The notes under the pieces: model-generated
The model's input: only the letters and a program-made list of their open reading frames with translations
The model's database searches: none
What the model was told of the DNA's origin: nothing
Shown: one piece after another, positions 1-64,000 of the stretch
How the letters are laid out: the number at the start of each line of letters is the position of its first letter
Position numbering within the stretch: position 1 is the first letter of the stretch
Made by a program: the position numbers and the translations under genes
Source: a virus
Lineage: Duplodnaviria > Heunggongvirae > Uroviricota > Caudoviricetes
Length of the DNA: 64,000 nt
Virus record (IMG/VR): IMGVR_UViG_3300013102_000003
Location: 70,644 to 134,643 of that record
Direction: 5' to 3' (one strand)

Positions 1-1
1 C

Positions 2-328
2 GCCGTCAGTCTGCGCGTCCCGCTGCTGAAGAACCGGGCCGGTGTTGACATCTACGACGCACGGATACACACCGGGATCAAGCTGCTCAAGGCAGTAGGA
101 AACGACGAGGTGCTGACCGCCCTGAAGGGGTTCCCTGTCGGGGCCATCCTCTCGTACTACGAAAGCGGCGAGCCGAGTCCATACCGGCTCCGCGTGGCCG
201 TGAAGCGCTCCGACTCCCATTGGGGTCAGCTTGTCGGGACAGCGGGGCAGATGATCCGTACGGCGACACTCCGGGAGTCCCTGAAGGAAGCTGGAGACAG
301 CTACACCATTCTGGACGGCGGTGAGTAG
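2..328 (+). CDS. hypothetical protein, 5'-partial
   Basis: frame open from the window edge to TAG 326-328. Confidence 0.75.
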   Translation, partial: AVSLRVPLLKNRAGVDIYDARIHTGIKLLKAVGNDEVLTALKGFPVGAILSYYESGEPSPYRLRVAVKRSDSHWGQLVGTAGQMIRTATLRESLKEAGDSYTILDGGE

Positions 329-546
329 TGTCAGCACTCTCTGACGCTCTGCGCGAGAAGTTCAGCCCCACGGATCACACGTACCAGCATTACCGCGTCG
401 TGTTGATCCACAGCGGTGTTGAGTACCGGTCGCGGGTGCGGAACTTTCAGGAGCTTCTTGCCGCGCTTGAGGAAGAACCTCCCGGCATCCACTCCATCGA
501 GCACAAGCACATCTTGGACAACAACGACAAGTGGGCAGTACTCTAA
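328..546 (+). CDS. hypothetical protein
   Basis: GTG overlaps upstream TAG. Confidence 0.75.
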   Translation: MSALSDALREKFSPTDHTYQHYRVVLIHSGVEYRSRVRNFQELLAALEEEPPGIHSIEHKHILDNNDKWAVL

Positions 547-552
547 ATAGCT

Positions 553-592
553 AAGGGAGTCACTTGACAGTGGCTCCCTTTTGCTATAGTCT
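553..592 (+). promoter_or_regulatory. SigA-like promoter with -35 in hairpin loop
   Basis: AAGGGAGTCAC-TTGACA-GTGGCTCCCTT, 17 nt spacer, TAGTCT. Confidence 0.75.
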
Positions 593-621
593 AGATATAT
601 CAACCAACAAAGGAGGAAGTC

Positions 622-828
622 ATGGCAATGGAAGCAACCAAGCGGCTCCTGAAGTCGTACCAGAACGCGGCCATCAATCTGCGCAAAGTCGCGGACGAGA
701 TGGAACTACGGGAGATGCCCAAAGAGGGTGTCGTCATGTCCCGAACCAAGGCACTCATCTATGAGACGATTGCCAACGAACTAGCACTTGCACTGGTCGA
801 AGACCACGTGATCCCGGAAGGAACCTGA
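622..828 (+). CDS. hypothetical protein
   Basis: AAGGAGG SD. Confidence 0.8.
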   Translation: MAMEATKRLLKSYQNAAINLRKVADEMELREMPKEGVVMSRTKALIYETIANELALALVEDHVIPEGT

Positions 829-829
829 T

Positions 830-1288
830 TTGGAAATTGTCGCACTACTAACCATCGTCGGACTCCCGACTGCTGTCTGGTTCTTTATGGCCCCTGACCA
901 CTTCAAGAGAAGCTTCGGACTGAAGCCCCGCGAATCGCCCGTGGAGGCTGAAACCATCTCAGCCGAAGTGGTCAGGGTCCACGAGCATGCCCGCTCCGTA
1001 CCCGAGCCTGAGGACATCGGGCAGATCAATGAACCACTGGTACCGCCTCCACCTCCGGCACCGCCCAAGCACGCCATCATCCGGCACCAATACCACACGG
1101 CGTACGACGGGAGCCTGTGGCCTGAATGGGTTTGCAAGTGTGGAGGGTCAGGCTATACACCGACAGGTGTCTACACTTCCCTTGATTCGGCCCAGACTAA
1201 GTCCCGAAAAGAAGGACAGGCACATGTCTACAACGGCAACAAGGCCGAAGAGATGAAGGCCAAGACCAACGGGGCATTTGCATGGTAA
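830..1288 (+). CDS. membrane-anchored Pro-rich protein
   Basis: N-terminal hydrophobic helix, PPPPPAPP, CxC. Confidence 0.7.
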   Translation: MEIVALLTIVGLPTAVWFFMAPDHFKRSFGLKPRESPVEAETISAEVVRVHEHARSVPEPEDIGQINEPLVPPPPPAPPKHAIIRHQYHTAYDGSLWPEWVCKCGGSGYTPTGVYTSLDSAQTKSRKEGQAHVYNGNKAEEMKAKTNGAFAW

Positions 1289-1337
1289 CCCTGCATCTGC
1301 TACACTGAATTCAAACATCAACCAACTGAAAGAAGAC

Positions 1338-1769
1338 ATGAACCCCACACGCACCAGCTACACTATCAGTGACAACCGCTGCACCAAGGAACCGGACTTC
1401 GGCTTCGAGGACATCCAGAAGGGCGACACGGTCAAGATCACCAAGACCCACAAGGATGGCACTGCCGTCACAGTGACCGGAGTCGCAGACAACAAGATGA
1501 GTTCCGGGGTTCGGATGGTCGTCTGGAAATCCGCATTGGGGAACACCCTCGCGGCCAACACGACGATTGCCGGATGGACCTACACCTACGAGCTTGTGGA
1601 GCGCCCCGAACCCAAGGACCACGTAGTGGTGCGTTTCAATGACGGTGAGATCGGCACCGTCCAGACGGCACCGCGCCCCAAGCAGCGGGCCATTGAAATC
1701 AAGGACCGCTGGAACACCGAGTACGGCCACGAATACCGCGTCATGAAACTGGTTGATGTCCATGAGTAA
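1338..1769 (+). CDS. hypothetical beta-barrel family protein
   Basis: GAAAGAAG SD; IQKGDTVKI...YELVERP motif. Confidence 0.75.
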   Translation: MNPTRTSYTISDNRCTKEPDFGFEDIQKGDTVKITKTHKDGTAVTVTGVADNKMSSGVRMVVWKSALGNTLAANTTIAGWTYTYELVERPEPKDHVVVRFNDGEIGTVQTAPRPKQRAIEIKDRWNTEYGHEYRVMKLVDVHE

Positions 1770-2040
1770 GCTCCAGAAGGGCGGATTCGTCGTCGGGTAC
1801 CTGCTGGGTGCACTGGCCGTGCTGGCGCTCGCAGCAGGTACCCTGACCTTCCTCATGTTCGTGCTGGCGTTCCCGCTGCCGCATGCACTGCTGACTGTAG
1901 CCCTGATCTTCGGCCTGATCCTGTGGCTGCTGACCCGCCCCGAGGACGCCCCCGACCTCGAAATGAACACTTCCGTATGGAACGACGAGGACGTTGACGA
2001 CGACCTCTCCACCACTGAACCTGCTAAGGAAAAACTATGA
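1762..2040 (+). CDS. membrane protein
   Basis: two hydrophobic segments, acidic tail. Confidence 0.75.
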   Translation: MSKLQKGGFVVGYLLGALAVLALAAGTLTFLMFVLAFPLPHALLTVALIFGLILWLLTRPEDAPDLEMNTSVWNDEDVDDDLSTTEPAKEKL

Positions 2041-2315
2041 ACCGCACGCATACCCGAACCGCCTTCCCGACCCGAACCACCGCTCCGGACTCCGCAGGTC
2101 GGCACTTCAAAGCCGCCAAGAACAGCATGACAGCCATTGCCTTGGCGTATCTTGTGGTGATGCTGACCCTCACCGGCCTGTCCATCTGGCTGGCGCTTAC
2201 CTTCTCTCCGTGGTTCTTCATTGGTACCGCATTTGCAGGCGGGTACATCCTTGTGCTGACTGTCGCCGTGATCGGACAGCGTGTCATCATGAACTCTGTC
2301 GGCAAGGACTGGTAG
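2037..2315 (+). CDS. membrane protein
   Basis: ATGA overlap; two TM segments. Confidence 0.75.
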   Translation: MNRTHTRTAFPTRTTAPDSAGRHFKAAKNSMTAIALAYLVVMLTLTGLSIWLALTFSPWFFIGTAFAGGYILVLTVAVIGQRVIMNSVGKDW

Positions 2316-2527
2316 TGCGGGACTGGGGCGAGACCATCCTGTTTCTCGGTGCGCTTCTGGTTGTCGGGACCGTAGTGGTGTGTATTTCGCTTGCGTCAGT
2401 GGCTTTCCTGATCGCCACCTTCACGGGGTACCCTGCTTCCGTACTGGGGTTCCTACCCCTGCTGGGCCTCTCACTCATGGGATGGAATGGTGTCATAGCG
2501 CTCTACCAGAACATGATGAACGCGTAG
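2315..2527 (+). CDS. membrane protein
   Basis: GTG overlapping TAG; two TM segments. Confidence 0.7.
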   Translation: MRDWGETILFLGALLVVGTVVVCISLASVAFLIATFTGYPASVLGFLPLLGLSLMGWNGVIALYQNMMNA

Positions 2528-2621
2528 GCTTGAGGTCGGGGAAACCCGGCCTCTTTGCTTTTACCCGGAGAGTGTGTTAGGCTCTTCTCATACCGACCAA
2601 AGACTATCTAAGGAGCAAGAA

Positions 2622-3164
2622 ATGGCAGAGACCCAAGCATACAAGGCCGCACAGATCATCGAGGAACGGCGTCTCGGGAAGAACGCGACCGGCATACCCA
2701 CCATCTCGGACCGGATCTGCGCGGACGAGATCGATGACATGTACGAGGCAGAGTTCCGCCGCCGTCTGGCTGTTGTCGTGGATGACGCACGGCGCGAGGC
2801 TGAGGCCCGTGTGCAGGAGGCCAAGGTGGAGGTTCTGGAGTCAGCGTCGAAAGCCTTTAGCCGGGAGTGCCTTGGGTTTCAGGCTGGTTGGGGGTCCAAC
2901 GAGATCGACCTAGCCAAGCTTGACGTGCTGGGCAAGACCCAGACGTGGCTGGAGGAACGTGCCTTCAAGTATCGTGACCCTCTTCCGCGTTACATCAATC
3001 TGAAGGACACCTACCGGACCCTCAGTGACGGGGCTGAGATCAAGTACCGTGGAGAAGTCTTCACACACCGCATCGGATTCGGGGACTTCGTCAGCATCAA
3101 GGGGGACAACATCACGGCACGTCTCCACGATGAAGATGTCACCTTGATCAACCACAACCTCTGA
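2622..3164 (+). CDS. hypothetical protein
   Basis: AAGGAG SD. Confidence 0.8.
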   Translation: MAETQAYKAAQIIEERRLGKNATGIPTISDRICADEIDDMYEAEFRRRLAVVVDDARREAEARVQEAKVEVLESASKAFSRECLGFQAGWGSNEIDLAKLDVLGKTQTWLEERAFKYRDPLPRYINLKDTYRTLSDGAEIKYRGEVFTHRIGFGDFVSIKGDNITARLHDEDVTLINHNL

Positions 3165-3200
3165 TTTGACTTCTCACTAGAAAGGCTGTACCTTAGAAGC

Positions 3201-3500
3201 ATGGAAGAAAACGTAAACCACCGCAACAAACTTGAAGAGATCGCTGACCGGAGCGCGGCTGACTACCAGACCAGCAAGGACACCGGAGTTCCGCTGGACC
3301 AGACCCAACGTGACCGTCAGGATCTGTGGGTAGTTGTCTCCGCTGCCTACGCCATGGTTGATGAGTTCAGGACATTCGCCCGGAACATCCGGCACAACAA
3401 CTACGACCACCGGCCAGACTGGGAAGAGCGGGCCAAGACGTACGAACGGTCCGCAGCAGAACTGGTCGGCAAGCTGGAAGACGCGGTGGCCAAGCTTTGA
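3201..3500 (+). CDS. hypothetical protein (leaderless)
   Basis: TTGACT-17-TACCTT, ATG 6 nt after -10. Confidence 0.8.
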   Translation: MEENVNHRNKLEEIADRSAADYQTSKDTGVPLDQTQRDRQDLWVVVSAAYAMVDEFRTFARNIRHNNYDHRPDWEERAKTYERSAAELVGKLEDAVAKL

Positions 3501-3793
3501 GCACAGCAGTTGACATTGATTTTGACATCGACCTCTCCCTTCTGGTGGGGCCATTGGAGGATCAGGGGTGTGAGCACTCCGAGCACGGAAACCACCGAGC
3601 ACATGGGGAAGGCCCTGCCACCCACTACATCAGGACAATCCATCCCTGCAAGAGTACGAGAGTCTACGCTGCCTGTAAACTATTCGTCTGGTATGTCAAG
3701 GCCGATCTCATAAAGATCCGGTGTGTCGAATGCCGCACCCTAGGACTCGCTTCCGAGTTCCTTGAAGTTGTAGGGGAGATAGGATCGCTTTGA
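3497..3793 (+). CDS. Cys/His-rich putative zinc-binding protein
   Basis: CEHxxH, CxxC; paralog of next gene. Confidence 0.75.
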   Translation: MSTAVDIDFDIDLSLLVGPLEDQGCEHSEHGNHRAHGEGPATHYIRTIHPCKSTRVYAACKLFVWYVKADLIKIRCVECRTLGLASEFLEVVGEIGSL

Positions 3794-4083
3794 CAGTTAC
3801 AGAAATTGACTTCGACATCGACCTGAGTGTACTGGTCGGGCCGATGGATGAGATTGGCTGTGAACACTCACGGCACCACACCGGCAAGCGCCACGACAGC
3901 GGACCGGCCACCCACTACATCCACGTGTGGCACGAGGACTGTGGGCACGACATGGTGTATGCTGCCTGTGCAACTTGGGTCCGGACCGTCCAGACCTATC
4001 ACGGAAATCTTCGATGTGTTACATGCAGGGAGCCGGTCGATTGTCAGGAAAATCTTCGGGTGCTGGGGCCGGTGAACGGATGA
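3790..4083 (+). CDS. Cys/His-rich putative zinc-binding protein
   Basis: CEHxxH, CxxC; paralog of previous gene. Confidence 0.75.
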   Translation: MTVTEIDFDIDLSVLVGPMDEIGCEHSRHHTGKRHDSGPATHYIHVWHEDCGHDMVYAACATWVRTVQTYHGNLRCVTCREPVDCQENLRVLGPVNG

Positions 4084-4373
4084 CTGACAAGTACATTCTC
4101 GTGAAGGTACGTGACGCGGAGACGCCGGTGACTCCGGGGTCCTACACCACCAAGCTTGGGAAGATGCGCAAAGCCATCCACCTGACATCCGACATCCACG
4201 ACATCTCCGTGGCGGATATGGTGACACATTCGCTGTCCATGACAGCCGAAGAAACCGAACAGGTTGCAAACATCTTTGACACCGCCATGGAGCGGGCCAA
4301 GAGAGACCACAAAAAACGACTAGAAGCAGAATGGGAAGAGTACTATGCAAATCATCCAGATGGCCGGAGGTAA
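4080..4373 (+). CDS. hypothetical protein
   Basis: ATGA overlap. Confidence 0.7.
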   Translation: MTDKYILVKVRDAETPVTPGSYTTKLGKMRKAIHLTSDIHDISVADMVTHSLSMTAEETEQVANIFDTAMERAKRDHKKRLEAEWEEYYANHPDGRR

Positions 4374-4376
4374 CTG

Positions 4377-4532
4377 ATGTCTAGAAGTCTGACGATCCTT
4401 CTGCTGCTGTTCCTTGCCATTGCCAACGTGGCGTGCGCCGTTCTGCTGATCTTCGGTGGAGCGTGGCCTATCGCCTTGCTGAACACCGCTGGGGCCTTGT
4501 TCGCCCTCCACACCCTGAGTAACCTAGAGTGA
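4377..4532 (+). CDS. small membrane protein
   Basis: GGAGG SD, 51 aa hydrophobic; below ORF-track cutoff. Confidence 0.65.
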   Translation: MSRSLTILLLLFLAIANVACAVLLIFGGAWPIALLNTAGALFALHTLSNLE

Positions 4533-4720
4533 CAGGGAAGACCGTAAGTAAAGAGCACGAGCTAGACGCCCTGCCCAAGGGAACGCGTTTGCGTTTCACC
4601 ACGTCAGGTGTTACACTTGAAAAAACGCTGGCCGATTTGTGGCTGGTGGAGAACGTGAAAGGCTGTTGGGGTTCGGACGAGATCTGCGCCAACGGCAATC
4701 CCATGGAAATCATAGAGTAA
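4529..4720 (+). CDS. hypothetical protein
   Basis: GTGA overlap. Confidence 0.65.
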   Translation: MTGKTVSKEHELDALPKGTRLRFTTSGVTLEKTLADLWLVENVKGCWGSDEICANGNPMEIIE

Positions 4721-4728
4721 AGGAACAA

Positions 4729-4926
4729 ATGGACTACGAACCAACACTGGCTGAGGCGGCAGAAGCCGTACGACAGGCCAACGCTGACGTGCTTGAGGCA
4801 CAGTCGGCCACGACCAAGGCCCAGAAGGAAAAGCGGGAACGCGAGACTGAACTCGTGATCGCCAAGTCTTCGCTGGAACGCGCCGAGCGCGTACTCATCA
4901 ACACGGCCCTGAAGTCGGAGGCCTGA
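4729..4926 (+). CDS. coiled-coil hypothetical protein
   Basis: AAGGAA SD. Confidence 0.7.
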   Translation: MDYEPTLAEAAEAVRQANADVLEAQSATTKAQKEKRERETELVIAKSSLERAERVLINTALKSEA

Positions 4927-4927
4927 G

Positions 4928-5374
4928 ATGAACGTTGACAAGAACAAGTGGGAACGGATCGCTTTTGAGACCATCGAGAGTCAGGACACGCTTCTCGTGG
5001 TCCGGCACTCCAGCATCGATTACATCACTCCGGGAACGCTGGAAGGTGTCGTCGGCACGGCACGGAGTGGTTCATGGATCATTGCCGGATGGCCTGTCGA
5101 ACCGACCACCATCCACGACCTGATCATCTACCGGAAGCGGCCCGATTTCGTGATGCCCACCACACTAGGGTCAGTCATCACGGCTGAAGACCGCAGCGGC
5201 ACCGAGTACACGTTCGTGTTCGCTGACCCGAACCCTAAGACGGATCTCCCGTGGTACGGGTCGGACGAAGAGTGGTACGGCGCTGGAGAACTCCTTGACG
5301 CCTACGTTGGCCACATGGTAGTGTCGGAGGGCGTGAAGCTGCCCGAAATCGAGATCCAGACGGGGAAGCAGTAA
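4928..5374 (+). CDS. hypothetical protein
   Basis: tightly packed ORF. Confidence 0.8.
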   Translation: MNVDKNKWERIAFETIESQDTLLVVRHSSIDYITPGTLEGVVGTARSGSWIIAGWPVEPTTIHDLIIYRKRPDFVMPTTLGSVITAEDRSGTEYTFVFADPNPKTDLPWYGSDEEWYGAGELLDAYVGHMVVSEGVKLPEIEIQTGKQ

Positions 5375-5766
5375 TGATCGAACTTGAGAGGGATGAGTTC
5401 TACATCCTGCCGATGTTCGCCCACGAAGGTCCGGTGTCGCTGGACGCCATTGCCACGGAGTTCTACGGCCAGAAGTACAAGGGACAGCAGACCGGAGAAA
5501 TGATCAGCAATGACACGTATCAGGTCTACGACTTCTCCGGAGAACAGCTTGACTGGTACGCCGATGAGTACTTTGACGAGCAACTGGAGCGCTGGCAGGG
5601 CCTCAAGATCGGTGACCCCAACCCGTCCTACCACTACCCTGACGGTGTGATCAAGTACGATTTTGAGATCGAGCGCGAGGCACCCACGCCGCCCAACGTC
5701 TTGGCTGACCTGATCAACAAGGGGCACCTCCCGAGGGGCAAGTATCTGGTGGAGGTCTCATGGTAG
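5374..5766 (+). CDS. hypothetical protein
   Basis: TAATG overlap. Confidence 0.8.
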   Translation: MIELERDEFYILPMFAHEGPVSLDAIATEFYGQKYKGQQTGEMISNDTYQVYDFSGEQLDWYADEYFDEQLERWQGLKIGDPNPSYHYPDGVIKYDFEIEREAPTPPNVLADLINKGHLPRGKYLVEVSW

Positions 5767-5972
5767 AGCAGGACCCCGGAGTGGGCGGTGACAAGCTGTC
5801 CAAGTCCGACAGCGGGGCAGCACTGGAGGCCCGCAACAAGTCCTACAACAAGGTACTGGACGCGGAGATCAACTACATCACCGCTATTCTGACCGGTGAA
5901 GGTGATCAGGACGAGCTATACGAGCGCTGGTTGAAGAAATCAGAATGGCACGACAAGGAATTTGGCTGGTAG
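5760..5972 (+). CDS. hypothetical protein
   Basis: GGAGG SD. Confidence 0.7.
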   Translation: MVEQDPGVGGDKLSKSDSGAALEARNKSYNKVLDAEINYITAILTGEGDQDELYERWLKKSEWHDKEFGW

Positions 5973-5990
5973 CCAAACGAAAGGAAACTA

Positions 5991-6143
5991 ATGGGTTGGA
6001 AATATGAGACAGAGGTCTTCATGTACGAGGAAGACGGCTGGAGGACAGAGTATCAAGGGCAGTCACTGATAGCGGCAGTCCGAAGCATCCTGAGTCTCCG
6101 GAAGGAGCATCCGGGCAGAGCGTACCGGATCGTCATCCGATAG
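5991..6143 (+). CDS. hypothetical protein
   Basis: GAAAGGA SD, 50 aa. Confidence 0.65.
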   Translation: MGWKYETEVFMYEEDGWRTEYQGQSLIAAVRSILSLRKEHPGRAYRIVIR

Positions 6144-6155
6144 CAGAACGATTAA

Positions 6156-6196
6156 GAGAGGCCCTACTTGTGTGGGGCCTTTCTTCGTGTTAGTCT
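6156..6196 (+). terminator. hairpin terminator overlapping a promoter
   Basis: GAGAGGCCCTAC-TTGT-GTGGGGCCTTTC+TT; TTGTGT-17-TAGTCT. Confidence 0.65.
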
Positions 6197-6202
6197 ATAG
6201 TC

Positions 6203-6421
6203 ATGAGCACACGAGAGAAGTACGAAGGAATCGAGATGGCCGACATCATGTGGAACATGGCGGAAAACTCACTCGACCCAACCAAGCCGGATGTGATCTT
6301 CGGCAAGGTCTACTGGGAGGACTGCCTTGAGTTCGCGGACAAGCTGCACCGGATGGGCTACCGCCGTGTGGCCGAGCCGGAAACCACCGTCGTCATCAAA
6401 GGCGAGGTACTAGACAGCTAG
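6203..6421 (+). CDS. hypothetical protein (leaderless)
   Basis: ATG 6 nt after -10. Confidence 0.75.
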   Translation: MSTREKYEGIEMADIMWNMAENSLDPTKPDVIFGKVYWEDCLEFADKLHRMGYRRVAEPETTVVIKGEVLDS

Positions 6422-6482
6422 CGTAGGCTATGCTAGTCTATCTTCATCAGGTACTACCAACACCACACAGAAGGAGAAGATC

Positions 6483-6752
6483 ATGGCACAGAACGACAGC
6501 ACAGAAAACTGGGCAGAAGAACTCGGACGGAAAGTCTGGCTCTCGCTCGCGGCAGGACGGGTGTTCCGCACCCACACCTCGGGGACCATCAAGCGCATCA
6601 CCAAGACGATGATCATCGTGGAGGGCGCGAACGGGCAGACCTACCGGTTCTCCCGCAACAGGGTCGCTGCTGACCCGATCCGTGACTCGACCGGCAGGGG
6701 CGGCTACGGCAAGCACTACATGCACAAGAACGACTACATGGGGCGGGGCTGA
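6483..6752 (+). CDS. hypothetical protein
   Basis: AAGGAG SD. Confidence 0.75.
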   Translation: MAQNDSTENWAEELGRKVWLSLAAGRVFRTHTSGTIKRITKTMIIVEGANGQTYRFSRNRVAADPIRDSTGRGGYGKHYMHKNDYMGRG

Positions 6753-6754
6753 CC

Positions 6755-7027
6755 GTGGAGTTCTTCAAAGGCAGCAGGAGCGTCACCCAGACCTACACCG
6801 TCGTGGACGGGCCGGTGGTGGACATGGACCCCAACCGGCTCTCCAAGGGCCGGTTCAGGGTGGAGATGGTGACCGTCTCGTGGATCGACGGGAACGTCAC
6901 CCGCGTGTTCGTACGCGGACAAGCTGTCCTCAAGGACGGAAGCGACGGCAAGTACAAGCACGACCGGAGCTACTACGGGTCTGACATCCCCGACTGGCTG
7001 GACGGGATATTGGACATCAGCCTCTGA
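6755..7027 (+). CDS. hypothetical protein
   Basis: packed ORF. Confidence 0.75.
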   Translation: MEFFKGSRSVTQTYTVVDGPVVDMDPNRLSKGRFRVEMVTVSWIDGNVTRVFVRGQAVLKDGSDGKYKHDRSYYGSDIPDWLDGILDISL

Positions 7028-7076
7028 CCATGGTAGTGTATAGCTATCAAGTCAACGACACGAGAAGGAGTAAGAA

Positions 7077-7523
7077 ATGGATATCGCAGTTGGAGATACG
7101 GTCACCCTCACCTCAAAGGTGCCGGAGAGCGAGGTCTACCCGTGGGTGAAGGCGGGAACCACGGGTGTCATTGAAACCGTCCACACTCCACACCACTACC
7201 CGTACCGGGTGAGGTTCGACGGTGAGTTCGTCGTGGACCCTACCGGATGCCCGACCATCGTGAAGGACCCGGTACTGCTCTTCGAGCGGGACGAGATCGA
7301 ACTGGAGGCAGTAGAGCCGGAGGCGAGCTACTTCTACTCCACCAGCACGCCGCACCAGTGGTCCTCCGGCCCGAGATTCCACCAGTACGACCCGGAGGCG
7401 GGCGGGAAGATCGCCAGCCTTGAGCGGGCCAAGGAGCTTGCCGAGAAGGCACGGGTCGGTACGTGGGGCGAAGAGCGCTTGGTCCGGACCACTTACGGCG
7501 TCACCTACGACACGGAGGTCTAG
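7077..7523 (+). CDS. KOW/SH3-like protein
   Basis: AAGGAG SD; VGDTVTL...GTTGVI. Confidence 0.75.
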   Translation: MDIAVGDTVTLTSKVPESEVYPWVKAGTTGVIETVHTPHHYPYRVRFDGEFVVDPTGCPTIVKDPVLLFERDEIELEAVEPEASYFYSTSTPHQWSSGPRFHQYDPEAGGKIASLERAKELAEKARVGTWGEERLVRTTYGVTYDTEV

Positions 7524-7527
7524 GGCC

Positions 7528-7734
7528 ATGGCAAAGAGCAGGCAGGAACAGAGGAACACACCGGGACCGGAGAAGATCAAGGTCCGCGTGGCGCTCACCG
7601 TCGAGGTGGACGTGCACGACTGGACGATGACATACGGGGTCCACCGTGACGACGTACGCGAGGATGTCAAGACCTACATCGAGCACGCCGTGCGCGAGAT
7701 GAACGAGGCGTTCACGGTGGTCAAGGTAGGCTGA
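7528..7734 (+). CDS. hypothetical protein
   Basis: packed ORF. Confidence 0.7.
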   Translation: MAKSRQEQRNTPGPEKIKVRVALTVEVDVHDWTMTYGVHRDDVREDVKTYIEHAVREMNEAFTVVKVG

Positions 7735-7735
7735 C

Positions 7736-7948
7736 ATGCCGACATCAAGCAAGCGCCTCAGGGCACGGGCCAACGCCTACGCCCACGCCTCCGAAGGGCT
7801 GCAACTGGACTGGACCGATGACCCGATGGAGTTTGAAGAAGGTCTCCGGCTTGCGGAAAAGCTGGAAGACGACTATGCTAGACTCATTGGTCTGGCCGAA
7901 CGAATAGAGAAAAGGAAACATGAACAAGAACGTACGCAAGGCAGTTGA
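7736..7948 (+). CDS. hypothetical protein
   Basis: packed ORF. Confidence 0.7.
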   Translation: MPTSSKRLRARANAYAHASEGLQLDWTDDPMEFEEGLRLAEKLEDDYARLIGLAERIEKRKHEQERTQGS

Positions 7949-8273
7949 GTCACTTCGAGAAGAGTTCGGGGGAGACAGCTACATTCCGGACATCATCACC
8001 GTGGACGCGGATACCCTACTGACCCTGCTGGAGTGGGCCGAGATGCAGGTAGCCGACGACTACGCAGACACGTGTGCTCTTGGTGTCGGGGACCGGGTTG
8101 AACTGAAGATCGACTACTTGGGCAAGTCCCACACCCGCGAAGGAGCGCAGGGCAGAGTCTCCCGTCTGCTGCTCAACGGAAGCACCTTCCCGTTCGAGGT
8201 TAGGTTCGACGGACACGAAAGCGAATACCCCGTTAAATTCAAACGGGATGAACTGCGGAAGTTGACAGCCTAA
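7920..8273 (+). CDS. protein with C-terminal KOW/SH3-like domain
   Basis: AAAGGA SD; VGDRVEL...FEVRFDG. Confidence 0.75.
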   Translation: MNKNVRKAVESLREEFGGDSYIPDIITVDADTLLTLLEWAEMQVADDYADTCALGVGDRVELKIDYLGKSHTREGAQGRVSRLLLNGSTFPFEVRFDGHESEYPVKFKRDELRKLTA

Positions 8274-8324
8274 GGGCAGTCCTGTAGAGTATCTAACAAG
8301 CAACCAAACACTTAAGGAGAACAC

Positions 8325-8978
8325 ATGAGCACCACATTCAAGGTCGGAGACATCGTCACACCCAAGGGGATTCATCTTCAGGATGTCCTCGCACAGGTGG
8401 GGCCGTCCGCTGACGGCACCTACACCATCACATCAGTCAGGGAGTCCAATGGGGACACTACCCTCATTGACGTGGAGGCATACGACAAGAAAGCGTGGCG
8501 GACCAGCGGGAGCGTCTACGCTCACCGATTCGAGTTGGCACCCTTCCGGGTTGAGGGCAAGGAGATTGCGCCCAAGGCCATCCAGACCGGAGACGAGATC
8601 CGGGTCACCCGCGTCGGTACCGAAGGTATCACCCACAGCCGACAAGGTGTCGTGAACCGCATCATCGAGACCGAAGACAAGTATGGACACGGTCTGCTGC
8701 TCAAGGTCGGGTACGGTGCCCGCCTCAACTGGGGTCAGGGCCTCGCGGAGACGTTCACGCTGGTCAAGGCAGCGCCCGAGCGTGATCTGGTGCTGGAACG
8801 CCTGAACGAGTCGGGGACCGGACAGATCATCACCTTCGGGGCGTATCTGGCCTGCCGTAACGCCAACACGACGTGGACCCTTCTGAACGGGGTGAAGGCC
8901 ACTGTCGAGTCGGCTTTCCGTCTTCGCGGACTGATCGGTGAGGCTGAGGTCAAGTGGATGAAGCCGGAGGCCAAGTAA
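8325..8978 (+). CDS. tandem beta-barrel domain protein
   Basis: FKVGDIV and IQTGDEIRV motifs. Confidence 0.8.
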   Translation: MSTTFKVGDIVTPKGIHLQDVLAQVGPSADGTYTITSVRESNGDTTLIDVEAYDKKAWRTSGSVYAHRFELAPFRVEGKEIAPKAIQTGDEIRVTRVGTEGITHSRQGVVNRIIETEDKYGHGLLLKVGYGARLNWGQGLAETFTLVKAAPERDLVLERLNESGTGQIITFGAYLACRNANTTWTLLNGVKATVESAFRLRGLIGEAEVKWMKPEAK

Positions 8979-9154
8979 TGGAGCCGGAACTTGAAGCCGA
9001 GGTACGGAAGATCCGTCAAGACCTGAAGCAGCTTGAGCCGCACGAGCCGGATGATCTGGTGGCCGTCAACGCGGGCACTCTGTCCGAGATCCTGAAGCGT
9101 CTGGCACTGCTGGAGGCACGGGAACACATCCGGAAGCTGGGCGACAATGTCTGA
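8978..9154 (+). CDS. hypothetical protein
   Basis: TAATG overlap. Confidence 0.7.
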   Translation: MEPELEAEVRKIRQDLKQLEPHEPDDLVAVNAGTLSEILKRLALLEAREHIRKLGDNV

Positions 9155-9461
9155 CGTGACAGCAGAGTTCCGGCTTGGGTTGATCAAAGATCTACACAAC
9201 GCACGGAGTGAGGCGGACATTGAAGCCGTACCTTCGTGGCGAGACATTGCGTTCCTGCTGAACCTGATCGGGGAGCTTGAGTACGAGTACGCCATCCAGC
9301 GAAAGGTTCTCGGAGGGTCGGAACCGCCGAGCATCGTGGGGGACTGGTGGAGTACCCGTGACGAGGTCAATGAGGGGCTGCTGGACATCACCACGGAATG
9401 GGCAGAGTACACGCTGGTGCGTCGGCGCAAGGCCGGTCCTGTGGAGGTAGTTGACAGCTAA
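9147..9461 (+). CDS. hypothetical protein
   Basis: overlapping ORF. Confidence 0.75.
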   Translation: MSDVTAEFRLGLIKDLHNARSEADIEAVPSWRDIAFLLNLIGELEYEYAIQRKVLGGSEPPSIVGDWWSTRDEVNEGLLDITTEWAEYTLVRRRKAGPVEVVDS

Positions 9462-9493
9462 CCCTGACGGGTGTACTGTAGTCTATGTAAGCA
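9451..9493 (+). promoter_or_regulatory. promoter, TACTGTAGTCTATGTAAGCAA class
   Basis: TTGACA-17-TACTGT; same block at about 9787, 11157, 11847. Confidence 0.7.
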
Positions 9494-9514
9494 ATCAACG
9501 ACGGAAGGAACGCC

Positions 9515-9790
9515 ATGAAGACGACAATGAGCCGCGACGGAGAACGACGCACCAACCTCCGGGTCGAGTACCGGCTGGACAAGACACAGGTGGCGAACCT
9601 GCTGGCGATCTACGCCCTGACCTACGGCGAGATCGGTGAGGAACTGTCGGAGAAGAAGCTGCTGGAGATGGTCAAGAACCAGTTGACCTATCAGGGGCTT
9701 GATGTGCTGGAGTTCGGTGCCAACGTGGATGTCGATGACGAGACGCTGGACTGGGCCAAGGAGCAGGTCGGGAAGTACTGGAAGGCTTGA
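9515..9790 (+). CDS. hypothetical protein
   Basis: GAAGGA SD. Confidence 0.8.
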   Translation: MKTTMSRDGERRTNLRVEYRLDKTQVANLLAIYALTYGEIGEELSEKKLLEMVKNQLTYQGLDVLEFGANVDVDDETLDWAKEQVGKYWKA

Positions 9791-9830
9791 CAACGTAACC
9801 TGAGTCAGGTACTGTAGTCTATGTAAGCAA
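9787..9830 (+). promoter_or_regulatory. promoter, TACTGTAGTCTATGTAAGCAA class
   Basis: TTGACA 9787-92, TACTGT 9810-15. Confidence 0.7.
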
Positions 9831-9854
9831 CCGCAACGAACGAAGGAGCAGACC

Positions 9855-10304
9855 ATGAAACTCAAGCGCAAGAAGATCGGTGACCGGAGCTACCAGCTTG
9901 TCGATACCGCGACGGGCAAGGAGATCGGCACCGCAGCACAGACCGGGGAGCACGGGCGGGACAACTACCCGTGGGAGTGGAGCCTGTCTGATGACATGAT
10001 CTTCGGACGGCTGGACATGCGGACGGGGCACAGCGTGGAATCCCTCAGGGACGCCGTGGACATCATCGAGTCCGGTGCCAACACCTTCGGGCTGCTGAAG
10101 CCTGTCGGCCCTGTCAGCCCGTACGACATCAAGGAAGGTCAGGTCTTCCGCTACATGCACGGTGGACGCTACTACTTCTACCGGGCCACACAGGACGCCT
10201 ACGGCGAGTTCAACGCCTACATCCCATGCAACGACAGCCGGGGAGACCTGTCGGAGGTTCTGATCCCCCACGGTGCCACTGTCACCCTGTACGTGACCGC
10301 TTGA
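9855..10304 (+). CDS. hypothetical protein
   Basis: AAGGAG SD. Confidence 0.8.
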   Translation: MKLKRKKIGDRSYQLVDTATGKEIGTAAQTGEHGRDNYPWEWSLSDDMIFGRLDMRTGHSVESLRDAVDIIESGANTFGLLKPVGPVSPYDIKEGQVFRYMHGGRYYFYRATQDAYGEFNAYIPCNDSRGDLSEVLIPHGATVTLYVTA

Positions 10305-10336
10305 CACGGAGAGCGCTACACACCTAGGATGGTGCC

Positions 10337-10681
10337 ATGCCGTACAAGAATGAGAAGCCGGGGAACTACATCAAGCCCAAGGACGACCGGCGACGGAAGC
10401 TGAGCGAGGCGGACAAGGACCGGATACGGGAACTGTACAAGCTCCCCGACTGGTCACAGCGCCGCCTCGCAGGGGAGTTCAAGGTGAGCCGCAGGCTGAT
10501 CCAATTCGTCATCGACCCGGACAAGGAAGCCAGAAACAAGGAAGCCTTTGCCGAACGTCAAAAGGACGGACGCTACTACGACCGCAAGACGCACACCGAG
10601 GCCGTCAAGAAGACACGCCGACACCGGCAGGAACTCTACCTCAAAGGTGAATTGGAGATTCCACTTGACACGGAGGACTAG
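10337..10681 (+). CDS. helix-turn-helix DNA-binding protein (leaderless)
   Basis: KLSEADKDRIRELY...SQRRLAGEFKVSRRLIQFVI. Confidence 0.7.
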   Translation: MPYKNEKPGNYIKPKDDRRRKLSEADKDRIRELYKLPDWSQRRLAGEFKVSRRLIQFVIDPDKEARNKEAFAERQKDGRYYDRKTHTEAVKKTRRHRQELYLKGELEIPLDTED

Positions 10682-10733
10682 GTATCATAGACTATCTACG
10701 TAAGCAACCGGAAGATAAGAAAAGGAGCAGACA

Positions 10734-11156
10734 ATGACTCAGTTCAACGCAGGAGACAAGGTACGCATCAACGAGGGCCTGCTGGAAGGGCAGACCGGAA
10801 CCGTCGTGAAGTGGGGTCCACATGTGACACTCGTGAGCCTTGAGGACGAGGCCTTTGGCGGCGGGTCGCTGACCTTCTACACCGAGACACTGGTGAGCGC
10901 TGACGAGGACCACGCTGCACTGGCGCACCTGAAGGGCCTGTACCCTGACTTCCTGAAGGCCCCGAAGTCGGACAAGTACCGGTTCCGGCTCACCACGTAC
11001 GTGCACGGGGTCTTCTACGTGTCAGTTCCGATGGACGCCCGGATGCTGGTCCGTGCACTGCAAACGCCTCCTGCCGGTCTGGAGAGGGTAGAGTTCATGC
11101 TGAGGCAGGATGACCCCTCGCGGGGGCTGGCATGGAAGATGCTTTGGACTGAGTAG
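10734..11156 (+). CDS. KOW-motif protein
   Basis: FNAGDKVRINEGLLEGQTGTVV. Confidence 0.75.
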   Translation: MTQFNAGDKVRINEGLLEGQTGTVVKWGPHVTLVSLEDEAFGGGSLTFYTETLVSADEDHAALAHLKGLYPDFLKAPKSDKYRFRLTTYVHGVFYVSVPMDARMLVRALQTPPAGLERVEFMLRQDDPSRGLAWKMLWTE

Positions 11157-11200
11157 TTGACATGGCGGGCGTAAGCCTGTACTGTAGTGTATGTAAGCAG
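11157..11200 (+). promoter_or_regulatory. promoter, TACTGTAGTGTATGTAAGCA class
   Basis: TTGACA-17-TACTGT. Confidence 0.7.
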
Positions 11201-11226
11201 GACACCGACAAGCAAAGGAGAAGGAC

Positions 11227-11646
11227 ATGAGCTTCAAGGAAAATGATCGAGTCAGGATTATCGCCAAGACCCACAGCAAGTTCGGGGAACTGGGGACCGT
11301 GAACCGCATCTACACGGATGGCGGGTGTCTTGTGCAACTGGACACTGGAAACCGGTCCGCGTTCTTCAAGGATGAATTGGAAATCGCGGACGAGAAGCGC
11401 GAGGCGCTGATCGAACTGGCCGAGACGCTGGACAAGGCACGGCTTCAGGCCAACGCCATCGATGAACTCGTCATCCAGTCCCAGCGCGGAGTCTACGGCA
11501 CAATCGCCCTCTCCCTGCACGACACTCTGGAGCAGATCATCGGGGCCGGTTATGACGCCACCCGATACGCCCACGCTGACAGGGTGTACGATTCGATCCT
11601 TGACGGCAACACCGTCCGTGAAGCACTCAAGGCGGTGGGGAAGTGA
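11227..11646 (+). CDS. KOW-motif protein
   Basis: FKENDRVRII...FGELGTV. Confidence 0.75.
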   Translation: MSFKENDRVRIIAKTHSKFGELGTVNRIYTDGGCLVQLDTGNRSAFFKDELEIADEKREALIELAETLDKARLQANAIDELVIQSQRGVYGTIALSLHDTLEQIIGAGYDATRYAHADRVYDSILDGNTVREALKAVGK

Positions 11647-11846
11647 AACGCACCAAGGCTCAACGACGGTGGAGGCGCAAAGGCTACACCCATGAAGCGG
11701 CTTACTGGTCCGGTCGGGGAAAGCCATGGAACTTCATCCTAGTGCTTCGACCGACCTCAGCGAAGTACTTCCGGAAACACCAGATGGACGATGACTGGAT
11801 TCGTCCCATTGCGCCGCAGTTCATCCACAAGGGGCGCAAGCCCTAG
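11643..11846 (+). CDS. basic hypothetical protein
   Basis: GTGA overlap. Confidence 0.65.
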   Translation: MKRTKAQRRWRRKGYTHEAAYWSGRGKPWNFILVLRPTSAKYFRKHQMDDDWIRPIAPQFIHKGRKP

Positions 11847-11890
11847 TTGACACCTAGCCTTGGCTGGTGTACTGTAGAGTATGTAAGCAA
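11847..11890 (+). promoter_or_regulatory. promoter, TACTGTAGAGTATGTAAGCAA class
   Basis: TTGACA-17-TACTGT. Confidence 0.7.
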
Positions 11891-11916
11891 GACACCGACG
11901 AGGTAAGGAGAAGATC

Positions 11917-12270
11917 ATGAGAGCATTTGAAGACGGAGAGCGCGTCCGGTTCGTGGGGGTCGAAGGGCTGCATACGAAATGGACGGGACGAGAAGGTGTG
12001 GTGACTGACAGCTACCGGGACTTCGACGGCAACCGTGCTGAGGTTCGGTTCGACGGGGAGACCAAGTCTGTCTCATTCGATGAGGACGACTTGGAGGCGG
12101 TAAAGTCCACGTACGAGATCGAGATGGCGGCAGAGGACTCGACGTACGCCACCATGGAACTGACCGACACCGAGGCCGCTGTCCTGCTCCGGCTGGTCTC
12201 GGAGTTCGCTGTAGCCCATGACCCGAACCGGTACCAGCCGACCATGACGATGAAGAAGGTGGAGAAGTGA
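11917..12270 (+). CDS. KOW/SH3-like protein
   Basis: FEDGERVRF...GREGVV. Confidence 0.75.
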   Translation: MRAFEDGERVRFVGVEGLHTKWTGREGVVTDSYRDFDGNRAEVRFDGETKSVSFDEDDLEAVKSTYEIEMAAEDSTYATMELTDTEAAVLLRLVSEFAVAHDPNRYQPTMTMKKVEK

Positions 12271-12656
12271 TCGACGCAGAGAAGCTGAAGGACATCCGGG
12301 AGGAATCCGTGAAGGTGGTCGGAGGCTACGGAAACAACTGGTCCTCAGGGTACGTGCGGAACAGGGCCGCGATTACGCTGGAACTGCTGGACGAGATCGA
12401 CGGGCTGAAGAGTGAGCTTGACCGCTGGAAGGGTCTGCTCAAGGATCTCCCCTTCAAGGAAGGGGACGTGGTCCGCGAGGTCGGGGAGGAAGAGCCGACC
12501 GGGGAAGTCATCGAGGTCAAGGTGGTCAACGACGAACAGGCCCTCAAGGTGAGGCTCTTTGAGCCGGTACCGCGCTGGGACGGAACCGTCCGGAAGACCA
12601 TCACGTACTACGAGGATGAGATCGAACTGATCGAAAGGCCGCATCATGGCAACTAA
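12267..12656 (+). CDS. protein with C-terminal KOW/SH3-like domain
   Basis: FKEGDVVRE. Confidence 0.75.
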   Translation: MIDAEKLKDIREESVKVVGGYGNNWSSGYVRNRAAITLELLDEIDGLKSELDRWKGLLKDLPFKEGDVVREVGEEEPTGEVIEVKVVNDEQALKVRLFEPVPRWDGTVRKTITYYEDEIELIERPHHGN

Positions 12657-12954
12657 CCTGACACTGGTGGAGTACACCTGTGACTGGAAGAACGAACTCG
12701 GAGAGGTGTGCGGGGAGGTGCAGAACGTCTCCGGAGCCGACCACGAGAAAGCCGCCCGAGATCTGGGCTGGGGCTGGTACGCCAACGCAGCCATCCGCTG
12801 GGAGCGGTGGGGGACCGGAGCCAAGTTGTGGTTCTGCCCCGTCCATGCTACAGTGTTCAGGAACAACCACGGCTGGGGAGGCCTTGAGGATTACGGCCCT
12901 CCGAACCGACCGGCAACCGGCTGGTGGAAGAGCTTCTTCAAGAAGCTAACATAG
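12646..12954 (+). CDS. hypothetical protein
   Basis: GAAAGG SD. Confidence 0.7.
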   Translation: MATNLTLVEYTCDWKNELGEVCGEVQNVSGADHEKAARDLGWGWYANAAIRWERWGTGAKLWFCPVHATVFRNNHGWGGLEDYGPPNRPATGWWKSFFKKLT

Positions 12955-12970
12955 ACTATAAGGAGATAAC

Positions 12971-13318
12971 ATGAGCTTCAAAGATGATGCAACGGCGTTC
13001 CTGTTGCAGAAGGGTCAGTTGACCGAGCAAGGCGAATGGGTGTGGGGCTGGCGTGCCGGTAGCGGGGATGTCCGGTACAAGTACGACGGGCTGCACGTGG
13101 ACGGCTGTACGTGGGTTCCTACATCCGCAAGCACAATGGTCGAGCATGTCTACACGGAGTTCGAAGGGACGGACGTAGACAGCCAGCAGAAGACGCTCCT
13201 GTCGCTGACGCACGTGGACTGCATGTGCGGATTCATCAAGGACCGGATCATCGGAGTCGAGGGCGGGACCATGGAGCTTCTTCGGGAACTGCTGGGCATT
13301 GAGCGGGAGTGGCACTGA
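12971..13318 (+). CDS. hypothetical protein
   Basis: AAGGAG SD. Confidence 0.8.
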   Translation: MSFKDDATAFLLQKGQLTEQGEWVWGWRAGSGDVRYKYDGLHVDGCTWVPTSASTMVEHVYTEFEGTDVDSQQKTLLSLTHVDCMCGFIKDRIIGVEGGTMELLRELLGIEREWH

Positions 13319-13632
13319 TGCCTGAGGGAGTGAAGTGGCGCGGCAAGAGCGTCTATCAGGTGCTGTCCCGTCTCAAGGACGCGAGCAGGACGGAGGCGGC
13401 GCTGTTCCAGATGGCGCAGGCCGCTAAGGAACGCAGTGCCCGGTTGAAGCGGGAAGCCGCAGAGATTCTTGTGGGGCTGGCCGATGAGCTACAGGGGCTT
13501 GCACCGGACATCCTGCACTTCGGAGGCTGGGCGTGCGAAGGATCACCGACCGACTACTGCATCTACAATGATGCCTTGGACTCGTGGCACGACCGCTGCC
13601 TGTTCTGCGGCGAACCCTCCGACAGGGGCTGA
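13318..13632 (+). CDS. hypothetical protein with C-terminal Cys cluster
   Basis: TGATG overlap; C..C..CxxC. Confidence 0.75.
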   Translation: MPEGVKWRGKSVYQVLSRLKDASRTEAALFQMAQAAKERSARLKREAAEILVGLADELQGLAPDILHFGGWACEGSPTDYCIYNDALDSWHDRCLFCGEPSDRG

Positions 13633-13673
13633 CCGAAATTGACACGGAGACGAAAGAAGGATAAGCTACAAGC

Positions 13674-14270
13674 ATGACTGAACCTACAGGATTTACACCG
13701 CACCAGATCGAGGCGCTGAATGCGCTGGAGGGCGAGTTCGGGCCGGTTGACCCGTACCTGCACAATGTCACCAGCGACGAACACGTGCACGGCCCGTACG
13801 GCTACCAGCACTGGATCACCCGGAGCCTGACGGATGCGCTGCGGACATGGGGGCAGTACAAGTACGCCATGACCGTGGACTGGGAAGAGAAGGCACGGCT
13901 GGACCGTGAAGCGCGGGAAGCTGCATGGGCCGAACGGTCCGTGGACAAGCGCGAGGCAATGATCCTGTCCTTCATGTCCGGACTGCTGCCGAAGATCAAC
14001 CGGTCGCTGGCAGATGCTCAGGTTGATCTTGAGACAAGCGAGGCGGTATTCGACCTCAGGGTGTCCGGCTGGAAGTACAGCATCAAAATGGGCTACACAC
14101 GGGAGACGTTCAAGCTGGAGACCTACATCTTCTCGGAAGGCATTGACGTGTTCAACGAGACGGAAGACCTGACACTGGTGCACGGCAACGCACGGCCACG
14201 GGACCAGATCAAGGGCTACGCGGCTGTCGTGGACTTCTTGGACGGCCACGGTATTGACACTCTGACCTGA
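13674..14270 (+). CDS. hypothetical protein (leaderless)
   Basis: TTGACA-17-TAAGCT, ATG 6 nt later. Confidence 0.8.
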   Translation: MTEPTGFTPHQIEALNALEGEFGPVDPYLHNVTSDEHVHGPYGYQHWITRSLTDALRTWGQYKYAMTVDWEEKARLDREAREAAWAERSVDKREAMILSFMSGLLPKINRSLADAQVDLETSEAVFDLRVSGWKYSIKMGYTRETFKLETYIFSEGIDVFNETEDLTLVHGNARPRDQIKGYAAVVDFLDGHGIDTLT

Positions 14271-14317
14271 GTGGTGTAGAGTATTAGCAAGTAAACAACT
14301 TCAACAGAAAGAGAAGC

Positions 14318-15010
14318 ATGACGACGTTCAACAAGGGTGACAAGGTACGCTACAGGCAGGTTCGGGGGTACGAGAATTGGGCCGGACTGGAAGGTGTGGT
14401 TGTGTCGCACGATCCCGTATCGCTTTTTGCTGACATCACCGTGACCAAGGACACGGGCCGGACAATGGGGACCTACACCGGACAGGCGGCAAGACTGCTT
14501 GCGGGAAACCTTGAACTGATCCCTGCCACTGCCCCGCTGGCTATGGGCGACAAGGTCCGGGTCAACGAACTTCCGCGTGAGGTGAAGCTGGAAGAGATCC
14601 GGGTCGGGGACCGGATTCGGGTGACCTACGATGAGGAGTCAGCGACCTACGGGGATGTCACCGAGACTGCTGCCGGAGTTGTGCGCGAGGGTACGGTGCA
14701 CTCCATCACGGGCGGGAACAAGTTCGACTCCAAGCTGGGCTACCGCATCAACCCCTACCGGAACGGCCATGAGATCACGTACGAGCTTCTGGAGCGCCCT
14801 GCCCCGGAGCCGGTACTCACGACAGCTACCGCCGAGGTCGGGACGCAGTTCAGGACCAGCCACGGCCCCGTGGGGAAGCGCCTGCTGACGAAGGTCGCGG
14901 AAGACACGTGGTCCGACTTCTTCCTCACCACAGAAGCGGTATTCAAGGCGAATGACCGGACCGCACAGAACGCCTTTGACGACCGTGGCGGGGAATGGCT
15001 GGAGGTCTGA
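14318..15010 (+). CDS. multi beta-barrel domain protein
   Basis: FNKGDKVRY; IRVGDRIRV...YELLERP. Confidence 0.8.
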   Translation: MTTFNKGDKVRYRQVRGYENWAGLEGVVVSHDPVSLFADITVTKDTGRTMGTYTGQAARLLAGNLELIPATAPLAMGDKVRVNELPREVKLEEIRVGDRIRVTYDEESATYGDVTETAAGVVREGTVHSITGGNKFDSKLGYRINPYRNGHEITYELLERPAPEPVLTTATAEVGTQFRTSHGPVGKRLLTKVAEDTWSDFFLTTEAVFKANDRTAQNAFDDRGGEWLEV

Positions 15011-15315
15011 TGGATGGCGCGAAGCTGGATGAACTGGACAAGCTGTTGGAAGGCCAGCGGGGTTCCCGAACCTACTTCGAAAAGATGGGCTGGGGAGAGT
15101 CCGTAGAGGGTATGACTCCGGGAGTCGAGGCGCTGGAATGGGCCATTGCCGAGCTTGACCGGCTCCAGAAGATGGAGGCGAGGGTCCGCAGGCTTGCCCT
15201 GCAACTGCACGACCCGTCCGTGATCCAGCACTCATTCCACATCGGGAGTGACCCGGAACTGGATACACAGAAGGTATGGATCGCCGCCCGGATTCGGCAG
15301 GCACTGGATGGCTGA
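15010..15315 (+). CDS. hypothetical protein
   Basis: TGATG overlap, GGAGG SD. Confidence 0.75.
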   Translation: MDGAKLDELDKLLEGQRGSRTYFEKMGWGESVEGMTPGVEALEWAIAELDRLQKMEARVRRLALQLHDPSVIQHSFHIGSDPELDTQKVWIAARIRQALDG

Positions 15316-15526
15316 GTACAGCGAGGCACCGGACGGACAGCCAACCGAGAACATTAGGATTCAGCTAATGACGGCTGAGCAGGAGTTGAACGGGGCACGG
15401 CTCTGGCGGGACAGGTGCGAGAAACAACTAGCGTCGGCGGACTGGATGCTGGACAGCCGTGGTGAATCTGTGGACCGGCTGAAATGGCAACTGGAACAAC
15501 GCCGTAAGCGGGACGGAGAAGGATAG
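15308..15526 (+). CDS. coiled-coil hypothetical protein
   Basis: overlapping ORF. Confidence 0.65.
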   Translation: MAEYSEAPDGQPTENIRIQLMTAEQELNGARLWRDRCEKQLASADWMLDSRGESVDRLKWQLEQRRKRDGEG

Positions 15527-15529
15527 GGA

Positions 15530-15563
15530 GAGAGCGCATGGCTTCGGCTGTGTGCTCTTTTTC
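15530..15563 (+). terminator. intrinsic terminator
   Basis: GAGAGCGCATGGC-TTCG-GCTGTGTGCTCTT+TTT (UUCG loop). Confidence 0.75.
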
Positions 15564-15608
15564 TGTATCCGGCTTGATTTGGTGGCGGGGCTAGTGTAGG
15601 GTGAAGCC

Positions 15609-15914
15609 ATGAGCAAACAACGATGCAGCACCACCTACAACATTGGTTCCGGACTGATCTACCAGTGCCGCCTGACGGAGAACCACAAGGGCGAACACTC
15701 AAACACGGGGATGAGGTGGGAGAACGTGTTGGAACCCTACAAGCCCTACGGGGTCTACGAGGACGCCACAGGGACTCTGTGGACTGTGGAGCCGCCCACC
15801 AAGAAGAACGCCCGGAGAGAGGCAGCACTGGTCGGGGAGGGGCACCGGGCCGTGCCCGTGAAGTGGGGCAGACAGTTGGCCGCTGCCTTCGTAGAAGGGC
15901 GCAACTATGACTGA
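15609..15914 (+). CDS. hypothetical protein (leaderless)
   Basis: TTGATT-17-TAGGGT, ATG 6 nt later. Confidence 0.7.
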   Translation: MSKQRCSTTYNIGSGLIYQCRLTENHKGEHSNTGMRWENVLEPYKPYGVYEDATGTLWTVEPPTKKNARREAALVGEGHRAVPVKWGRQLAAAFVEGRNYD

Positions 15915-16410
15915 GTGGACCGTGACGCCGGAACTGGGCATGAAGCGGCCATGCACACCGCAACGGATGCTTTGGGTTGCGCGCTTCAATGGTGTAGTGT
16001 ATGGTAAGAGGTACCGGTCACAGGGCAAGGCAGAGCGCTTTGTCACAAGAATGAAGGAGGCGGCAATGGCACAGTTTGAGAGCGAGAAGTTCAACGTGGT
16101 ATGGTTTGAGAACCTGACGGATCACGTCGAGACGATGGCACGGGAGGCCTATGAGGGCGGCGTGCGGGATGCAGCCGTGGAGGCCGCAGATGCCATGGTG
16201 CTGGCGGCGGCAGAGATCAGACGGCTACAGGGCATCGAGACCCGGCTGCTGGATCTCATGGCCCACAAGCGGGCGCAGATTACCAAGGACCGCGCAACGG
16301 CTGCTGAACAGGGCGAAAGTTGGCTGGGAGTCAACACGCATACGATTGCAGCAAACCTGCTGGATGGGGAACTACAGAATCTGGAAAGGGTACACAATGG
16401 CACTCAGTAA
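15907..16410 (+). CDS. hypothetical protein
   Basis: overlapping ORF; true start may be internal. Confidence 0.65.
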   Translation: MTEWTVTPELGMKRPCTPQRMLWVARFNGVVYGKRYRSQGKAERFVTRMKEAAMAQFESEKFNVVWFENLTDHVETMAREAYEGGVRDAAVEAADAMVLAAAEIRRLQGIETRLLDLMAHKRAQITKDRATAAEQGESWLGVNTHTIAANLLDGELQNLERVHNGTQ

Positions 16411-16582
16411 GAACAAGGCAGTACGGGCAGCGTATGAGGCGGGCACGTACACGAGCGCTGACGGGAACGTGTGGCGTCGGGGCATGGACGGATGGTTCCT
16501 CGAAGGCGTGGACTACACCTTCCTCGTGCGCCACCACGAGATGGTCGAGATGATGGAGAAGGCGCACCCGGAAGATGACTGA
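16397..16582 (+). CDS. hypothetical protein
   Basis: GAAAGGG SD. Confidence 0.7.
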   Translation: MALSKNKAVRAAYEAGTYTSADGNVWRRGMDGWFLEGVDYTFLVRHHEMVEMMEKAHPEDD

Positions 16583-16736
16583 TCTGGACGACATCCGGTG
16601 GGGCGTATGGTACCACGGAGTCTACGAGTATGAGTCGGAGGCTGAAGCCAGACACCAACTCAACCTAGCTCAGATGGATGTACCGGCATACCTCGTCAAG
16701 AAGGTTGATGACGGGGAATGGGTGCACACAGATTGA
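16575..16736 (+). CDS. hypothetical protein
   Basis: 53 aa overlapping ORF. Confidence 0.65.
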   Translation: MTDLDDIRWGVWYHGVYEYESEAEARHQLNLAQMDVPAYLVKKVDDGEWVHTD

Positions 16737-16798
16737 CACGGAGGCTGGCCTAGGCTAGTCTTGCAGCAAGCAAACAACATAGACTATAAGGAGAAGAC

Positions 16799-17092
16799 AT
16801 GACACCGGAAGAACATGCAAAGGACTTGGAAGCGCGGGGCTACGCGTTCTGCGGCTCACACAAGGATTCGACAAAGGACCCGAACTACCGGCTTGCCATC
16901 GGGGACCGTGTCCGCAAGCGCAACCAGCACTTCGGCTACGAGACCGGAACCGGAACCATCGAGGCTATCTATTACAAGGAACGTAGCGCGTGGGCACAGA
17001 AGTACAAGTCGGATGACGTGGAGTTGATCGTGAAGAACGATGACGGCACGTACTCTTTCGTTGCCAACTACCACGTTTCGAAGGTGGGCTAA
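16799..17092 (+). CDS. KOW/SH3-like protein
   Basis: AAGGAG SD; LAIGDRVRK. Confidence 0.75.
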   Translation: MTPEEHAKDLEARGYAFCGSHKDSTKDPNYRLAIGDRVRKRNQHFGYETGTGTIEAIYYKERSAWAQKYKSDDVELIVKNDDGTYSFVANYHVSKVG

Positions 17093-17094
17093 CC

Positions 17095-17370
17095 GTGGAC
17101 GAGGACAGGCAACAGGCACTGCATGACAAGTTCCTCGCGGCACTGAACGTACCCCGGAAGTCGGGCCAGAGCATCGAGGACTACTATGACCAAGCCAACC
17201 GTGCATTGGACGGGATCGAACTGGTGCTTGAGGTGCGCCGTCTCAATGAGCGTCTGGAGGCCGTGTGTGGCGTTGTGTCGGACGCGGACGCCTTCGACGG
17301 AGTGGTGGAAGCAAACAAGATTATGGAGGCCGTACGCGGCCCTGAGAGCAAGGTGGACTGGAATGATTGA
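17095..17370 (+). CDS. hypothetical protein
   Basis: packed ORF. Confidence 0.7.
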   Translation: MDEDRQQALHDKFLAALNVPRKSGQSIEDYYDQANRALDGIELVLEVRRLNERLEAVCGVVSDADAFDGVVEANKIMEAVRGPESKVDWND

Positions 17371-17560
17371 GGTAGGGGCTAAGGCCAAATTCGGTTACGG
17401 GGATCTGGTGCAGGGAGTCTTGGAAGGCGAAGTGATGCGCCGGGGCTACATCGTGGACATCGATGTGGACAGCCCGTGGCCGTACATGGTGCGGGACACT
17501 GCGGCTGAGTCGTGGGACGTGTTTGCTGAGGATGAACTGGAGGTCTGGGATGGGGCGTAA
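17363..17560 (+). CDS. SH3-like (HspQ/YorP-like) small protein
   Basis: KFGYGDLV...G.IVDI.....WPYMV..EDELE. Confidence 0.65.
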   Translation: MIEVGAKAKFGYGDLVQGVLEGEVMRRGYIVDIDVDSPWPYMVRDTAAESWDVFAEDELEVWDGA

Positions 17561-17732
17561 GAAGGCGGCTGTCGTGGCCGTGGAAGGACCTGTGGAGGCA
17601 CGTGAGCGGCTGGTGGCAGAGCTTCGGCTGTTCAACCACCGGGAAGCGGCTGACCTGCTGGAGGCGGACGGGTGGGTCCGGAAAGGACTGGGCATTCTGG
17701 CGGATTTTGCAGACAACAAGGAAGAAGGATAG
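17550..17732 (+). CDS. hypothetical protein
   Basis: GGAGG SD. Confidence 0.65.
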   Translation: MGRKKAAVVAVEGPVEARERLVAELRLFNHREAADLLEADGWVRKGLGILADFADNKEEG

Positions 17733-17735
17733 ACT

Positions 17736-17927
17736 ATGGCTGCATTCAATGTAGGGGACCGGGTTGAGACGCTGGTCGAGGTGTACCGGATCGCTGCTGG
17801 CGAGGTCGGGACGATTACGAACTACGACTCGTGGTCCGGAGAAGAGTACCCGTTTGTGGTGACACTGGACGACGGGCGGTCGGCTGCGTATACCGGTCGG
17901 AGTGAGCTTCGGAAGGTGGACGGCTGA
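17736..17927 (+). CDS. KOW/SH3-like small protein
   Basis: FNVGDRVET...GEVGTI. Confidence 0.75.
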   Translation: MAAFNVGDRVETLVEVYRIAAGEVGTITNYDSWSGEEYPFVVTLDDGRSAAYTGRSELRKVDG

Positions 17928-18208
17928 TGGCGTCTGCGGCGACTGAGGCGCTTGCGGAGATCAGGAGCCTGCTGCTGGAGTGTGGCCGTCCGGTCAAGGA
18001 CGAAGACTGGGACGGGGACTGGCGCGACTACGACTGGGATCACGTCGGGGCTGGCTGTCCGGGCTGGCAGATGACAGGGCAGTCGGAGTTGGTTGAAGCA
18101 CCTTTTGAGGGTGGTGTGCTGTTCATGCTCACGCACTGTCGGTGTGCCTGCCGGGTCCATCCGCACGTTACTGTCGGCTTGGAGGGAACACGCGGAGGGG
18201 ATTTCTGA
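17927..18208 (+). CDS. hypothetical protein
   Basis: TGATG overlap. Confidence 0.7.
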   Translation: MASAATEALAEIRSLLLECGRPVKDEDWDGDWRDYDWDHVGAGCPGWQMTGQSELVEAPFEGGVLFMLTHCRCACRVHPHVTVGLEGTRGGDF

Positions 18209-18744
18209 CCTCATTTTAGGTGTGATGAGGTACTTGGGTCATACTGTATAGGGTATGTGTGGAGGGTTGTGGCCGGAGAGGGCCAATCCTAATATAAATC
18301 TGAAACCGGGTGTTTTCGGTGCGTTTCGGAGTGCCGGAGGGGCGTGTGGGAAGCCGTCAGGTTGACACAGATTGACAGCAAAACGGTATGGTGGATTTCG
18401 GAGGGTGTCGGGGCGAGGGCAAAAAGTTCCCATTGGCGGGTTTTTTATTTCGCAGGTAGGACTGACTGGTTTCGGGCTTGGATGCCAGTGCTGGGGCGGA
18501 TCTTCTTCTTCTTCTTGGTTCTGAAATCCTAATATACTTCTCTATATGAGAGTCTATAGAGTTAAAAATAGGGGGTATATACCCCTACCTACCCTGTATT
18601 ACTCTTAAAAAATAGCCTCCCCGGCTCTCTTCTGGGGAACTTTATTCGAGAAGGGGTTTGCTGCGGAGGGTGTTCTTGGCTGGTGGTTTTGAGGGTGTTA
18701 TAGTCTAGTGTAGTACGGATTTGGCATGGGGGCATGGTCTGTGG
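18209..18744. other. long non-coding, partly AT-rich region with palindromes
   Basis: no convincing ORF; GGGGTATATACCCC 18572-18585; (TTC)n run. Confidence 0.6.
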
Positions 18745-18756
18745 TATAATAGAGGT

Positions 18757-19155
18757 ATGAACACGATGGAAACACTCACAACCCGCATCGGCAAGAAGTC
18801 CGTTGCCATTGACAAAGACAAGACTAAGGTCTCCAACCTCAAGGACCAGATCAACGTGTACTCCAAGGCCGTGATCCGGACCGAGGCCGACATCGAACAG
18901 AAGCAGCAGGAGCTTGATCTTCTTCTGGACCTGAAGGTCGAGGCTGACGGACTGCTCAAGGAACGTGACGCGCTTCAGGCTTACACGGATGCACTCGTGG
19001 AGAAGTTCGGATCGATCCCGTGGCGTCCCGGACAGCCGGAAGACGAGAAGATCGAATCGACGGACTACGCCGAGAAGGTTGCGGAACGGTTCGAGATCAA
19101 TGCGAGGCTTGCGGAGATTGAGACAGCAGCTAACAAGATCTACTACCGGAGGTAG
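18757..19155 (+). CDS. coiled-coil hypothetical protein (leaderless)
   Basis: GTGG-TATAAT 18745-50, ATG 6 nt later. Confidence 0.8.
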   Translation: MNTMETLTTRIGKKSVAIDKDKTKVSNLKDQINVYSKAVIRTEADIEQKQQELDLLLDLKVEADGLLKERDALQAYTDALVEKFGSIPWRPGQPEDEKIESTDYAEKVAERFEINARLAEIETAANKIYYRR

Positions 19156-19157
19156 TC

Positions 19158-19664
19158 ATGCCCAAGGTACCGACACTGGAAGGATACTTCGAAGAGTTCA
19201 AAAGCTTCGATGTGGTCAGGGTGCAGACGGCCATCAAGGATGAGGCAACCCGACAGGTCCAGTCCATGCTCCGGTGGAAGCAGCTTCAGGAAGACCTTGA
19301 CGCGGATGACATGCTCTGGCTGTACGAGACGGATGTGTTCCCAATCGTAGACAAGGCAGTCAAGCTGCGCCGACAGATCTACGACAAGAACAAGGAAGTC
19401 AAGAAAGCTTACGGGACGATGGGTGTCTCAGTGAAGCAGGCTTCGACACTCCCGGAAGGCGAAGAGAAGGATGCACTCCGGAAGCAGTGGGCTGAGGCGC
19501 ACGAGCAATGGCTTGAGCTACAGGATGAGCAGGTGGCAATTGCATGGAAGATCATGAGGTGCTACTGTTCGGCCTTGGCGGCTGTCAAGGTGGCTTCCGG
19601 AGCGGATCAGACAGATACAGAGAACGTACAGAAGAACCCCTTCGATGTGAAGAGGTGGGAGTAG
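19158..19664 (+). CDS. hypothetical protein
   Basis: GGAGG SD. Confidence 0.8.
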   Translation: MPKVPTLEGYFEEFKSFDVVRVQTAIKDEATRQVQSMLRWKQLQEDLDADDMLWLYETDVFPIVDKAVKLRRQIYDKNKEVKKAYGTMGVSVKQASTLPEGEEKDALRKQWAEAHEQWLELQDEQVAIAWKIMRCYCSALAAVKVASGADQTDTENVQKNPFDVKRWE

Positions 19665-19667
19665 ACA

Positions 19668-20042
19668 ATGAGCAGTAAAGAAGATATAATCATCAAGGCG
19701 TCCAAGTACGCAAGGAGCGAGGCACGTAGTCTTAACGGGCGACTCAAGAGCATCCTGCCGCCTTTGCTGGAAGATGCTCAGGCAAGCCTTGCACGGAAGG
19801 AGAAGTCCTACCTGTCGGCAAAGGCCCGACTCGATAAGCTTCAGGATGAGCAGAGGGAGCACGAAGAGGTCATGCAGCGTCTTGAAGTGCTGGCCGACCA
19901 GCTTGAAGACTTTGAAGGCATGGTTGCGAAGCACGGGGAAACCGGGGCACAGGATCTGGCCTTTGACTATGCCGACGAAATTTCAGGGTATACTAGAGCC
20001 AAGAGTATTTCTAGGCGATACATAGAGCTAAGCGGCTTTTAG
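19668..20042 (+). CDS. coiled-coil hypothetical protein
   Basis: GGGAG SD. Confidence 0.75.
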   Translation: MSSKEDIIIKASKYARSEARSLNGRLKSILPPLLEDAQASLARKEKSYLSAKARLDKLQDEQREHEEVMQRLEVLADQLEDFEGMVAKHGETGAQDLAFDYADEISGYTRAKSISRRYIELSGF

Positions 20043-20051
20043 ATTTGAGGC

Positions 20052-20576
20052 ATGATGGAATCGTTTGACATTGGGAACCATGTCGTGATTGAGTTGGATG
20101 ATGACCGCAAGATTGCGGGGTACATCGTCGGCGTGACTGACGACGGTTCCGGAATCATGCTCAAGGCCACGCACAAAGAGATGGCCATGATCCGGTACAT
20201 GAACCCCTTGGTCTCGGAGGACATCCACCGGCAGTTGATGGCGAAGCCGATGCGGACGCTGCGTCTGGCTGCTGTGCTGAACGGAAAGCCCTTGGCAGTG
20301 TTGCAGGGGCGTGCGGAACTGGTGGCGCTGATTCAGGGGCTGTACGAGGCGAGGATCATAGCAGCAAAGGATGACGGGGTCAAGCTGCGCGAGTTGGCTG
20401 TGCCGGTACTAACTTTTGTAAATACGGGATTCGTCAAGCTGATGGAGGACACGGACGACAAGCTCACGGAGAGTGAGGTGTCCTCCTTCAACCAGACGTT
20501 TGAAAGTGAATTGAAGGACCTGCTGGACAAGGCAGGCGAAGAAACGACGAAAGAGGAACTGAATGACGAGCATTAA
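20052..20576 (+). CDS. hypothetical protein
   Basis: GAGG SD. Confidence 0.8.
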   Translation: MMESFDIGNHVVIELDDDRKIAGYIVGVTDDGSGIMLKATHKEMAMIRYMNPLVSEDIHRQLMAKPMRTLRLAAVLNGKPLAVLQGRAELVALIQGLYEARIIAAKDDGVKLRELAVPVLTFVNTGFVKLMEDTDDKLTESEVSSFNQTFESELKDLLDKAGEETTKEELNDEH

Positions 20577-20886
20577 AGAAGCCGTGGCCGAAGGCTGGAG
20601 AGACGGTAAGGCAGAGGCTGCTGATCGGAAGGCCAAGCTGCCCGCCGACCGCAGGGTGAAGGCCGCTAAGCGTGGAGGCATCCTTGGAGTGCTGCTTACG
20701 GTGTTCCTGATTGGGGCATGGTGCGTTGCTGCTGGCATTATGCTGGTGCAGTTCGGTGCATGGGGCTGGGTTGTCTGGCCGCTCATGGTCTGGATCTGGA
20801 TGCACCGGATTGGGTTCTCTGTGAAGCAGGCCGTTGAAGGCGTCAAGAAGGAGAAGGACAAGGCCGAGTTGCCAAAGCCCTTCTAA
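20563..20886 (+). CDS. membrane protein
   Basis: two TM segments. Confidence 0.75.
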   Translation: MTSIKEAVAEGWRDGKAEAADRKAKLPADRRVKAAKRGGILGVLLTVFLIGAWCVAAGIMLVQFGAWGWVVWPLMVWIWMHRIGFSVKQAVEGVKKEKDKAELPKPF

Positions 20887-20950
20887 AGTGGTATAATGGA
20901 TGTATGATCCCGATGGTCATACTTTCATTAGTAAGATGAATTTCACTAGC

Positions 20951-20986
20951 AAGCGCCCTGACCTCACGGTCGGGGCGTTTTGCTTT
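20951..20986 (+). terminator. intrinsic terminator
   Basis: AAGCGCCCTGACC-TCAC-GGTCGGGGCGTTT+TGCTTT. Confidence 0.7.
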
Positions 20987-21013
20987 GGAGTGAAGGTGTG
21001 ATAGTCTAAGGAC

Positions 21014-21244
21014 ATGGAAATGACAAAGAAAACTCAGGTGGCTGTATTCGTGTCGGTGCTCGCGGTGCTGTTTGCTCTGGCAGTGGTGGGGCTGGTGGCT
21101 GTGTACGGGGCACTGCTTCCGGTTCTCGGGTCTGTAGGCACTGTCGCGTTGACCGTGATTGCCGGTTGGGCCTTGGGTGCCCTGCTGGGGTACACGTTCC
21201 TGCGGATGGGCGTGTGGCTTGCGGAACGCGGATGGTTCGTGTAG
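21014..21244 (+). CDS. membrane protein (leaderless)
   Basis: TAGTCT 21002-07; two TM segments. Confidence 0.75.
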   Translation: MEMTKKTQVAVFVSVLAVLFALAVVGLVAVYGALLPVLGSVGTVALTVIAGWALGALLGYTFLRMGVWLAERGWFV

Positions 21245-21274
21245 ACTGTAACTACCAACAACTTAGGGGAGACA

Positions 21275-21718
21275 ATGAAAAAGACAAAGATCAAGTTCGA
21301 AGACATCAAGGCAGGAGATCTGCTGGAGGTCGTGGTCAAGGAGTTCGGCGTCAAGTCGGTCATGACCGGGATTGCGTTTCATCTTGAGGTCATGGAGACA
21401 GGCGTGTCGAGGGAGACCGTCTGGTGGTCCACCTCTGAGGGTGGAATGATCGTCAACACGGATGAGGACTCCGAGATCTGGCGCGTCGATGTGACGCCGG
21501 TCAAGTTCGAGGACGTGAAGCAGGGAGATAAGATCTCCGCTACCAGTGTCCGGGCTGATGGGACCGAAGAGACTGTGGTTGGGGTTGCCGACTTCTTTGA
21601 CGATGAAGAGGTGTGGCACACAAGCTGGAACTCCAAGATTGGAGTCATCATCTGTACCAAGCAGTTGGTGGATAACGGACGACAGACCATCGAGATTTTG
21701 GAACGAGAAGGAGAATAA
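21275..21718 (+). CDS. duplicated beta-barrel domain protein
   Basis: internal repeat FEDIKAGD / FEDVKQGD. Confidence 0.8.
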   Translation: MKKTKIKFEDIKAGDLLEVVVKEFGVKSVMTGIAFHLEVMETGVSRETVWWSTSEGGMIVNTDEDSEIWRVDVTPVKFEDVKQGDKISATSVRADGTEETVVGVADFFDDEEVWHTSWNSKIGVIICTKQLVDNGRQTIEILEREGE

Positions 21719-21939
21719 TGAAGACAATTCGTAAGGCTTTTGAGAACAGTCCGGGACGCATGGTGCTGATTACGGTGATCATGCTGATCGTGCTGGCCAT
21801 GCTGGTGACCATGTGGGTGATCCCGTTCCAGATGGTGTCCACGACTCTGGCAGTGATCCTGACAGTGGCCAACGTGCTGATCACCTTGGCTGTGCTGGGG
21901 TTCAACCTGTGGGTGTTCCGCACGATGGCGTCCGACTGA
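21718..21939 (+). CDS. membrane protein
   Basis: TAATG overlap; hydrophobic. Confidence 0.75.
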   Translation: MKTIRKAFENSPGRMVLITVIMLIVLAMLVTMWVIPFQMVSTTLAVILTVANVLITLAVLGFNLWVFRTMASD

Positions 21940-22040
21940 TGTGGGACTGGCTGCGGTGTACGTTCGGTACACACGACGGTGAGTGGGTAGGCCGGTTCTG
22001 GATGTGCAAGAGGAAAGGGTGCGGCTACATTGACACGTGA
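21939..22040 (+). CDS. small Cys/His protein
   Basis: TGATG overlap; 33 aa, C..H..CxxxxC. Confidence 0.55.
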   Translation: MWDWLRCTFGTHDGEWVGRFWMCKRKGCGYIDT

Positions 22041-22488
22041 GTTGACTCTGGACCAGATGATCATGGAGAACCGCATGGAGAACCCTAAGCTCTGGATGCA
22101 GGCTCTGACGTACTGGGAGATGATGTACGGGATTTCATCCGGTGCCAGCAGGTACTACGCAAAGGAGCGGGTGCGGCGCGACTGGTACTACAAGAACAAC
22201 CTGTGGGGCGGCTACAAGCCCAAGCCTGATCCGTACTTTGGGTCGGTGGCGTTGAAGTTCAGCCTGTGGGAGCAGGCAGAGGCAAGACACAAGGGTGACG
22301 TGGCCAAGGTCATGACACAGCAGGAGCGCGAGGACCACGAGATGGGACGTAGGGTTGCGTACCTCAAGGCCGCTCCGGACAACTTCATTGTTACAAAGAC
22401 GATGGATGGCAGTACCGAGGGCTGGAAGCCACAAGGCACGCTGTTCATGACAAGTGGCAAGAAGCTAGAATTTGACAACAACAAGTAA
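22030..22488 (+). CDS. hypothetical protein
   Basis: TTG start, overlapping. Confidence 0.7.
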   Translation: MTRELTLDQMIMENRMENPKLWMQALTYWEMMYGISSGASRYYAKERVRRDWYYKNNLWGGYKPKPDPYFGSVALKFSLWEQAEARHKGDVAKVMTQQEREDHEMGRRVAYLKAAPDNFIVTKTMDGSTEGWKPQGTLFMTSGKKLEFDNNK

Positions 22489-22498
22489 AGGGACTAGA

Positions 22499-22714
22499 AT
22501 GACTGAAGAACAGATCGACAAAAGAGTATTTAACGTGAACCTCCTGATTGCCATCGTGATTGGTGCGCTGTCCGGGTTTGTGTTCGGTGGGCTGATGGGT
22601 ATTGCGATCGTCCCGAACCTGCTGATTACCGTGGCACTGGTCGTGCTGTACAACATCACGGTCAGTGGGCCTCTGAGTGCCCAGATTCGTGAGAACCTGA
22701 GGTCCGGTCGTTGA
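22499..22714 (+). CDS. membrane protein
   Basis: AAGGGA SD; two TM segments. Confidence 0.7.
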   Translation: MTEEQIDKRVFNVNLLIAIVIGALSGFVFGGLMGIAIVPNLLITVALVVLYNITVSGPLSAQIRENLRSGR

Positions 22715-22896
22715 GTCAAAGGATTGTGATCCGGCTCAAAGGCTACGGTGATGCTGCGGACTTGTGCGACGTTGCCGAGATCATCCTGCCGGATGGGTTC
22801 AGCACGGTCAAGAGTATGAAGATCGTGACCGTTCCGGGCAAGCCGCACAAGCTGGAGTCCGCGTTCGTGGAGTTTGAGAAGGGTGCGGTAGGTTGA
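22711..22896 (+). CDS. hypothetical protein
   Basis: TTGA overlap. Confidence 0.65.
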   Translation: MSQRIVIRLKGYGDAADLCDVAEIILPDGFSTVKSMKIVTVPGKPHKLESAFVEFEKGAVG

Positions 22897-22935
22897 CACA
22901 GCGGTATGCTGGTGCCCTATCCTAGAGTGATATAC

Positions 22936-22964
22936 TTATACACAGGTTATCCACAGTCTGTGGA
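22936..22964 (+). promoter_or_regulatory. DnaA-box-like cluster
   Basis: TTATACACA 22936-44, TTATCCACA 22947-55, inverted TCCACAG-T-CTGTGGA. Confidence 0.45.
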
Positions 22965-22986
22965 AGTATAGTGCTAGGAAGTATCA

Positions 22987-23601
22987 ATGATCAATAACCC
23001 ATTCGACCAGTTTTCAATGCCCGAGCCGCCAAGGATCGAGGGCGAGGACGATACTGTATCCCGCTCCCCTAGTGCCGGTAAGACCTCACCCGCCGAGCAG
23101 GGGCTTGAAGTCCCGATGGGTTGGAAGCCAACACACAATGAGCCTGTCCCGGTAGTGCGCTGCATTGGCACTGCCAGTACGACAGGTGAGCGTTGCAAGC
23201 GCTGGTCCCTGAGAGGCACCAACGTCTGCCGTAAGCACGGCGCTCAGCTACCGAACGTCAGAGACCACGCTGAGGCTGTGGTGGAGAGCGCTAGGCTCCA
23301 GTTGATGGGCATGGCTGATGATGCCGTAGAGGTTCTGTCAGACCTGATGAAGGCCGGTGTGGCTGATGCTGTGAGGCTCAAGGCCGCTGAGACGGTCCTG
23401 ACGCGAAGCGGAATCAAGGACGGTATCACGTTCGAAGTCGAGGTTACACACAACGTGTCCATGGCTGAGGACATTGGGAAGAAGCTTGAGGTCATGCGCC
23501 AGCGAGAGATTGCCAAGCGTAAAGAAGAAGCTGAGGCAGAAGCTGCCGAGCAGGAACTGATCGATGAAGGGGAGATCCTAGATGAACCCGAATCTTTGTA
23601 A
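22987..23601 (+). CDS. possible terminase small subunit (HGGxSTG-like zinc motif)
   Basis: RC..TASTTGERCKR....TNVCRKHGA then helical A.RL.AA..VL.R.G. Confidence 0.45.
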   Translation: MINNPFDQFSMPEPPRIEGEDDTVSRSPSAGKTSPAEQGLEVPMGWKPTHNEPVPVVRCIGTASTTGERCKRWSLRGTNVCRKHGAQLPNVRDHAEAVVESARLQLMGMADDAVEVLSDLMKAGVADAVRLKAAETVLTRSGIKDGITFEVEVTHNVSMAEDIGKKLEVMRQREIAKRKEEAEAEAAEQELIDEGEILDEPESL

Positions 23602-23676
23602 ATGCGGCTACTTCTCCCTGCTAGGGAAGCCCTGCCCACGTCACCAGAAGTAAGCACAGCCGCCTCTCCACGTCAA

Positions 23677-23730
23677 GTTACAAAAATAGTTATCCACAGG
23701 TTGACAAACAACCGTCCAATACAGTATGAT
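23677..23730 (+). promoter_or_regulatory. GTTACAAAA box + DnaA box + promoter
   Basis: GTTACAAAAAT, TTATCCACA 23690-98, TTGACA 23701, TATGAT 23725. Confidence 0.6.
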
Positions 23731-23739
23731 AGGAATAGC

Positions 23740-23907
23740 GTGCCAAATCTCAACCCAGACAGAGTAGAGTCTGCCCTCCGTGATCTCATCAGCTATGTAG
23801 ACTATGATCTCCACAAGCAGCTTGAGTCCGATGAAGAGACAGGCGAGGATATCTACCCCGAGCTAGTCCAGCAGTTCATCGACAGCTATGAAGACGCTGA
23901 AGGCTAA
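23740..23907 (+). CDS. acidic hypothetical protein
   Basis: GTG after AGGAA, 55 aa. Confidence 0.7.
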   Translation: MPNLNPDRVESALRDLISYVDYDLHKQLESDEETGEDIYPELVQQFIDSYEDAEG

Positions 23908-23920
23908 CCCTCCAGTCTAA

Positions 23921-23969
23921 CACGAAAGGACCCTCCCAGTCAATAGCGACTTCGGGAGGGTCCTTCGTT
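23921..23969. terminator. bidirectional terminator between convergent genes
   Basis: GGACCCTCCC...GGGAGGGTCC stem. Confidence 0.7.
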
Positions 23970-23980
23970 GATGCCGGGTA

Positions 23981-24196
23981 CTACCCGGCCCGGCCTGCCG
24001 CCTCGATTACAAGGCCCTTGCAGTCCTCGCACAGATCCATCTCGAAGACGGTCGTGCTGCGGGTGTTTCCGCTGATGTGAAGCCAGCCGGGAGGTAGCTG
24101 GAACTTCTCGTTACGTGCCGGTGTCTTCTGGAGGTCCGTCTGTTCCTCCTTGTAGCAGCGGTCACAGGTGGTGAATACGACTTCCTTGCTGGCCAT
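23981..24196 (-). CDS. zinc-finger-like hypothetical protein
   Basis: TAGGAGG SD; CDRC and CEDC. Confidence 0.75.
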   Translation of the reverse strand: MASKEVVFTTCDRCYKEEQTDLQKTPARNEKFQLPPGWLHISGNTRSTTVFEMDLCEDCKGLVIEAAGRAG

Positions 24197-24210
24197 GATT
24201 CCTCCTAATG

Positions 24211-24222
24211 AATTTTTGTAAC
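24211..24222 (-). repeat. GTTACAAAAATT box directly upstream of SD
   Basis: reverse complement AATTTTTGTAAC. Confidence 0.6.
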
Positions 24223-24259
24223 TGACCCTTGTGCGGTGGCTCACACGATTGCTATGATC

Positions 24260-24430
24260 TTACTACCAACACAGGAGCGAACGGCTTTGTTGCGGTAGGA
24301 GGGTGTCGGAACCCTCCGTCAGATGAGGTCACCCGATTTGACTAGTCCCCCAACGTGCGGGTCGGGTGGCCTCTTCTCTGCCCAGAGAAAAGCCCCGGCT
24401 CCCCCAACGGGGCCGGGGCCTCTCCCTTCC
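24260..24430 (+). ncRNA. candidate structured ncRNA
   Basis: TTGTGC-18-TATGAT promoter, ACTACCAAC leader, three hairpins, no ORF. Confidence 0.4.
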
Positions 24431-24433
24431 GGA

Positions 24434-25828
24434 CTATGCCGGTTCTACGGCCTCACCGGGTGCCTCGTTGAGGTACACCAGCTTGTAGAGCGTGCCGTAG
24501 AGGCCTGTCTGACCGGCGAAGCCAGCACCGAAGCTCGTCCACGGGTTTCCGGGCTTCTTCTCCCAGTCCACCTGACCAAGCTTGCTGACCTGTGAGGCCA
24601 CAGAGGAATTGAATTCCTCTACTGTATGGGACTGATCCAGCGCCGTCCCGATGATGTCCGCTCCGAGCCGTGACACGGATGCCACGCCTGCCAGATCCTT
24701 GAGGCGGTACTTGACTGCCTCTTCCACGGACTCGCCGTCGTCACCGACCACGACTCGCGGACGGTCCTGCCATGCCGGGGCGCATGTCCGGGCAACGAGT
24801 TCCCAGTAGCGCTTGACCACCTTGTCGAGAACAAGGCCGCGATTCTCCAGCCGAGCAACCAGCTTCTCGTGGAGCATGTTGCCGGTGGCCCGTCGCAGGC
24901 CCTCGTAGGTGATGGGCTTCTCCGGATCACGTGCGCCCGTCATGTTGATCATGCCGTGCCACGGGGAGTCCCCGTCCTGTGCCAGATCGAACGCAACCTC
25001 ACGGATGAGTTGCTGGTGCGTCTTCTCACCGGCCTCCATGTGGACCTTCGTGGCCTCGATCAGAGCCTTGGGCAGCTTTCGTGCCGTCGAGTTGATCGTG
25101 TCGAACAGCGTGGCCTCGTCGGCGTAGCGCAGTCCGTAGTAGAGCATGACCGGAATGTCCGGGTTGAAGGAAGCCTTGCGCTCCCATGCCCAGAACAACC
25201 CGCCTCCACGGTGCTGCCCGTCCACGATGGAGACACAGGACGGCCCGAACTCCTTGTGGATGGTGGCGATCTCGCCCTTGTTGAACAGGTGGTTGAACCG
25301 TGCCTGATCCTTGGGGTTGTACACCCGGACGGATGCAATGATCGGGGTGATGAGGTGGGCGTGAGTGTGCTTCTGCTCTTCGCCGTCTCCCTCTTCCTGA
25401 GAGAAGTAGCGGCCAATGGCCGGGAACCGAGCTTCCAGCGGGTCGCGCTGGTAGCCGTGCTGGCGGGGGCTGGAGGACTGCTCGTCCACGGAGTTGTACG
25501 TGGAGATGAAGGCGAGATCGTGCAGCGCATCCGCCGTCATCGTGGCGAGTGCCGCCTTGCCGGGAACGAATTCCGCCTGAATCGACAGGCGGGTCTCCTT
25601 GACGAACGTGGCCTCTTCCGGCTCTTCCGGTGCGGGCAGGCCCTCCGTGTCCACGGTCTCGTCGGCGTTGTCCGAGAACATCGGATCGACTGCCGGTGCG
25701 GGCTTGTTGACCTTCGGAAGAAGTTCCGAGACCGACTCGGTGCGGACCTCTGCGGCTTCTGCCTTTTCGAGGTTGGCTTTGCGGGTGGCTGCTGCCTTCT
25801 GGCCTCGGGTGAGAGTCTGAGCGTTCAT
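24434..25828 (-). CDS. DGQHR-domain (DndB/ParB-like) protein
   Basis: VSIVDGQHR motif; LITPII..VR; F.TINS; AAAGGA SD before ATG 25828. Confidence 0.75.
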   Translation of the reverse strand: MNAQTLTRGQKAAATRKANLEKAEAAEVRTESVSELLPKVNKPAPAVDPMFSDNADETVDTEGLPAPEEPEEATFVKETRLSIQAEFVPGKAALATMTADALHDLAFISTYNSVDEQSSSPRQHGYQRDPLEARFPAIGRYFSQEEGDGEEQKHTHAHLITPIIASVRVYNPKDQARFNHLFNKGEIATIHKEFGPSCVSIVDGQHRGGGLFWAWERKASFNPDIPVMLYYGLRYADEATLFDTINSTARKLPKALIEATKVHMEAGEKTHQQLIREVAFDLAQDGDSPWHGMINMTGARDPEKPITYEGLRRATGNMLHEKLVARLENRGLVLDKVVKRYWELVARTCAPAWQDRPRVVVGDDGESVEEAVKYRLKDLAGVASVSRLGADIIGTALDQSHTVEEFNSSVASQVSKLGQVDWEKKPGNPWTSFGAGFAGQTGLYGTLYKLVYLNEAPGEAVEPA

Positions 25829-26078
25829 GATGGTTTGTCCTTTCGGTTTGTGAAGCGTTGATGGTTGTCTGTGGTAGGCCTCCTTGTTTGGCTGCTTTCC
25901 ATGTCTCAAACATTACGCCGGTAGTACACATGCCGCAAGAGTTTTTACCGAGAAGTTTTGCGGTGGTACATCAAAAACCGCTAGATCTAGCGGATCTTGT
26001 CCGAAACACAAGTAGTGCGAAAAGTCAAACCGAGTAGTCGATTTGCACCGGGCAGGTAGTCCGGGTAGGATAGTGAGT

Positions 26079-26285
26079 ATGAAATCAGCCTTATTCATTG
26101 AGGGAGATCCCGTGCGGATCACCTCAGGTGTGTATGAAGGTGCGGAGGGGATCGTAGAAGACCTCCAGCCTGAATGCAGTGCCGTTCGTGTCCATACAAA
26201 GAATGGGAACGTGTACGCGTACCTAGAGCATGCGGCTAAGATTGTCAAGCCCATGCCGACGAGGAAGCCTGTCTTAAAGAAGTAA
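26079..26285 (+). CDS. KOW-motif protein (leaderless)
   Basis: IEGDPVRITSGVYEGAEGIV; TTGCAC-17-TAGGAT. Confidence 0.75.
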   Translation: MKSALFIEGDPVRITSGVYEGAEGIVEDLQPECSAVRVHTKNGNVYAYLEHAAKIVKPMPTRKPVLKK

Positions 26286-26455
26286 TACCGTTCGCTCCTT
26301 GACAACTGAACTCATGCGGTACTAGGCCCCACCACACGGTGCGGGCCTACGTCTGCGTTAACTTGCGGTGCCGTTACCAAACCGTTGTTATTAAATATGA
26401 CGACACGCCGAATCCCAGCTTTGTAATTCACTCAGGCAACGGTAAGCTTATTCCC

Positions 26456-26803
26456 ATGCGAGTCTCAGTATTTCGAATTGAAAAACCCAATGGGGATGGT
26501 CCGTACAGTGATGCGGACAGCAGGATCACAGAGCATATGAATGCCGTTCACGGGGATGCCGATCATCCGGACCCCTCAGAGGACCCTATGCTCGACTACA
26601 TCAACGAGGACGAGTCATGCGGGTTCGCTAACCTGTGTGACCTGAAAGCGTGGTTCGAAGGGTACGGTGACGTGCTTGCGGGTGCGGGCTACATCATCTC
26701 CATCTACACCATGCCGCTTCAGTACGTGCGGTACGGTAACAACCAATGCCTCTTCCTGAAAGACTATGCGGCACTGCCCGAGTCGATGCCGATCTACTTC
26801 TGA
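26456..26803 (+). CDS. hypothetical protein
   Basis: ATG 7 nt after TAAGCT. Confidence 0.75.
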   Translation: MRVSVFRIEKPNGDGPYSDADSRITEHMNAVHGDADHPDPSEDPMLDYINEDESCGFANLCDLKAWFEGYGDVLAGAGYIISIYTMPLQYVRYGNNQCLFLKDYAALPESMPIYF

Positions 26804-26860
26804 GTTACAAAAATTGATACGGACACCGGACTTGACACGGATGCGGATGCCGGGTAGTAT
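26804..26860 (+). promoter_or_regulatory. box + promoter unit
   Basis: TGA-GTTACAAAAATTGATAC; TTGACA-17-TAGTAT. Confidence 0.7.
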
Positions 26861-26955
26861 GGGTTATGCGGGTGCCCCAAGCCCGCCCCTCAGGAGATCC
26901 AGCCTCACACTTACCCGAGGCTGGATCTCTTCTGAATCTACCGGAAGGAGATGCC

Positions 26956-27204
26956 GTGAAGAAGACCAAGGAGAAGATCCTGCTCGCCCTCGAACAGGAC
27001 GTAGTCAATGCCGAGATGGATATGGCGCGCTGGCAGGATGCGGTGAAGCGCTACAATGCCGACCTTCTGTTCCAAGAGGAACAGGGATTCACACCGAACG
27101 CACTCACCATAGAGTCCCGTGCCGCTGCCAAGGAAGCACTGGACCGAGCAAAGGAAACCCGCCGCCTCTACACTGTTGCCGTAGATGCCGTGCGGAAGGC
27201 CTAG
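26956..27204 (+). CDS. coiled-coil hypothetical protein
   Basis: GAAGGAG SD, GTG. Confidence 0.7.
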   Translation: MKKTKEKILLALEQDVVNAEMDMARWQDAVKRYNADLLFQEEQGFTPNALTIESRAAAKEALDRAKETRRLYTVAVDAVRKA

Positions 27205-27272
27205 TTGACAATGCCGTAACCATAGGGTAGTGTTCCTCTCATCAACCATCCGTACCGATGAAAGGAACTCAA

Positions 27273-27716
27273 ATGTCAACTCAATTCCAGCCCGCCCCGC
27301 CAATGCCGTCCTACCAGCCACAGGCCCCGAAGCCGAAACCCAAACGGGCTTGGCTGCTGCCGCTGCTTCTCGTTGCCGCCATCCTCGTGGGCTTCGGAGT
27401 CGGTGCCGCCAAACCGGCTCCCGATCCGGTGACCATCACCAAGGAAGTCCCGGTCGAGAAGATCGTGGAGAAACGGGTCGAAGTCCCGGTGACTCCTGCC
27501 GCTTGCGGTGACTACATCGAGGCCTCCAGCACGGTCAATGACATTTCCTCCACGGTCGTCGGCCTCTTGTCGGACACGCTCTCTGCCGCCGTCGATCTGG
27601 ATGCGGCTAAGATCCGGGCCAACAACGCCAAGGTCGATGCGGAGACGGCCAAGCTCAAGGACATCACGCCGGAATTCCAGTCCACCCGTGACGAATGCAA
27701 AGCCAGCCTCAAGTAG
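27273..27716 (+). CDS. membrane-anchored exported protein
   Basis: GAAAGGA SD; Pro-rich N-terminus, one TM, C...C pair. Confidence 0.8.
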   Translation: MSTQFQPAPPMPSYQPQAPKPKPKRAWLLPLLLVAAILVGFGVGAAKPAPDPVTITKEVPVEKIVEKRVEVPVTPAACGDYIEASSTVNDISSTVVGLLSDTLSAAVDLDAAKIRANNAKVDAETAKLKDITPEFQSTRDECKASLK

Positions 27717-27778
27717 TTGCGGTGCGGCTGATGCCGTGATAGTCTATGAGCATCAGCCCACCACAACAGGAGGAAATC

Positions 27779-27958
27779 ATGGCAACAACCATTTTCCCGG
27801 TAACGCTTTCCGGCAAGGTCCATGCCGCGTTCGTCTTGGACTACCAGACGGACAAGTGGGCTACCATGTGCGGAAGGCAGGTACCTGACCCCACTGCCGT
27901 AGAGCACAGGGTTGCCGAAGTAACCTGCCGCAAGTGTTCCGAGAATTTGACACGGTAG
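27779..27958 (+). CDS. small zinc-binding-like protein
   Basis: AGGAGG SD; H..C..CxxC. Confidence 0.75.
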   Translation: MATTIFPVTLSGKVHAAFVLDYQTDKWATMCGRQVPDPTAVEHRVAEVTCRKCSENLTR

Positions 27959-27981
27959 TTGAAGGGGCATAGACTATAACC

Positions 27982-28317
27982 ATGTTCGAAAGAATCCAGC
28001 CCGAGACTACTCCGGCCCAGCCCACCGCTCCCGAAGAAGAAGGACCCACCTTGAAGCACATTGCCGCCGTACTCATCATGATCTCGTTGTTCCTGATCGT
28101 CACGTTCAACGCCATCCACGTCGGCTTCGTCTGGACGGATACCCACTTCAAGGGCGTCGAGCAGACCGACAGCATCCAACGCGCCAAGGACAGGTACCAG
28201 TCGCAGGTCGAGGATGCACGGACACGGTGCATCGACAAGGTTGCTGCCAAGGCCAAGGGCTTCGAGAACGTCACGCTTGACATGTGCCAGAAGGTCACAT
28301 ACACTAGGGATTACTAA
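27982..28317 (+). CDS. membrane protein (leaderless)
   Basis: TTGACA-17-TAGACT; one TM. Confidence 0.75.
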   Translation: MFERIQPETTPAQPTAPEEEGPTLKHIAAVLIMISLFLIVTFNAIHVGFVWTDTHFKGVEQTDSIQRAKDRYQSQVEDARTRCIDKVAAKAKGFENVTLDMCQKVTYTRDY

Positions 28318-28340
28318 CCACCAACGTCCTAGGAGGACCA

Positions 28341-28580
28341 GTGTTCAAGGATTACAAGAAGGGCCAGCGGGTCCGGATCTATCTCGAAGAGATTGGCAGT
28401 ATCTTCGGCACCATCGTGCAGGATCACCAGATCGCAAACCATCTCGAACTGGTCCACATCGACGGAACCCGTACGGTTGACCACCGCTGGCTTCCCAACG
28501 ACATCATCTGGGCTGAGCACTGGGAAGGTCAGTACGCTTTGGAGCGCGTCTCGGATAGCCGTTTGACACAGCCGCTGTAG
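28341..28580 (+). CDS. SH3-like small protein
   Basis: GTCCTAGGAGGAC SD; YKKGQRVRI. Confidence 0.75.
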   Translation: MFKDYKKGQRVRIYLEEIGSIFGTIVQDHQIANHLELVHIDGTRTVDHRWLPNDIIWAEHWEGQYALERVSDSRLTQPL

Positions 28581-28622
28581 TGCCGTAGGCTATAACTACC
28601 AACTAGTCCTGAGGAGGACACC

Positions 28623-28958
28623 ATGACCACCCTGAATGATTGCCTTGACTTGTACGCCGACTACCAGACCGAGATCGAGAACGACAAGATCGAGGGCTAC
28701 CGGCTCAAAGAAGCTCCGTGCCTCTCGGAAGAGATCACCTCCAAGCGGGCCACCGAGTACATGCTCAAGTACGACGGACGGCTGCGGCGCGTCTACAACT
28801 TCGAACAGGCGTCCGGGACTTCGCGCATGTACATCAACACGGACGGCGGCTACTGGAAGCGCTTCCTCACGGAAGAGGCCGTGGCCATGCTCATTGCTGG
28901 CAACCCGAGCTACGAGCGCTTGACTCTCGTCGCCCAGTTGGTTAGGGTTGCAGCATGA
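28623..28958 (+). CDS. hypothetical protein
   Basis: GAGGAGGAC SD. Confidence 0.8.
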   Translation: MTTLNDCLDLYADYQTEIENDKIEGYRLKEAPCLSEEITSKRATEYMLKYDGRLRRVYNFEQASGTSRMYINTDGGYWKRFLTEEAVAMLIAGNPSYERLTLVAQLVRVAA

Positions 28959-29299
28959 ACAGCAACCAGAAGCCCATCGAAGTAACCTTCCGTAACGGCT
29001 CTACCGTCCGGACCCTCGTTGACCCGGACAGGCTTACCGTCTACCTCGGAAACCTTGTCATGGACGACATCACCGGCATCAAGTACGGCGGCGACGTTCC
29101 AGAACCTGCCGTCGAGGTACGGCTGAGTAACGTGGACATTCACGCCTCACGTGACCGGACCACCATGGACCTGACCTTCTTCAACAAGGACGACAAGCAG
29201 GCCGCGTACATCAAATCCACTCCGGCCAGCATTCAGGAATTCGCTATCCGGCTTCTCAACCAGACGACCTACGCCTTTCAGGACTTGGCAAACCGGTAG
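28955..29299 (+). CDS. hypothetical protein
   Basis: ATGA overlap; TAG fused to box. Confidence 0.8.
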   Translation: MNSNQKPIEVTFRNGSTVRTLVDPDRLTVYLGNLVMDDITGIKYGGDVPEPAVEVRLSNVDIHASRDRTTMDLTFFNKDDKQAAYIKSTPASIQEFAIRLLNQTTYAFQDLANR

Positions 29300-29358
29300 T
29301 TACAAAACTTCATAACGGTAGAGCGGGGCTTGACGGCTCCGCTCTACTGCTGTAGTGT
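29299..29358 (+). promoter_or_regulatory. box + hairpin-loop promoter unit
   Basis: CGGTAGAGCGGGGC-TTGACG-GCTCCGCTCTACTG; -10 TAGTGT. Confidence 0.85.
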
Positions 29359-29398
29359 ATGAGTATCAGCTAGTCACCGACCAACACAGGAGGAAACA

Positions 29399-29668
29399 AT
29401 GTCAGACCTCACCATCGAAGCCACGGTTATCACCCAGTCCGGTACGGACCTCACTCCGGTCGCCGTCAAGATCAACGGAACCGGCTCCATCCCGAACGGC
29501 GCACTCCGGGCCATTGCTATGGAAGCGCTCGCCACCTTCACCGGGAGCCACGAGTCCCACCATGGCTTCAAGGTTGAGGCCGAACCGTCCTTCAAGGAAG
29601 AGATGGACGACACCATCTCCATCTTCCCGGTGTTCCGGTCGCTGGTCCGGTCCGAAGTTCCCTGCTAG
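29399..29668 (+). CDS. hypothetical protein
   Basis: AGGAGG SD. Confidence 0.8.
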   Translation: MSDLTIEATVITQSGTDLTPVAVKINGTGSIPNGALRAIAMEALATFTGSHESHHGFKVEAEPSFKEEMDDTISIFPVFRSLVRSEVPC

Positions 29669-29729
29669 TTACAAAAATTGATACGGCACCGGAGTTGACA
29701 CATAGACTACGGTGCCGTATCGTTGTAAC
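29668..29729 (+). promoter_or_regulatory. box + hairpin-loop promoter unit
   Basis: GATACGGCACCG/CGGTGCCGTATC stem; TTGACA-17-TATCGT. Confidence 0.85.
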
Positions 29730-29754
29730 TACCAACCCAACAACGGAGGACACC

Positions 29755-29988
29755 ATGGCAGCAATGACAGCAATGACCGACACCGAGGCCGCAAAGGTCA
29801 TCGAAGAGATGTTCGAGACTGCTGTAGAGGATGTACGGGAACTCTACCGCCGCATCGAAGAACTGCGGAAGGACTTCCAGACCGACCCGTGGGAGGATAC
29901 GGCGGCGCAGATCAAGCGCCTTGAGGCCCGCCACGCAAAGCGGGCAAAGGAAGCTGCGGCACTGGCCATAGCGTCCATGAAGTTCTAG
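29755..29988 (+). CDS. coiled-coil hypothetical protein
   Basis: GGGAGGAC SD. Confidence 0.8.
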   Translation: MAAMTAMTDTEAAKVIEEMFETAVEDVRELYRRIEELRKDFQTDPWEDTAAQIKRLEARHAKRAKEAAALAIASMKF

Positions 29989-30043
29989 TTACAAAACTTC
30001 ATAGTCTAGGGCGGTTGACACCACAGCCGTCCTAGACTAGAGT
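29988..30043 (+). promoter_or_regulatory. box + hairpin-loop promoter unit
   Basis: TAGTCTAGGGCGG/CCGTCCTAGACTA; TTGACA-17-TAGAGT. Confidence 0.85.
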
Positions 30044-30081
30044 TAGTACTACCAACACAGCAACAGTCCTAGGAGGACAAA

Positions 30082-30495
30082 ATGAGCATCGAAACCGATT
30101 CCCGCGTTAACATCTCCGACCTCTCCACCCGCGCCGAAGAGTGCGCGGACATTCTGGAAGATCCGGAGCAGTACGAACCGGAGGACATTGACGAGGCCAA
30201 CGCGGACCTCAAGATCCTTGGGGACTTCGTCGGCAACTGCAACCACTCGTACGATCCGGAGGACCCTCACAGCATCGTGTCGGCTCTGGACAGCATCGGA
30301 CAGGATGAGGACACTCTCATCTCCGAAGACACGTTCGAGGACTACGCACAGGAATACGTCGAAGACTTCGGACTCATCCCGGACACCCTCTCCGACCTCA
30401 TCAAGACCAACATCGATTGGGCCGGAGTCGCCAACGACCTGCGGTCCGACTTCTCTTCGGTGACGCTGGACGGCGTGGACTACCTCCACCGCTGA
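30082..30495 (+). CDS. ArdA-like antirestriction (DNA mimic) protein
   Basis: very acidic; FEDYAQEYVEDFG..P..L..NIDW..VANDL..D resembles ArdA C-terminus. Confidence 0.6.
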   Translation: MSIETDSRVNISDLSTRAEECADILEDPEQYEPEDIDEANADLKILGDFVGNCNHSYDPEDPHSIVSALDSIGQDEDTLISEDTFEDYAQEYVEDFGLIPDTLSDLIKTNIDWAGVANDLRSDFSSVTLDGVDYLHR

Positions 30496-30552
30496 GTTAC
30501 AAAACTTCATTACGGGGCCGGACTTGACACCACGAGTCCGGTCCCGTAGTGT
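30496..30552 (+). promoter_or_regulatory. box + hairpin-loop promoter unit
   Basis: TACGGGGCCGGACT/AGTCCGGTCCCGTA; TTGACA-17-TAGTGT. Confidence 0.85.
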
Positions 30553-30588
30553 TAGTACTACCAACCCACCAGTCCATAGGAGGACACA

Positions 30589-31131
30589 ATGACTCTCTCA
30601 AATCTTCTCATGACCGCATACGTGAACACTGCTTCGGAAGCCGGTAAAAGCGTCTGGGACATTCTGGAAGAGGTGGCACGCGAACACCTGACCGCCGAAC
30701 TCTACAAGCAGGCATCCGGCTTGTTCGACCCGGACACCGTGATCGACACACGGAAAAACGAGTACCAGCGCGGAGTGACCGAGTTGATCCTGCGATTCAC
30801 CGGCACGGAGGTTGATGATATTGGCGACGTTGCGACCACCATCAGCGAGGGTACCAGCACCGCCCACCTCCTGACGGCTGCGGACTTCGTTGAAGATGCC
30901 AACGGCTCCCTTCTCTACATCGGCCCGCTATACCCGGCTATGCAGTTCATCAAGAACAACAACGAGGTGGACGGTCCCAACCGCCACATCCTCACCGGCA
31001 AGTGGACCGTCAAGCTTGACGGCGGCAACGTCTGGGGGACCGCTGACACTGCGGAAATGGCATGGCGCTATGCAATCGGCGCGGAGTTCGGGCCGATTGA
31101 CGAGGGCTTCAGCCCGTTCCGGCTCAAGTAG
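30589..31131 (+). CDS. hypothetical protein
   Basis: TAGGAGGAC SD. Confidence 0.85.
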   Translation: MTLSNLLMTAYVNTASEAGKSVWDILEEVAREHLTAELYKQASGLFDPDTVIDTRKNEYQRGVTELILRFTGTEVDDIGDVATTISEGTSTAHLLTAADFVEDANGSLLYIGPLYPAMQFIKNNNEVDGPNRHILTGKWTVKLDGGNVWGTADTAEMAWRYAIGAEFGPIDEGFSPFRLK

Positions 31132-31187
31132 TTACAAAACTTCATACGGGTCCGGTAGTTGCATAGACTACCGGACTCGTGTAGCGT
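31131..31187 (+). promoter_or_regulatory. box + hairpin-loop promoter unit
   Basis: CGGGTCCGGTAGT/ACTACCGGACTCG; TTGCAT-17-TAGCGT. Confidence 0.85.
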
Positions 31188-31224
31188 AGGTACTACCAAC
31201 CGAACAACAGCCTAGGAGGCTACC

Positions 31225-31566
31225 GTGAACAGCGTAACCATCACCGCCATTCTTGACGAAGACGACAACAATCCGGTGTTTGAGGTCAAAGACAACAGCG
31301 GCAACGCAACGAACGCCGTCACCATCGATGACGCGTTTAGTATTGCACGCCGGTGGATCAAACCGGCCAAGTCGCTGGAAGAGATGGCCGAAGAGTGGAT
31401 CAAGGCCCACGGTACCAATGTCCTCGACGACATGCGCGAGGACGTTGAAACCGAGTTCGAACTGACCTTCACCGAAGATCAATGGGACTCATTCGCCAAC
31501 ATGATCGAGTACGCCAAGGTCACGATCATCTTCCCCTACGGCTGGGGAGTACCGCCCACCGAGTAG
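31225..31566 (+). CDS. acidic hypothetical protein
   Basis: TAGGAGG SD, GTG. Confidence 0.8.
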   Translation: MNSVTITAILDEDDNNPVFEVKDNSGNATNAVTIDDAFSIARRWIKPAKSLEEMAEEWIKAHGTNVLDDMREDVETEFELTFTEDQWDSFANMIEYAKVTIIFPYGWGVPPTE

Positions 31567-31621
31567 TTACAAAACTTCATAGTCTACGGGAGTTGACTCT
31601 ACGGCTCCCGTAGACTATTGT
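31566..31621 (+). promoter_or_regulatory. box + hairpin-loop promoter unit
   Basis: ATAGTCTACGGGAGT/GCTCCCGTAGACTAT; TTGACT-17-TATTGT. Confidence 0.85.
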
Positions 31622-31657
31622 TAGTAGTACCAACCCAGCTAGTCCTAGGAGGACACA

Positions 31658-31969
31658 ATGCCCGTAGCAACGGATACCACAATCAGCATCGACACCATCG
31701 AAGCAAAGATGGAAGAGCTTGGATACGAGACGGAGTACTTCGGTGACGACGACGCCACCATGTTCTTCATCCGGATCGGTGACAAGGAAATCACCATCTA
31801 CAACGGCGTGTCCGGTGACTACTTCCGTCCGGAGGACGTGACCGTGGCCGAATACTTCTTCGGCATCATGGGCAAGGACCTGACGGAGAAGTTCGCGGAA
31901 TGCGAATCCATCCACGACTTCGTCGCCGTGGTGCAGGACGCAATGGCCGTCAGCTTCATGGCACGGTAG
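31658..31969 (+). CDS. acidic hypothetical protein
   Basis: TAGGAGGAC SD. Confidence 0.85.
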   Translation: MPVATDTTISIDTIEAKMEELGYETEYFGDDDATMFFIRIGDKEITIYNGVSGDYFRPEDVTVAEYFFGIMGKDLTEKFAECESIHDFVAVVQDAMAVSFMAR

Positions 31970-32024
31970 TTACAAAACTTCACTACGGTAGCGGGTTGAC
32001 ACCATCGGCCCGCTACCGTAGACT
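31969..32024 (+). promoter_or_regulatory. box + hairpin-loop promoter unit
   Basis: CTACGGTAGCGGGT/GCCCGCTACCGTAG; TTGACA-17-TAGACT. Confidence 0.85.
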
Positions 32025-32030
32025 ATAACT

Positions 32031-32062
32031 ACCAACCAACCAACCAACCAACCAACCAACCA
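32031..32062 (+). repeat. (ACCA)8 tandem repeat in 5' leader
   Basis: eight perfect ACCA units. Confidence 0.9.
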
Positions 32063-32087
32063 AGAACAACCGTCCTAGGAGGACACC

Positions 32088-32444
32088 ATGGATCGTGAAG
32101 CCCGCGCCGAAATCATCTGCAACCTTGCAGGCAAGGACCCCAACAACGAAGCCGACTGGGCGGAAGCTCTGGCCGAAGCTGACCAGCAGATCGCTGACGG
32201 CTTCGAGTACGCCGCCGAGACGTATCCCGCCGCCTACCACTGGCTTGGGTGGGAGTCCGAAGCTGACTTTGAACCCGGACGCCCGGACACGTACTTCCTG
32301 ACCATCTGCCACCCGGACGGCGAAGAGTACGCGGTAATCATCCACCGGACGGTTGACGGACAGTTCCCGCTCGACGGCGAGGTTGCCAAAGGCAAGGAAG
32401 CAGACGCGCAACGGATCGTTGACGCGCTGAACGCCACGCTCTAG
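32088..32444 (+). CDS. acidic hypothetical protein
   Basis: TAGGAGGAC SD. Confidence 0.85.
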   Translation: MDREARAEIICNLAGKDPNNEADWAEALAEADQQIADGFEYAAETYPAAYHWLGWESEADFEPGRPDTYFLTICHPDGEEYAVIIHRTVDGQFPLDGEVAKGKEADAQRIVDALNATL

Positions 32445-32499
32445 TTACAAAACTTGATACGGCTCCGGACTAGACACCTAGTCCGGAGTCGTATAGACT
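32444..32499 (+). promoter_or_regulatory. box + hairpin-loop promoter unit
   Basis: ATACGGCTCCGGACTAG-ACAC-CTAGTCCGGAGTCGTAT; TAGACA-17-TAGACT. Confidence 0.8.
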
Positions 32500-32543
32500 A
32501 TTACCAACGGATCAACCAGATCCCAAAGTCCTAGGAGGACACC

Positions 32544-32951
32544 ATGGCAGACCACGGATACCACCCACTTGGCAAGTACTCTTCCGCCCGCGACGACGCG
32601 TTGCACTTCCTGTGCACCTCCGGATGGGAGATGGGCGAGTTCGGCAACGTGTCGGACTACGGAGTCTACTTCTGGCAGATCAGCAACGATCCGGCAGACG
32701 TGCAGCAGTCCAACGGCGAGTTCACTTCGATCTTTGAGGACTGGCTCAAGGACAACCCGGAGGTCACAGACAGCCCGGAACTGCGGACGGAGCTTGTAGG
32801 CCACTTCATCGTCTCCGAGACGGACAGCGGCGCTGTGAGCGTGCAGGCATTCGATAGCGTGGAAGCGCTGAACAAGTTCTGGCTTGACCAACTGGGACGG
32901 TACGCCGAGTGGGACGACTGCGGTCCGGACTACTTGGAGGACACGGAGTAG
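32544..32951 (+). CDS. acidic hypothetical protein
   Basis: TAGGAGGAC SD. Confidence 0.85.
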   Translation: MADHGYHPLGKYSSARDDALHFLCTSGWEMGEFGNVSDYGVYFWQISNDPADVQQSNGEFTSIFEDWLKDNPEVTDSPELRTELVGHFIVSETDSGAVSVQAFDSVEALNKFWLDQLGRYAEWDDCGPDYLEDTE

Positions 32952-33008
32952 TTACAAAACTTTAGAGTGGCCCTAGGCCTTGCACCTAGGGCCGCTCTAG
33001 TGTATTGT
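32951..33008 (+). promoter_or_regulatory. box + hairpin-loop promoter unit
   Basis: TAGAGTGGCCCTAGG/CCTAGGGCCGCTCTA; TTGCAC-17-TATTGT. Confidence 0.85.
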
Positions 33009-33041
33009 TGGTACTACCAACCCAGAACAACGGAGGACAGA

Positions 33042-33335
33042 ATGAAAGCTCTACTCGCCACCAAGCTTCGCAACCAGATCACTGCCATTGATCCGGTCCT
33101 GATTGTGACGCTCAGGAACGTGTCCGTGAACGGCGTCAAGTTCGGATGCTCCGGATTCATCACGGACCCGCGAACGGGTAAGCACGTGTACGTGAACACG
33201 GACCACAACCACCAGACCAACACAAAGGCCTACTACCGGACCGCCGAGAGCACCAAGGATTACACGGGAGGCATGAACCACTTCGCCTATTACGAGGACG
33301 TGGCAGCGGCAGCGGTGCACCTGCTTACCAAGTAG
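33042..33335 (+). CDS. hypothetical protein
   Basis: GGAGGAC SD. Confidence 0.85.
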   Translation: MKALLATKLRNQITAIDPVLIVTLRNVSVNGVKFGCSGFITDPRTGKHVYVNTDHNHQTNTKAYYRTAESTKDYTGGMNHFAYYEDVAAAAVHLLTK

Positions 33336-33378
33336 TTACAAAAATTGAGAGCGGTCCTACGGGGCCGCTCTTAATTTT
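33335..33378 (+). terminator. box + promoterless terminator hairpin
   Basis: AAAATTGAGAGCGGTCC-TACG-GGGCCGCTCTTAATTTT (UACG loop). Confidence 0.8.
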
Positions 33379-33506
33379 GCCTACGCTAAGAGCGAAGCTC
33401 AGAACCGGTCTTTCTCGCCACCCGTCTCAGGGCGGCTATCATGTGGGCCTTTCGGCTTACTTCAAGCTTAGCCTACCTGCGGTGCGAAGTCAACACGGAA
33501 TCCGTC

Positions 33507-33535
33507 TTGACTCTGCGGTCTACATACACTAGAGT
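33507..33535 (+). promoter_or_regulatory. promoter (divergent pair with leftward TTGACT-17-TAAGCT)
   Basis: TTGACT-17-TAGAGT then ACTACCAG. Confidence 0.7.
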
Positions 33536-33573
33536 AGGTACTACCAGATCAACCGAAGTCCTAGGAGGACAAG

Positions 33574-34167
33574 ATGGAAACGCTCAAAGAAAACGAGAAC
33601 TTCCGTGTTCGGCTCGTTGCAGACGAGTCCTACGACAAGCCGTACGACGAGGGAGCCGTACCCGTTCTCTCCCGCGACTTCAACTACTACCGTGGCGAAT
33701 TCGAAGCCGTCAACGATCAGGCAAAGCCGTACGAGGACGCTGTAACGGAAGCGTGGAACAGGCTCAACCGGGACAGCGACGTTCTGGCGCGGTACCTCCG
33801 CATCTTCCACGGCGCGTACTCCATCATGGAGGACTCTTCAAGCAACTGCGCATACCTCGCATTCGACACGGCAGCGTGGCGTGAGAGCCACGGATTGACG
33901 GACGAGTACTTGGATGCTCACCCGGACGTTCTGGACCGTCAGAAGCTCGCAGAAGGCTCGTTGAGCGAGGTCATGGCGTGGGCGAACGGCGAGGTCTACG
34001 GTTACGAACTTGAGAAGAAGGCTACCGGATGGGTTGTCTTCGCTGACGAGAACCGCGAAGACGAGGCATTCACCCGGTGGGAAGTCATTGATTCCTGCTA
34101 CGGATTCTACGGCTATGACGTGGCGAAGGAAGCAGCGGAAGAGGCTTTCGACAACGCTACGGAGTAG
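33574..34167 (+). CDS. acidic hypothetical protein
   Basis: TAGGAGGAC SD. Confidence 0.85.
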   Translation: METLKENENFRVRLVADESYDKPYDEGAVPVLSRDFNYYRGEFEAVNDQAKPYEDAVTEAWNRLNRDSDVLARYLRIFHGAYSIMEDSSSNCAYLAFDTAAWRESHGLTDEYLDAHPDVLDRQKLAEGSLSEVMAWANGEVYGYELEKKATGWVVFADENREDEAFTRWEVIDSCYGFYGYDVAKEAAEEAFDNATE

Positions 34168-34223
34168 TTACAAAACTTCACTAGGGCCGTAGGCTTGACT
34201 GGTCTACGGTCCTAGTGTATTGT
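34167..34223 (+). promoter_or_regulatory. box + hairpin-loop promoter unit
   Basis: CACTAGGGCCGTAGGC/GTCTACGGTCCTAGTG; TTGACT-17-TATTGT. Confidence 0.85.
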
Positions 34224-34261
34224 TTGTAGTACCAGATCAACCGAAGTCCTAGGAGGACATC

Positions 34262-34600
34262 ATGAAACTGCATTCCGACAAGCTCACTGAGGCGGATATC
34301 CGCAAAGCACTGGACACGGCACGCGGCAAGGGCCACGTCACCGGAGGCCTTGAATGCTACATGCTGGAAGAGCAGGTCTCTAGGAGCCGTGCTAACGGCT
34401 TCGAAATCCGCCTTGGCTCCACATACGCGGACGGCATCCACAAGCGCAAGACGATGGACAACAGCGGCAACTACGCCGCGACGTGGCACGAGTGGGGATG
34501 GTTCATTGTGGAACTGTTCGCACTTGACAGCGGGATGACGTTCGGGCGGTACATGTCCGAAAGCGACTTCCACGGCCAGACGCGGTACGCGTTCTGCTAG
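34262..34600 (+). CDS. hypothetical protein
   Basis: TAGGAGGAC SD. Confidence 0.85.
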   Translation: MKLHSDKLTEADIRKALDTARGKGHVTGGLECYMLEEQVSRSRANGFEIRLGSTYADGIHKRKTMDNSGNYAATWHEWGWFIVELFALDSGMTFGRYMSESDFHGQTRYAFC

Positions 34601-34655
34601 TTACAAAACTTCACTAGGGCAGGGACTGGACACGGTCCCTGTCCTAGTGTATTGT
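34600..34655 (+). promoter_or_regulatory. box + hairpin-loop promoter unit
   Basis: CACTAGGGCAGGGAC/GTCCCTGTCCTAGTG; TGGACA-17-TATTGT. Confidence 0.85.
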
Positions 34656-34689
34656 TGGTACTACCAACCAAGAGTCCTAGGAGGACAAA

Positions 34690-35190
34690 ATGCTTGAACA
34701 GGATGATTACTTCGGAGCCGATGAACTGGGTCTTGACGATTTGAACCAGTACATTCAGATCAACATCTCCGAGAAAACGGATGATGACGGCAACCGTATC
34801 GACGGTACCGTGACAGCCGTGATCGACGTACAGGAGAACCTTCGGTTCCACCGTGACCTCGACCGCGAAAAGGGGAACCCCTTCAACCAGTTGTTCGACG
34901 CTGACGGCATGTTCGCGCCGAACGTCTACAAGGCGTTGGAGACCATCATCCGGGAGCGCTACAAGGGCGAGGATTTCAGCGCTGACGGCGACGTGGACGC
35001 TGACGATGATTTCATTCAGTTCACGCTGGTGCTTGACGTGCCAGCGGAAACGACACCGGCTGAATTGGGCGGGAAGATTTGGGAAGAGACGGAGATTGTC
35101 GCTTTCCACAACGAATCCGACCCCGGAACGTTCGGCAGCCCGTACCTGTTCGGTTCGCTGATCTACGATGAACTGCGGAAGCTCGACTAG
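34690..35190 (+). CDS. very acidic hypothetical protein
   Basis: TAGGAGGAC SD. Confidence 0.85.
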   Translation: MLEQDDYFGADELGLDDLNQYIQINISEKTDDDGNRIDGTVTAVIDVQENLRFHRDLDREKGNPFNQLFDADGMFAPNVYKALETIIRERYKGEDFSADGDVDADDDFIQFTLVLDVPAETTPAELGGKIWEETEIVAFHNESDPGTFGSPYLFGSLIYDELRKLD

Positions 35191-35246
35191 TTACAAAACT
35201 TCGTACGGTCCGGAGGGTTGACAGACTCTCCGGACCGTGAGAAGCT
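35190..35246 (+). promoter_or_regulatory. box + hairpin-loop promoter unit (weak -10)
   Basis: ACGGTCCGGAGGGT/ACTCTCCGGACCGT; TTGACA-17-GAAGCT. Confidence 0.7.
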
Positions 35247-35292
35247 TTACTTACAAGGAAGCACAAACAACTACCGTCTCTAGGGGGACAAA

Positions 35293-35481
35293 GTGGATTA
35301 CTGGACCAAACGAGGATTCAAGCTCAACGGCACACGTCAGGTTGGCACGTACATTGCCAGCAAGCCGGGAAAGCATGCCGTGTTGACCACCAATATCTTC
35401 GATGAACTGGTGCACGACGGCGAATGGTTCTACACGGAGGCGCAAGCAGCCGAGGCCGTCCGCGAACTTGTCAACGTCTAG
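35293..35481 (+). CDS. hypothetical protein
   Basis: TAGGGGGAC SD, GTG. Confidence 0.75.
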   Translation: MDYWTKRGFKLNGTRQVGTYIASKPGKHAVLTTNIFDELVHDGEWFYTEAQAAEAVRELVNV

Positions 35482-35531
35482 CAAACCTGCTAGAGTCTAA
35501 GTATCAACCAAAACCGTCCTAGGGGGACAAA

Positions 35532-35828
35532 ATGACTGCATCCGTTATCACCAAACTCTCACCCGTCAACGAGGACGCTACGTGGACCAAGACCCCGTAC
35601 GCGTTGGAAATCAAAGGCCAGCCGGAACGGCGCGTGACCGTCTCCCGTATCCTCAACCCGGACACCGGAGCAAAGACCGTCCACATCGTCGCTCTCGCAG
35701 CCAACGGCGTGCCCGTGGTGCCGCTCTCGACGCTGGACCAGATCGCCCGGAACATTCTCCCCGGTGCACGCATCCGGACGCCTCACAAGGCCGACAACCG
35801 GCTGACGCGGGTTTACGCGGCCAGCTAG
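35532..35828 (+). CDS. hypothetical protein
   Basis: TTGTCA-17-TAGAGT promoter; TAGGGGGAC SD. Confidence 0.8.
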   Translation: MTASVITKLSPVNEDATWTKTPYALEIKGQPERRVTVSRILNPDTGAKTVHIVALAANGVPVVPLSTLDQIARNILPGARIRTPHKADNRLTRVYAAS

Positions 35829-35886
35829 TTACAAAAGTTGCTAAGGACTCTACCGCTTGACGGTAGGGTCCTTAGTGCTGTAGTCT
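35828..35886 (+). promoter_or_regulatory. box + hairpin-loop promoter unit
   Basis: CTAAGGACTCTACCG/CGGTAGGGTCCTTAG; TTGACG-18-TAGTCT. Confidence 0.85.
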
Positions 35887-35933
35887 ATAGATAGATGGTT
35901 CAACCGGGACCACCAAGGCTTAGGAGGCCCACC

Positions 35934-36146
35934 GTGCACGAGACCCAAACCTCACAGCGTAGTCCGCTCAACTTCATGGCTGGCGACACCGTCACCATTG
36001 AAGGCATGTTGGTGGCCGTTACCCGCGTCAAGGCCGAGACGGCGTTCCTCGTACGCGTAGACGGCAACTGCCGTAGCTTCCCCGTTTCCATGGTGCTGGA
36101 AGCTCACGGGAAGTACACCGTAAGCCGTACGGTCTACGTACCGTAG
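35934..36146 (+). CDS. small beta-barrel protein
   Basis: TAGGAGG SD, GTG; FMAGDTVTI. Confidence 0.75.
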   Translation: MHETQTSQRSPLNFMAGDTVTIEGMLVAVTRVKAETAFLVRVDGNCRSFPVSMVLEAHGKYTVSRTVYVP

Positions 36147-36201
36147 TTACAAAACTTCACAGCGGTCCGGGTTGGACAACCGGCCCGGACTGCTGTAGTC
36201 T
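36146..36201 (+). promoter_or_regulatory. box + hairpin-loop promoter unit
   Basis: ACAGCGGTCCGGGTTGG/CCGGCCCGGACTGCTGT; TGGACA-17-TAGTCT. Confidence 0.85.
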
Positions 36202-36249
36202 ATGTATAGAAGGTTCAACCGGAACCGGAACAGTCCGTAGGAGGACAAA

Positions 36250-36771
36250 ATGTCTGAATGGTCAGCCGCTCGTAAGCTCGCAGCCCTCTACCAGTCTCCC
36301 GGATGGGCCGGTATCGGGTTTGCCCGGTTCGCGTCCACCGGAACCAACACGCCGGAACTGTGGAAGAATATCGAATACACAGAGCGGGAAGCAGCGGCAG
36401 GGAAGCCCGGAACGGAGGAATGGGCGGCGGATATGGTCCGCCTACGGGAACTGCTCGCAGCGGACGGCGTGACGCCTCCTAAGTTCGAAGAGGACGATGT
36501 AGTCCGGTTCGCAGACGGCAACGGCAAGATGCACCTGTGGGGCGACAACGTCGAAATTGACTACATGTTCGTCAAGAGCTACGCGGAGGATGGGCGCGTG
36601 GAAGTCACCAGCCACCCGTACACGTTCACCTTCGAAGAGTCCGCGCTAGTCAAGGTTGGCGAGGCGTACGACACGGAATACGACACGGACCCGGCCAGCG
36701 ACACGTACGGCGACGAAATCTACAAGTGGCTCCCGGAACTGAATGAGCGGGAAGACGAGGACGAGGACTAG
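36250..36771 (+). CDS. acidic hypothetical protein
   Basis: TAGGAGGAC SD. Confidence 0.85.
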   Translation: MSEWSAARKLAALYQSPGWAGIGFARFASTGTNTPELWKNIEYTEREAAAGKPGTEEWAADMVRLRELLAADGVTPPKFEEDDVVRFADGNGKMHLWGDNVEIDYMFVKSYAEDGRVEVTSHPYTFTFEESALVKVGEAYDTEYDTDPASDTYGDEIYKWLPELNEREDEDED

Positions 36772-36827
36772 TTACAAAACTTCACTAGCAGCGGGGACTT
36801 GCGAGAGTCCCCGCTCTAGTGTAAAGT
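36771..36827 (+). promoter_or_regulatory. box + hairpin-loop promoter unit
   Basis: AGCGGGGACTT-GCGA-GAGTCCCCGCT; TTGCGA-17-TAAAGT. Confidence 0.85.
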
Positions 36828-36859
36828 GGTACTTACCAACGAAGTCCTAGGAGGACAAA

Positions 36860-37228
36860 ATGCTTGAAGGTTTCCGGTTCACTGCAAAGCGGATCAACAA
36901 CACCAACCGCGAATTCCCCAACGCGGACGCGTGGTCTTGCAAGGTCACGAACCCGAGCGGTAAGACCCTCTCCCGCCAGTACTTCAAAGGATACGGCCAC
37001 CATGGCGCGAAGCCGACCATCGAAGAGTTCATGGGATCGCTGATCTCGGATGCTGAATGCGTTGAATACCGTAGCGAACGGGAGTTTGCCGATGATCTCG
37101 GATACGACTACAGCAGCCGCGAAGAGATCGCCCGCGTTCACAAGATCTACAACGCATGCGTCAAGATTGCCGACCGGCTCACGGAGTTCCTGACGGCGGA
37201 CGAACGCGAAGCATTCCGGGAGGACTAG
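36860..37228 (+). CDS. hypothetical protein
   Basis: TAGGAGGAC SD. Confidence 0.85.
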   Translation: MLEGFRFTAKRINNTNREFPNADAWSCKVTNPSGKTLSRQYFKGYGHHGAKPTIEEFMGSLISDAECVEYRSEREFADDLGYDYSSREEIARVHKIYNACVKIADRLTEFLTADEREAFRED

Positions 37229-37285
37229 TTACAAAACTTCACTAGGGCCGGTAGCTTGACGCTATCGGCTCTAGTGCTGTAGAGT
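37228..37285 (+). promoter_or_regulatory. box + hairpin-loop promoter unit
   Basis: CACTAGGGCCGGTAGC/GCTATCGGCTCTAGTG; TTGACG-18-TAGAGT. Confidence 0.85.
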
Positions 37286-37332
37286 CTTACTTAGAGGGAA
37301 CAACCGGTTCCCGTGAGTCCCTAGGAGGGGCA

Positions 37333-37581
37333 ATGTTCATTGCAGTTCGCGGCAAGGCCGACCGGATGCAGGAAGTACCGGCGTACCTCTACAGCGGCCA
37401 GAGCGTCGCTACAGAGCCTGTAACGGGCCTGTACGGCACGTTCGTAGTCGTAGACACCGGCAGCGCCGACGCCTACCGCGCTAGCTACGTGGCAGGCCGG
37501 TTGCAGTCCGGTATGTTCGGCGCAACGGTGTTCGACACCATCGAAGAGGCTAAGGCCTACATCGAAGCCGAAAAGGACTAG
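37333..37581 (+). CDS. hypothetical protein
   Basis: TAGGAGGG SD. Confidence 0.8.
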   Translation: MFIAVRGKADRMQEVPAYLYSGQSVATEPVTGLYGTFVVVDTGSADAYRASYVAGRLQSGMFGATVFDTIEEAKAYIEAEKD

Positions 37582-37637
37582 TTACAAAACTTCATAGGAG
37601 CGGCGGACTAGACAATGGTCCGCCGTTCCTGTAGATT
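37581..37637 (+). promoter_or_regulatory. box + hairpin-loop promoter unit
   Basis: AGGAGCGGCGGACTA/TGGTCCGCCGTTCCT; TAGACA-17-TAGATT. Confidence 0.8.
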
Positions 37638-37672
37638 TGTTCTATCAGCCGATGAAGTCCTAGGAGGACAAA

Positions 37673-37900
37673 GTGAACAAGCGAGCCGCCGAAAAGGTAC
37701 TGGAAGAAGTCAAGGAACAGTTCGGAACGGATGAACCGGCCCTGTACGACGCCGACCACGAAGAGCTTTCGGAAGGCTCTTGGTCTATCGCGTGGGAGGG
37801 CAGCGGTATGGACTGCTGGCCTGCACACTTCAAGACGGAAGTTCCGGGAGTGTTCACGGAGCCTATCGCGTCGTGGTGCCTCGGAGTCTACGACGCGTAA
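37673..37900 (+). CDS. acidic hypothetical protein
   Basis: TAGGAGGAC SD, GTG. Confidence 0.8.
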   Translation: MNKRAAEKVLEEVKEQFGTDEPALYDADHEELSEGSWSIAWEGSGMDCWPAHFKTEVPGVFTEPIASWCLGVYDA

Positions 37901-37953
37901 CAAAACTTCATAGGGCCGGTGGATTGGACAACAGTCCACCGGTCCTGTAGTCT
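37897..37953 (+). promoter_or_regulatory. variant box (GTAACAAAACTTCA) + hairpin-loop promoter
   Basis: AGGGCCGGTGGATTG/CAGTCCACCGGTCCT; TGGACA-17-TAGTCT. Confidence 0.8.
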
Positions 37954-38000
37954 TTACTTATCGGATCAACCGAATCCGCTGAATGTCCTAGGAGGACAAA

Positions 38001-38345
38001 ATGTCTGATCGTATCTCCCGCGCCGACGTTGTTGCAGCTACCGCGTGGCTCCAGAAGGAAGCGCACCGGCTCGAAATCCTCCCGCGTGATGCCTACCTCG
38101 TTTTCTCACCCGGCAACACGAGTCAGGGCCACTCGCCGGAAGTGTCCGTGTTCCTGACCGAACCGGCCAGCAACGGACGCCAGACAATGCGCGTCAACTT
38201 CCTGCCCGCGTTCACCTACAAGACCACACGTAAGCAGGCGTGGCAGCTTATCAACGCGGCAGCGCGTGCACTGGCAGCGGTGCCCACGCGGGAAGACCCG
38301 ATCATGTGCAACGAGTGCATCGAATACAACGACCGTCAGGTCTAG
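38001..38345 (+). CDS. hypothetical protein
   Basis: TAGGAGGAC SD. Confidence 0.85.
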   Translation: MSDRISRADVVAATAWLQKEAHRLEILPRDAYLVFSPGNTSQGHSPEVSVFLTEPASNGRQTMRVNFLPAFTYKTTRKQAWQLINAAARALAAVPTREDPIMCNECIEYNDRQV

Positions 38346-38402
38346 TTACAAAACTTCACTACGGTCCTAGGTGTTGCGCCTAGGGCCGTAGTGCTGTAGT
38401 CT
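38345..38402 (+). promoter_or_regulatory. box + hairpin-loop promoter unit
   Basis: CACTACGGTCCTAGG/CCTAGGGCCGTAGTG; TTGCGC-17-TAGTCT. Confidence 0.85.
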
Positions 38403-38445
38403 ATCTATATCGGTTCAACCGGAACCGCCAAGCTTAGGAGTCACC

Positions 38446-38733
38446 TTGAAGACTGAAGTCAAGTTCACTGCATCCGTCAACAACGCGGACACGGAGGAAG
38501 AGTTCCACGGTTGGGTAGATCCCCAGTACAGCATGTGGACGCTGTTCGAGGATGAACCGGAGCGCCGCTACGTGTTCGACACGCGGGAAGAGGCGGAAGA
38601 GTTCGTTGACTCCACAATCGGAAGTGCGGACCACTTCGACGGCGAAGACTGGTACGCGGCGGATGCCAAGATGAACTTGGAGTCCGGCGAAGACTGGTCC
38701 TACCATGCACGGTTCTACGAAGTCTCAGAGTAA
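38446..38733 (+). CDS. very acidic hypothetical protein
   Basis: TAGGAG SD, TTG. Confidence 0.8.
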   Translation: MKTEVKFTASVNNADTEEEFHGWVDPQYSMWTLFEDEPERRYVFDTREEAEEFVDSTIGSADHFDGEDWYAADAKMNLESGEDWSYHARFYEVSE

Positions 38734-38740
38734 CACCAAC

Positions 38741-38770
38741 GAAAGGCCCTGCTACGGCAGGGCCTTTCTT
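38741..38770 (+). terminator. intrinsic terminator
   Basis: GAAAGGCCCTGC-TACG-GCAGGGCCTTTC+TT. Confidence 0.8.
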
Positions 38771-38942
38771 GTGTCTGCGGGAGGCTACGCGGGCTGCTGT
38801 AGGGCCTTGGACGTGCTGGCAGGCACCGGAGGGCAGGGAGCGCGTGGAAGGCTCTTAGAACGGCTGCTAGCCGTGTTTGACACGCGGCAGGGTCATAGAC
38901 TAAGCTGGTGGTAAGCGAAAGAACAATACACTAAAGGGGAAG

Positions 38943-39179
38943 ATGATGGACGGCAAGAAATTCCAGATCACGACGTTCGAGGACTGGACGGACAAGCGCC
39001 AGCCGGGGCAGACAGTGCGGGCCGGACTCTCGTGGGAAGAGGCTCTAAAGCACCTTGAGTCGGCGCGTGACGCTGATATCGACTTCGCGTTGGAGTCGAT
39101 GAAGGTTCACAAGTTCTACGAGTTCCACGACGCCAGCGGACGTATCGTGAAGCTGCAACCTCACACGGTAGTTGCGTAA
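38943..39179 (+). CDS. hypothetical protein
   Basis: TTGACA/TAAGCT promoter; AAGGGGA SD. Confidence 0.75.
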   Translation: MMDGKKFQITTFEDWTDKRQPGQTVRAGLSWEEALKHLESARDADIDFALESMKVHKFYEFHDASGRIVKLQPHTVVA

Positions 39180-39231
39180 GCGGCGAACATAGGCTAAGCT
39201 GGTATTACCAACAAAGCCTAGGAGGCACAAA

Positions 39232-39489
39232 ATGATCGCACTGGACGCTATTCACCGGGACCGTCACACTGAGGACATCACGGGAGTGACTTTCAAGATC
39301 ACCGGGGAGGACGTGAACCGCGACAACGACAAGCTACACGCCGAACTGCGGCAGCGCATCCAAGACATGCGCGTGACGATGGACATCCCCGAGCTTCCCG
39401 AATACTCCGGATGGATTCAGCCCAACTACCGCGAAGGGCAGGGGAGCATCGACTACCTGCTCATGAGCTACACAGTCGAAGGCTTCTAG
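39232..39489 (+). CDS. hypothetical protein
   Basis: TAGGAGG SD. Confidence 0.8.
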   Translation: MIALDAIHRDRHTEDITGVTFKITGEDVNRDNDKLHAELRQRIQDMRVTMDIPELPEYSGWIQPNYREGQGSIDYLLMSYTVEGF

Positions 39490-39544
39490 TTACAAAACTT
39501 GGAAGGGCCGTCAGCTTGCGCTGGCGGTCCTTTTCGCGTACGCT
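39489..39544 (+). promoter_or_regulatory. box + hairpin-loop promoter unit
   Basis: AAGGGCCGTCAGC-TTGC-GCTGGCGGTCCTT; TTGCGC-17-TACGCT. Confidence 0.8.
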
Positions 39545-39550
39545 GGTACT

Positions 39551-39694
39551 ATGAAGCTCCGGAGGCAGGGGAACCAGAGGACCCCTTTTGTAAATGGGCG
39601 GTTACAAAAATTGATAGCGCGGGCTGGCTTGACTCTGGTCATAGACTATGAGAAGATTGATTTATCAAGCAGGGAGCTTGAGGAACTGACTTAG
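39551..39694 (+). CDS. possible leaderless 47-aa peptide
   Basis: ATG 6 nt after TACGCT; overlaps next box and promoter. Confidence 0.35.
   Translation: MKLRRQGNQRTPFVNGRLQKLIARAGLTLVIDYEKIDLSSRELEELT
39586..39634 (+). promoter_or_regulatory. head-to-head box pair + -35
   Basis: TTTTGTAA-8 nt-TTACAAAA; TTGACT 28 nt after box. Confidence 0.55.
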
Positions 39695-39702
39695 GAGTCA
39701 CA

Positions 39703-40008
39703 ATGGGATTCACGATCACCCACTCTTCCCTCGAAGGCGACAACATGGGCGAGAAGCTGGAGAAGCTGGAAGTGCCCCGCGTTTACGGCACCAGCCCTGC
39801 TGAGCGTGAGAGCATCCGCGACGGCAAGGCGGGCAAGGGAACCCACTTCAAGCTCTACGACGACGACGACAACTGCTACTTCACCGGCTACTTCTACGGC
39901 GATGCAGACTCGGAGGATGCATTCCAGCCGCTCGACTGGGCAACCCACGACGCCGGATGCACTTACATCAAATACCGTCAGGCAGACGGCAAGTACGAAA
40001 CCCTCTAA
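39703..40008 (+). CDS. hypothetical protein
   Basis: GACTTAGGAGTC SD. Confidence 0.8.
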   Translation: MGFTITHSSLEGDNMGEKLEKLEVPRVYGTSPAERESIRDGKAGKGTHFKLYDDDDNCYFTGYFYGDADSEDAFQPLDWATHDAGCTYIKYRQADGKYETL

Positions 40009-40040
40009 GGAATGGGCCGGGAAACCGGCCTTTCCTTTTG
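40009..40040 (+). terminator. intrinsic terminator
   Basis: GGCCGG-GAAA-CCGGCC+TTTCCTTTT. Confidence 0.75.
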
Positions 40041-40208
40041 TCCACGGCCCAATTATTTTGTGGCTCCCCTCGTTTCCCTGCTGGTGGGCTTCATGTATTC
40101 AGTCTAAGCGCGGAACGCGTGAAAGTCAATACCGCGTTGGAGTTGCGTTGTGCTCTAGAGTATGAGAGTATTGATTCATCAGCAAGACGAAGTCCTTAGG
40201 AGGATACC

Positions 40209-40466
40209 ATGAAGTCAGTCAAGAGCAACGAACTCGAAGCCGGTACGTGGGCCGCACACGCGCACGATCTCCCCAACTGCGGAGGAATTCAGATCGGTTT
40301 GCAGGGTGAGGTTGTGGAAGTCAAGCACACCGATATGTGGGGAGTTGCTTCCGAGACCCACACAACGGTCTACCTCCGGGAACGTGGCGCGGACAAGTAC
40401 GACGTGAAGGTTCGCACGTTCCACAACTCGCACACGTGGCTGGTGCGTACGCTCCCGACGCACTAG
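40209..40466 (+). CDS. hypothetical protein
   Basis: TAGGAGG SD. Confidence 0.8.
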   Translation: MKSVKSNELEAGTWAAHAHDLPNCGGIQIGLQGEVVEVKHTDMWGVASETHTTVYLRERGADKYDVKVRTFHNSHTWLVRTLPTH

Positions 40467-40467
40467 A

Positions 40468-40523
40468 GTTACAAAACTTTCTTACACTCCGGAGTAGACA
40501 ACTGCTCCGGAGTGTGAGAGTAT
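40468..40523 (+). promoter_or_regulatory. box + hairpin-loop promoter unit
   Basis: CTTACACTCCGGAGTAG-ACAA-CTGCTCCGGAGTGTGAG. Confidence 0.75.
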
Positions 40524-40560
40524 TACTTATCGGAACAATCCGAATGACTTAGGAGTCACA

Positions 40561-40761
40561 ATGGAAACTGATTACTCGTACGGACGCTGGTGCACGGTAG
40601 CAGAGCAGCGTTGGATGATCGTGGACTCTGGCCGGTGGACGGTAGCAGTCTACGACGACAACGAAAAGCGCGTACGGCTCTTCGACAAGTCCGTTGTCTC
40701 GGAAGTCTCGGACTTCCTGCTGACAGACTCGCAGCGGGCAGCCCTCGGGTACGCGTTCTAG
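40561..40761 (+). CDS. hypothetical protein
   Basis: TGACTTAGGAGTCA SD. Confidence 0.8.
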   Translation: METDYSYGRWCTVAEQRWMIVDSGRWTVAVYDDNEKRVRLFDKSVVSEVSDFLLTDSQRAALGYAF

Positions 40762-40817
40762 TTACAAAACTTCACACGGTACGGGGACTTGCAAGAGTCC
40801 CCGTACTCGTGTAATGT
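40761..40817 (+). promoter_or_regulatory. box + hairpin-loop promoter unit
   Basis: GTACGGGGACTT-GCAA-GAGTCCCCGTAC; TTGCAA-17-TAATGT. Confidence 0.85.
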
Positions 40818-40862
40818 CTTTCTTAACGGAGCAACCGGCTCCCAAAGATTCTTGGAGGAATC

Positions 40863-41105
40863 ATGAAGCGCAACATGTACACACTGGTCCTGAACGTTCC
40901 GGCCTCGGTCCGTGAGTCGGAAGAGCGCTTCGACTTCGAACCGCTGTCTTGGTGGATTCGGCAGGAAGATGGAACCTCCAACGTCCACCAGCGTGTGTAC
41001 TTGGACGGTGGCCGGTTGTTCGGAGAGTCTGACAAGTATCAGGAAGGCCTGAGCGACGTTGTGAGGGACTTTGACCGGTTCGTGAGCCTCACACCCATCC
41101 GCTAG
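40863..41105 (+). CDS. hypothetical protein
   Basis: GGAGGA SD. Confidence 0.8.
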   Translation: MKRNMYTLVLNVPASVRESEERFDFEPLSWWIRQEDGTSNVHQRVYLDGGRLFGESDKYQEGLSDVVRDFDRFVSLTPIR

Positions 41106-41168
41106 ATTCTAGACCTCGGGAGAGGCCTTAGGGCCTCTCCCATCACCCTCTCAAACTTAGGAGCAGTA

Positions 41169-41339
41169 ATGGCACGTAAATGGTCCGTCGAAAAGATCGC
41201 ACGCGTTGAGGCACAAGCCGAACGGCTTGGAGAGTTGCAAAAATTCATAGTGGCCTCGCCGTTGTTCCCGCTGGCTCTGGTGCTGGCGTTCGTCGCAGTC
41301 GCGGGGCTGCTGATCGGAGCGCTTGAGCACACGTTCTAG
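41169..41339 (+). CDS. small membrane protein
   Basis: TAGGAG SD; 56 aa with C-terminal TM. Confidence 0.65.
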   Translation: MARKWSVEKIARVEAQAERLGELQKFIVASPLFPLALVLAFVAVAGLLIGALEHTF

Positions 41340-41353
41340 ACTCACCCAAAGGG

Positions 41354-41398
41354 AGGACCAGCAGGCGGCGCGATAAGGTCCCCGCCGCTGGTCTTCTC
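41354..41398 (+). terminator. terminator of rightward block
   Basis: GAGGACCAGC.GGCGG/CCGCCGCTGGTCTTC stem. Confidence 0.55.
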
Positions 41399-41530
41399 GG
41401 GTTGGTCTGTAATGGCTCTGGGAAGGGCTGCACGGGGTCTGTGAGGCTTTAGAATGGCTGGCGCGAGTGGTTGGAGGGTACGGACGCGTTAGGGCCTTAG
41501 AACGGCTCTGGTGGCTTGTGAGGGACAAAC

Positions 41531-41564
41531 GAAAAGACCCTCACCGGTTTGGTGAGGGCCTTTC
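41531..41564 (-). terminator. terminator of leftward block
   Basis: GAAAAGACCCTCACC/GGTGAGGGCCTTTC stem. Confidence 0.65.
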
Positions 41565-41566
41565 GA

Positions 41567-41788
41567 TTAGAACGGGAGGTTGTATTCGGATTGAAGATCC
41601 GGAATGTAAACGTCTTCCGGTTCGGTGTGACCGTGAGGGCATTCATTTTCGTAGTCTTCGTAGTCGTGCTCTTCGCAGTAGTAAGCCCGTTCGTCCGCGT
41701 AGGGATCGAATGCTTCGGCTCGCATGACGTCCAACCATTCGGTCTGGTTGTCGTACTGCTCTTCTTCAAGCTGCTGAATCCAAGACAT
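41567..41788 (-). CDS. very acidic small protein with Cys/His motifs
   Basis: AGAGAAGAG leader; YCEEH, CPHGH. Confidence 0.75.
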   Translation of the reverse strand: MSWIQQLEEEQYDNQTEWLDVMRAEAFDPYADERAYYCEEHDYEDYENECPHGHTEPEDVYIPDLQSEYNLPF

Positions 41789-41829
41789 TTGGTTCTCTTC
41801 TCTGTGGAGTTGTTGGCCTTACAAGAGAT

Positions 41830-41908
41830 ACACTACGGCAGCGGGAGAGTGTTGTCAACACAAAGCAATAGCCCCACCCTTTCGGGTGAGGCTATCAACT
41901 TTTGTAAC
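41830..41908 (-). promoter_or_regulatory. box + GAAA-loop terminator + separate promoter
   Basis: TA-GTTACAAAAGTT; hairpin 41867-95; TTGACA-17-TAGTGT. Confidence 0.8.
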
Positions 41909-42117
41909 TAGAGGCTGTCCTGTTGGTAGGTGAACATCCCGCCGGAACCTTGGATGAAGATGTAACCGCGTCCGTCGAGGCATTCAGACACGTAGTCCGG
42001 ATCATTCGGATACATCCGCGCTGCCAGTTCGTAGACCTCGTTGTCCGGCTTGTCTTCGAGTCGCATCGACTCGCCGTACTCGCCGTCAGACTTGAGCGGC
42101 TTGAAGAATACCTTCAT
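41908..42117 (-). CDS. hypothetical protein
   Basis: AGAAGAGAGAAC leader. Confidence 0.75.
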   Translation of the reverse strand: MKVFFKPLKSDGEYGESMRLEDKPDNEVYELAARMYPNDPDYVSECLDGRGYIFIQGSGGMFTYQQDSL

Positions 42118-42156
42118 GGTGTTCTCTCTTCTCTGTGGAGTTGTGCTTACCCTCAT

Positions 42157-42226
42157 AGACTATGCCCTTTGGTTCGGGCTGTCAAGCCGATAGGCCCTCC
42201 GGAGAGGGCCTATCAACTTTTGTAAC
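42157..42226 (-). promoter_or_regulatory. box + terminator hairpin + separate promoter
   Basis: GATAGGCCCTC-4 nt-GAGGGCCTATC; TTGACA-17-TAGTCT. Confidence 0.8.
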
Positions 42227-42432
42227 TACTCGCCGTCCCACCAGTCCTGCTCGCCGCAGTAGTCATCCTGTTCGTCGGAGTTGCAGGCGGGGCATTCGTC
42301 CGTGCATCCCGCCGTGCTGTAGATGTAGAACCACTCTCCGGAGAACCGGGATTGGGTCGGGGAGACAATGCGCTGGTGGCCTGCCGCGTCCATGTAGACC
42401 TTGTCGCCGGGGTATTCGGTGAACGTGTTCAT
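42226..42432 (-). CDS. small acidic Cys-rich protein
   Basis: GCTDECPACN. Confidence 0.75.
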   Translation of the reverse strand: MNTFTEYPGDKVYMDAAGHQRIVSPTQSRFSGEWFYIYSTAGCTDECPACNSDEQDDYCGEQDWWDGE

Positions 42433-42479
42433 GTTCGTCTCTTCTCTGCTCTGTGGAGTTGTGAACTGCTTATGTAGAT

Positions 42480-42536
42480 ACTCTAAGGCAGGAACAGGGA
42501 GCGTGTCAACTCCCCGTCCCTGTGAACTTTTGTAAG
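42480..42536 (-). promoter_or_regulatory. variant box + hairpin-loop promoter
   Basis: CTTACAAAAGTTCA; TTGACA-18-TAGAGT. Confidence 0.75.
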
Positions 42537-42539
42537 TCC

Positions 42540-42716
42540 TTAGAGCTTCGTGGAGCGGTTGCGTATGAAGTCCTGCACGGACTCGTTGCGCGACTCCTGA
42601 ATGCTGGTTAGGCGGCGCTCTGTGAGGCGTTCACGCTCGCCAGCGTCGAGGTATGAGACAAACTCAACGAACGCGGGAGAGAGCAAGGGAGCAGTCTTTA
42701 CAGTCTTGGCAGGCAT
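42540..42716 (-). CDS. hypothetical protein
   Basis: 58 aa ORF in leftward block, weak SD. Confidence 0.5.
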   Translation of the reverse strand: MPAKTVKTAPLLSPAFVEFVSYLDAGERERLTERRLTSIQESRNESVQDFIRNRSTKL

Positions 42717-42826
42717 GGGAGGCGTCCTAACGCGTTGGGATGGGTTGGATGGGTGAGAGTGGCCGGTGAGTGGTTTGAAGCCGTTAGGCGGGCAGACAGA
42801 CCCCGTAGGGCCTGCCTGCCGGTTGC

Positions 42827-43105
42827 CTAGTCGCAGCAGTCGCGGGAGGTGCAGTTGTGGTTGTGCAGGTTGCAGGATGATTCGGTGAGGATTCCCTCAG
42901 TGGATTCGTCGCGGTCCAACTCTTCGAAGAAGATCTCTTCGTCGCTGCCTTCGGTGCACTCGGCGCACGTTCCGGCTTCGTTGGCGTACGTCTCGCAGTT
43001 CTCGCAGCGGAACAGTGGCGGGCAGTCGCATTCGTCGCCGTACGGGCTGGCGTTCTCCCACGCGGACTGAGCGGAGCGGAAGCCGTAAGAGGAAGTGATC
43101 GACAT
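42827..43105 (-). CDS. Cys-rich acidic protein
   Basis: GAAAGGA SD; CDC, CENC, CAEC, CC. Confidence 0.75.
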   Translation of the reverse strand: MSITSSYGFRSAQSAWENASPYGDECDCPPLFRCENCETYANEAGTCAECTEGSDEEIFFEELDRDESTEGILTESSCNLHNHNCTSRDCCD

Positions 43106-43144
43106 GGTGTCCTTTCGTGGCCGGTGCATCCGGCTCATGAGTAA

Positions 43145-43191
43145 AGACTATGCCCTATCGGGCCGAGTGTCAAACTGTGAAGATTTGTAAC
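43145..43191 (-). promoter_or_regulatory. variant box + promoter
   Basis: GTTACAAATCTTCA; TTGACA-17-TAGTCT. Confidence 0.7.
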
Positions 43192-43244
43192 GGGCAGACC
43201 CTCCGGAGTGGAGAGCCTGCCCGTCGAATCAAGAGAGTGTGGGC

Positions 43245-43343
43245 CTAGCGGCCTGCCTGTAAGGTTGCCTTCCACTTGGAGAGCAGAGCGGCAGCGACTC
43301 CATAGAACGGGAGAGTGTGGGCGATACGTGAGAAAAGCTTCAT
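43245..43343 (-). CDS. 32-aa peptide
   Basis: GGAGGACAC SD, own promoter. Confidence 0.6.
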   Translation of the reverse strand: MKLFSRIAHTLPFYGVAAALLSKWKATLQAGR

Positions 43344-43386
43344 GTGTCCTCCGTTGGGTTGGCTGGCTTGGTAGGCCAGTAACTAC

Positions 43387-43445
43387 AGCCTAAGGCACCG
43401 GCTCGCGGGATGCAAGCCGGTGCCGCTGCTATTACTTTTTGTAAG
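43387..43445 (-). promoter_or_regulatory. variant box inside upstream CDS + hairpin-loop promoter
   Basis: CTTACAAAAAGT; GGCACCGGC/GCCGGTGCC; TTGCAT-17-TAGGCT. Confidence 0.7.
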
Positions 43446-43770
43446 TCAGCACGTGCCACGTGCGCGGGAGGTTCACGGACGGAACGATAACCTCATGTGC
43501 GCGGTGCGCCGGTCGCGTGTGCACGGTGCGTACGTAGGTCAGCACGTGCTTCCGGTCATAGCGCGGTACGTGCTTCATGTACTCCATCGATTCCCACGCG
43601 TCCCCAATTGTCTTGACGCTGCCCTTGCACTGCTTGACTCCCAGAGTGTCACAGTCCCACGTGTGGGCTGCGGTGGGCGTGTTGGTGGCTGCGGTGGCCG
43701 GGAGAGTGGTACCGGCTGCGATAAGCAGGGCTGCGGTGGCTGCGGTGGCGAGCTTTGCAAGGATGTTCAT
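43432..43770 (-). CDS. secreted protein
   Basis: AGGAGA SD; Sec-type signal peptide ending ATA/ATAA. Confidence 0.75.
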   Translation of the reverse strand: MNILAKLATAATAALLIAAGTTLPATAATNTPTAAHTWDCDTLGVKQCKGSVKTIGDAWESMEYMKHVPRYDRKHVLTYVRTVHTRPAHRAHEVIVPSVNLPRTWHVLTYKK

Positions 43771-43811
43771 GATTCTCCTGTTGGTTGGTACTGCTTGGTT
43801 GGTACTCTTAT

Positions 43812-43868
43812 AGACTAAGGCATGCCGACCCGAGATGCAAATCGGCATGCCCTAGCAAGTTTTGTAAC
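43812..43868 (-). promoter_or_regulatory. box + hairpin-loop promoter unit
   Basis: CTAGGGCATGCCGAT/GTCGGCATGCCTTAG; TTGCAT-17-TAGTCT. Confidence 0.85.
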
Positions 43869-44230
43869 TACGCGTCTTGCAAGGTATCCCACTTGAAGAC
43901 GTGGAACGCGTTAGGGAGAGTGTTGGACTCTACAGCGAAGTAGCCTGCACCTGCTGGCAGGTTCTCGGGCTGGCCGGTGACTGTCTCGACGTAGGAGAGC
44001 ATGAGGTTCTTGGAGTCCTCGGGAGCGTGGATGTTGGCTGTCTCAATGGCGTTCCATGCGTCCGTCTTGAGCGTGTCAGCCTGTCCGTTACCCATAGTCG
44101 CCGCATCCCAACATGCGTCCTCTTCGTGGCAGACAGTCTGTGTAGTCGCTGTAGGCGCGGCATCCGGTGCTGGTGAGGGTGAGCCAAGGATCACTGAGAG
44201 GGAGATGATGAGGGCTGTGATGAGGGACAT
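43868..44230 (-). CDS. secreted/membrane-anchored protein, paralog of 43432-43770
   Basis: AGGAG SD; hydrophobic N-terminus. Confidence 0.75.
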   Translation of the reverse strand: MSLITALIISLSVILGSPSPAPDAAPTATTQTVCHEEDACWDAATMGNGQADTLKTDAWNAIETANIHAPEDSKNLMLSYVETVTGQPENLPAGAGYFAVESNTLPNAFHVFKWDTLQDA

Positions 44231-44272
44231 GATGACTCCTGACCTGTGATGCACCCTGTGTGCATATGTATG

Positions 44273-44329
44273 ACTCTAGTGTATGTATGCCTTATGTGCA
44301 AGATGTGAATCACTATGAATTTTTGTAAA
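44273..44329 (-). promoter_or_regulatory. variant box + promoter heading the leftward block
   Basis: TTTACAAAAATTCA; TTGCAC-17-TAGAGT. Confidence 0.7.
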
Positions 44330-44601
44330 TGTTTTCCACAATGAATGAAGTCTCGAAGAGGTTGTGTAGGTTGGGCGCTGAGCACAATGATCTAAAGACA
44401 CATGACGTAATGAAACATTGTAAGACTTGACAGGTGGTGTGCGGATGCGGTACGGTTGAAGGGTGCGGAGCCTTTCTCGAAACTTTTGGGGCACTTTTCT
44501 GGAGGGCAGCACTAGCCAACTTTTCAAAATAGCAAAATTTAAAACTCAATATACCGCCTTGTCAACTTGTCAACCCGCCACCACCATGCTAAGCTGTTCC
44601 C

Positions 44602-44808
44602 ATGAAACAGCCCAACTGGAACGCAACGTTCACCCACGCCCTCGAAATCCGCCAATTCCGTGCTACCCCCGAGGCGCAGCAGGACTACCGCGACATGATC
44701 AGCAAGCTCATCAATGAGGGCGGCTCCTTCGCCGTCTCTGACGGAGCGCTCTGGCTCTCTGCCTACTCCCTGACCGTCGTCCGCGACTACCTCAACCTGC
44801 CCAAGTAG
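44602..44808 (+). CDS. hypothetical protein (leaderless)
   Basis: TAAGCT 44590-95, ATG 6 nt later. Confidence 0.7.
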   Translation: MKQPNWNATFTHALEIRQFRATPEAQQDYRDMISKLINEGGSFAVSDGALWLSAYSLTVVRDYLNLPK

Positions 44809-44843
44809 TTGCATCCGGCCAGAAAGCCTGATACAATCGACCA

Positions 44844-45230
44844 ATGAAAACAATCGAAGAGCGTCTTGACCGCATCGAGCAGATCCTGAAGGACAACAAA
44901 CAGCACGAACGCATCTGTCCGGCCCATCTTACGGCCTCCGACATGTCCACGCCGTTCGGCGGAATGTTCACGTCACAGCGCGAAGCCTCCTGTGACTGCT
45001 GGATCTCCCAAGCCAACCCGTCTCTCGACCCCACAACAGGCTACGGGATCTACGAGAAGGACATCCAAACCCTGTGGCAGTCCATTTTCCCGTCCCGTTA
45101 CGACGCCGTCGAGTATCTTGTGGCCGTTGACACCGTCACCCGAGACCCCAAGGCCGACAACTACTGGGGAAAACAGTACCTCATCATTGAGGTCGCCGCC
45201 AAAAAGAAAGAAGACACCCTTAATGATTGA
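44844..45230 (+). CDS. hypothetical protein
   Basis: ORF with phage-like codon usage. Confidence 0.75.
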   Translation: MKTIEERLDRIEQILKDNKQHERICPAHLTASDMSTPFGGMFTSQREASCDCWISQANPSLDPTTGYGIYEKDIQTLWQSIFPSRYDAVEYLVAVDTVTRDPKADNYWGKQYLIIEVAAKKKEDTLND

Positions 45231-45552
45231 AATTTACGACCGCGCCGAGTTCAAGGACAAGTTCGCGCACCTCATGGCGGCTGACATTAGCCTCATGCAG
45301 TCCGGAATCGACCCCAAATCCGACATCATGTCCCGTGTCATCGACGCTTTCCTCGACCAGTTCAAGGCAGCGACTCCGGCCCGTGCCGAAACGGCTCCTT
45401 ACGGCTGGATTATTCGTGACCGGTGGGACAACCGGGAGATCCCAGCCTTCGCGGGTGTCCTGTACGAGTCCGAAGAGGTCGCAATCGCCACCATTGAGCA
45501 GGCGTACACCCGCCCGGACTTCAACGAGTTCAATCTTATCGCCGTGTACTGA
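45223..45552 (+). CDS. hypothetical protein
   Basis: overlapping ORF. Confidence 0.75.
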   Translation: MIEIYDRAEFKDKFAHLMAADISLMQSGIDPKSDIMSRVIDAFLDQFKAATPARAETAPYGWIIRDRWDNREIPAFAGVLYESEEVAIATIEQAYTRPDFNEFNLIAVY

Positions 45553-45695
45553 TGACAGAGCCGATCCCAGCCGCCGAGACCCCGATTTACACCCAACTGC
45601 TCAAGGAATACCGCGCCCACGAGGCTCTGCTAAACCTTTCCGAGTACTGGGACCTTTCCCGCCCAGCAGAAAGTGAAGTTCATGACCCAAAATGA
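45552..45695 (+). CDS. hypothetical protein
   Basis: TGATG overlap, 47 aa. Confidence 0.55.
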   Translation: MTEPIPAAETPIYTQLLKEYRAHEALLNLSEYWDLSRPAESEVHDPK

Positions 45696-45963
45696 CGAAA
45701 ATCGCATCACACCGTCCTCGATATTCCTCGATGTGCAGCACAAGGTCGAAAACCGGCACCAGTACAGCGCCGCAGAAGCCAAAATTGACTTCCAGCGGCT
45801 CTTTACCGCGCTCCGGGCCTCCCTTTCGGAGACGGAACAGCTAAAAGCCCAAGTGAAGTCCGCCGATGACCTGCTGATGGAGCAGGAAATCGAGATTTTC
45901 AACAAAGACCTCGAAATCTTCAACGCCTTGACCCAATTCGACACCCTGAAAGAGAAAAAATGA
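45682..45963 (+). CDS. coiled-coil hypothetical protein
   Basis: packed ORF. Confidence 0.7.
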   Translation: MTQNDENRITPSSIFLDVQHKVENRHQYSAAEAKIDFQRLFTALRASLSETEQLKAQVKSADDLLMEQEIEIFNKDLEIFNALTQFDTLKEKK

Positions 45964-46283
45964 GAGAACCCATCACCGTACCCGCCGATTTCTCCGAGAA
46001 CATCCAGAAAACCCTCGAAGTCATCGATATTCTGCACAAAATGTCCGGTCACGTCTCCGAAACCCACCTTGAGTGGCTTTTCACCAACGTCCGGAACCTC
46101 GAATCGCTCACCCACGCCACGGCAACCTTCACAAACATTGCCGACACGTTCGTGGAAGAGCTTCAGGACAAGATCGCGGCCAAGTGCGACGAAATTGATG
46201 ACCTGAACGAAATCATTTCCGACCGCGAAGACGAAATCCGCACCCTGTCCCATGAACTTGACGAGGCCCGTGCCAATGACTGA
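45960..46283 (+). CDS. coiled-coil hypothetical protein
   Basis: ATGA overlap. Confidence 0.75.
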   Translation: MREPITVPADFSENIQKTLEVIDILHKMSGHVSETHLEWLFTNVRNLESLTHATATFTNIADTFVEELQDKIAAKCDEIDDLNEIISDREDEIRTLSHELDEARAND

Positions 46284-46776
46284 CGCCTTCCCGACTCCGT
46301 CAGGCCAAACCATCCTCCTGACCCCCATGGAAGAGAACAGCCTCAAAGCCGCCACCATCGGGCAGTTTCTGGGCTGTCTGACCGGCAAAATCTTCTCCCG
46401 TGACGGCCTGTACGGCGGCACGGAGACTTTTGCCCAGAACCAGTGGGAGGAAGACCTCGCGTACGCCCTTGTACTGCACGGGCACATCGAAGGGACCATC
46501 TCCGAGGCCGCAGAACTGGTGCATTTCAATGCCAACCAGTTCGATGATGCCTTGAAAGCTGCCACCGCCCTCCTACGTGACGCGGACTACTCCACACTCG
46601 CCCTTCCGCCCGAGCCGAAGGAGTATTACCTGATCGAATTCTCCAAAGAAGGCGATATCTTGGATCAGGAGGGCAACCCTTACCACAAGGAAAGCGCAAA
46701 AGCCCTGCTGAAACTCAACTATTCCGGGCGTTACGACACGGGCTGGCGCATCGTCCACATCCCTTCCGTAACCTAG
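46276..46776 (+). CDS. hypothetical protein
   Basis: GAGG SD. Confidence 0.75.
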   Translation: MTDAFPTPSGQTILLTPMEENSLKAATIGQFLGCLTGKIFSRDGLYGGTETFAQNQWEEDLAYALVLHGHIEGTISEAAELVHFNANQFDDALKAATALLRDADYSTLALPPEPKEYYLIEFSKEGDILDQEGNPYHKESAKALLKLNYSGRYDTGWRIVHIPSVT

Positions 46777-46811
46777 GTCACACCAAAAATCTGTTATACT
46801 AAAGGAACACG

Positions 46812-46851
46812 AATAGACGCTCCCACACCAAGGGGCGTCTATTTCTTTTTG
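46812..46851 (+). terminator. intrinsic terminator
   Basis: ATAGACGCTCC/GGGGCGTCTAT+TTCTTTTT. Confidence 0.75.
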
Positions 46852-46874
46852 TAGACAGATAGGAGGGTATCTAG

Positions 46875-47210
46875 GTGGAGAAGTTTTTTGACATACTAGG
46901 CACCGCTGGATACCCGAGTGGCATTGTGGGAATCGTTCTGATGCTCCTGTTTTACCTACGTAAGCAGGAGTCGGGGGTCCGAACTGACATCAATGGATCA
47001 CTCCAGAGACTCACAGCCGAAAATCTCGACCTTAGGGAAGAGCTAGACGCTGAAAAAGACGCACGTAAGGACGAAAAACGCGAACTAGAAGCGGAAATTG
47101 ATTCGCTACGTGCACAACGCAGAGAAGCGGAAGACCGCGAAGTCCAGCAGAGGCGTCGAGCCGACGCTGCTGAGGCCAGACTAGGAGATATTGATGCAGG
47201 ACACGTATAA
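46875..47210 (+). CDS. TM + coiled-coil protein (lysis-cassette type)
   Basis: AGGAGGG SD; N-terminal TM. Confidence 0.75.
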   Translation: MEKFFDILGTAGYPSGIVGIVLMLLFYLRKQESGVRTDINGSLQRLTAENLDLREELDAEKDARKDEKRELEAEIDSLRAQRREAEDREVQQRRRADAAEARLGDIDAGHV

Positions 47211-48063
47211 CGAGTCTGCTCTCGAAATGAGACTAAAGCAGCTTAGGAAGTACATTACACTAGGGCTGGTGGGCGTTCTTGCCATCTGTGCTCTGATGAC
47301 GGCGTATATGGGCAATCTGAAGCAGTCGGAGAACGTTGCGCAGTCCAACCAGCAGGCACAGGCCCAGATCGCCATCGATTCGGATGTGTGCCGGGTCTAC
47401 CCGGATCAGGAACTGTGTGTGCTGGCCCGTAAGATCGCCGCCAACCCGACTGAGGCAGTTACCCCCAAGGACGGCGCACAGGGCGAGCAGGGGCCGTCAG
47501 GGCGCGGCGTATCAACGTTCTCCACCACACTGACCGGAGACCTTGAGGTCATCTACACGGACGGCCAGAAGGAAAACGTCGGCCACGTGGTGGGCAAGAA
47601 CGGCATTGACGGCACCAACGGCAAGGACGGGCGCGGAATTCTCGCAGCATCCATCGAGAACGGCTCACTCATCGTCCGCTTTTCGGACGGCGTGACCCAG
47701 AATCTCGGAATTGTCACGGGACCGGCAGGCTCCAACGGAACCAACGGAACCAACGGAATTGACGGCGCTACAGGGCCAGCGGGTCCAGCCGGTGCAGCAG
47801 GCAAGGACGGAACCAACGGAACCAACGGTGCTGACGGTATTTCCGTCATTGACCTGAAGGTAGACGATTCCGGTACAGTAACAGTGTACTACAGTAACGA
47901 CACGTCCGCAACTGCCGGTCAGGTCATCGTTTCGGCCATCAAATCCATGACGTGCGACACCTCATCCAACGTCCTCACGATTACCTCCATGGACGGTTCC
48001 ACCGTTTCAGCCACCGTTGACTGTTCCCCGGACAGCATCCCCAACCCGACAAAAACTAACTAG
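47191..48063 (+). CDS. membrane-anchored collagen-like repeat protein
   Basis: one TM; G-X-Y runs (GxDGxNG, GPAGPAG). Confidence 0.8.
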   Translation: MMQDTYNESALEMRLKQLRKYITLGLVGVLAICALMTAYMGNLKQSENVAQSNQQAQAQIAIDSDVCRVYPDQELCVLARKIAANPTEAVTPKDGAQGEQGPSGRGVSTFSTTLTGDLEVIYTDGQKENVGHVVGKNGIDGTNGKDGRGILAASIENGSLIVRFSDGVTQNLGIVTGPAGSNGTNGTNGIDGATGPAGPAGAAGKDGTNGTNGADGISVIDLKVDDSGTVTVYYSNDTSATAGQVIVSAIKSMTCDTSSNVLTITSMDGSTVSATVDCSPDSIPNPTKTN

Positions 48064-48070
48064 GAGCGAC

Positions 48071-48481
48071 ATGTCTCTCATCATTGCGGCAACGGCCATC
48101 TTCGTCATTGCCTCCCCGTTCATCAACGCCTACATCAACAAGGTCAACTGGTCCCCCAAGACCAAGTCCCTCGTGGCATGGGCCGTCGCCATCGTCATTG
48201 CCACTGCCTATGTCCTGCTTACGGGCGGTATCGCCAACATCCAGCAGCTTTTCATTGCTGCACCGGTCATCTACGGTTACTCACAGGCTGTCTACCAGTT
48301 CTTTGTCAAGAACATTGCCACCAAGTTTGAGGCTCTGACCACTCCGGGTTCCGCAGTAGTCACACCTTCTGAAGAGGCCGGTAAGATTGACATTACCTCT
48401 GACCTTACGGTAGAGTCTACTGGAGACAACATCACTGTTGACGCTCCTGTAGAGATCGACGCACCGAAACACCGCGCATAA
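48071..48481 (+). CDS. putative holin
   Basis: TAGGAG SD; 2-3 TM, 'P.I.A.INK..WS...K.LVA' pattern. Confidence 0.6.
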   Translation: MSLIIAATAIFVIASPFINAYINKVNWSPKTKSLVAWAVAIVIATAYVLLTGGIANIQQLFIAAPVIYGYSQAVYQFFVKNIATKFEALTTPGSAVVTPSEEAGKIDITSDLTVESTGDNITVDAPVEIDAPKHRA

Positions 48482-48558
48482 CACCCACACACGAAGGGCG
48501 TTCTCCACAACGGAGAGCGCCCTTTGCCTTTTCCCCGACAAACTGTTAGAATAGAGCC

Positions 48559-48858
48559 ATGACAAACAACACCTACAAGTTCTCAACCCCTGACCACGAC
48601 TTCGTTCTGGTTCCCGACCTCACCGTCCCCAATCTGGTGGCCGTGCAGTCCGAACACCGAGAGGCGGTTGAAGAGTTCCTTGAAACCCTTGAACTGGCCG
48701 GTGTGGCAGAGGGCGAGAGCTTCGAAAACCTGACCATTGAGGAAGACCTGACCGGACAGGTCCCATTCTTCTTCACCGAAGTCACCACGTCCACCCTTGC
48801 CCTGTACACTTCCTTCGAATTCCTCAACTACATGGGAGCAGCTACGCATGTCCTCTAA
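48559..48858 (+). CDS. acidic hypothetical protein (leaderless)
   Basis: TAGAAT 48547-52, ATG 6 nt later. Confidence 0.75.
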   Translation: MTNNTYKFSTPDHDFVLVPDLTVPNLVAVQSEHREAVEEFLETLELAGVAEGESFENLTIEEDLTGQVPFFFTEVTTSTLALYTSFEFLNYMGAATHVL

Positions 48859-49030
48859 CACCCCTGAACCATCCGAAAAGTCCCAGCTAGCCCTGTTCTC
48901 TCTCGTATTCATCGTGGTGGCCCTTCTTCTCTCCGTCGTCGCCATTGCCCTCCCGTCCATTGCCACCCTCGCCGTCGTTTCCGGTCTCGCTGCCGTCCTT
49001 GCGGGCGTCCTGTCCCTCCGAGAACTCTAG
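48848..49030 (+). CDS. membrane protein
   Basis: GGGAG SD; two TM. Confidence 0.7.
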   Translation: MSSNTPEPSEKSQLALFSLVFIVVALLLSVVAIALPSIATLAVVSGLAAVLAGVLSLREL

Positions 49031-49032
49031 CC

Positions 49033-49128
49033 TTGACTCCGGACATCGAAGAGGTACCGGATCTGTATTGCAACTGCACCAACCTACGTTCCGTGCTTGA
49101 GCACGGGGAAGAATATGAGGCCGACTGA
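49033..49128 (+). CDS. possible 31-aa peptide
   Basis: TTG start; TGATG coupling to next gene. Confidence 0.35.
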   Translation: MTPDIEEVPDLYCNCTNLRSVLEHGEEYEAD

Positions 49129-49349
49129 TGGCTGAGAAACAGAAAATCACCGTTGAGTTTGAGCTTGAGATCTTCGAATCTGGCGGTGAACACGAGGTGG
49201 TGCACTTTACCCCTGTATCCATCGACTCCGGAGAGGTCTCGCACCAGCACATGACGTATCTCTTGGAGTACATGAGGGAGGACGATGATGCAACCTTCGA
49301 TCTTGGGTGGGATATGAGGCACGTCCTGAGGGACAAGCTGGAGGGTTGA
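49128..49349 (+). CDS. acidic hypothetical protein
   Basis: GAGG SD. Confidence 0.7.
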   Translation: MAEKQKITVEFELEIFESGGEHEVVHFTPVSIDSGEVSHQHMTYLLEYMREDDDATFDLGWDMRHVLRDKLEG

Positions 49350-49412
49350 CATAGATTGCCGGGTACGGTATGCTTAGGTTACCCGCAGGAACCAACGACA
49401 AAGGAGAAAACA

Positions 49413-49586
49413 ATGCCAAAGTACCGAATCACCGCAATCGTGGACACTGACCACCTCGATCTCCAACCCAACGAGATCGACACGGAAGACCCGTCGTCCG
49501 TTGAGGTCTGGCTCCAGTACGACTCGGGAGACACCCCGTTGAACGAGGTTCTGAACGAGATCAAGGTTGAAAGGATTCCGGACTGA
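49413..49586 (+). CDS. acidic hypothetical protein
   Basis: AAGGAG SD. Confidence 0.75.
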   Translation: MPKYRITAIVDTDHLDLQPNEIDTEDPSSVEVWLQYDSGDTPLNEVLNEIKVERIPD

Positions 49587-49795
49587 TGTACCGCAACGAC
49601 GCCATCACCCTGATCCAGTCCCTGACGGGCCGGAGCATCAGTGATTCCCGGAAGTACCTTGACCGGATCATCGACCTGCACCAGCCCGAGTTCGACAAGC
49701 TGAAGACGAACCTCATGCCGCTTTCCGGCACCAAGTCGTCCCACTTCGAGGGCATTGTCCGGACCTACACCGCCAACAACCAAGGAATTCTGTAA
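49586..49795 (+). CDS. hypothetical protein
   Basis: TGATG overlap. Confidence 0.75.
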   Translation: MYRNDAITLIQSLTGRSISDSRKYLDRIIDLHQPEFDKLKTNLMPLSGTKSSHFEGIVRTYTANNQGIL

Positions 49796-49987
49796 ATGGA
49801 CCGCGATTACGCCATCAAGTACCTCATGTCCCGGCTGAAACTGGCTCAGGATGCTGCCGAGCGCAAGCTGGACAGCCTGATCAACGTCTACGCCCCTGAA
49901 CTGGACGCGATCAGCGTCTCCCACGACACCTCCCTCACCCGTGAGGATGAGGCATACTTCATCCGCATCGTCAACAACGAAAAGTAA
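49796..49987 (+). CDS. hypothetical protein
   Basis: adjacent ORF; weakly similar to previous. Confidence 0.75.
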   Translation: MDRDYAIKYLMSRLKLAQDAAERKLDSLINVYAPELDAISVSHDTSLTREDEAYFIRIVNNEK

Positions 49988-49997
49988 GGATCACAAC

Positions 49998-50267
49998 ATG
50001 TCCAACCTAGTACCGGAATGCACCGGCTTTGTGTCCAAACTCATGAAGAACACCGCATGGGTGCGTCTCAACTTCACCACCGGCTACTCCGAGGACCACC
50101 TGACCCGGAAGGCCAAGCTCTTCCTGATGCAAGAGCTTGCCGTACGGGGCCGTTCAGCCGAGATCAGGGACTTCGACAAGGACTGGGAGGTGGACCGGTT
50201 CAAGTACGCCGTCCCGCTGTTCGGCAAGAACACGGCTCTCGTCTACATGAAGAAGGCCACGAAGTGA
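49998..50267 (+). CDS. hypothetical protein
   Basis: TAAGGA SD. Confidence 0.75.
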   Translation: MSNLVPECTGFVSKLMKNTAWVRLNFTTGYSEDHLTRKAKLFLMQELAVRGRSAEIRDFDKDWEVDRFKYAVPLFGKNTALVYMKKATK

Positions 50268-50464
50268 ACGTCGAACTCAAGGTGTACCGCGACGACAAGG
50301 CCCAGCCGGTCGCTGTGGAAGCCGTCCCGGAACCCTACGGCACACGTGCTGACGCACTCTCCAAGGAGCACCACCTAGGGGCGTTCTTCAGGGAGAACTC
50401 GGGCGGCGAGATCCTGTACGAGAACGGGATGATCTACGTCACCGCACTCCCGGACCCCGAATGA
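50264..50464 (+). CDS. hypothetical protein
   Basis: GTGA overlap. Confidence 0.7.
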   Translation: MNVELKVYRDDKAQPVAVEAVPEPYGTRADALSKEHHLGAFFRENSGGEILYENGMIYVTALPDPE

Positions 50465-50694
50465 TCCTCTACTTCTTCTTGGCATTCGGCCCTCACGCAG
50501 ACGGCAGACAAAAGATTGTCGGAGCAGACAGCGTTGTTCCGGGTGAAGCGGATTTGTTCGCCTTCATCCGGGACTTCGGTGCCAAGGCGGGCATCGGGCG
50601 CTACCGCAGGCTCGACCCCGACCCTGACAGCCCGACGCATGGACAACACCTCTTTGAACGTGGTACTGTTAGCCTGCAAGGTCAATTCGTATGA
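50461..50694 (+). CDS. hypothetical protein
   Basis: ATGA overlap. Confidence 0.6.
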   Translation: MILYFFLAFGPHADGRQKIVGADSVVPGEADLFAFIRDFGAKAGIGRYRRLDPDPDSPTHGQHLFERGTVSLQGQFV

Positions 50695-50909
50695 TCCAAC
50701 TCATCCGCGTCTACAACAAGGACGAACGGGTCATCCGCGCGGAAGCCTACGACCACGACGAGTATCCACCACCGCTCCCTCCACATCTGCGCTGCCGATG
50801 CTTTCCGACGCCTATATGGCGTACGAGACAGGTGGAGCTAAAGCACGAATTTAACCACCACAAGATTACGGTAGAGACGATCTACCTGACACCCCGTAAG
50901 GACACATGA
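50691..50909 (+). CDS. hypothetical protein
   Basis: ATGA overlap. Confidence 0.6.
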   Translation: MIQLIRVYNKDERVIRAEAYDHDEYPPPLPPHLRCRCFPTPIWRTRQVELKHEFNHHKITVETIYLTPRKDT

Positions 50910-51133
50910 AGACCGAAAGATTCATCTACAAGTACAAGACTCCAGACGATGTACAGGGGCCAATCTCTGACTGGGCGGTATCCCTCGTTGCCCTCAACGC
51001 CTTTGTCACCAGACTGAAGCTGTCTGGCCGTACCCGCGAAGCAGACAAGAGCTTGTGGTCCGGTAAGACCCTCAAGCAGGAGAAAACCGGGAAAAATTCG
51101 TACACCGCCACCATCATCTTCACCAAAAAGTAA
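50906..51133 (+). CDS. basic hypothetical protein
   Basis: TAAGGA SD. Confidence 0.7.
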   Translation: MKTERFIYKYKTPDDVQGPISDWAVSLVALNAFVTRLKLSGRTREADKSLWSGKTLKQEKTGKNSYTATIIFTKK

Positions 51134-51139
51134 GGACAC

Positions 51140-51661
51140 ATGACTTTCTCAATCCAGCAGGGCGATCTCTTCGACCCTGATTTCGAATTCGACGCCCTCG
51201 CACAGGGCGTCAACACGTACGGCGTTATGGGCGCTGGCATTGCCGTCCCCTTCCGTGAGAAGTGGCCCGAAATGTACGAGGACTACAAGAAACTCTGCCA
51301 GAAGCACGGAATGGCCCTAGGCGGTCTGGTCCACATCTGGATTCCGGAGCCTAGTGCAGAAGTCGGGAAGGGAGAGGACGGTAGTCCAGTCATGTATGTT
51401 GATCTGGGCACGGTCATCTACAACATGTTCTCCCAGCTTGCGCCCGGACGCAACGGGAACTACGAACTGCTCCGCAAGGCCGCGATCATGGTCCGTCAGG
51501 ACGCCGAGTCTCAGGGCTTTGAGCGTGTCGGCCTGCCGTGGATCGGCTGCGGCCTCGCCGGTCTGGAGAAGCACAACGTGGAGCACATTTTTGAGACCGT
51601 CTGGGGCGATTCCGAGGTAGACTTCATCCTCATCCAGCAGGCCGAAATCATGCAGCCATGA
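51140..51661 (+). CDS. macrodomain protein (Poa1p/TARG1-like ADP-ribose processing)
   Basis: GDLF, AQGVN..GVMGAGIA..F, LPWIGCGLAGL. Confidence 0.85.
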   Translation: MTFSIQQGDLFDPDFEFDALAQGVNTYGVMGAGIAVPFREKWPEMYEDYKKLCQKHGMALGGLVHIWIPEPSAEVGKGEDGSPVMYVDLGTVIYNMFSQLAPGRNGNYELLRKAAIMVRQDAESQGFERVGLPWIGCGLAGLEKHNVEHIFETVWGDSEVDFILIQQAEIMQP

Positions 51662-51846
51662 TAGAGTTCCTTACATACCCGCTTATACTCCTTCTCACCG
51701 TCTACCTGCTCTTCAGGTACCTCTCCAGCCCTCCGCTGGTCAGGGCCAAGCAGGAAGCTGATTTCAACCGCGCCCACGCCATACTCCCTGAGGGTGAGTG
51801 CTGCTGTGGTAGGATGTCGCCCAGCCGGAAGGATCTACAGCCGTGA
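51658..51846 (+). CDS. small membrane protein
   Basis: ATGA overlap; N-terminal TM. Confidence 0.6.
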   Translation: MIEFLTYPLILLLTVYLLFRYLSSPPLVRAKQEADFNRAHAILPEGECCCGRMSPSRKDLQP

Positions 51847-52049
51847 TCGAAACAACCGAAGCACCGAAAATCAAGTACAAGATCAACCGCAAAGACTACG
51901 AGGACCGCGAGGTGTCCGCCCACACGGTGCTCTTCGAGCGCACCCACGTGGTGTTCATCGAAGTGACCGGACAGGTCATTTGCGCCTTCCGCGCCCAAGA
52001 CGTAATCTCCGTAATCCGCATACCCAGCGAAGTGCGCGGCCCCAATTGA
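51843..52049 (+). CDS. hypothetical protein
   Basis: GTGA overlap. Confidence 0.7.
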   Translation: MIETTEAPKIKYKINRKDYEDREVSAHTVLFERTHVVFIEVTGQVICAFRAQDVISVIRIPSEVRGPN

Positions 52050-52080
52050 CACCCGTACGGAAAGGCTATAGACTAAACCC

Positions 52081-53610
52081 ATGAACACCAGCACTAAGCC
52101 TTTCCGTCGAGCGGGGGCACTTGTCATTACTTACTTCTACCTCCTTTTCATGACGGCCTACATTGCCGGTTGCACGGGCGTGGCCCGACTCACCGGAACC
52201 GTGTTCGTCATCGATCCCATCGAATCCCCTCTCCTTGACCGGACTCGCCGCATCCTGCATGCCCGTAATACCAAGAAGCGGGAGAAGGAACTCAAGCTCG
52301 CCACCAAAATCCGGGAAGAGCGCCAGCACGCGGCCATCACCGCCATGTCCAAGGAACACACTGAGCGCAAGCGCGAAGACCAGAAACACCACCAGAAACT
52401 GATCGACTTCTGGGACGACATGTACGAAGTGGCCCGGACCAAGGAGATTGCCGAGCTTGCAGAAGCCAAGCGCCTGAAGGCCATTGCCGAGAAGGACGAA
52501 GCCCGGAAGCGCCGCGAGCGTGAGCAGGAAATGTGGCGTAAGGCCGAGGTCGAGCGCATCCGGAAGTTCAAGCTGGAGCAGGCGGAACGGGAGAAGGCCG
52601 CAGCAGCGGAACGTCTCCGGATTGATGCCGAGATCCAGAAGGAAAAGAAGGCGCTGGAACTCTACTACGCCCGAGCACAGAGTTACGGCACGTCCGCACT
52701 GACTGCTGCCGGTGGACTGGCGGCACCGGTCAACACCCGGTACGATATTGAGGAACCCAGCTACACTGAGCGCACCGTGAGGGTACACAGCCTTCACCAG
52801 CGCGAACAGGCCACCAAGGCGTCCCAGATTACCGCGACGTACTCTGAAAACGAGAAGATCACCGTTGATGGCTGGACCGTGGGTGAGGAACTGTACGGCA
52901 ACCGGATCTGGCTGCACGTGAAGCCCAACTCCACCACACTCGGTGGCTGGGTTTGGGGCGGCGGTCTGAATAGCTGGTCCACGTCCGGACTGGGGAAAAT
53001 GTCCGACAAACTGCGCATGCACTACGACAACACGGAGAATGTAGTTCTCCGTGACATGGCAGGCCGTGAAGTGCGCCGGTTCAGCCGGTTCACAAGCAAC
53101 TCGCTGAGCGCTTTTGACAAGCTGGAAGAGATGCACGCCAACCCGGAAATCCACCACGCCCAAGCCCGCCTTGCCGAACTCCGGAGCCAGCGGGACGCAC
53201 TTGAGGCTCCGAAGCCGACTGACGTATCCGAGTTTGGTACGCTTACGGCAGGCCTCATCAAGTCAGACAAGATCGCAGTAGGCACTTACGAGCCGTTCCC
53301 CACCATGGACTCTATCCGTGAGGCCATGGACACGCTGGGAGAACTCTCCTACACTGATCTGGGATTGCTTCAGAAGAAGGTCAAGGACAAGTACAAGGCC
53401 ATCTCTGATTACGCCGGGAGCAAGGTTACCATCGACCTTGTAGACGTGGATTTGATGAACGACCTTGTGAACTATAACGATGAAATCGTGAAGGAGGGAG
53501 ATCGCCGTAACGCTATCGCCAAGGACCTTTCGGCAGCACGCTTCTACACAGACCGCGCCGGTCACACCGGTAAGGAAATCCTTCAGTACTACGCCAACCG
53601 ACCTTACTAG
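52081..53610 (+). CDS. TM + long coiled coil + SH3b-like domain protein (leaderless)
   Basis: TTGACA-17-TAGACT; 'VDGWTVGEELYGNRIW...GWVWGGGL'. Confidence 0.75.
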   Translation: MNTSTKPFRRAGALVITYFYLLFMTAYIAGCTGVARLTGTVFVIDPIESPLLDRTRRILHARNTKKREKELKLATKIREERQHAAITAMSKEHTERKREDQKHHQKLIDFWDDMYEVARTKEIAELAEAKRLKAIAEKDEARKRREREQEMWRKAEVERIRKFKLEQAEREKAAAAERLRIDAEIQKEKKALELYYARAQSYGTSALTAAGGLAAPVNTRYDIEEPSYTERTVRVHSLHQREQATKASQITATYSENEKITVDGWTVGEELYGNRIWLHVKPNSTTLGGWVWGGGLNSWSTSGLGKMSDKLRMHYDNTENVVLRDMAGREVRRFSRFTSNSLSAFDKLEEMHANPEIHHAQARLAELRSQRDALEAPKPTDVSEFGTLTAGLIKSDKIAVGTYEPFPTMDSIREAMDTLGELSYTDLGLLQKKVKDKYKAISDYAGSKVTIDLVDVDLMNDLVNYNDEIVKEGDRRNAIAKDLSAARFYTDRAGHTGKEILQYYANRPY

Positions 53611-53660
53611 CCATTCAGCGGATGCTGTGGTACACTTAGAGAAACCCAATTAGGAGACAC

Positions 53661-54242
53661 ATGAAGGACAAGCTTATCAAGGCCTACCGGACAGCATGGC
53701 GCTGGCCCGAGGTCTACAGTGATGCGCCATCGGTCATCTGGTCCAGCCGCGCTATCGCCTTCCTTGTGCCGCTTGCCCTGATCGTGCTGACGCTCGTGAC
53801 CGGTATTCCGGTGTATGGGTTGGCCGCAACAGGCGTTATCGCCGCTTTTGTCGGGCTGGTCCTGATTCTCACGACCGTGAAGATGTTCTACGCCGAATTC
53901 GACACCGTGGAGAACTTCGAATCCAAGGAAACCCGGATCAAGGAGTACTTCCACGGCTTCCCTTCCCTCACCGACGTTCCTGTCATCGAGAAGGAACCCA
54001 ACGAGTGGATCGCCTACGGGCACGTGGAGCCACAGGCGTTCATCTGCGCCATTCAAACGGTGCTCCGTGGTGTGACAGAGGATGAGGCCCTGATAGAGGC
54101 TTACGCAGGCCTTGAGGGGTCTGTGGGGCACCTTTACGCCGCATTCGTCAACCCGGAAGAGGGCCACTGGTCCGAAGGCATCGAATTGTGCAAGCTGACC
54201 ACGGAGAACTGCTTCCCGATCACGCGCATCACCAAAGAGTAG
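53661..54242 (+). CDS. membrane protein
   Basis: TAGGAG SD; two TM. Confidence 0.8.
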   Translation: MKDKLIKAYRTAWRWPEVYSDAPSVIWSSRAIAFLVPLALIVLTLVTGIPVYGLAATGVIAAFVGLVLILTTVKMFYAEFDTVENFESKETRIKEYFHGFPSLTDVPVIEKEPNEWIAYGHVEPQAFICAIQTVLRGVTEDEALIEAYAGLEGSVGHLYAAFVNPEEGHWSEGIELCKLTTENCFPITRITKE

Positions 54243-54302
54243 TTGACAAATCTTCCTGACTGGATTAAGCTGTAGACACCAGCAACCAATCAGGAGGATA
54301 CA

Positions 54303-54575
54303 GTGAACTACGGACCCAAGGTCAAGAAATACTGCAAGGACAACAACATCACCCTCGATGACAACACCCGCCCGGATGCGGTTGACATTTGTATCACCTC
54401 TCCGGCAGGCAAGGTGTTGTGTTCGATGGGTGATCACTCTGCTGTGACCTACTTCTACAGGGGTCCGGGACACACCAAGGCAGACGGCTGGGAAGGGGTC
54501 TGGGAAGACCTGTCCATGGGTCTTGCCGACTGCACACTACCAAACTGCGAGTTTTGTAACCCGCCCAAAGAATAG
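54303..54575 (+). CDS. hypothetical protein
   Basis: AGGAGGA SD, GTG; C-terminal CxxxxCxxC. Confidence 0.8.
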   Translation: MNYGPKVKKYCKDNNITLDDNTRPDAVDICITSPAGKVLCSMGDHSAVTYFYRGPGHTKADGWEGVWEDLSMGLADCTLPNCEFCNPPKE

Positions 54576-54585
54576 GATAAGAACA

Positions 54586-54912
54586 ATCAACCCAAACCCG
54601 ATCCACCCTCAGAAAACCATCATCAACCCCATTGGACAGCCGGTGGAGGTTGACGAGCAGCTTGCCGACTTCCTGACCCATCTCTGGGCAGAGGGTTACG
54701 TCACGGTATACTCCTGCCAGTCCGGTCACCCGGAAGGCGGAATTGCTCCGGTGAGCCGTCTCCGGTACATCATGTTTCATGACATTGACATGGCCGTAAA
54801 GTTTCAGACAAGGTACGGAGGACACGTCGATGAGATGATCTACCGCGAGGACCGCCGCTGTGTCCGTGGCTTTGAAATCCCAACAAAGGAACAGCTATCA
54901 CACTTGAACTAG
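54586..54912 (+). CDS. hypothetical protein (start uncertain: ATC 54586 or TTG 54523)
   Basis: VDEQLA....LW..G..T..SCQ. Confidence 0.65.
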   Translation: MNPNPIHPQKTIINPIGQPVEVDEQLADFLTHLWAEGYVTVYSCQSGHPEGGIAPVSRLRYIMFHDIDMAVKFQTRYGGHVDEMIYREDRRCVRGFEIPTKEQLSHLN

Positions 54913-55358
54913 CCCTCATCCTCGCGCTTCTGGCGCACTTCGTCGGGGATTACATCATCCAAAACCAGTACATGGCCGACAACAAGACCTCCCGCTGGCT
55001 TCCGGCACTCGTGCACGGATTCACCTACACCATCCCGTTCCTCTTCGCAACCCACTCCATTGCGGCGCTGCTGGTCATTGCCCTGACACACGCTGTCATT
55101 GACCGCTACCGGCTTGCAAAGTACCTGATCTGGTTCAAGAACCAGATTGTCCCGAAGAGCGCACGCTATAAGTGGAACCCGTCTTTTGAGTCAAATGGTG
55201 TCCAGATGCCCAACAAGCTCAACAACACTGCCACGGGATTCCCTCAGTCCGTTCCACCGTGGATGTCCGTCTGGCTGCTTATTATCGTGGACAACACCGT
55301 CCATATTGTGATCAACACGCTCGCCATCATCTTCCTTGGGACCGTCTGGGTCTTCTGA
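54897..55358 (+). CDS. DUF3307-like membrane protein (probable ATC start)
   Basis: AHFVGDYIIQ, ALVH..TY, THAVIDRY, VDNTVH; conserved motif lies upstream of first ATG (54972). Confidence 0.7.
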   Translation: MTLELALILALLAHFVGDYIIQNQYMADNKTSRWLPALVHGFTYTIPFLFATHSIAALLVIALTHAVIDRYRLAKYLIWFKNQIVPKSARYKWNPSFESNGVQMPNKLNNTATGFPQSVPPWMSVWLLIIVDNTVHIVINTLAIIFLGTVWVF

Positions 55359-55397
55359 GTTGACAACCGACAAGTAAAGGACTAGACTACAAGCTAT

Positions 55398-56306
55398 ATG
55401 ATTACCTTCAAAGCAAAAACCTCAACCGGCGAGATCATCAATTCCGCCCTTTCCCCATTCAACTTCCCCGCTGGCGAAGCCCACACGAAGCGTGAGGAAC
55501 AGCGCGACCTCGAACCCACCGAGATCGCCATCATCCAGCCGTCCGCTGACTCGATCCACGACGACCTGTTCCAGCTTGCCATGTGGAACGACTACCTCCG
55601 ACTAGAAAACCAAGACCTACACTCTACCCCGGAGAAGCAGTCGCGGCGGGTGCTTATTTTGCCCTATATGCCCGGAGCGCGAGCAGATCGAGGTCAGCCT
55701 TTCGGACTCTTGGTATACGCTGACTTCATCCGAGGGCTGGAACTTGACCAGATCATCCTCTTCGACCCCCACTCCGGGATGACCGGTGATCAACTCCATG
55801 CAGCCGCAGATGAGTTGACCATCGTCCACTCTGACGAACTCTTTGACCAGAAGCACATGCGGGCCGTCCTGAACGGCTACGACGGCATCATTGCCCCTGA
55901 CAAGGGCGCAGTGAAGCGTGCAACGGCCATGGCTGACCTCGCCAAGCTTTCGGTCTTCACGGCCACCAAGAACCGCGACGAGGCAACTGGTAAACTCTCC
56001 AACTTCTCCATCGAGGGCCTTGACCCGAACGGCACGTACCTCATCGTGGACGACATCTGTGACGGTGGCGGCACGTTCCTCGGCTTGGCTGAGGCCACTG
56101 GACTTGCGTACGGGCGGCTCGATCTGTACGTATCCCATGGTGTATTCTCCAAAGACGCGCTGAACACTTTGTCCAACCACTTCACCAACGTGTTCACCAC
56201 CAACTCATACAACCCTTCTCGGGTGCTCGAACCTAGCAATGACCTGCATCCTCAGGTATTCCGCCGTTTCGACGTGATCCGGCTCCTTCTCTCCAAGATC
56301 AAGTAA
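55398..56306 (+). CDS. prs: PRPP synthetase-like protein (NARP1 Adps-type)
   Basis: FPAGE, LPYMPGARADR, DPHS, APDKGA, IVDDICDGGGTF. Confidence 0.85.
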   Translation: MITFKAKTSTGEIINSALSPFNFPAGEAHTKREEQRDLEPTEIAIIQPSADSIHDDLFQLAMWNDYLRLENQDLHSTPEKQSRRVLILPYMPGARADRGQPFGLLVYADFIRGLELDQIILFDPHSGMTGDQLHAAADELTIVHSDELFDQKHMRAVLNGYDGIIAPDKGAVKRATAMADLAKLSVFTATKNRDEATGKLSNFSIEGLDPNGTYLIVDDICDGGGTFLGLAEATGLAYGRLDLYVSHGVFSKDALNTLSNHFTNVFTTNSYNPSRVLEPSNDLHPQVFRRFDVIRLLLSKIK

Positions 56307-56313
56307 GGAAATC

Positions 56314-56493
56314 ATGACAGACGACATTAACCAGCCTCTGGAAGAGGACGACGACTACCCGGACTACTACGACTACGACGACACCATGTCGTGTGGTTGT
56401 TGTTCCTGCTGCGGCTGTGACTGCTGGATGTACGACGACTACTTGGACGACTGGTCCGACGAGTACGACGCCGAAATGGAGGACGACAAGTAG
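56314..56493 (+). CDS. very acidic Cys-cluster mini-protein
   Basis: TAAGGA SD; SCGCCSCCGCDC in D/Y-rich context. Confidence 0.7.
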   Translation: MTDDINQPLEEDDDYPDYYDYDDTMSCGCCSCCGCDCWMYDDYLDDWSDEYDAEMEDDK

Positions 56494-56681
56494 TGGGCTG
56501 GCTTATCGCCCTTGATGTGGTACTCTGGATTGCTGCGACAGTCTTCCTGTTCGGCTTCGGGCAGTGGATTATTGCCCTGATTTTGGGAATCCTCGCTCTT
56601 GTGCTACTGTTTATCTTGACAGCAGGGTCTATCGACTTTGATCCTTCGGATGCTACAGACATATTTGACATTTTCGACTAA
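56493..56681 (+). CDS. membrane protein
   Basis: TAGTG overlap; two TM. Confidence 0.7.
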   Translation: MGWLIALDVVLWIAATVFLFGFGQWIIALILGILALVLLFILTAGSIDFDPSDATDIFDIFD

Positions 56682-56695
56682 CGAAAGGTATTACA

Positions 56696-58189
56696 ATTAC
56701 TTCGCTTAACCCGCTTCTGGACACCGACTCCTACAAGCTTTCCCACTTCCTGATGTACCCGGATGGACTCCAGTACGTCGAGTCCAACTACACCAACCGC
56801 AAGTCCCGCGTCGATGGCGTCAACCACGTCGTCAACTTCGGCCTTCAGGCGTGGCTCACCGAGCGCACCAAGGCGTGGGACGACTTCTTCGCCGCCAACA
56901 AGGAAGATGTCATTCAGGAGTACAAGGACAACATCTCCACGTTCGTCTCTCCCGGCTTCACCCTTGATCACGTCAAGTCCCTGCACGATCTCGGTTACCT
57001 GCCGCTCCAGTTCGCTCAGGTTCCGGAAGGTACACTTGTTCCGATTGGCGTCCCGTCCATCCTGATCCGCTCCACCCACGAGGACTTCGCTTGGCTCGTC
57101 AACTACGTCGAGTCGGACCTCTCCGCTGGCATCTGGCACCCGTCCACGGTTGCAACGACTGCTTGGAACCTTCGCCGCGTGTTCGAAAAGGCCGCTCGTG
57201 AGACCGGTGGTGCTGTTGAGGCCGTCGATTTCCAGCTTCATGACTTCTCCTACCGTGGACAGGTCAACCGCGAGGCAGCAGCATCCTCCGGTGCCGCCCA
57301 CCTGACCAGCTTCTTCGGCTCTGACGCTGTCCCGTCCGTGCCGTGGGTCAACCGCAACTACCCCGGAGACAACGGCGGCATTGCGTACTCTGTGCCCGCC
57401 ACAGAGCACTCCGTGATGTGCGCCTACGGTCAGGCCAACGAGATCGACGCGTTTGAGCACCAGATCGATCTCTTCCCGTCCGGTATCCTGTCCATTGTCT
57501 CCGACACGTACAGCCTCCGTCAGGTAGTCGAGGACTTCCTGCCCAAGCTGAAGAAGAAGATCGAGGCCCGTGACGGCAAGCTTGTCATTCGCCCGGACTC
57601 CGGCGATCCGGCAGACATCATCTGCGGTACCGACCGGGAACTGCACGGCAAGTCCTTCTACGAGAAGGGTGCCATCGAGGCATTGTGGGACGAATTCGGC
57701 GGTCACGTCAACGCTGAGGGCTACAAGGTTCTCTCCGATAAGATCGGCCTGATCTACGGCGACGGCATGTACAAGGAGCGCATCGAGGACATCAACGCCC
57801 GTCTGAAGGTCAAGGGCTTCGCGTCCACCAACTGGGTCGCTGGCATCGGTTCCTACAGCTACCAGATGGTCACCCGAGACACCTTCGGCTCCGCTGTCAA
57901 GGCAACCTTCGTCATCGTCAACGACGAAGAGCGCAACATTCAGAAGAACCCGGAGACTGACGACGGCACCAAGAAGTCCGCCACGGGCCGTCTGGCGATC
58001 CAGATGTGGGCCAACGGCAACCTGACCCTGATTCAGGAAGCCACCGACGAAGAGATCGAGCGCAGCCTCATCCAGCCTGTCTGGGAGAACGGTGACTTCA
58101 TTGAGGGCAAGAAGGTCAGCTTCGCTGAGGTCCGTGCCAACGTCAAGCGCTGGACCGGCATCCTTGAGCGGAACGGAAGCCTGTCTTAG
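56696..58189 (+). CDS. nadV: nicotinamide phosphoribosyltransferase-like protein (NARP1 Namat-type), probable ATT start
   Basis: LLDTDSYKLSH, DFSYRG, ATEHSVM, SDTY, IRPDSGDP, IYGDG; GAAAGG SD. Confidence 0.9.
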   Translation: MTSLNPLLDTDSYKLSHFLMYPDGLQYVESNYTNRKSRVDGVNHVVNFGLQAWLTERTKAWDDFFAANKEDVIQEYKDNISTFVSPGFTLDHVKSLHDLGYLPLQFAQVPEGTLVPIGVPSILIRSTHEDFAWLVNYVESDLSAGIWHPSTVATTAWNLRRVFEKAARETGGAVEAVDFQLHDFSYRGQVNREAAASSGAAHLTSFFGSDAVPSVPWVNRNYPGDNGGIAYSVPATEHSVMCAYGQANEIDAFEHQIDLFPSGILSIVSDTYSLRQVVEDFLPKLKKKIEARDGKLVIRPDSGDPADIICGTDRELHGKSFYEKGAIEALWDEFGGHVNAEGYKVLSDKIGLIYGDGMYKERIEDINARLKVKGFASTNWVAGIGSYSYQMVTRDTFGSAVKATFVIVNDEERNIQKNPETDDGTKKSATGRLAIQMWANGNLTLIQEATDEEIERSLIQPVWENGDFIEGKKVSFAEVRANVKRWTGILERNGSLS

Positions 58190-58335
58190 TGGGAATTGTC
58201 TACCTACTTCTCGGTCTTGGCCTTATCCTAGGCGGGATCTTTCTCAGTCCGATCATTGGAGGCGCATGCTGGGCCTTCTACATCTCCGGTGGTTTCGTCG
58301 GCTGGGAAGGCTTGACTAGGATCTGCGATTGGTGA
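58189..58335 (+). CDS. small membrane protein
   Basis: TAGTG overlap; 48 aa hydrophobic. Confidence 0.6.
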   Translation: MGIVYLLLGLGLILGGIFLSPIIGGACWAFYISGGFVGWEGLTRICDW

Positions 58336-58387
58336 GTAACTTTACAGCAGCATAATTAAATGGTATAATAGGGTAAAAGGAGTTTAC

Positions 58388-58888
58388 ATGTCTACTACAG
58401 ATACGAAGCTTCCGGAACTGCCCAGTGATACCGCAACCCAGCTTGTGGCCCTCAAGGGAACCTGTCCGGAAGAGTTTTTCGCCCTCGTCAAGGCGCTCAG
58501 ACTTGAAGGTTGGCCCTTGAGGGCCATAGCTAAACCGTTTTCGGTCTCCCGCACCGCCGCACAAGGGTGGGAGAATAAATATAAGCAGGAATGGCCTCTC
58601 CCAGAGGTACCGGAGCTACCCGTGCAGGCCCCGGAAGATCGAAAAATCAATGTCAAGAAGCAAACCCTGTCTGAGGATGAAGCAAAAATCCTCAGAGAAC
58701 TGGCCGAACTGGCGTCATCGGTGCGTCGATATACCGACCCGAACGCCCCTTCCCGGCGAGCAGCCTACGAATTAGAGGCAAAACTCATAGAATACAGCGC
58801 CAGAGGACTCTCCCGAGTGCAGCTAGCCGAGTATTGCGGCGTTTCGGACTCGTCCATCAAGCAGCGACTGAGAAAGTATGGCAAGTAG
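58388..58888 (+). CDS. double helix-turn-helix DNA-binding protein
   Basis: TGGTATAAT promoter, AAGGAG SD; GWPLRAIAKPFSVSRTAA and GLSRVQLAEYCGVSDSSI. Confidence 0.75.
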   Translation: MSTTDTKLPELPSDTATQLVALKGTCPEEFFALVKALRLEGWPLRAIAKPFSVSRTAAQGWENKYKQEWPLPEVPELPVQAPEDRKINVKKQTLSEDEAKILRELAELASSVRRYTDPNAPSRRAAYELEAKLIEYSARGLSRVQLAEYCGVSDSSIKQRLRKYGK

Positions 58889-59226
58889 TGGCATACACTA
58901 TAGACGTATTTCCCGCGAATGAGGTCTGGCTTGACCTCTTCCCAGCCAAAATCGACCCCCAGACGGACGCATTTGAGCCAAAACATGAAGAATACCGTGT
59001 CATTGTCACAGATAACCATCTGTACATCATTGATGACACGATAGACGGGCCAAAGGCCATCTTCACTGACCCGCTGCTCCACTTTGAAGGGACCAACAAA
59101 GTAGGGTATACTGTCACCACCGAACTTGGAACATTTCATGTTTCACGCGCCCCCAACTGCGGTTGCGGTTCGCGCATCCGAGGGATCTACCCATTTCCGG
59201 GTGTACCTCAAGTCCGACCAAAATAA
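58888..59226 (+). CDS. hypothetical protein
   Basis: TAGTG overlap; CGCGS motif. Confidence 0.75.
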   Translation: MAYTIDVFPANEVWLDLFPAKIDPQTDAFEPKHEEYRVIVTDNHLYIIDDTIDGPKAIFTDPLLHFEGTNKVGYTVTTELGTFHVSRAPNCGCGSRIRGIYPFPGVPQVRPK

Positions 59227-59242
59227 ACAAAAAGGAAACATC

Positions 59243-59446
59243 ATGCCTCCAAAAGCCCCAAATTTCAGCAGTGCGCTGACGGGAACCATCCAGACAGGTG
59301 ATGCCGTCCAGACCGGATGCATCTGGTGCCTCTCTGAAGGCCTCACCGCCCCAGCAGAGAACCACGTGGCGTACCTGTATCAGGGAACGTCCTACTGCGG
59401 GAAGCACCTCAAGTCCGTTCTCGCACCTCAGGGCACAAATGAGTAA
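59243..59446 (+). CDS. small Cys/His protein
   Basis: AAAGGA SD; CIWC...CGKH. Confidence 0.7.
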   Translation: MPPKAPNFSSALTGTIQTGDAVQTGCIWCLSEGLTAPAENHVAYLYQGTSYCGKHLKSVLAPQGTNE

Positions 59447-59735
59447 GGCCGTGAGCGCGGTGCTGGATATCGTGGCCACCTACCGGCTCACGAAGCTTAT
59501 CATGGATGACAAGATCACGGAAGACTTCCGGAATCTGATCTATGAGAAGTTCCCCAAGGACTCCAAACTGGCCTACCTCATCGGTTGCCCGTGGTGTGTC
59601 TCCATCTGGGCCGGTGCAACGATCTTCACGCTCCGGAAGATCAGCCCCGAGACGGCTGACATCGTCTCCGGACTTCTCGCCGCTTCCGCAGTTACCGGAG
59701 TGGTTTACACCAAAGGACTTGACCAGTCATACTAG
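59439..59735 (+). CDS. DUF1360-like membrane protein
   Basis: ATYRLT.L...DKIT..FR...LIGCPWCVSIW. Confidence 0.75.
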   Translation: MSKAVSAVLDIVATYRLTKLIMDDKITEDFRNLIYEKFPKDSKLAYLIGCPWCVSIWAGATIFTLRKISPETADIVSGLLAASAVTGVVYTKGLDQSY

Positions 59736-59797
59736 TCTAGTGTAGACTCGTGGTAGAATTGACATTACACTAGTATTCAATTCTGCCCGGAGATGAC

Positions 59798-61447
59798 ATG
59801 GCAAAATCCATTCTCGATAGACGCAACTCTTCACAGCCGCCCGCTCAGACTCTGGCCCCCGCTGTTCTTGCCTATAACACACCACGCCCCATCACGGCGT
59901 CGGCTGCTAGAATAGACATGAAGAATAAGAAGGAAGTTGACGCTATCAACAAGCGTCGTCTGGCGGACGTCTGGCAGGAGCACGCGTGGGAGTACTATGA
60001 CCTCATTGGCGAAATCAAGTACAGCGCCAACCTTGTGGCATCGATCACTTCCCGTGTCAACCTCTACGTAGGCTATGTAGAGGACACTGCCGACGTTCCG
60101 TCAGACATCGAAGACGTAGACAAGCTTGACGAGGCCTTCAAGCAGCAGGCAGAAGACATCCTCTACATGCTGGAATCCGGCAACGGCGGAACGGCTGGCC
60201 TGCTCCGCAATGCTGCCCTGAACCTCTTTATCGCTGGCGAGTGCTGGCTGGTCAACGAACCGGCACGCTTCTCCACCGGAGAGCCGTCCAAGTTCCAGAT
60301 CCGCAGTGTTCAGGAAATCGTCACCATGGGCCGCAACTCACAGGTTGCCATCAAGCCGCGCCGTGACTCCAAGCCCGCAGAATACATCCCACTCCCAGCC
60401 AACGGATTCGCGTCCCGCATCTGGCGCAACCACGGACGCTTCTCCGATGAGGCAGATTCCTCGATCCGTGGTATCCTAGACATCTGTGACCAGCTACTCA
60501 TTCTGGACCGCGCCGCATCTGCTGCCGCCAAGTCCCGCATGAACGCTGGTATCCTCTTCGTCCCTGACGGCCTCTCCAATGTGGCTCAGGCGGACGGAGA
60601 TCTTGGCGTACCCGGAGAGATGGCAGATTTGTCAGACGACATTCAGGAATCCTTTGAGGAAGAACTGATCGCCGGTCTGATCTCGCCCGTCGAAGACATC
60701 ACCTCAGCAGCATCCCTTGTCCCTACCGTCATCCGTGGTCCGGAAGACCTAGGCGAGAAGATCCGCCACATCCCGCTAGAGCGCTCCGTGGACCCACAGC
60801 TAAACGGACGCGGCGAGCGCCTGCTTGACCGCATCCTGTCCGGTCTGGACATCCCCAAGGACGTTGCAGCCGGTATGTCCAACGTGAAGTACTCCAACGC
60901 TATCATCATCGAAGAGCAGCTTTACAAGGCCCACATTGAGCCTCTGATCCTCCTGATTGCCGACTCCCTCACCATTGGCTTCCTACGCCCAGCGCTCCGT
61001 GCACAGGGCTGGCCGGAGAATTTGGTAAACCGTGCCGTTGTATGGTACGATCCTTCTGCGATTAGTGCGAAGCCGTCAAAGGCTGAAGCAGCTACCACGC
61101 TCTACAACATGAAGATCATTAGCTCCGAAGCAGTGCTTCGCGCTCATGGTTTCACACCGGCTGACGCTCCGTCCGATATGGAACGTGCTCAGCGCATGGC
61201 TGAAGAGCGAGCAATGATTTCTGACGCAATGTCCGAAACACTTCTGTCCTCCATCATCCCGGAGGAACTGAAGAATCAGGCAAGGGAGCAAGCCCTTGCA
61301 AATTCAGATCCAGCCAGTGCCAACGCGCTCCAGACTGCCATCGGTGGTGAGCCTGCTGCGCCGGAAGCAGTGGCCCCATCTGATACAATGGAACAACCCG
61401 CAATAACAAGTAATGAGCAAGCCCCTCCGACACTGATGGAGCCTTAA
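59798..61447 (+). CDS. portal protein
   Basis: 549 aa; AWEYYDLIGEIKY...NLFIAGECW; follows DUF1360 as in large actinophages. Confidence 0.65.
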   Translation: MAKSILDRRNSSQPPAQTLAPAVLAYNTPRPITASAARIDMKNKKEVDAINKRRLADVWQEHAWEYYDLIGEIKYSANLVASITSRVNLYVGYVEDTADVPSDIEDVDKLDEAFKQQAEDILYMLESGNGGTAGLLRNAALNLFIAGECWLVNEPARFSTGEPSKFQIRSVQEIVTMGRNSQVAIKPRRDSKPAEYIPLPANGFASRIWRNHGRFSDEADSSIRGILDICDQLLILDRAASAAAKSRMNAGILFVPDGLSNVAQADGDLGVPGEMADLSDDIQESFEEELIAGLISPVEDITSAASLVPTVIRGPEDLGEKIRHIPLERSVDPQLNGRGERLLDRILSGLDIPKDVAAGMSNVKYSNAIIIEEQLYKAHIEPLILLIADSLTIGFLRPALRAQGWPENLVNRAVVWYDPSAISAKPSKAEAATTLYNMKIISSEAVLRAHGFTPADAPSDMERAQRMAEERAMISDAMSETLLSSIIPEELKNQAREQALANSDPASANALQTAIGGEPAAPEAVAPSDTMEQPAITSNEQAPPTLMEP

Positions 61448-61451
61448 ATAC

Positions 61452-64000
61452 ATGGCATGGAATATTAGCAAGGCCAAGCGCCAAGCGCTCGTAAAGCTAC
61501 AGCTACGAGATAAAAACGGTAAGTTTATCGAGATGGGCGGCGGGGTCAAGTGGTACTCCAGCCGTCTCAAGAAGGTAATCTCCGGTACCGTCGTTGGTAC
61601 CAAGGGCGAGAACGCTCTGGTTCGTCTGCACAAGGAGAACCCAACACACGAACCAGCGCTGGTTTCTGTGCCTGCCCGCAGCATCGAGCCTATCGATGCC
61701 AAGGCCACTCTTCCCGGAAAGGGAGAGAAGTCCAACCTTGACACGCCCGAGTTCGAGAAGCCCGAAGCTGTTGGCAAGATCAAGGGCGACGACGCAGAAG
61801 TTGACCCGAACACCGAGTCCGACCACGAGAAGTCGGTCTCCGAGGTCTCCCCTGAGGAAATGCGGGCCATGCCCAAGGGTACAGTTCTGCGCTCCTTCAA
61901 GGGCCAGATGGCTGGATTCATCAAGCAGGACGGCGACAACTGGGAGCACATTCTCTCCAACGGTACCCCGTCAGGCAACGTCTCCACATCTGCATCCATC
62001 AAGAACACTGACACTTTCCAGAACCACGTCTTCAGCCCGGAAGGCACACCCATTGCAGCGCCCCACGACGGCGGCAATGGTAACTCCGGCGACTCCGGAA
62101 ACGGTGGCTCTGGAGACGGCCCTGACAAGCCAACCGGCGACGATGACTCAGCCGAGAACTACTCGATCTCTGAGACCTCAGACGGCAACACCTACATCTC
62201 CAAGAAGGACGGTTCGGAGCTTTACAGCCCTGCCCGCGAACTTCAGGTAGGCGACGAAGTCTTCGCCCCTGCCGGTGCGGATGAGACCAAGCCGTTCTCC
62301 ATTGGCCGCAACTGGGCCACCAAGGGTGCCGAGCGACTGAACAATGACGGCCCGAAGCTGGGTAAGGTCATTGCCGTTGAAGGCGACCGCTACGCCGTTG
62401 TCCAGATGGCCGGTGGACACACCATCCCTGACCGCCGCAACCCGGATGAGCAGACCGATACCGTAACCATCGGCCTCTCCAACCGTGTCATCAAGGCGAC
62501 TCCCGGACTCAAGGAAGCTCTAGGCGACAAGCTGGGCGACACCAACTACGGTGACCGCCCGTCTGACGAGGATCAGGAAATCACCCCGAACGACCCAGCG
62601 GCACAGTCTGATCACGAGGGCCGCGAGGCAACTCCGGAACAGATCGCTGAAGAGGACGCACAGGGTGCTGCCCCGGAACAGGAACAGGCTCCTGAAGCCG
62701 TTGACCCGAAAACTGCCAAGGCTGTTCTGACCCACCGCATTACCGGTGCTGCCAAGGATGAGCTTGAGTTCGGTATCGAGAACATGGAATCGGACGGTGT
62801 CGATCCCGGTATCCGCATGTCCGGAAGCAAGGCGGAAGTCTATGACGTAGACAAGGCCATCTTCACTGTGGACGGACCTCTCGGTGTCCTCGATGACAAC
62901 CTTATGGACAATGTTTATCAGGGTTCGCACAAGGCCATTGCCAAGGCACAGCAGCGTGGTCTTCAGCGTTTCCGTGATGTCCTGACCAAGCACAAGGGCG
63001 AGAAGCCTGCCAAAACCGAAGCAGCGCCCGAAAAGCCTGCCGATGAGGGCAACGCACCACAGCCCGAGGCACCTAACGCCCCTGAAGCCCCGCAGAGCGC
63101 CCCGGAAGCTGCCCCAGCACCGGAAACCCCTGAGAACGCTGACAAGCCCTCAGAGGACGCTCCAAAGGCTCCGGAGCAGGCACCAGCGCCCGAAGCACAG
63201 GCTCCGGAAGCTGACGCGCCCGCAGAAGCACCAAAAGAGGCCCCGACCACGGCTGCAACTCCTTCCAAGGCCATCGTTGAGGGTGTCGGACGTGTCGAAC
63301 AGGACATGGAAGACATCGACAGCAGCAACCTTCAGGGCGAAGAACTCGCTGCTGCCCTTGAAGAGGCTAAGTACTCCTTCAACGACGCCAACGGTGAGCA
63401 GTGGACTGTCTCTGCCGACCGTGCTGGTGAGGGCGACTGGAGCTACAACCTGACCGATCAGGAGGGCAGCGACAAGGGTAACTGGATCGCCGCCAACTAC
63501 GACGGTTCGGCTGAGATCGCCAAGGACATCGAGAAGACTGTCAATGGTGGCGCAGCCTCACGCGCAGAACCAGCCGCAGAGGCAAAGCCTGAAGCTGACG
63601 CCCCGACCCCTGATGCACCGGAATCCTACAACGAGAACGGTCTGACGGCTGAGGAACAGGCTCAGGTCACGGCGTACGGACGCATGATTGGCCGCGCTGA
63701 GTCAGCCGGTCAGTTCGAACGTGCCGACGCATTGTCCGGACAGCTTGCCGATCTGGTTGCCAAGGGCGAATCCCGCAAGAACGGATCTGACTCTAAGGAC
63801 TCAGCACCCGCTGAGAAGCCCGCAGAGGCCCCTCAGAGCGCCCCGGAGGCCCCCAAGGCCAACGTGTCACTGGACGACCTTGAGAAGCAGGCCAAGGCTG
63901 ACGGGGACACTGTCCTCTACCATGGCGGTCTACCTGAGGGCACGACCCTCGACGGCATCGACCTCAACCGCAATGGAACTCAGCAGAACAGGCGTGGACA
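61452..64000 (+). CDS. giant virion-associated protein, 3'-partial
   Basis: open to window end (849 codons, missed by ORF track); QLRDKNGKFIEMGG; P/A/E-rich linkers; ends at VLYHGG. Confidence 0.8.
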   Translation, partial: MAWNISKAKRQALVKLQLRDKNGKFIEMGGGVKWYSSRLKKVISGTVVGTKGENALVRLHKENPTHEPALVSVPARSIEPIDAKATLPGKGEKSNLDTPEFEKPEAVGKIKGDDAEVDPNTESDHEKSVSEVSPEEMRAMPKGTVLRSFKGQMAGFIKQDGDNWEHILSNGTPSGNVSTSASIKNTDTFQNHVFSPEGTPIAAPHDGGNGNSGDSGNGGSGDGPDKPTGDDDSAENYSISETSDGNTYISKKDGSELYSPARELQVGDEVFAPAGADETKPFSIGRNWATKGAERLNNDGPKLGKVIAVEGDRYAVVQMAGGHTIPDRRNPDEQTDTVTIGLSNRVIKATPGLKEALGDKLGDTNYGDRPSDEDQEITPNDPAAQSDHEGREATPEQIAEEDAQGAAPEQEQAPEAVDPKTAKAVLTHRITGAAKDELEFGIENMESDGVDPGIRMSGSKAEVYDVDKAIFTVDGPLGVLDDNLMDNVYQGSHKAIAKAQQRGLQRFRDVLTKHKGEKPAKTEAAPEKPADEGNAPQPEAPNAPEAPQSAPEAAPAPETPENADKPSEDAPKAPEQAPAPEAQAPEADAPAEAPKEAPTTAATPSKAIVEGVGRVEQDMEDIDSSNLQGEELAAALEEAKYSFNDANGEQWTVSADRAGEGDWSYNLTDQEGSDKGNWIAANYDGSAEIAKDIEKTVNGGAASRAEPAAEAKPEADAPTPDAPESYNENGLTAEEQAQVTAYGRMIGRAESAGQFERADALSGQLADLVAKGESRKNGSDSKDSAPAEKPAEAPQSAPEAPKANVSLDDLEKQAKADGDTVLYHGGLPEGTTLDGIDLNRNGTQQNRRG

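Follow-up and report, generated by a model that had tools for sequence, protein, structure and literature searches.

Hairpins enclosing the promoters of small phage early genes are selected on the sense strand and may insulate single-gene cassettes

We found that about 25 small early genes of a phage each end in a hairpin that encloses the promoter of the next gene, and that the pairing of these hairpins is selected on the sense strand only. The phage is a large one from soil, a 168-kb relative of Arthrobacter phages Racecar, Mimi and Atuin. The array occupies 29.3–43.9 kb of the window, the whole stretch of 64,000 nucleotides that was analysed. It holds about 25 promoter-linked hairpins of 10–19 bp (mode 16–17) and, besides these, about 9 stand-alone terminator-like hairpins. 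A sequence-only reading had described about 22 stems of 9–17 bp; hairpins do lie where it placed them, and their number and length are revised accordingly. The cargo, an ArdA-like antirestriction protein among genes that mostly lack known relatives, fits an early region, and the corresponding array of Racecar lies near the left genome end. We think it probable that each gene of the array is an early expression cassette of its own (for "host-takeover" or anti-defence), insulated by a hairpin that serves as a nested terminator or protects the 3' end.

Each junction runs in the order stop codon, box GTTACAAAACTT, 5' arm, -35 (in the loop), 3' arm, -10, leader and ribosome site. The box is A-rich, 12 nt long, nearly invariant and overlaps the stop codon. 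The stem starts 14–20 nt, typically 16 nt, past the first base of the stop codon, which is just outside a terminating ribosome. In about 22 promoters the -35, of host SigA type, sits exactly in the loop with the arms symmetric around it; the 3' arm fills the 17-nt promoter spacer and ends at most 5 nt from the start of the -10. Thus the -35 and spacer lie inside the stem-loop downstream of the upstream stop codon, as had been proposed. Matches to sigma-70-type promoters numbered 16, against 6.0 ± 2.9 in shuffles, and no phage sigma factor was found in the phage. The promoter-linked modules are as follows.

29299–29358, plus: box 29299–29310; hairpin 29312–29353, 18 bp; loop TTGACG is the -35; -10 TAGTGT 29353–29358
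29668–29723, plus: box; hairpin 29680–29721, 16 bp; -35 TTGACA 29695; -10 TATCGT
29988–30043, plus: box; hairpin 30002–30039, 16 bp, 2 G·T; -35 TTGACA 30015; -10 TAGAGT
30496–30552, plus, after the ArdA-like gene: box; hairpin 30508–30551, 19 bp, 3 G·T; -35 TTGACA 30524; -10 TAGTGT
31131–31187, plus: box; hairpin 31144–31182, 16 bp; -35-like TTGCAT 31159; -10 TAGCGT
31566–31621, plus: box; hairpin 31579–31618, 14 bp, all Watson-Crick; -35 TTGACT 31593; -10 TATTGT
31969–32024, plus: box; hairpin 31983–32021, 17 bp; -35 TTGACA 31996; -10 TAGACT
32444–32499, plus: box; hairpin 32457–32494, 17 bp; -35 TAGACA 32471; -10 TAGACT
32951–33008, plus: box; hairpin 32963–32999, 15 bp; -35-like TTGCAC 32980; -10 TATTGT 33003
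34167–34223, plus: box; hairpin 34179–34217, 16 bp, 2 G·T; -35 TTGACT 34195; -10 TATTGT; T-rich tail
34600–34655, plus: box; hairpin 34612–34649, 17 bp; -35 TGGACA 34627; -10 TATTGT; T-rich tail
35190–35238, plus: box; hairpin 35205–35238, 14 bp; TTGACA 35218 at the loop; no clear -10 downstream
35828–35886, plus: box; hairpin 35841–35875, 15 bp; -35 TTGACG 35857; -10 TAGTCT
36146–36201, plus: box; hairpin 36159–36196, 17 bp, 3 G·T; -35 TGGACA 36173; -10 TAGTCT
36771–36827, plus: box; core 36790–36815, 10 bp, lengthened by outer CACTAG/CTAGTG; loop TGCGAG, -35-like TTGCGA 36799; -10 TAAAGT
37228–37285, plus: box; hairpin 37240–37276, 16 bp, 2 G·T; -35 TTGACG 37256; -10 TAGAGT
37581–37637, plus: box; hairpin 37594–37632, 17 bp, 3 G·T; -35 TAGACA 37609; -10 TAGATT
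37897–37953, plus: box variant GTAACAAAACTT; hairpin 37910–37948, 17 bp, 3 G·T; -35 TGGACA 37925; -10 TAGTCT
38345–38402, plus: box; hairpin 38357–38393, 17 bp; -35-like TTGCGC 38374; -10 TAGTCT 38397
40468–40521, plus: box; hairpin 40480–40519, 18 bp; -35 TAGACA 40495; poor -10 GAGAGT
40761–40817, plus: box; core 40779–40806, 11 bp; loop TGCAAG, -35-like TTGCAA 40789; -10 TAATGT
42480–42536, minus: box 42525–42536; hairpin 42489–42522, 13 bp, 2 G·T on the minus strand; -35 TTGACA 42509–42504; -10 TAGAGT ending at 42480
43812–43868, minus: box 43857–43868; hairpin 43815–43855, 14 bp; -35-like TTTGCA; -10 TAGTCT

Stems 35205 and 40480 keep the -35 in the loop with a poor -10. The remaining hairpins of the array are listed next.

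33335–33378, plus: box and stand-alone terminator; core 33348–33371, 10 bp, UACG, extended to 33341–33378 by A-tract/T-tract pairing; no promoter in the loop
38741–38768, strand unassigned: stand-alone terminator hairpin; perfect 12 bp, C(UACG)G loop, T-rich tail, no box
39489–39532, plus: box and hairpin 39503–39532, 13 bp, loop TTGC, then TTTTCG; downstream, at 39601, a second box with a hairpin-less promoter
40014–40031, plus: short stand-alone terminator; 7 bp, GAAA loop, T-tract
41533–41563, strand unassigned: terminator hairpin where the plus- and minus-strand cassette sets converge
41868–41908, minus: box 41897–41908 and stand-alone hairpin 41868–41895, 12 bp, GAAA loop, T-rich tail; promoter TTGACA after the hairpin, not within it
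42189–42226, minus: box 42215–42226 and stand-alone hairpin 42189–42214, 11 bp, UCCG loop; promoter after the hairpin
42791–42820, minus: stand-alone hairpin; 13 bp, UACG loop, 2 G·T on the minus strand
43190–43224, minus: hairpin, 15 bp, preceding box 43180–43191 and a hairpin-less promoter
43394–43445, minus: degenerate box 43434–43445 and hairpin 43394–43424, 13 bp

The hairpins are far beyond chance. A motif-independent palindrome scan, in which G·T and A·C were scored equally, returned 38 hairpins in window 26–45 kb, and 28 of the 60 strong hairpins in the genome fall within the 20 kb holding the array. Folding energies ranged from -20 to -35 kcal/mol and lay about 7 sd under shuffles. 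The arms of a cassette pair with each other at 99.3%, and when 3' arms were swapped among cassettes (500 permutations) pairing fell to a mean of 43.8% and a maximum of 53.5%. The variable arm core is only 34% identical between cassettes and each pair position shows 4–7 pair types across them, which bears out the earlier claim that sequence varies while complementarity is kept. Since a promoter sets no sequence constraint on its spacer or on positions -36 to -52, the stem sequence is free to drift as long as pairing is retained.

On the sense strand G·T outnumbers A·C by 43:1 in this phage, in agreement with the view that nearly all mismatches are G-T, and by 37:2 in Racecar. Metagenome relatives gave 10:3 (L029), 28:1 (L039) and 27:0 (L050), 65:4 in sum, so that the five phages combined reach about 145:7. 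The 8 hairpins of minus-strand genes contain 12 wobbles on their own sense strand and 0 A·C, and in Atuin the polarity of wobbles likewise follows gene direction. This flip indicates that wobble polarity is tied to transcription, not to one particular DNA strand. Folding favoured the sense strand over the antisense strand in 92 of 94 hairpins, with a margin of about 6.5 kcal/mol. Among similar hairpins across phages we counted 364 double changes and 210 one-sided wobble changes, all of them pair-keeping, against 27 pair-breaking changes. For example, hairpin 31566 and its L037 counterpart differ at two pair positions, each altered in both arms so that pairing stays intact, and comparison of hairpin 35828 with a similar L050 hairpin revealed a compensatory A-T to C-G change.

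Taken together, pairing, strand-specific wobble and compensatory change argue for selection on a single sense strand, and therefore a symmetric dsDNA cruciform or palindromic protein site cannot account for the pairing. The preference for RNA or sense ssDNA over a dsDNA cruciform is thereby upheld. The selected strand would most likely be RNA, and sequence by itself would also be compatible with sense ssDNA.

RNA tetraloops had been read at four sites, and all four loop coordinates are correct (GCGA 36801, GCAA 40791, GAAA on the minus strand 41880, UACG 33358). However, the GNRA reading of 36801 and 40791 did not hold: GCGA and GCAA belong to the -35 variants TTGCGA and TTGCAA and so give no independent support for RNA tetraloops. 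True UNCG or GNRA loops are found in the stand-alone terminators (UACG at 33358, 38753 and 42804; GAAA at 40021 and 41880; UCCG at 42200). In several cassettes (33348, 41868 and 42189) this position is taken by a classical tetraloop and T-tract terminator, and the promoter follows downstream.

The promoter also occurs on its own. Five hairpin-less TTGACA-17-TAnnnT promoters on the plus strand at 26832–28591 (26832, 27205, 27947, 28277, 28563) abut or overlap stop codons, and others lie at 33507, 35468 and 44300, the last being the first promoter of the minus-strand set. Since identical promoters exist without hairpins, the promoter does not need the stem, and the function of the stem is separable from it.

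In the explanation that we favour, pairing would be selected in the sense transcript arriving by read-through from the gene upstream. The RNA hairpin would end or attenuate that transcript and may cap its 3' end against exonucleases, and each strong promoter would thereby be shielded from read-through. Each gene would be a self-contained unit, which recombination in the conserved flanks could add, remove or relocate; the same has been proposed for the promoter-early stem-loops (PeSLs) of T4-like phages. Like Rho-independent terminators, the elements here would form GC-rich RNA hairpins soon after a stop codon in which sense-strand wobble pairs are tolerated, and the stand-alone members 33348, 38741, 40014, 41533, 41868 and 42189 match such terminators in their UNCG/GNRA loops and T-rich tails. 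In contrast, the promoter-embedded stems are longer (14–19 bp), have weak, A/T-rich bases and mostly lack the 7–9-nt U-tract; most are followed by 2–5 U in 9 nt, as the sequence-only reading had noticed. On these grounds they appear to be atypical intrinsic terminators. An actinobacterial RNA polymerase is reported to require a U-tract, with NusG helping at suboptimal terminators (PMC3993855). Efficient intrinsic termination is accordingly in doubt, and attenuation or protection may be all that the stems provide.

Sense-strand selection, the frequent absence of a U-tract and nearly perfect stems of 14–19 bp, about 22 bp once pairing of box and tail is counted, which exceed what a terminator needs, would also suit RNA processing sites. 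Here host RNase III or another double-strand-specific nuclease would cut read-through early transcripts in the stems, as in the T7 early region, leaving a protective half-stem on each message with no termination. The T7/T3 early RNase III sites (e.g. R1.1) are likewise structured hairpins between successive early genes; selection on them acts on RNA and a protective 3' stem remains after cutting, two features that would be predicted for the array as well. We nevertheless regard processing as unlikely. Cutting is needed in T7, whose early genes depend on shared upstream promoters, but with one promoter per gene it is unnecessary for separating messages here; T7 sites have internal loops and about two helical turns, whereas the stems here, at under two turns, would be short substrates for RNase III. 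No RNase III gene is present in the phage, and several cassettes carry the classical terminator at the same position.

Rivals placed outside RNA function fare worse. The -35 centred in symmetric arms at about 22 promoters, and perfect palindromes with 4–7-nt spacers able to extrude, could point to a promoter switch in which a supercoil-driven cruciform, or a fold of the non-template strand formed in the course of transcription, hides the -35 and tunes activity. This is quite improbable: a cruciform needs both strands paired, yet wobble is sense-only (about 145:7) and flips with gene direction, the same promoter layout exists without any repeat, and stand-alone hairpin versions hold no promoter. 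Slighter still is the chance that the hairpins are kept for recombination, as folded ssDNA sites through which gene cassettes move, either like the attC sites of integrons or as substrates of a phage recombinase. Varied sequence with one-strand conserved structure does resemble attC, and every junction is a mosaic boundary, but neither a tyrosine nor a serine recombinase is encoded in the genome, extrahelical bases and inverse core sites are absent from the stems, and breakpoints lie in the conserved flanks. The non-template strand of highly transcribed DNA is more prone to deamination, so transcription-associated C-to-T mutation of neutral palindromes could give a sense G·T excess of no function. 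We give this the least credence of all, since a ratio of 20–40 to 1 far exceeds known strand biases, the sense strand has A > T and no G excess, the opposite of the prediction, and compensatory double changes (364) stand against 27 pair-breaking ones.

The nested terminator or 3'-end-protecting hairpin covers the stem but gives the near-invariant box no role. The box is a short asymmetric motif with about 30 intergenic copies, all in one orientation relative to transcription, and in this it resembles the stoperators of cluster A mycobacteriophages (L5). In contrast to stoperators, the box has an unrelated sequence, a fixed place in a promoter-terminator module and no known repressor.

The closest known system is the PeSLs, composite promoter-terminator motifs of RB49/phi1, T4/PST and KVP40/nt-1 (PMC2839356, Arbiol et al. 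2010; PMC4122927, Comeau et al. 2014), and the array is best described as a compact variant of this kind, already known in T4-like phages. RB49 PeSL stem-loops terminated transcription in a reporter assay (PMC2839356). Termination and mini-circles were demonstrated for PeSLs (PMC2839356; PMC4122927), whereas termination in the array is a prediction. PeSLs and the array alike occupy a hyperplastic region, in the gaps between small early genes of unknown function. Each unit joins an AT-rich stretch to a stem-loop, a ribosome site and a host sigma-70-type promoter that is close to consensus and has a 17-nt spacer, and for each a terminating or attenuating effect on upstream transcription has been proposed. 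In both, related phages differ at the junctions by insertion, deletion, replacement and reordering. However, the PeSL stem-loop is just upstream of the promoter, whereas here the stem encloses the -35 and the spacer is its 3' arm. The PeSL stem is relatively conserved (G-run/C-run), whereas the stem here is almost free in sequence. A near-invariant 12-nt box overlapping the stop codon also sets the array apart, as do an actinobacterial host and a phage unrelated to T4.

Related phages reshuffle genes exactly at the hairpin/promoter junctions. Where cross-phage junction pairs had one homologous flank, the other flank was homologous in 0 of 34. In relatives, breakpoints map to the conserved box and to the -10/leader/start-codon flanks and not to the inside of stems, as expected of homologous recombination.

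The hairpins of the array lie within gene junctions of a fixed order. A stop codon (usually TAG) is followed by the box, a 12-nt A-rich motif, and then by 0–3 bases, the 5′ arm, the loop, the 3′ arm, a TAnnnT hexamer, a leader and AGGAGG. The loop is or includes a TTGACA-like hexamer and the TAnnnT hexamer is found 17–18 nt past this −35. A consensus scan returned 16 sigma-70-type promoters compared with 6.0 ± 2.9 in shuffles, and with a looser scan about 22 junctions were found to have a TTGACA-like hexamer, a 17–18-nt spacer and TAnnnT. The conserved leader and its AGGAGG site follow 19–84 nt (mostly 20–40) past the −10. We found that the 3′ arm occupies the promoter spacer, ending no more than 5 nt from the first base of the −10, and that the commonest stem length, 16–17 bp, is the length of the spacer. 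The stem is made from two promoter parts that are free of sequence requirement, and because it is built from such parts it varies freely.

The source virus record is 168,556 bp long with terminal repeats, and the window corresponds to its bases 70,644–134,643. Its portal protein is 64–67% identical to those of the Arthrobacter phages Racecar, Mimi, Talia1610 and Atuin, which have 194-kb genomes. Small genes dominate the window. One set runs rightward from about 26.8 to 41.1 kb and a second runs leftward from 44.3 to 41.5 kb, with about 30 junctions between genes of 60–200 aa. A Pfam family was absent for 18 of the 20 genes scanned and one gene was ArdA-like; this gene (30082–30495) matches the ArdA antirestriction family at 27.3 bits, just at the curated cut-off of 27, and would suit an early function of the array against host defences. 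Searches of the phage genome detected neither a sigma factor gene nor an RNase III gene. A search for a T7-like RNA polymerase also gave no match in the genome, but its control was equally silent.

A sequence-only reading had described these hairpins as variable in sequence yet kept in pairing, with G-T pairs on the sense strand, and our counts confirm and strengthen this. G·T and A·C carried the same penalty in palindrome scoring, which kept the counts free of bias towards wobble. A scan anchored on the box gave 28 hairpins scoring at least 8, in which 374 positions were Watson-Crick, 43 were G·T, one was A·C and one was another mismatch (binomial p = 5e-12). A box-independent scan found 38 hairpins in 26–45 kb. 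For rightward genes the sense strand held 43 G·T against 5 A·C, four of the latter in palindromes within genes or in over-extended stems and one in a cassette hairpin (29312–29353). For leftward genes the tally on their own sense strand was 12 G·T to 0 A·C. Pairing is cassette-specific: arms pair with their own partners at 99.3% of positions, and when 3′ arms were swapped among cassettes the mean was 43.8% and the maximum 53.5% (500 permutations). Identity between cassettes is 34% in the variable arm core, and 4–7 pair types occur at each pair position.

Folding energies lie between −20 and −35 kcal/mol, some 7 sd lower than those of shuffles, and 28 of the 60 strong hairpins of the whole genome fall within the 20 kb that contain the array. 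The sense RNA fold was the more stable one for all 27 hairpins here and for 92 of 94 across six sequences, where the mean was −27.4 kcal/mol for sense and −20.8 kcal/mol for antisense. RNAalifold on a MAFFT alignment of 23 modules returned no consensus structure, because stem lengths and loop offsets differ between modules and sequence alignment fails to register the pairs. Structure-registered pair counts were used in its place. Rfam at a permissive threshold gave no family match, only five chance-level matches, none near the gathering score.

The same design is present in relatives. A near-identity DNA search with 5 kb of the array against the phage records available, from which close ones may be absent, gave no match, and IMG/VR locus searches by protein gave one distant match for a cassette protein and none for the ParB-like neighbour. 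In Racecar the same layout follows directly on a ParB-like gene close to the left end of the genome; the stems there are entirely different and carry 37 G·T against 2 A·C. In Atuin, the wobble of rightward cassettes is on the plus strand and leftward cassettes are the mirror image. In both Racecar (1–21000) and Atuin (1–18000) the array begins a few kb inside the left end of the genome, after the ParB-like gene, which is leftward, and its last part, as in this phage, is a short set of leftward cassettes that converge with the others. Three like arrays, L029, L039 and L050 (G·T to A·C of 10:3, 28:1 and 27:0), and a fragment, L037, were found when metagenome contigs were scanned for the pattern. 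The total over five phages is about 145:7. Microbacterium phage Pumpernickel, which is more distant (portal identity of 45.7%), has ordinary terminators only and lacks the nested design.

We compared similar hairpins between phages and found that changed positions held 364 double changes that keep the pair and 210 one-sided changes that keep it as a wobble, against 23 one-sided and 4 double changes that break it; these comparisons are non-independent events, although their direction is unambiguous. For example, A-T became C-G between the hairpin at 35828 and L050, G-C became C-G together with two wobble steps between 32951 and L039, and both sides changed at two positions with pairing kept between 31566 and L037.

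These data indicate that it is one strand, the sense strand, in which the structure is maintained. That strand is naturally taken to be RNA, since the transcript of the upstream gene would run into the stem, and sense single-stranded DNA is also consistent with the sequence. The transcript of the nested promoter begins past the stem. For a cruciform in double-stranded DNA, or for a palindromic site bound by protein, G·T and A·C should be tolerated to the same degree and polarity should not follow gene direction, and we consider a DNA-level switch very unlikely. An N4-type hairpin promoter, a 5–7-bp DNA hairpin on the template strand read by a phage RNA polymerase, does not match stems of 14–19 bp whose stability is confined to the non-template (sense) strand. 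That the wobble polarity arises from mutational bias is hardly credible. Deamination of the non-template strand predicts an excess of T and G in the sense strand, whereas this region has more A than T and no excess of G, and such a process cannot yield hundreds of double compensatory changes. A polarity of about 145:7 over some 95 natural variants, flipping with gene direction, is unusually clean evidence from sequence for a single-strand structure.

The sequence-only reading had also proposed selection at the RNA level and overlap with the promoter, and both of these stand. Its argument from GNRA loops is weak. All of its loop coordinates are right, but GCGA (36801) is a piece of the −35 variant TTGCGA, and GCAA (40791) of the variant TTGCAA. 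UNCG or GNRA tetraloops proper are found at the stand-alone terminators at 33358, 38753, 40021, 41880, 42200 and 42804.

Promoters and stems also occur apart from each other, at the following sites.

26832, 27205, 27947, 28277 and 28563: perfect TTGACA-17-TAnnnT promoters without a hairpin, abutting or overlapping stop codons; the box is present only at 26832
33507, 35468 and 44300: further promoters without a hairpin, the last being the first of the leftward set
33348, 41868 and 42189: box followed by a short terminator with a tetraloop and T-tract; the promoter is placed past the stem or at another site
41,533–41,563: terminator hairpin where the rightward and leftward sets meet

The stem is thus not part of the promoter. 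Since there are promoters without hairpins and stems that lie outside the promoter, the hairpin is functionally assigned to where the upstream message ends, and most cassettes interleave it with the next promoter. The sites from 26832 to 28591, the first cassettes of the array, form a second and even more compact type of junction. A non-coding stretch of 130 nt (33377–33506) separates the terminator at 33348–33371 from the hairpin-less promoter at 33507. YTTAGAAYGGC occurs three times (38854, 41448 and 41496) compared with 0.06 expected, in each case in a GC-rich non-coding stretch of 150–200 nt after a stand-alone terminator, and a similar motif is found in a Racecar spacer at about 15.8 kb. 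These stretches may be small RNAs or regulatory sites.

We think it probable that the hairpins act as terminators or attenuators and also protect 3′ ends. The RNA hairpin would attenuate or end transcription reading in from upstream and would cap the upstream message against 3′ exonucleases. The strong promoter would thereby be insulated and each gene would become a self-contained unit. The stem starts 14–20 nt (typically 16) from the first base of the stop codon; by known ribosome footprints this would place it just beyond the terminating ribosome, which supports such a mechanism. Six embedded stems pass a simple terminator scan. The hairpins are GC-rich as in intrinsic terminators, for which a U-tract of 7–9 nt is expected, but U-tracts are mostly missing, as the sequence-only reading had noted: 2–5 U lie within the next 9 nt and only 7 of 38 hairpins have at least 5. 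Together with weak A/T-rich stem bases, this argues against efficient termination. A mycobacterial RNA polymerase has been reported to require a U-tract, with NusG aiding at suboptimal sites (PMC3993855). RNase III-type processing alone is unlikely. About two turns (at least 20 bp) are expected for such sites, and the stems are 10–19 bp, reaching up to 22 bp if the flanks pair. It is highly improbable that the hairpins are recombination sites in single-stranded DNA. Integron attC sites, with their conserved core sites, extrahelical bases and a tyrosine recombinase encoded nearby, do not resemble these stems, which are nearly perfect and have no bulges, and no tyrosine or serine recombinase was found in the genome by searches that detected their controls. 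A further reading takes the nesting to be functional and not merely compact. An upstream transcript ending inside the next promoter would free polymerase, with sigma nearby, at the point of restart, so that polymerase is relayed from cassette to cassette while box, stem and −10/leader reassort as three independent pieces. We regard this as quite unlikely; if true, it would describe a dedicated system of gene shuffling and expression in actinobacterial phages.

Soil and root metagenome contigs of related strains map to the array piecewise, with joints at the following positions.

33344 to 37242: joint in the box
35886 to 38408: joint in the −10/leader
37282 to 39206: joint in the −10/leader
36862 back to 33054: joint at the start codon

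In one contig the hairpin between 30509 and 34641 is replaced by a different, equally paired hairpin. In L037 an identical box links the end of the 32088 gene to what is found here at 31566, a hairpin with its promoter and gene, so that gene order is reversed relative to the window and the switch lies at the box. Among 34 cross-phage junction pairs with one clearly homologous flank, none had both flanks homologous. The hairpin-less junction 35481/35532 remains syntenic in L039. These comparisons indicate that the junctions are recombination seams. The arm-identity measure misregisters hairpins with indels (e.g. 35190 versus L039 3963), and we make no strong claim as to the flank with which a hairpin travels.

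The closest described system is the PeSL of T4-like phages, in which the spaces between small early genes hold an AT-rich stretch, then a stem-loop, next a sigma-70-type early promoter and finally a ribosome site (PMC2839356, PMC4122927). The PeSL stem-loop was shown to terminate transcription and PeSL junctions mediate modular shuffling (PMC2839356, PMC4122927). Mini-circles are a further feature of PeSLs. Most features that define PeSLs are found in the array: intergenic repeats among small, poorly conserved early genes, an AT-rich stretch upstream of the −35, the promoter, the ribosome site with its start codon, and junctions at which related phages show indels, replacements and reordering. 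By this analogy the array appears to work like a PeSL array. However, the PeSL stem-loop is just upstream of the promoter, whereas here most stems enclose the −35 and the 3′ arm is the spacer; a PeSL-like order is found only at 41868 and 42189. The array further differs in its free-sequence stems, in an invariant box overlapping the stop codon and in its actinobacterial host. Composite promoter-terminator cassettes, described so far from T4-like phages of Gram-negative hosts, would extend to large actinobacterial phages in a tighter design, with a terminator-type hairpin assembled from those parts of the next promoter that are under no constraint. Since the cultured relatives Racecar and Atuin share this design, function is directly testable. 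The design bears on how actinobacterial RNA polymerase may end transcripts at hairpins without U-tracts, and the cassettes could be used in Actinobacteria as a natural library of insulated parts for expression.

The box, GTTACAAAACTT, is near-invariant, with 41 matches at up to two mismatches compared with 6.9 expected. About 35 sites lie in window 23677–44329, overlapping the stop codon and always oriented with transcription. Of its 12 positions 8 are A or T, where the genome has 57% G+C, and in the array the 5′ arm intervenes between it and the −35. An exact search of IMG/VR gave single chance matches only, and a literature search gave unrelated primer matches only, with no paper found that describes the box. 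We also found no description in the literature of such arrays or repeats in Arthrobacter phages or in Racecar. The Racecar box is letter-for-letter the same, although the portal proteins have diverged to 64–67% identity, and the Atuin variant is TAACAAAACTT. In some cassettes the A-tract of the box pairs with a T-rich tail. Candidate roles for the box are a terminator A-tract, an UP-like element, a protein site or recombination homology.

Two further observations concern the leaders. In many of them (window 28326–40560) the ribosome site lies within a small palindrome, GTCCT-AGG-AGGAC. The leader of the gene at 32088–32444 contains a perfect (ACCA)x8 microsatellite (32031–32063), at which metagenome reads are cut.
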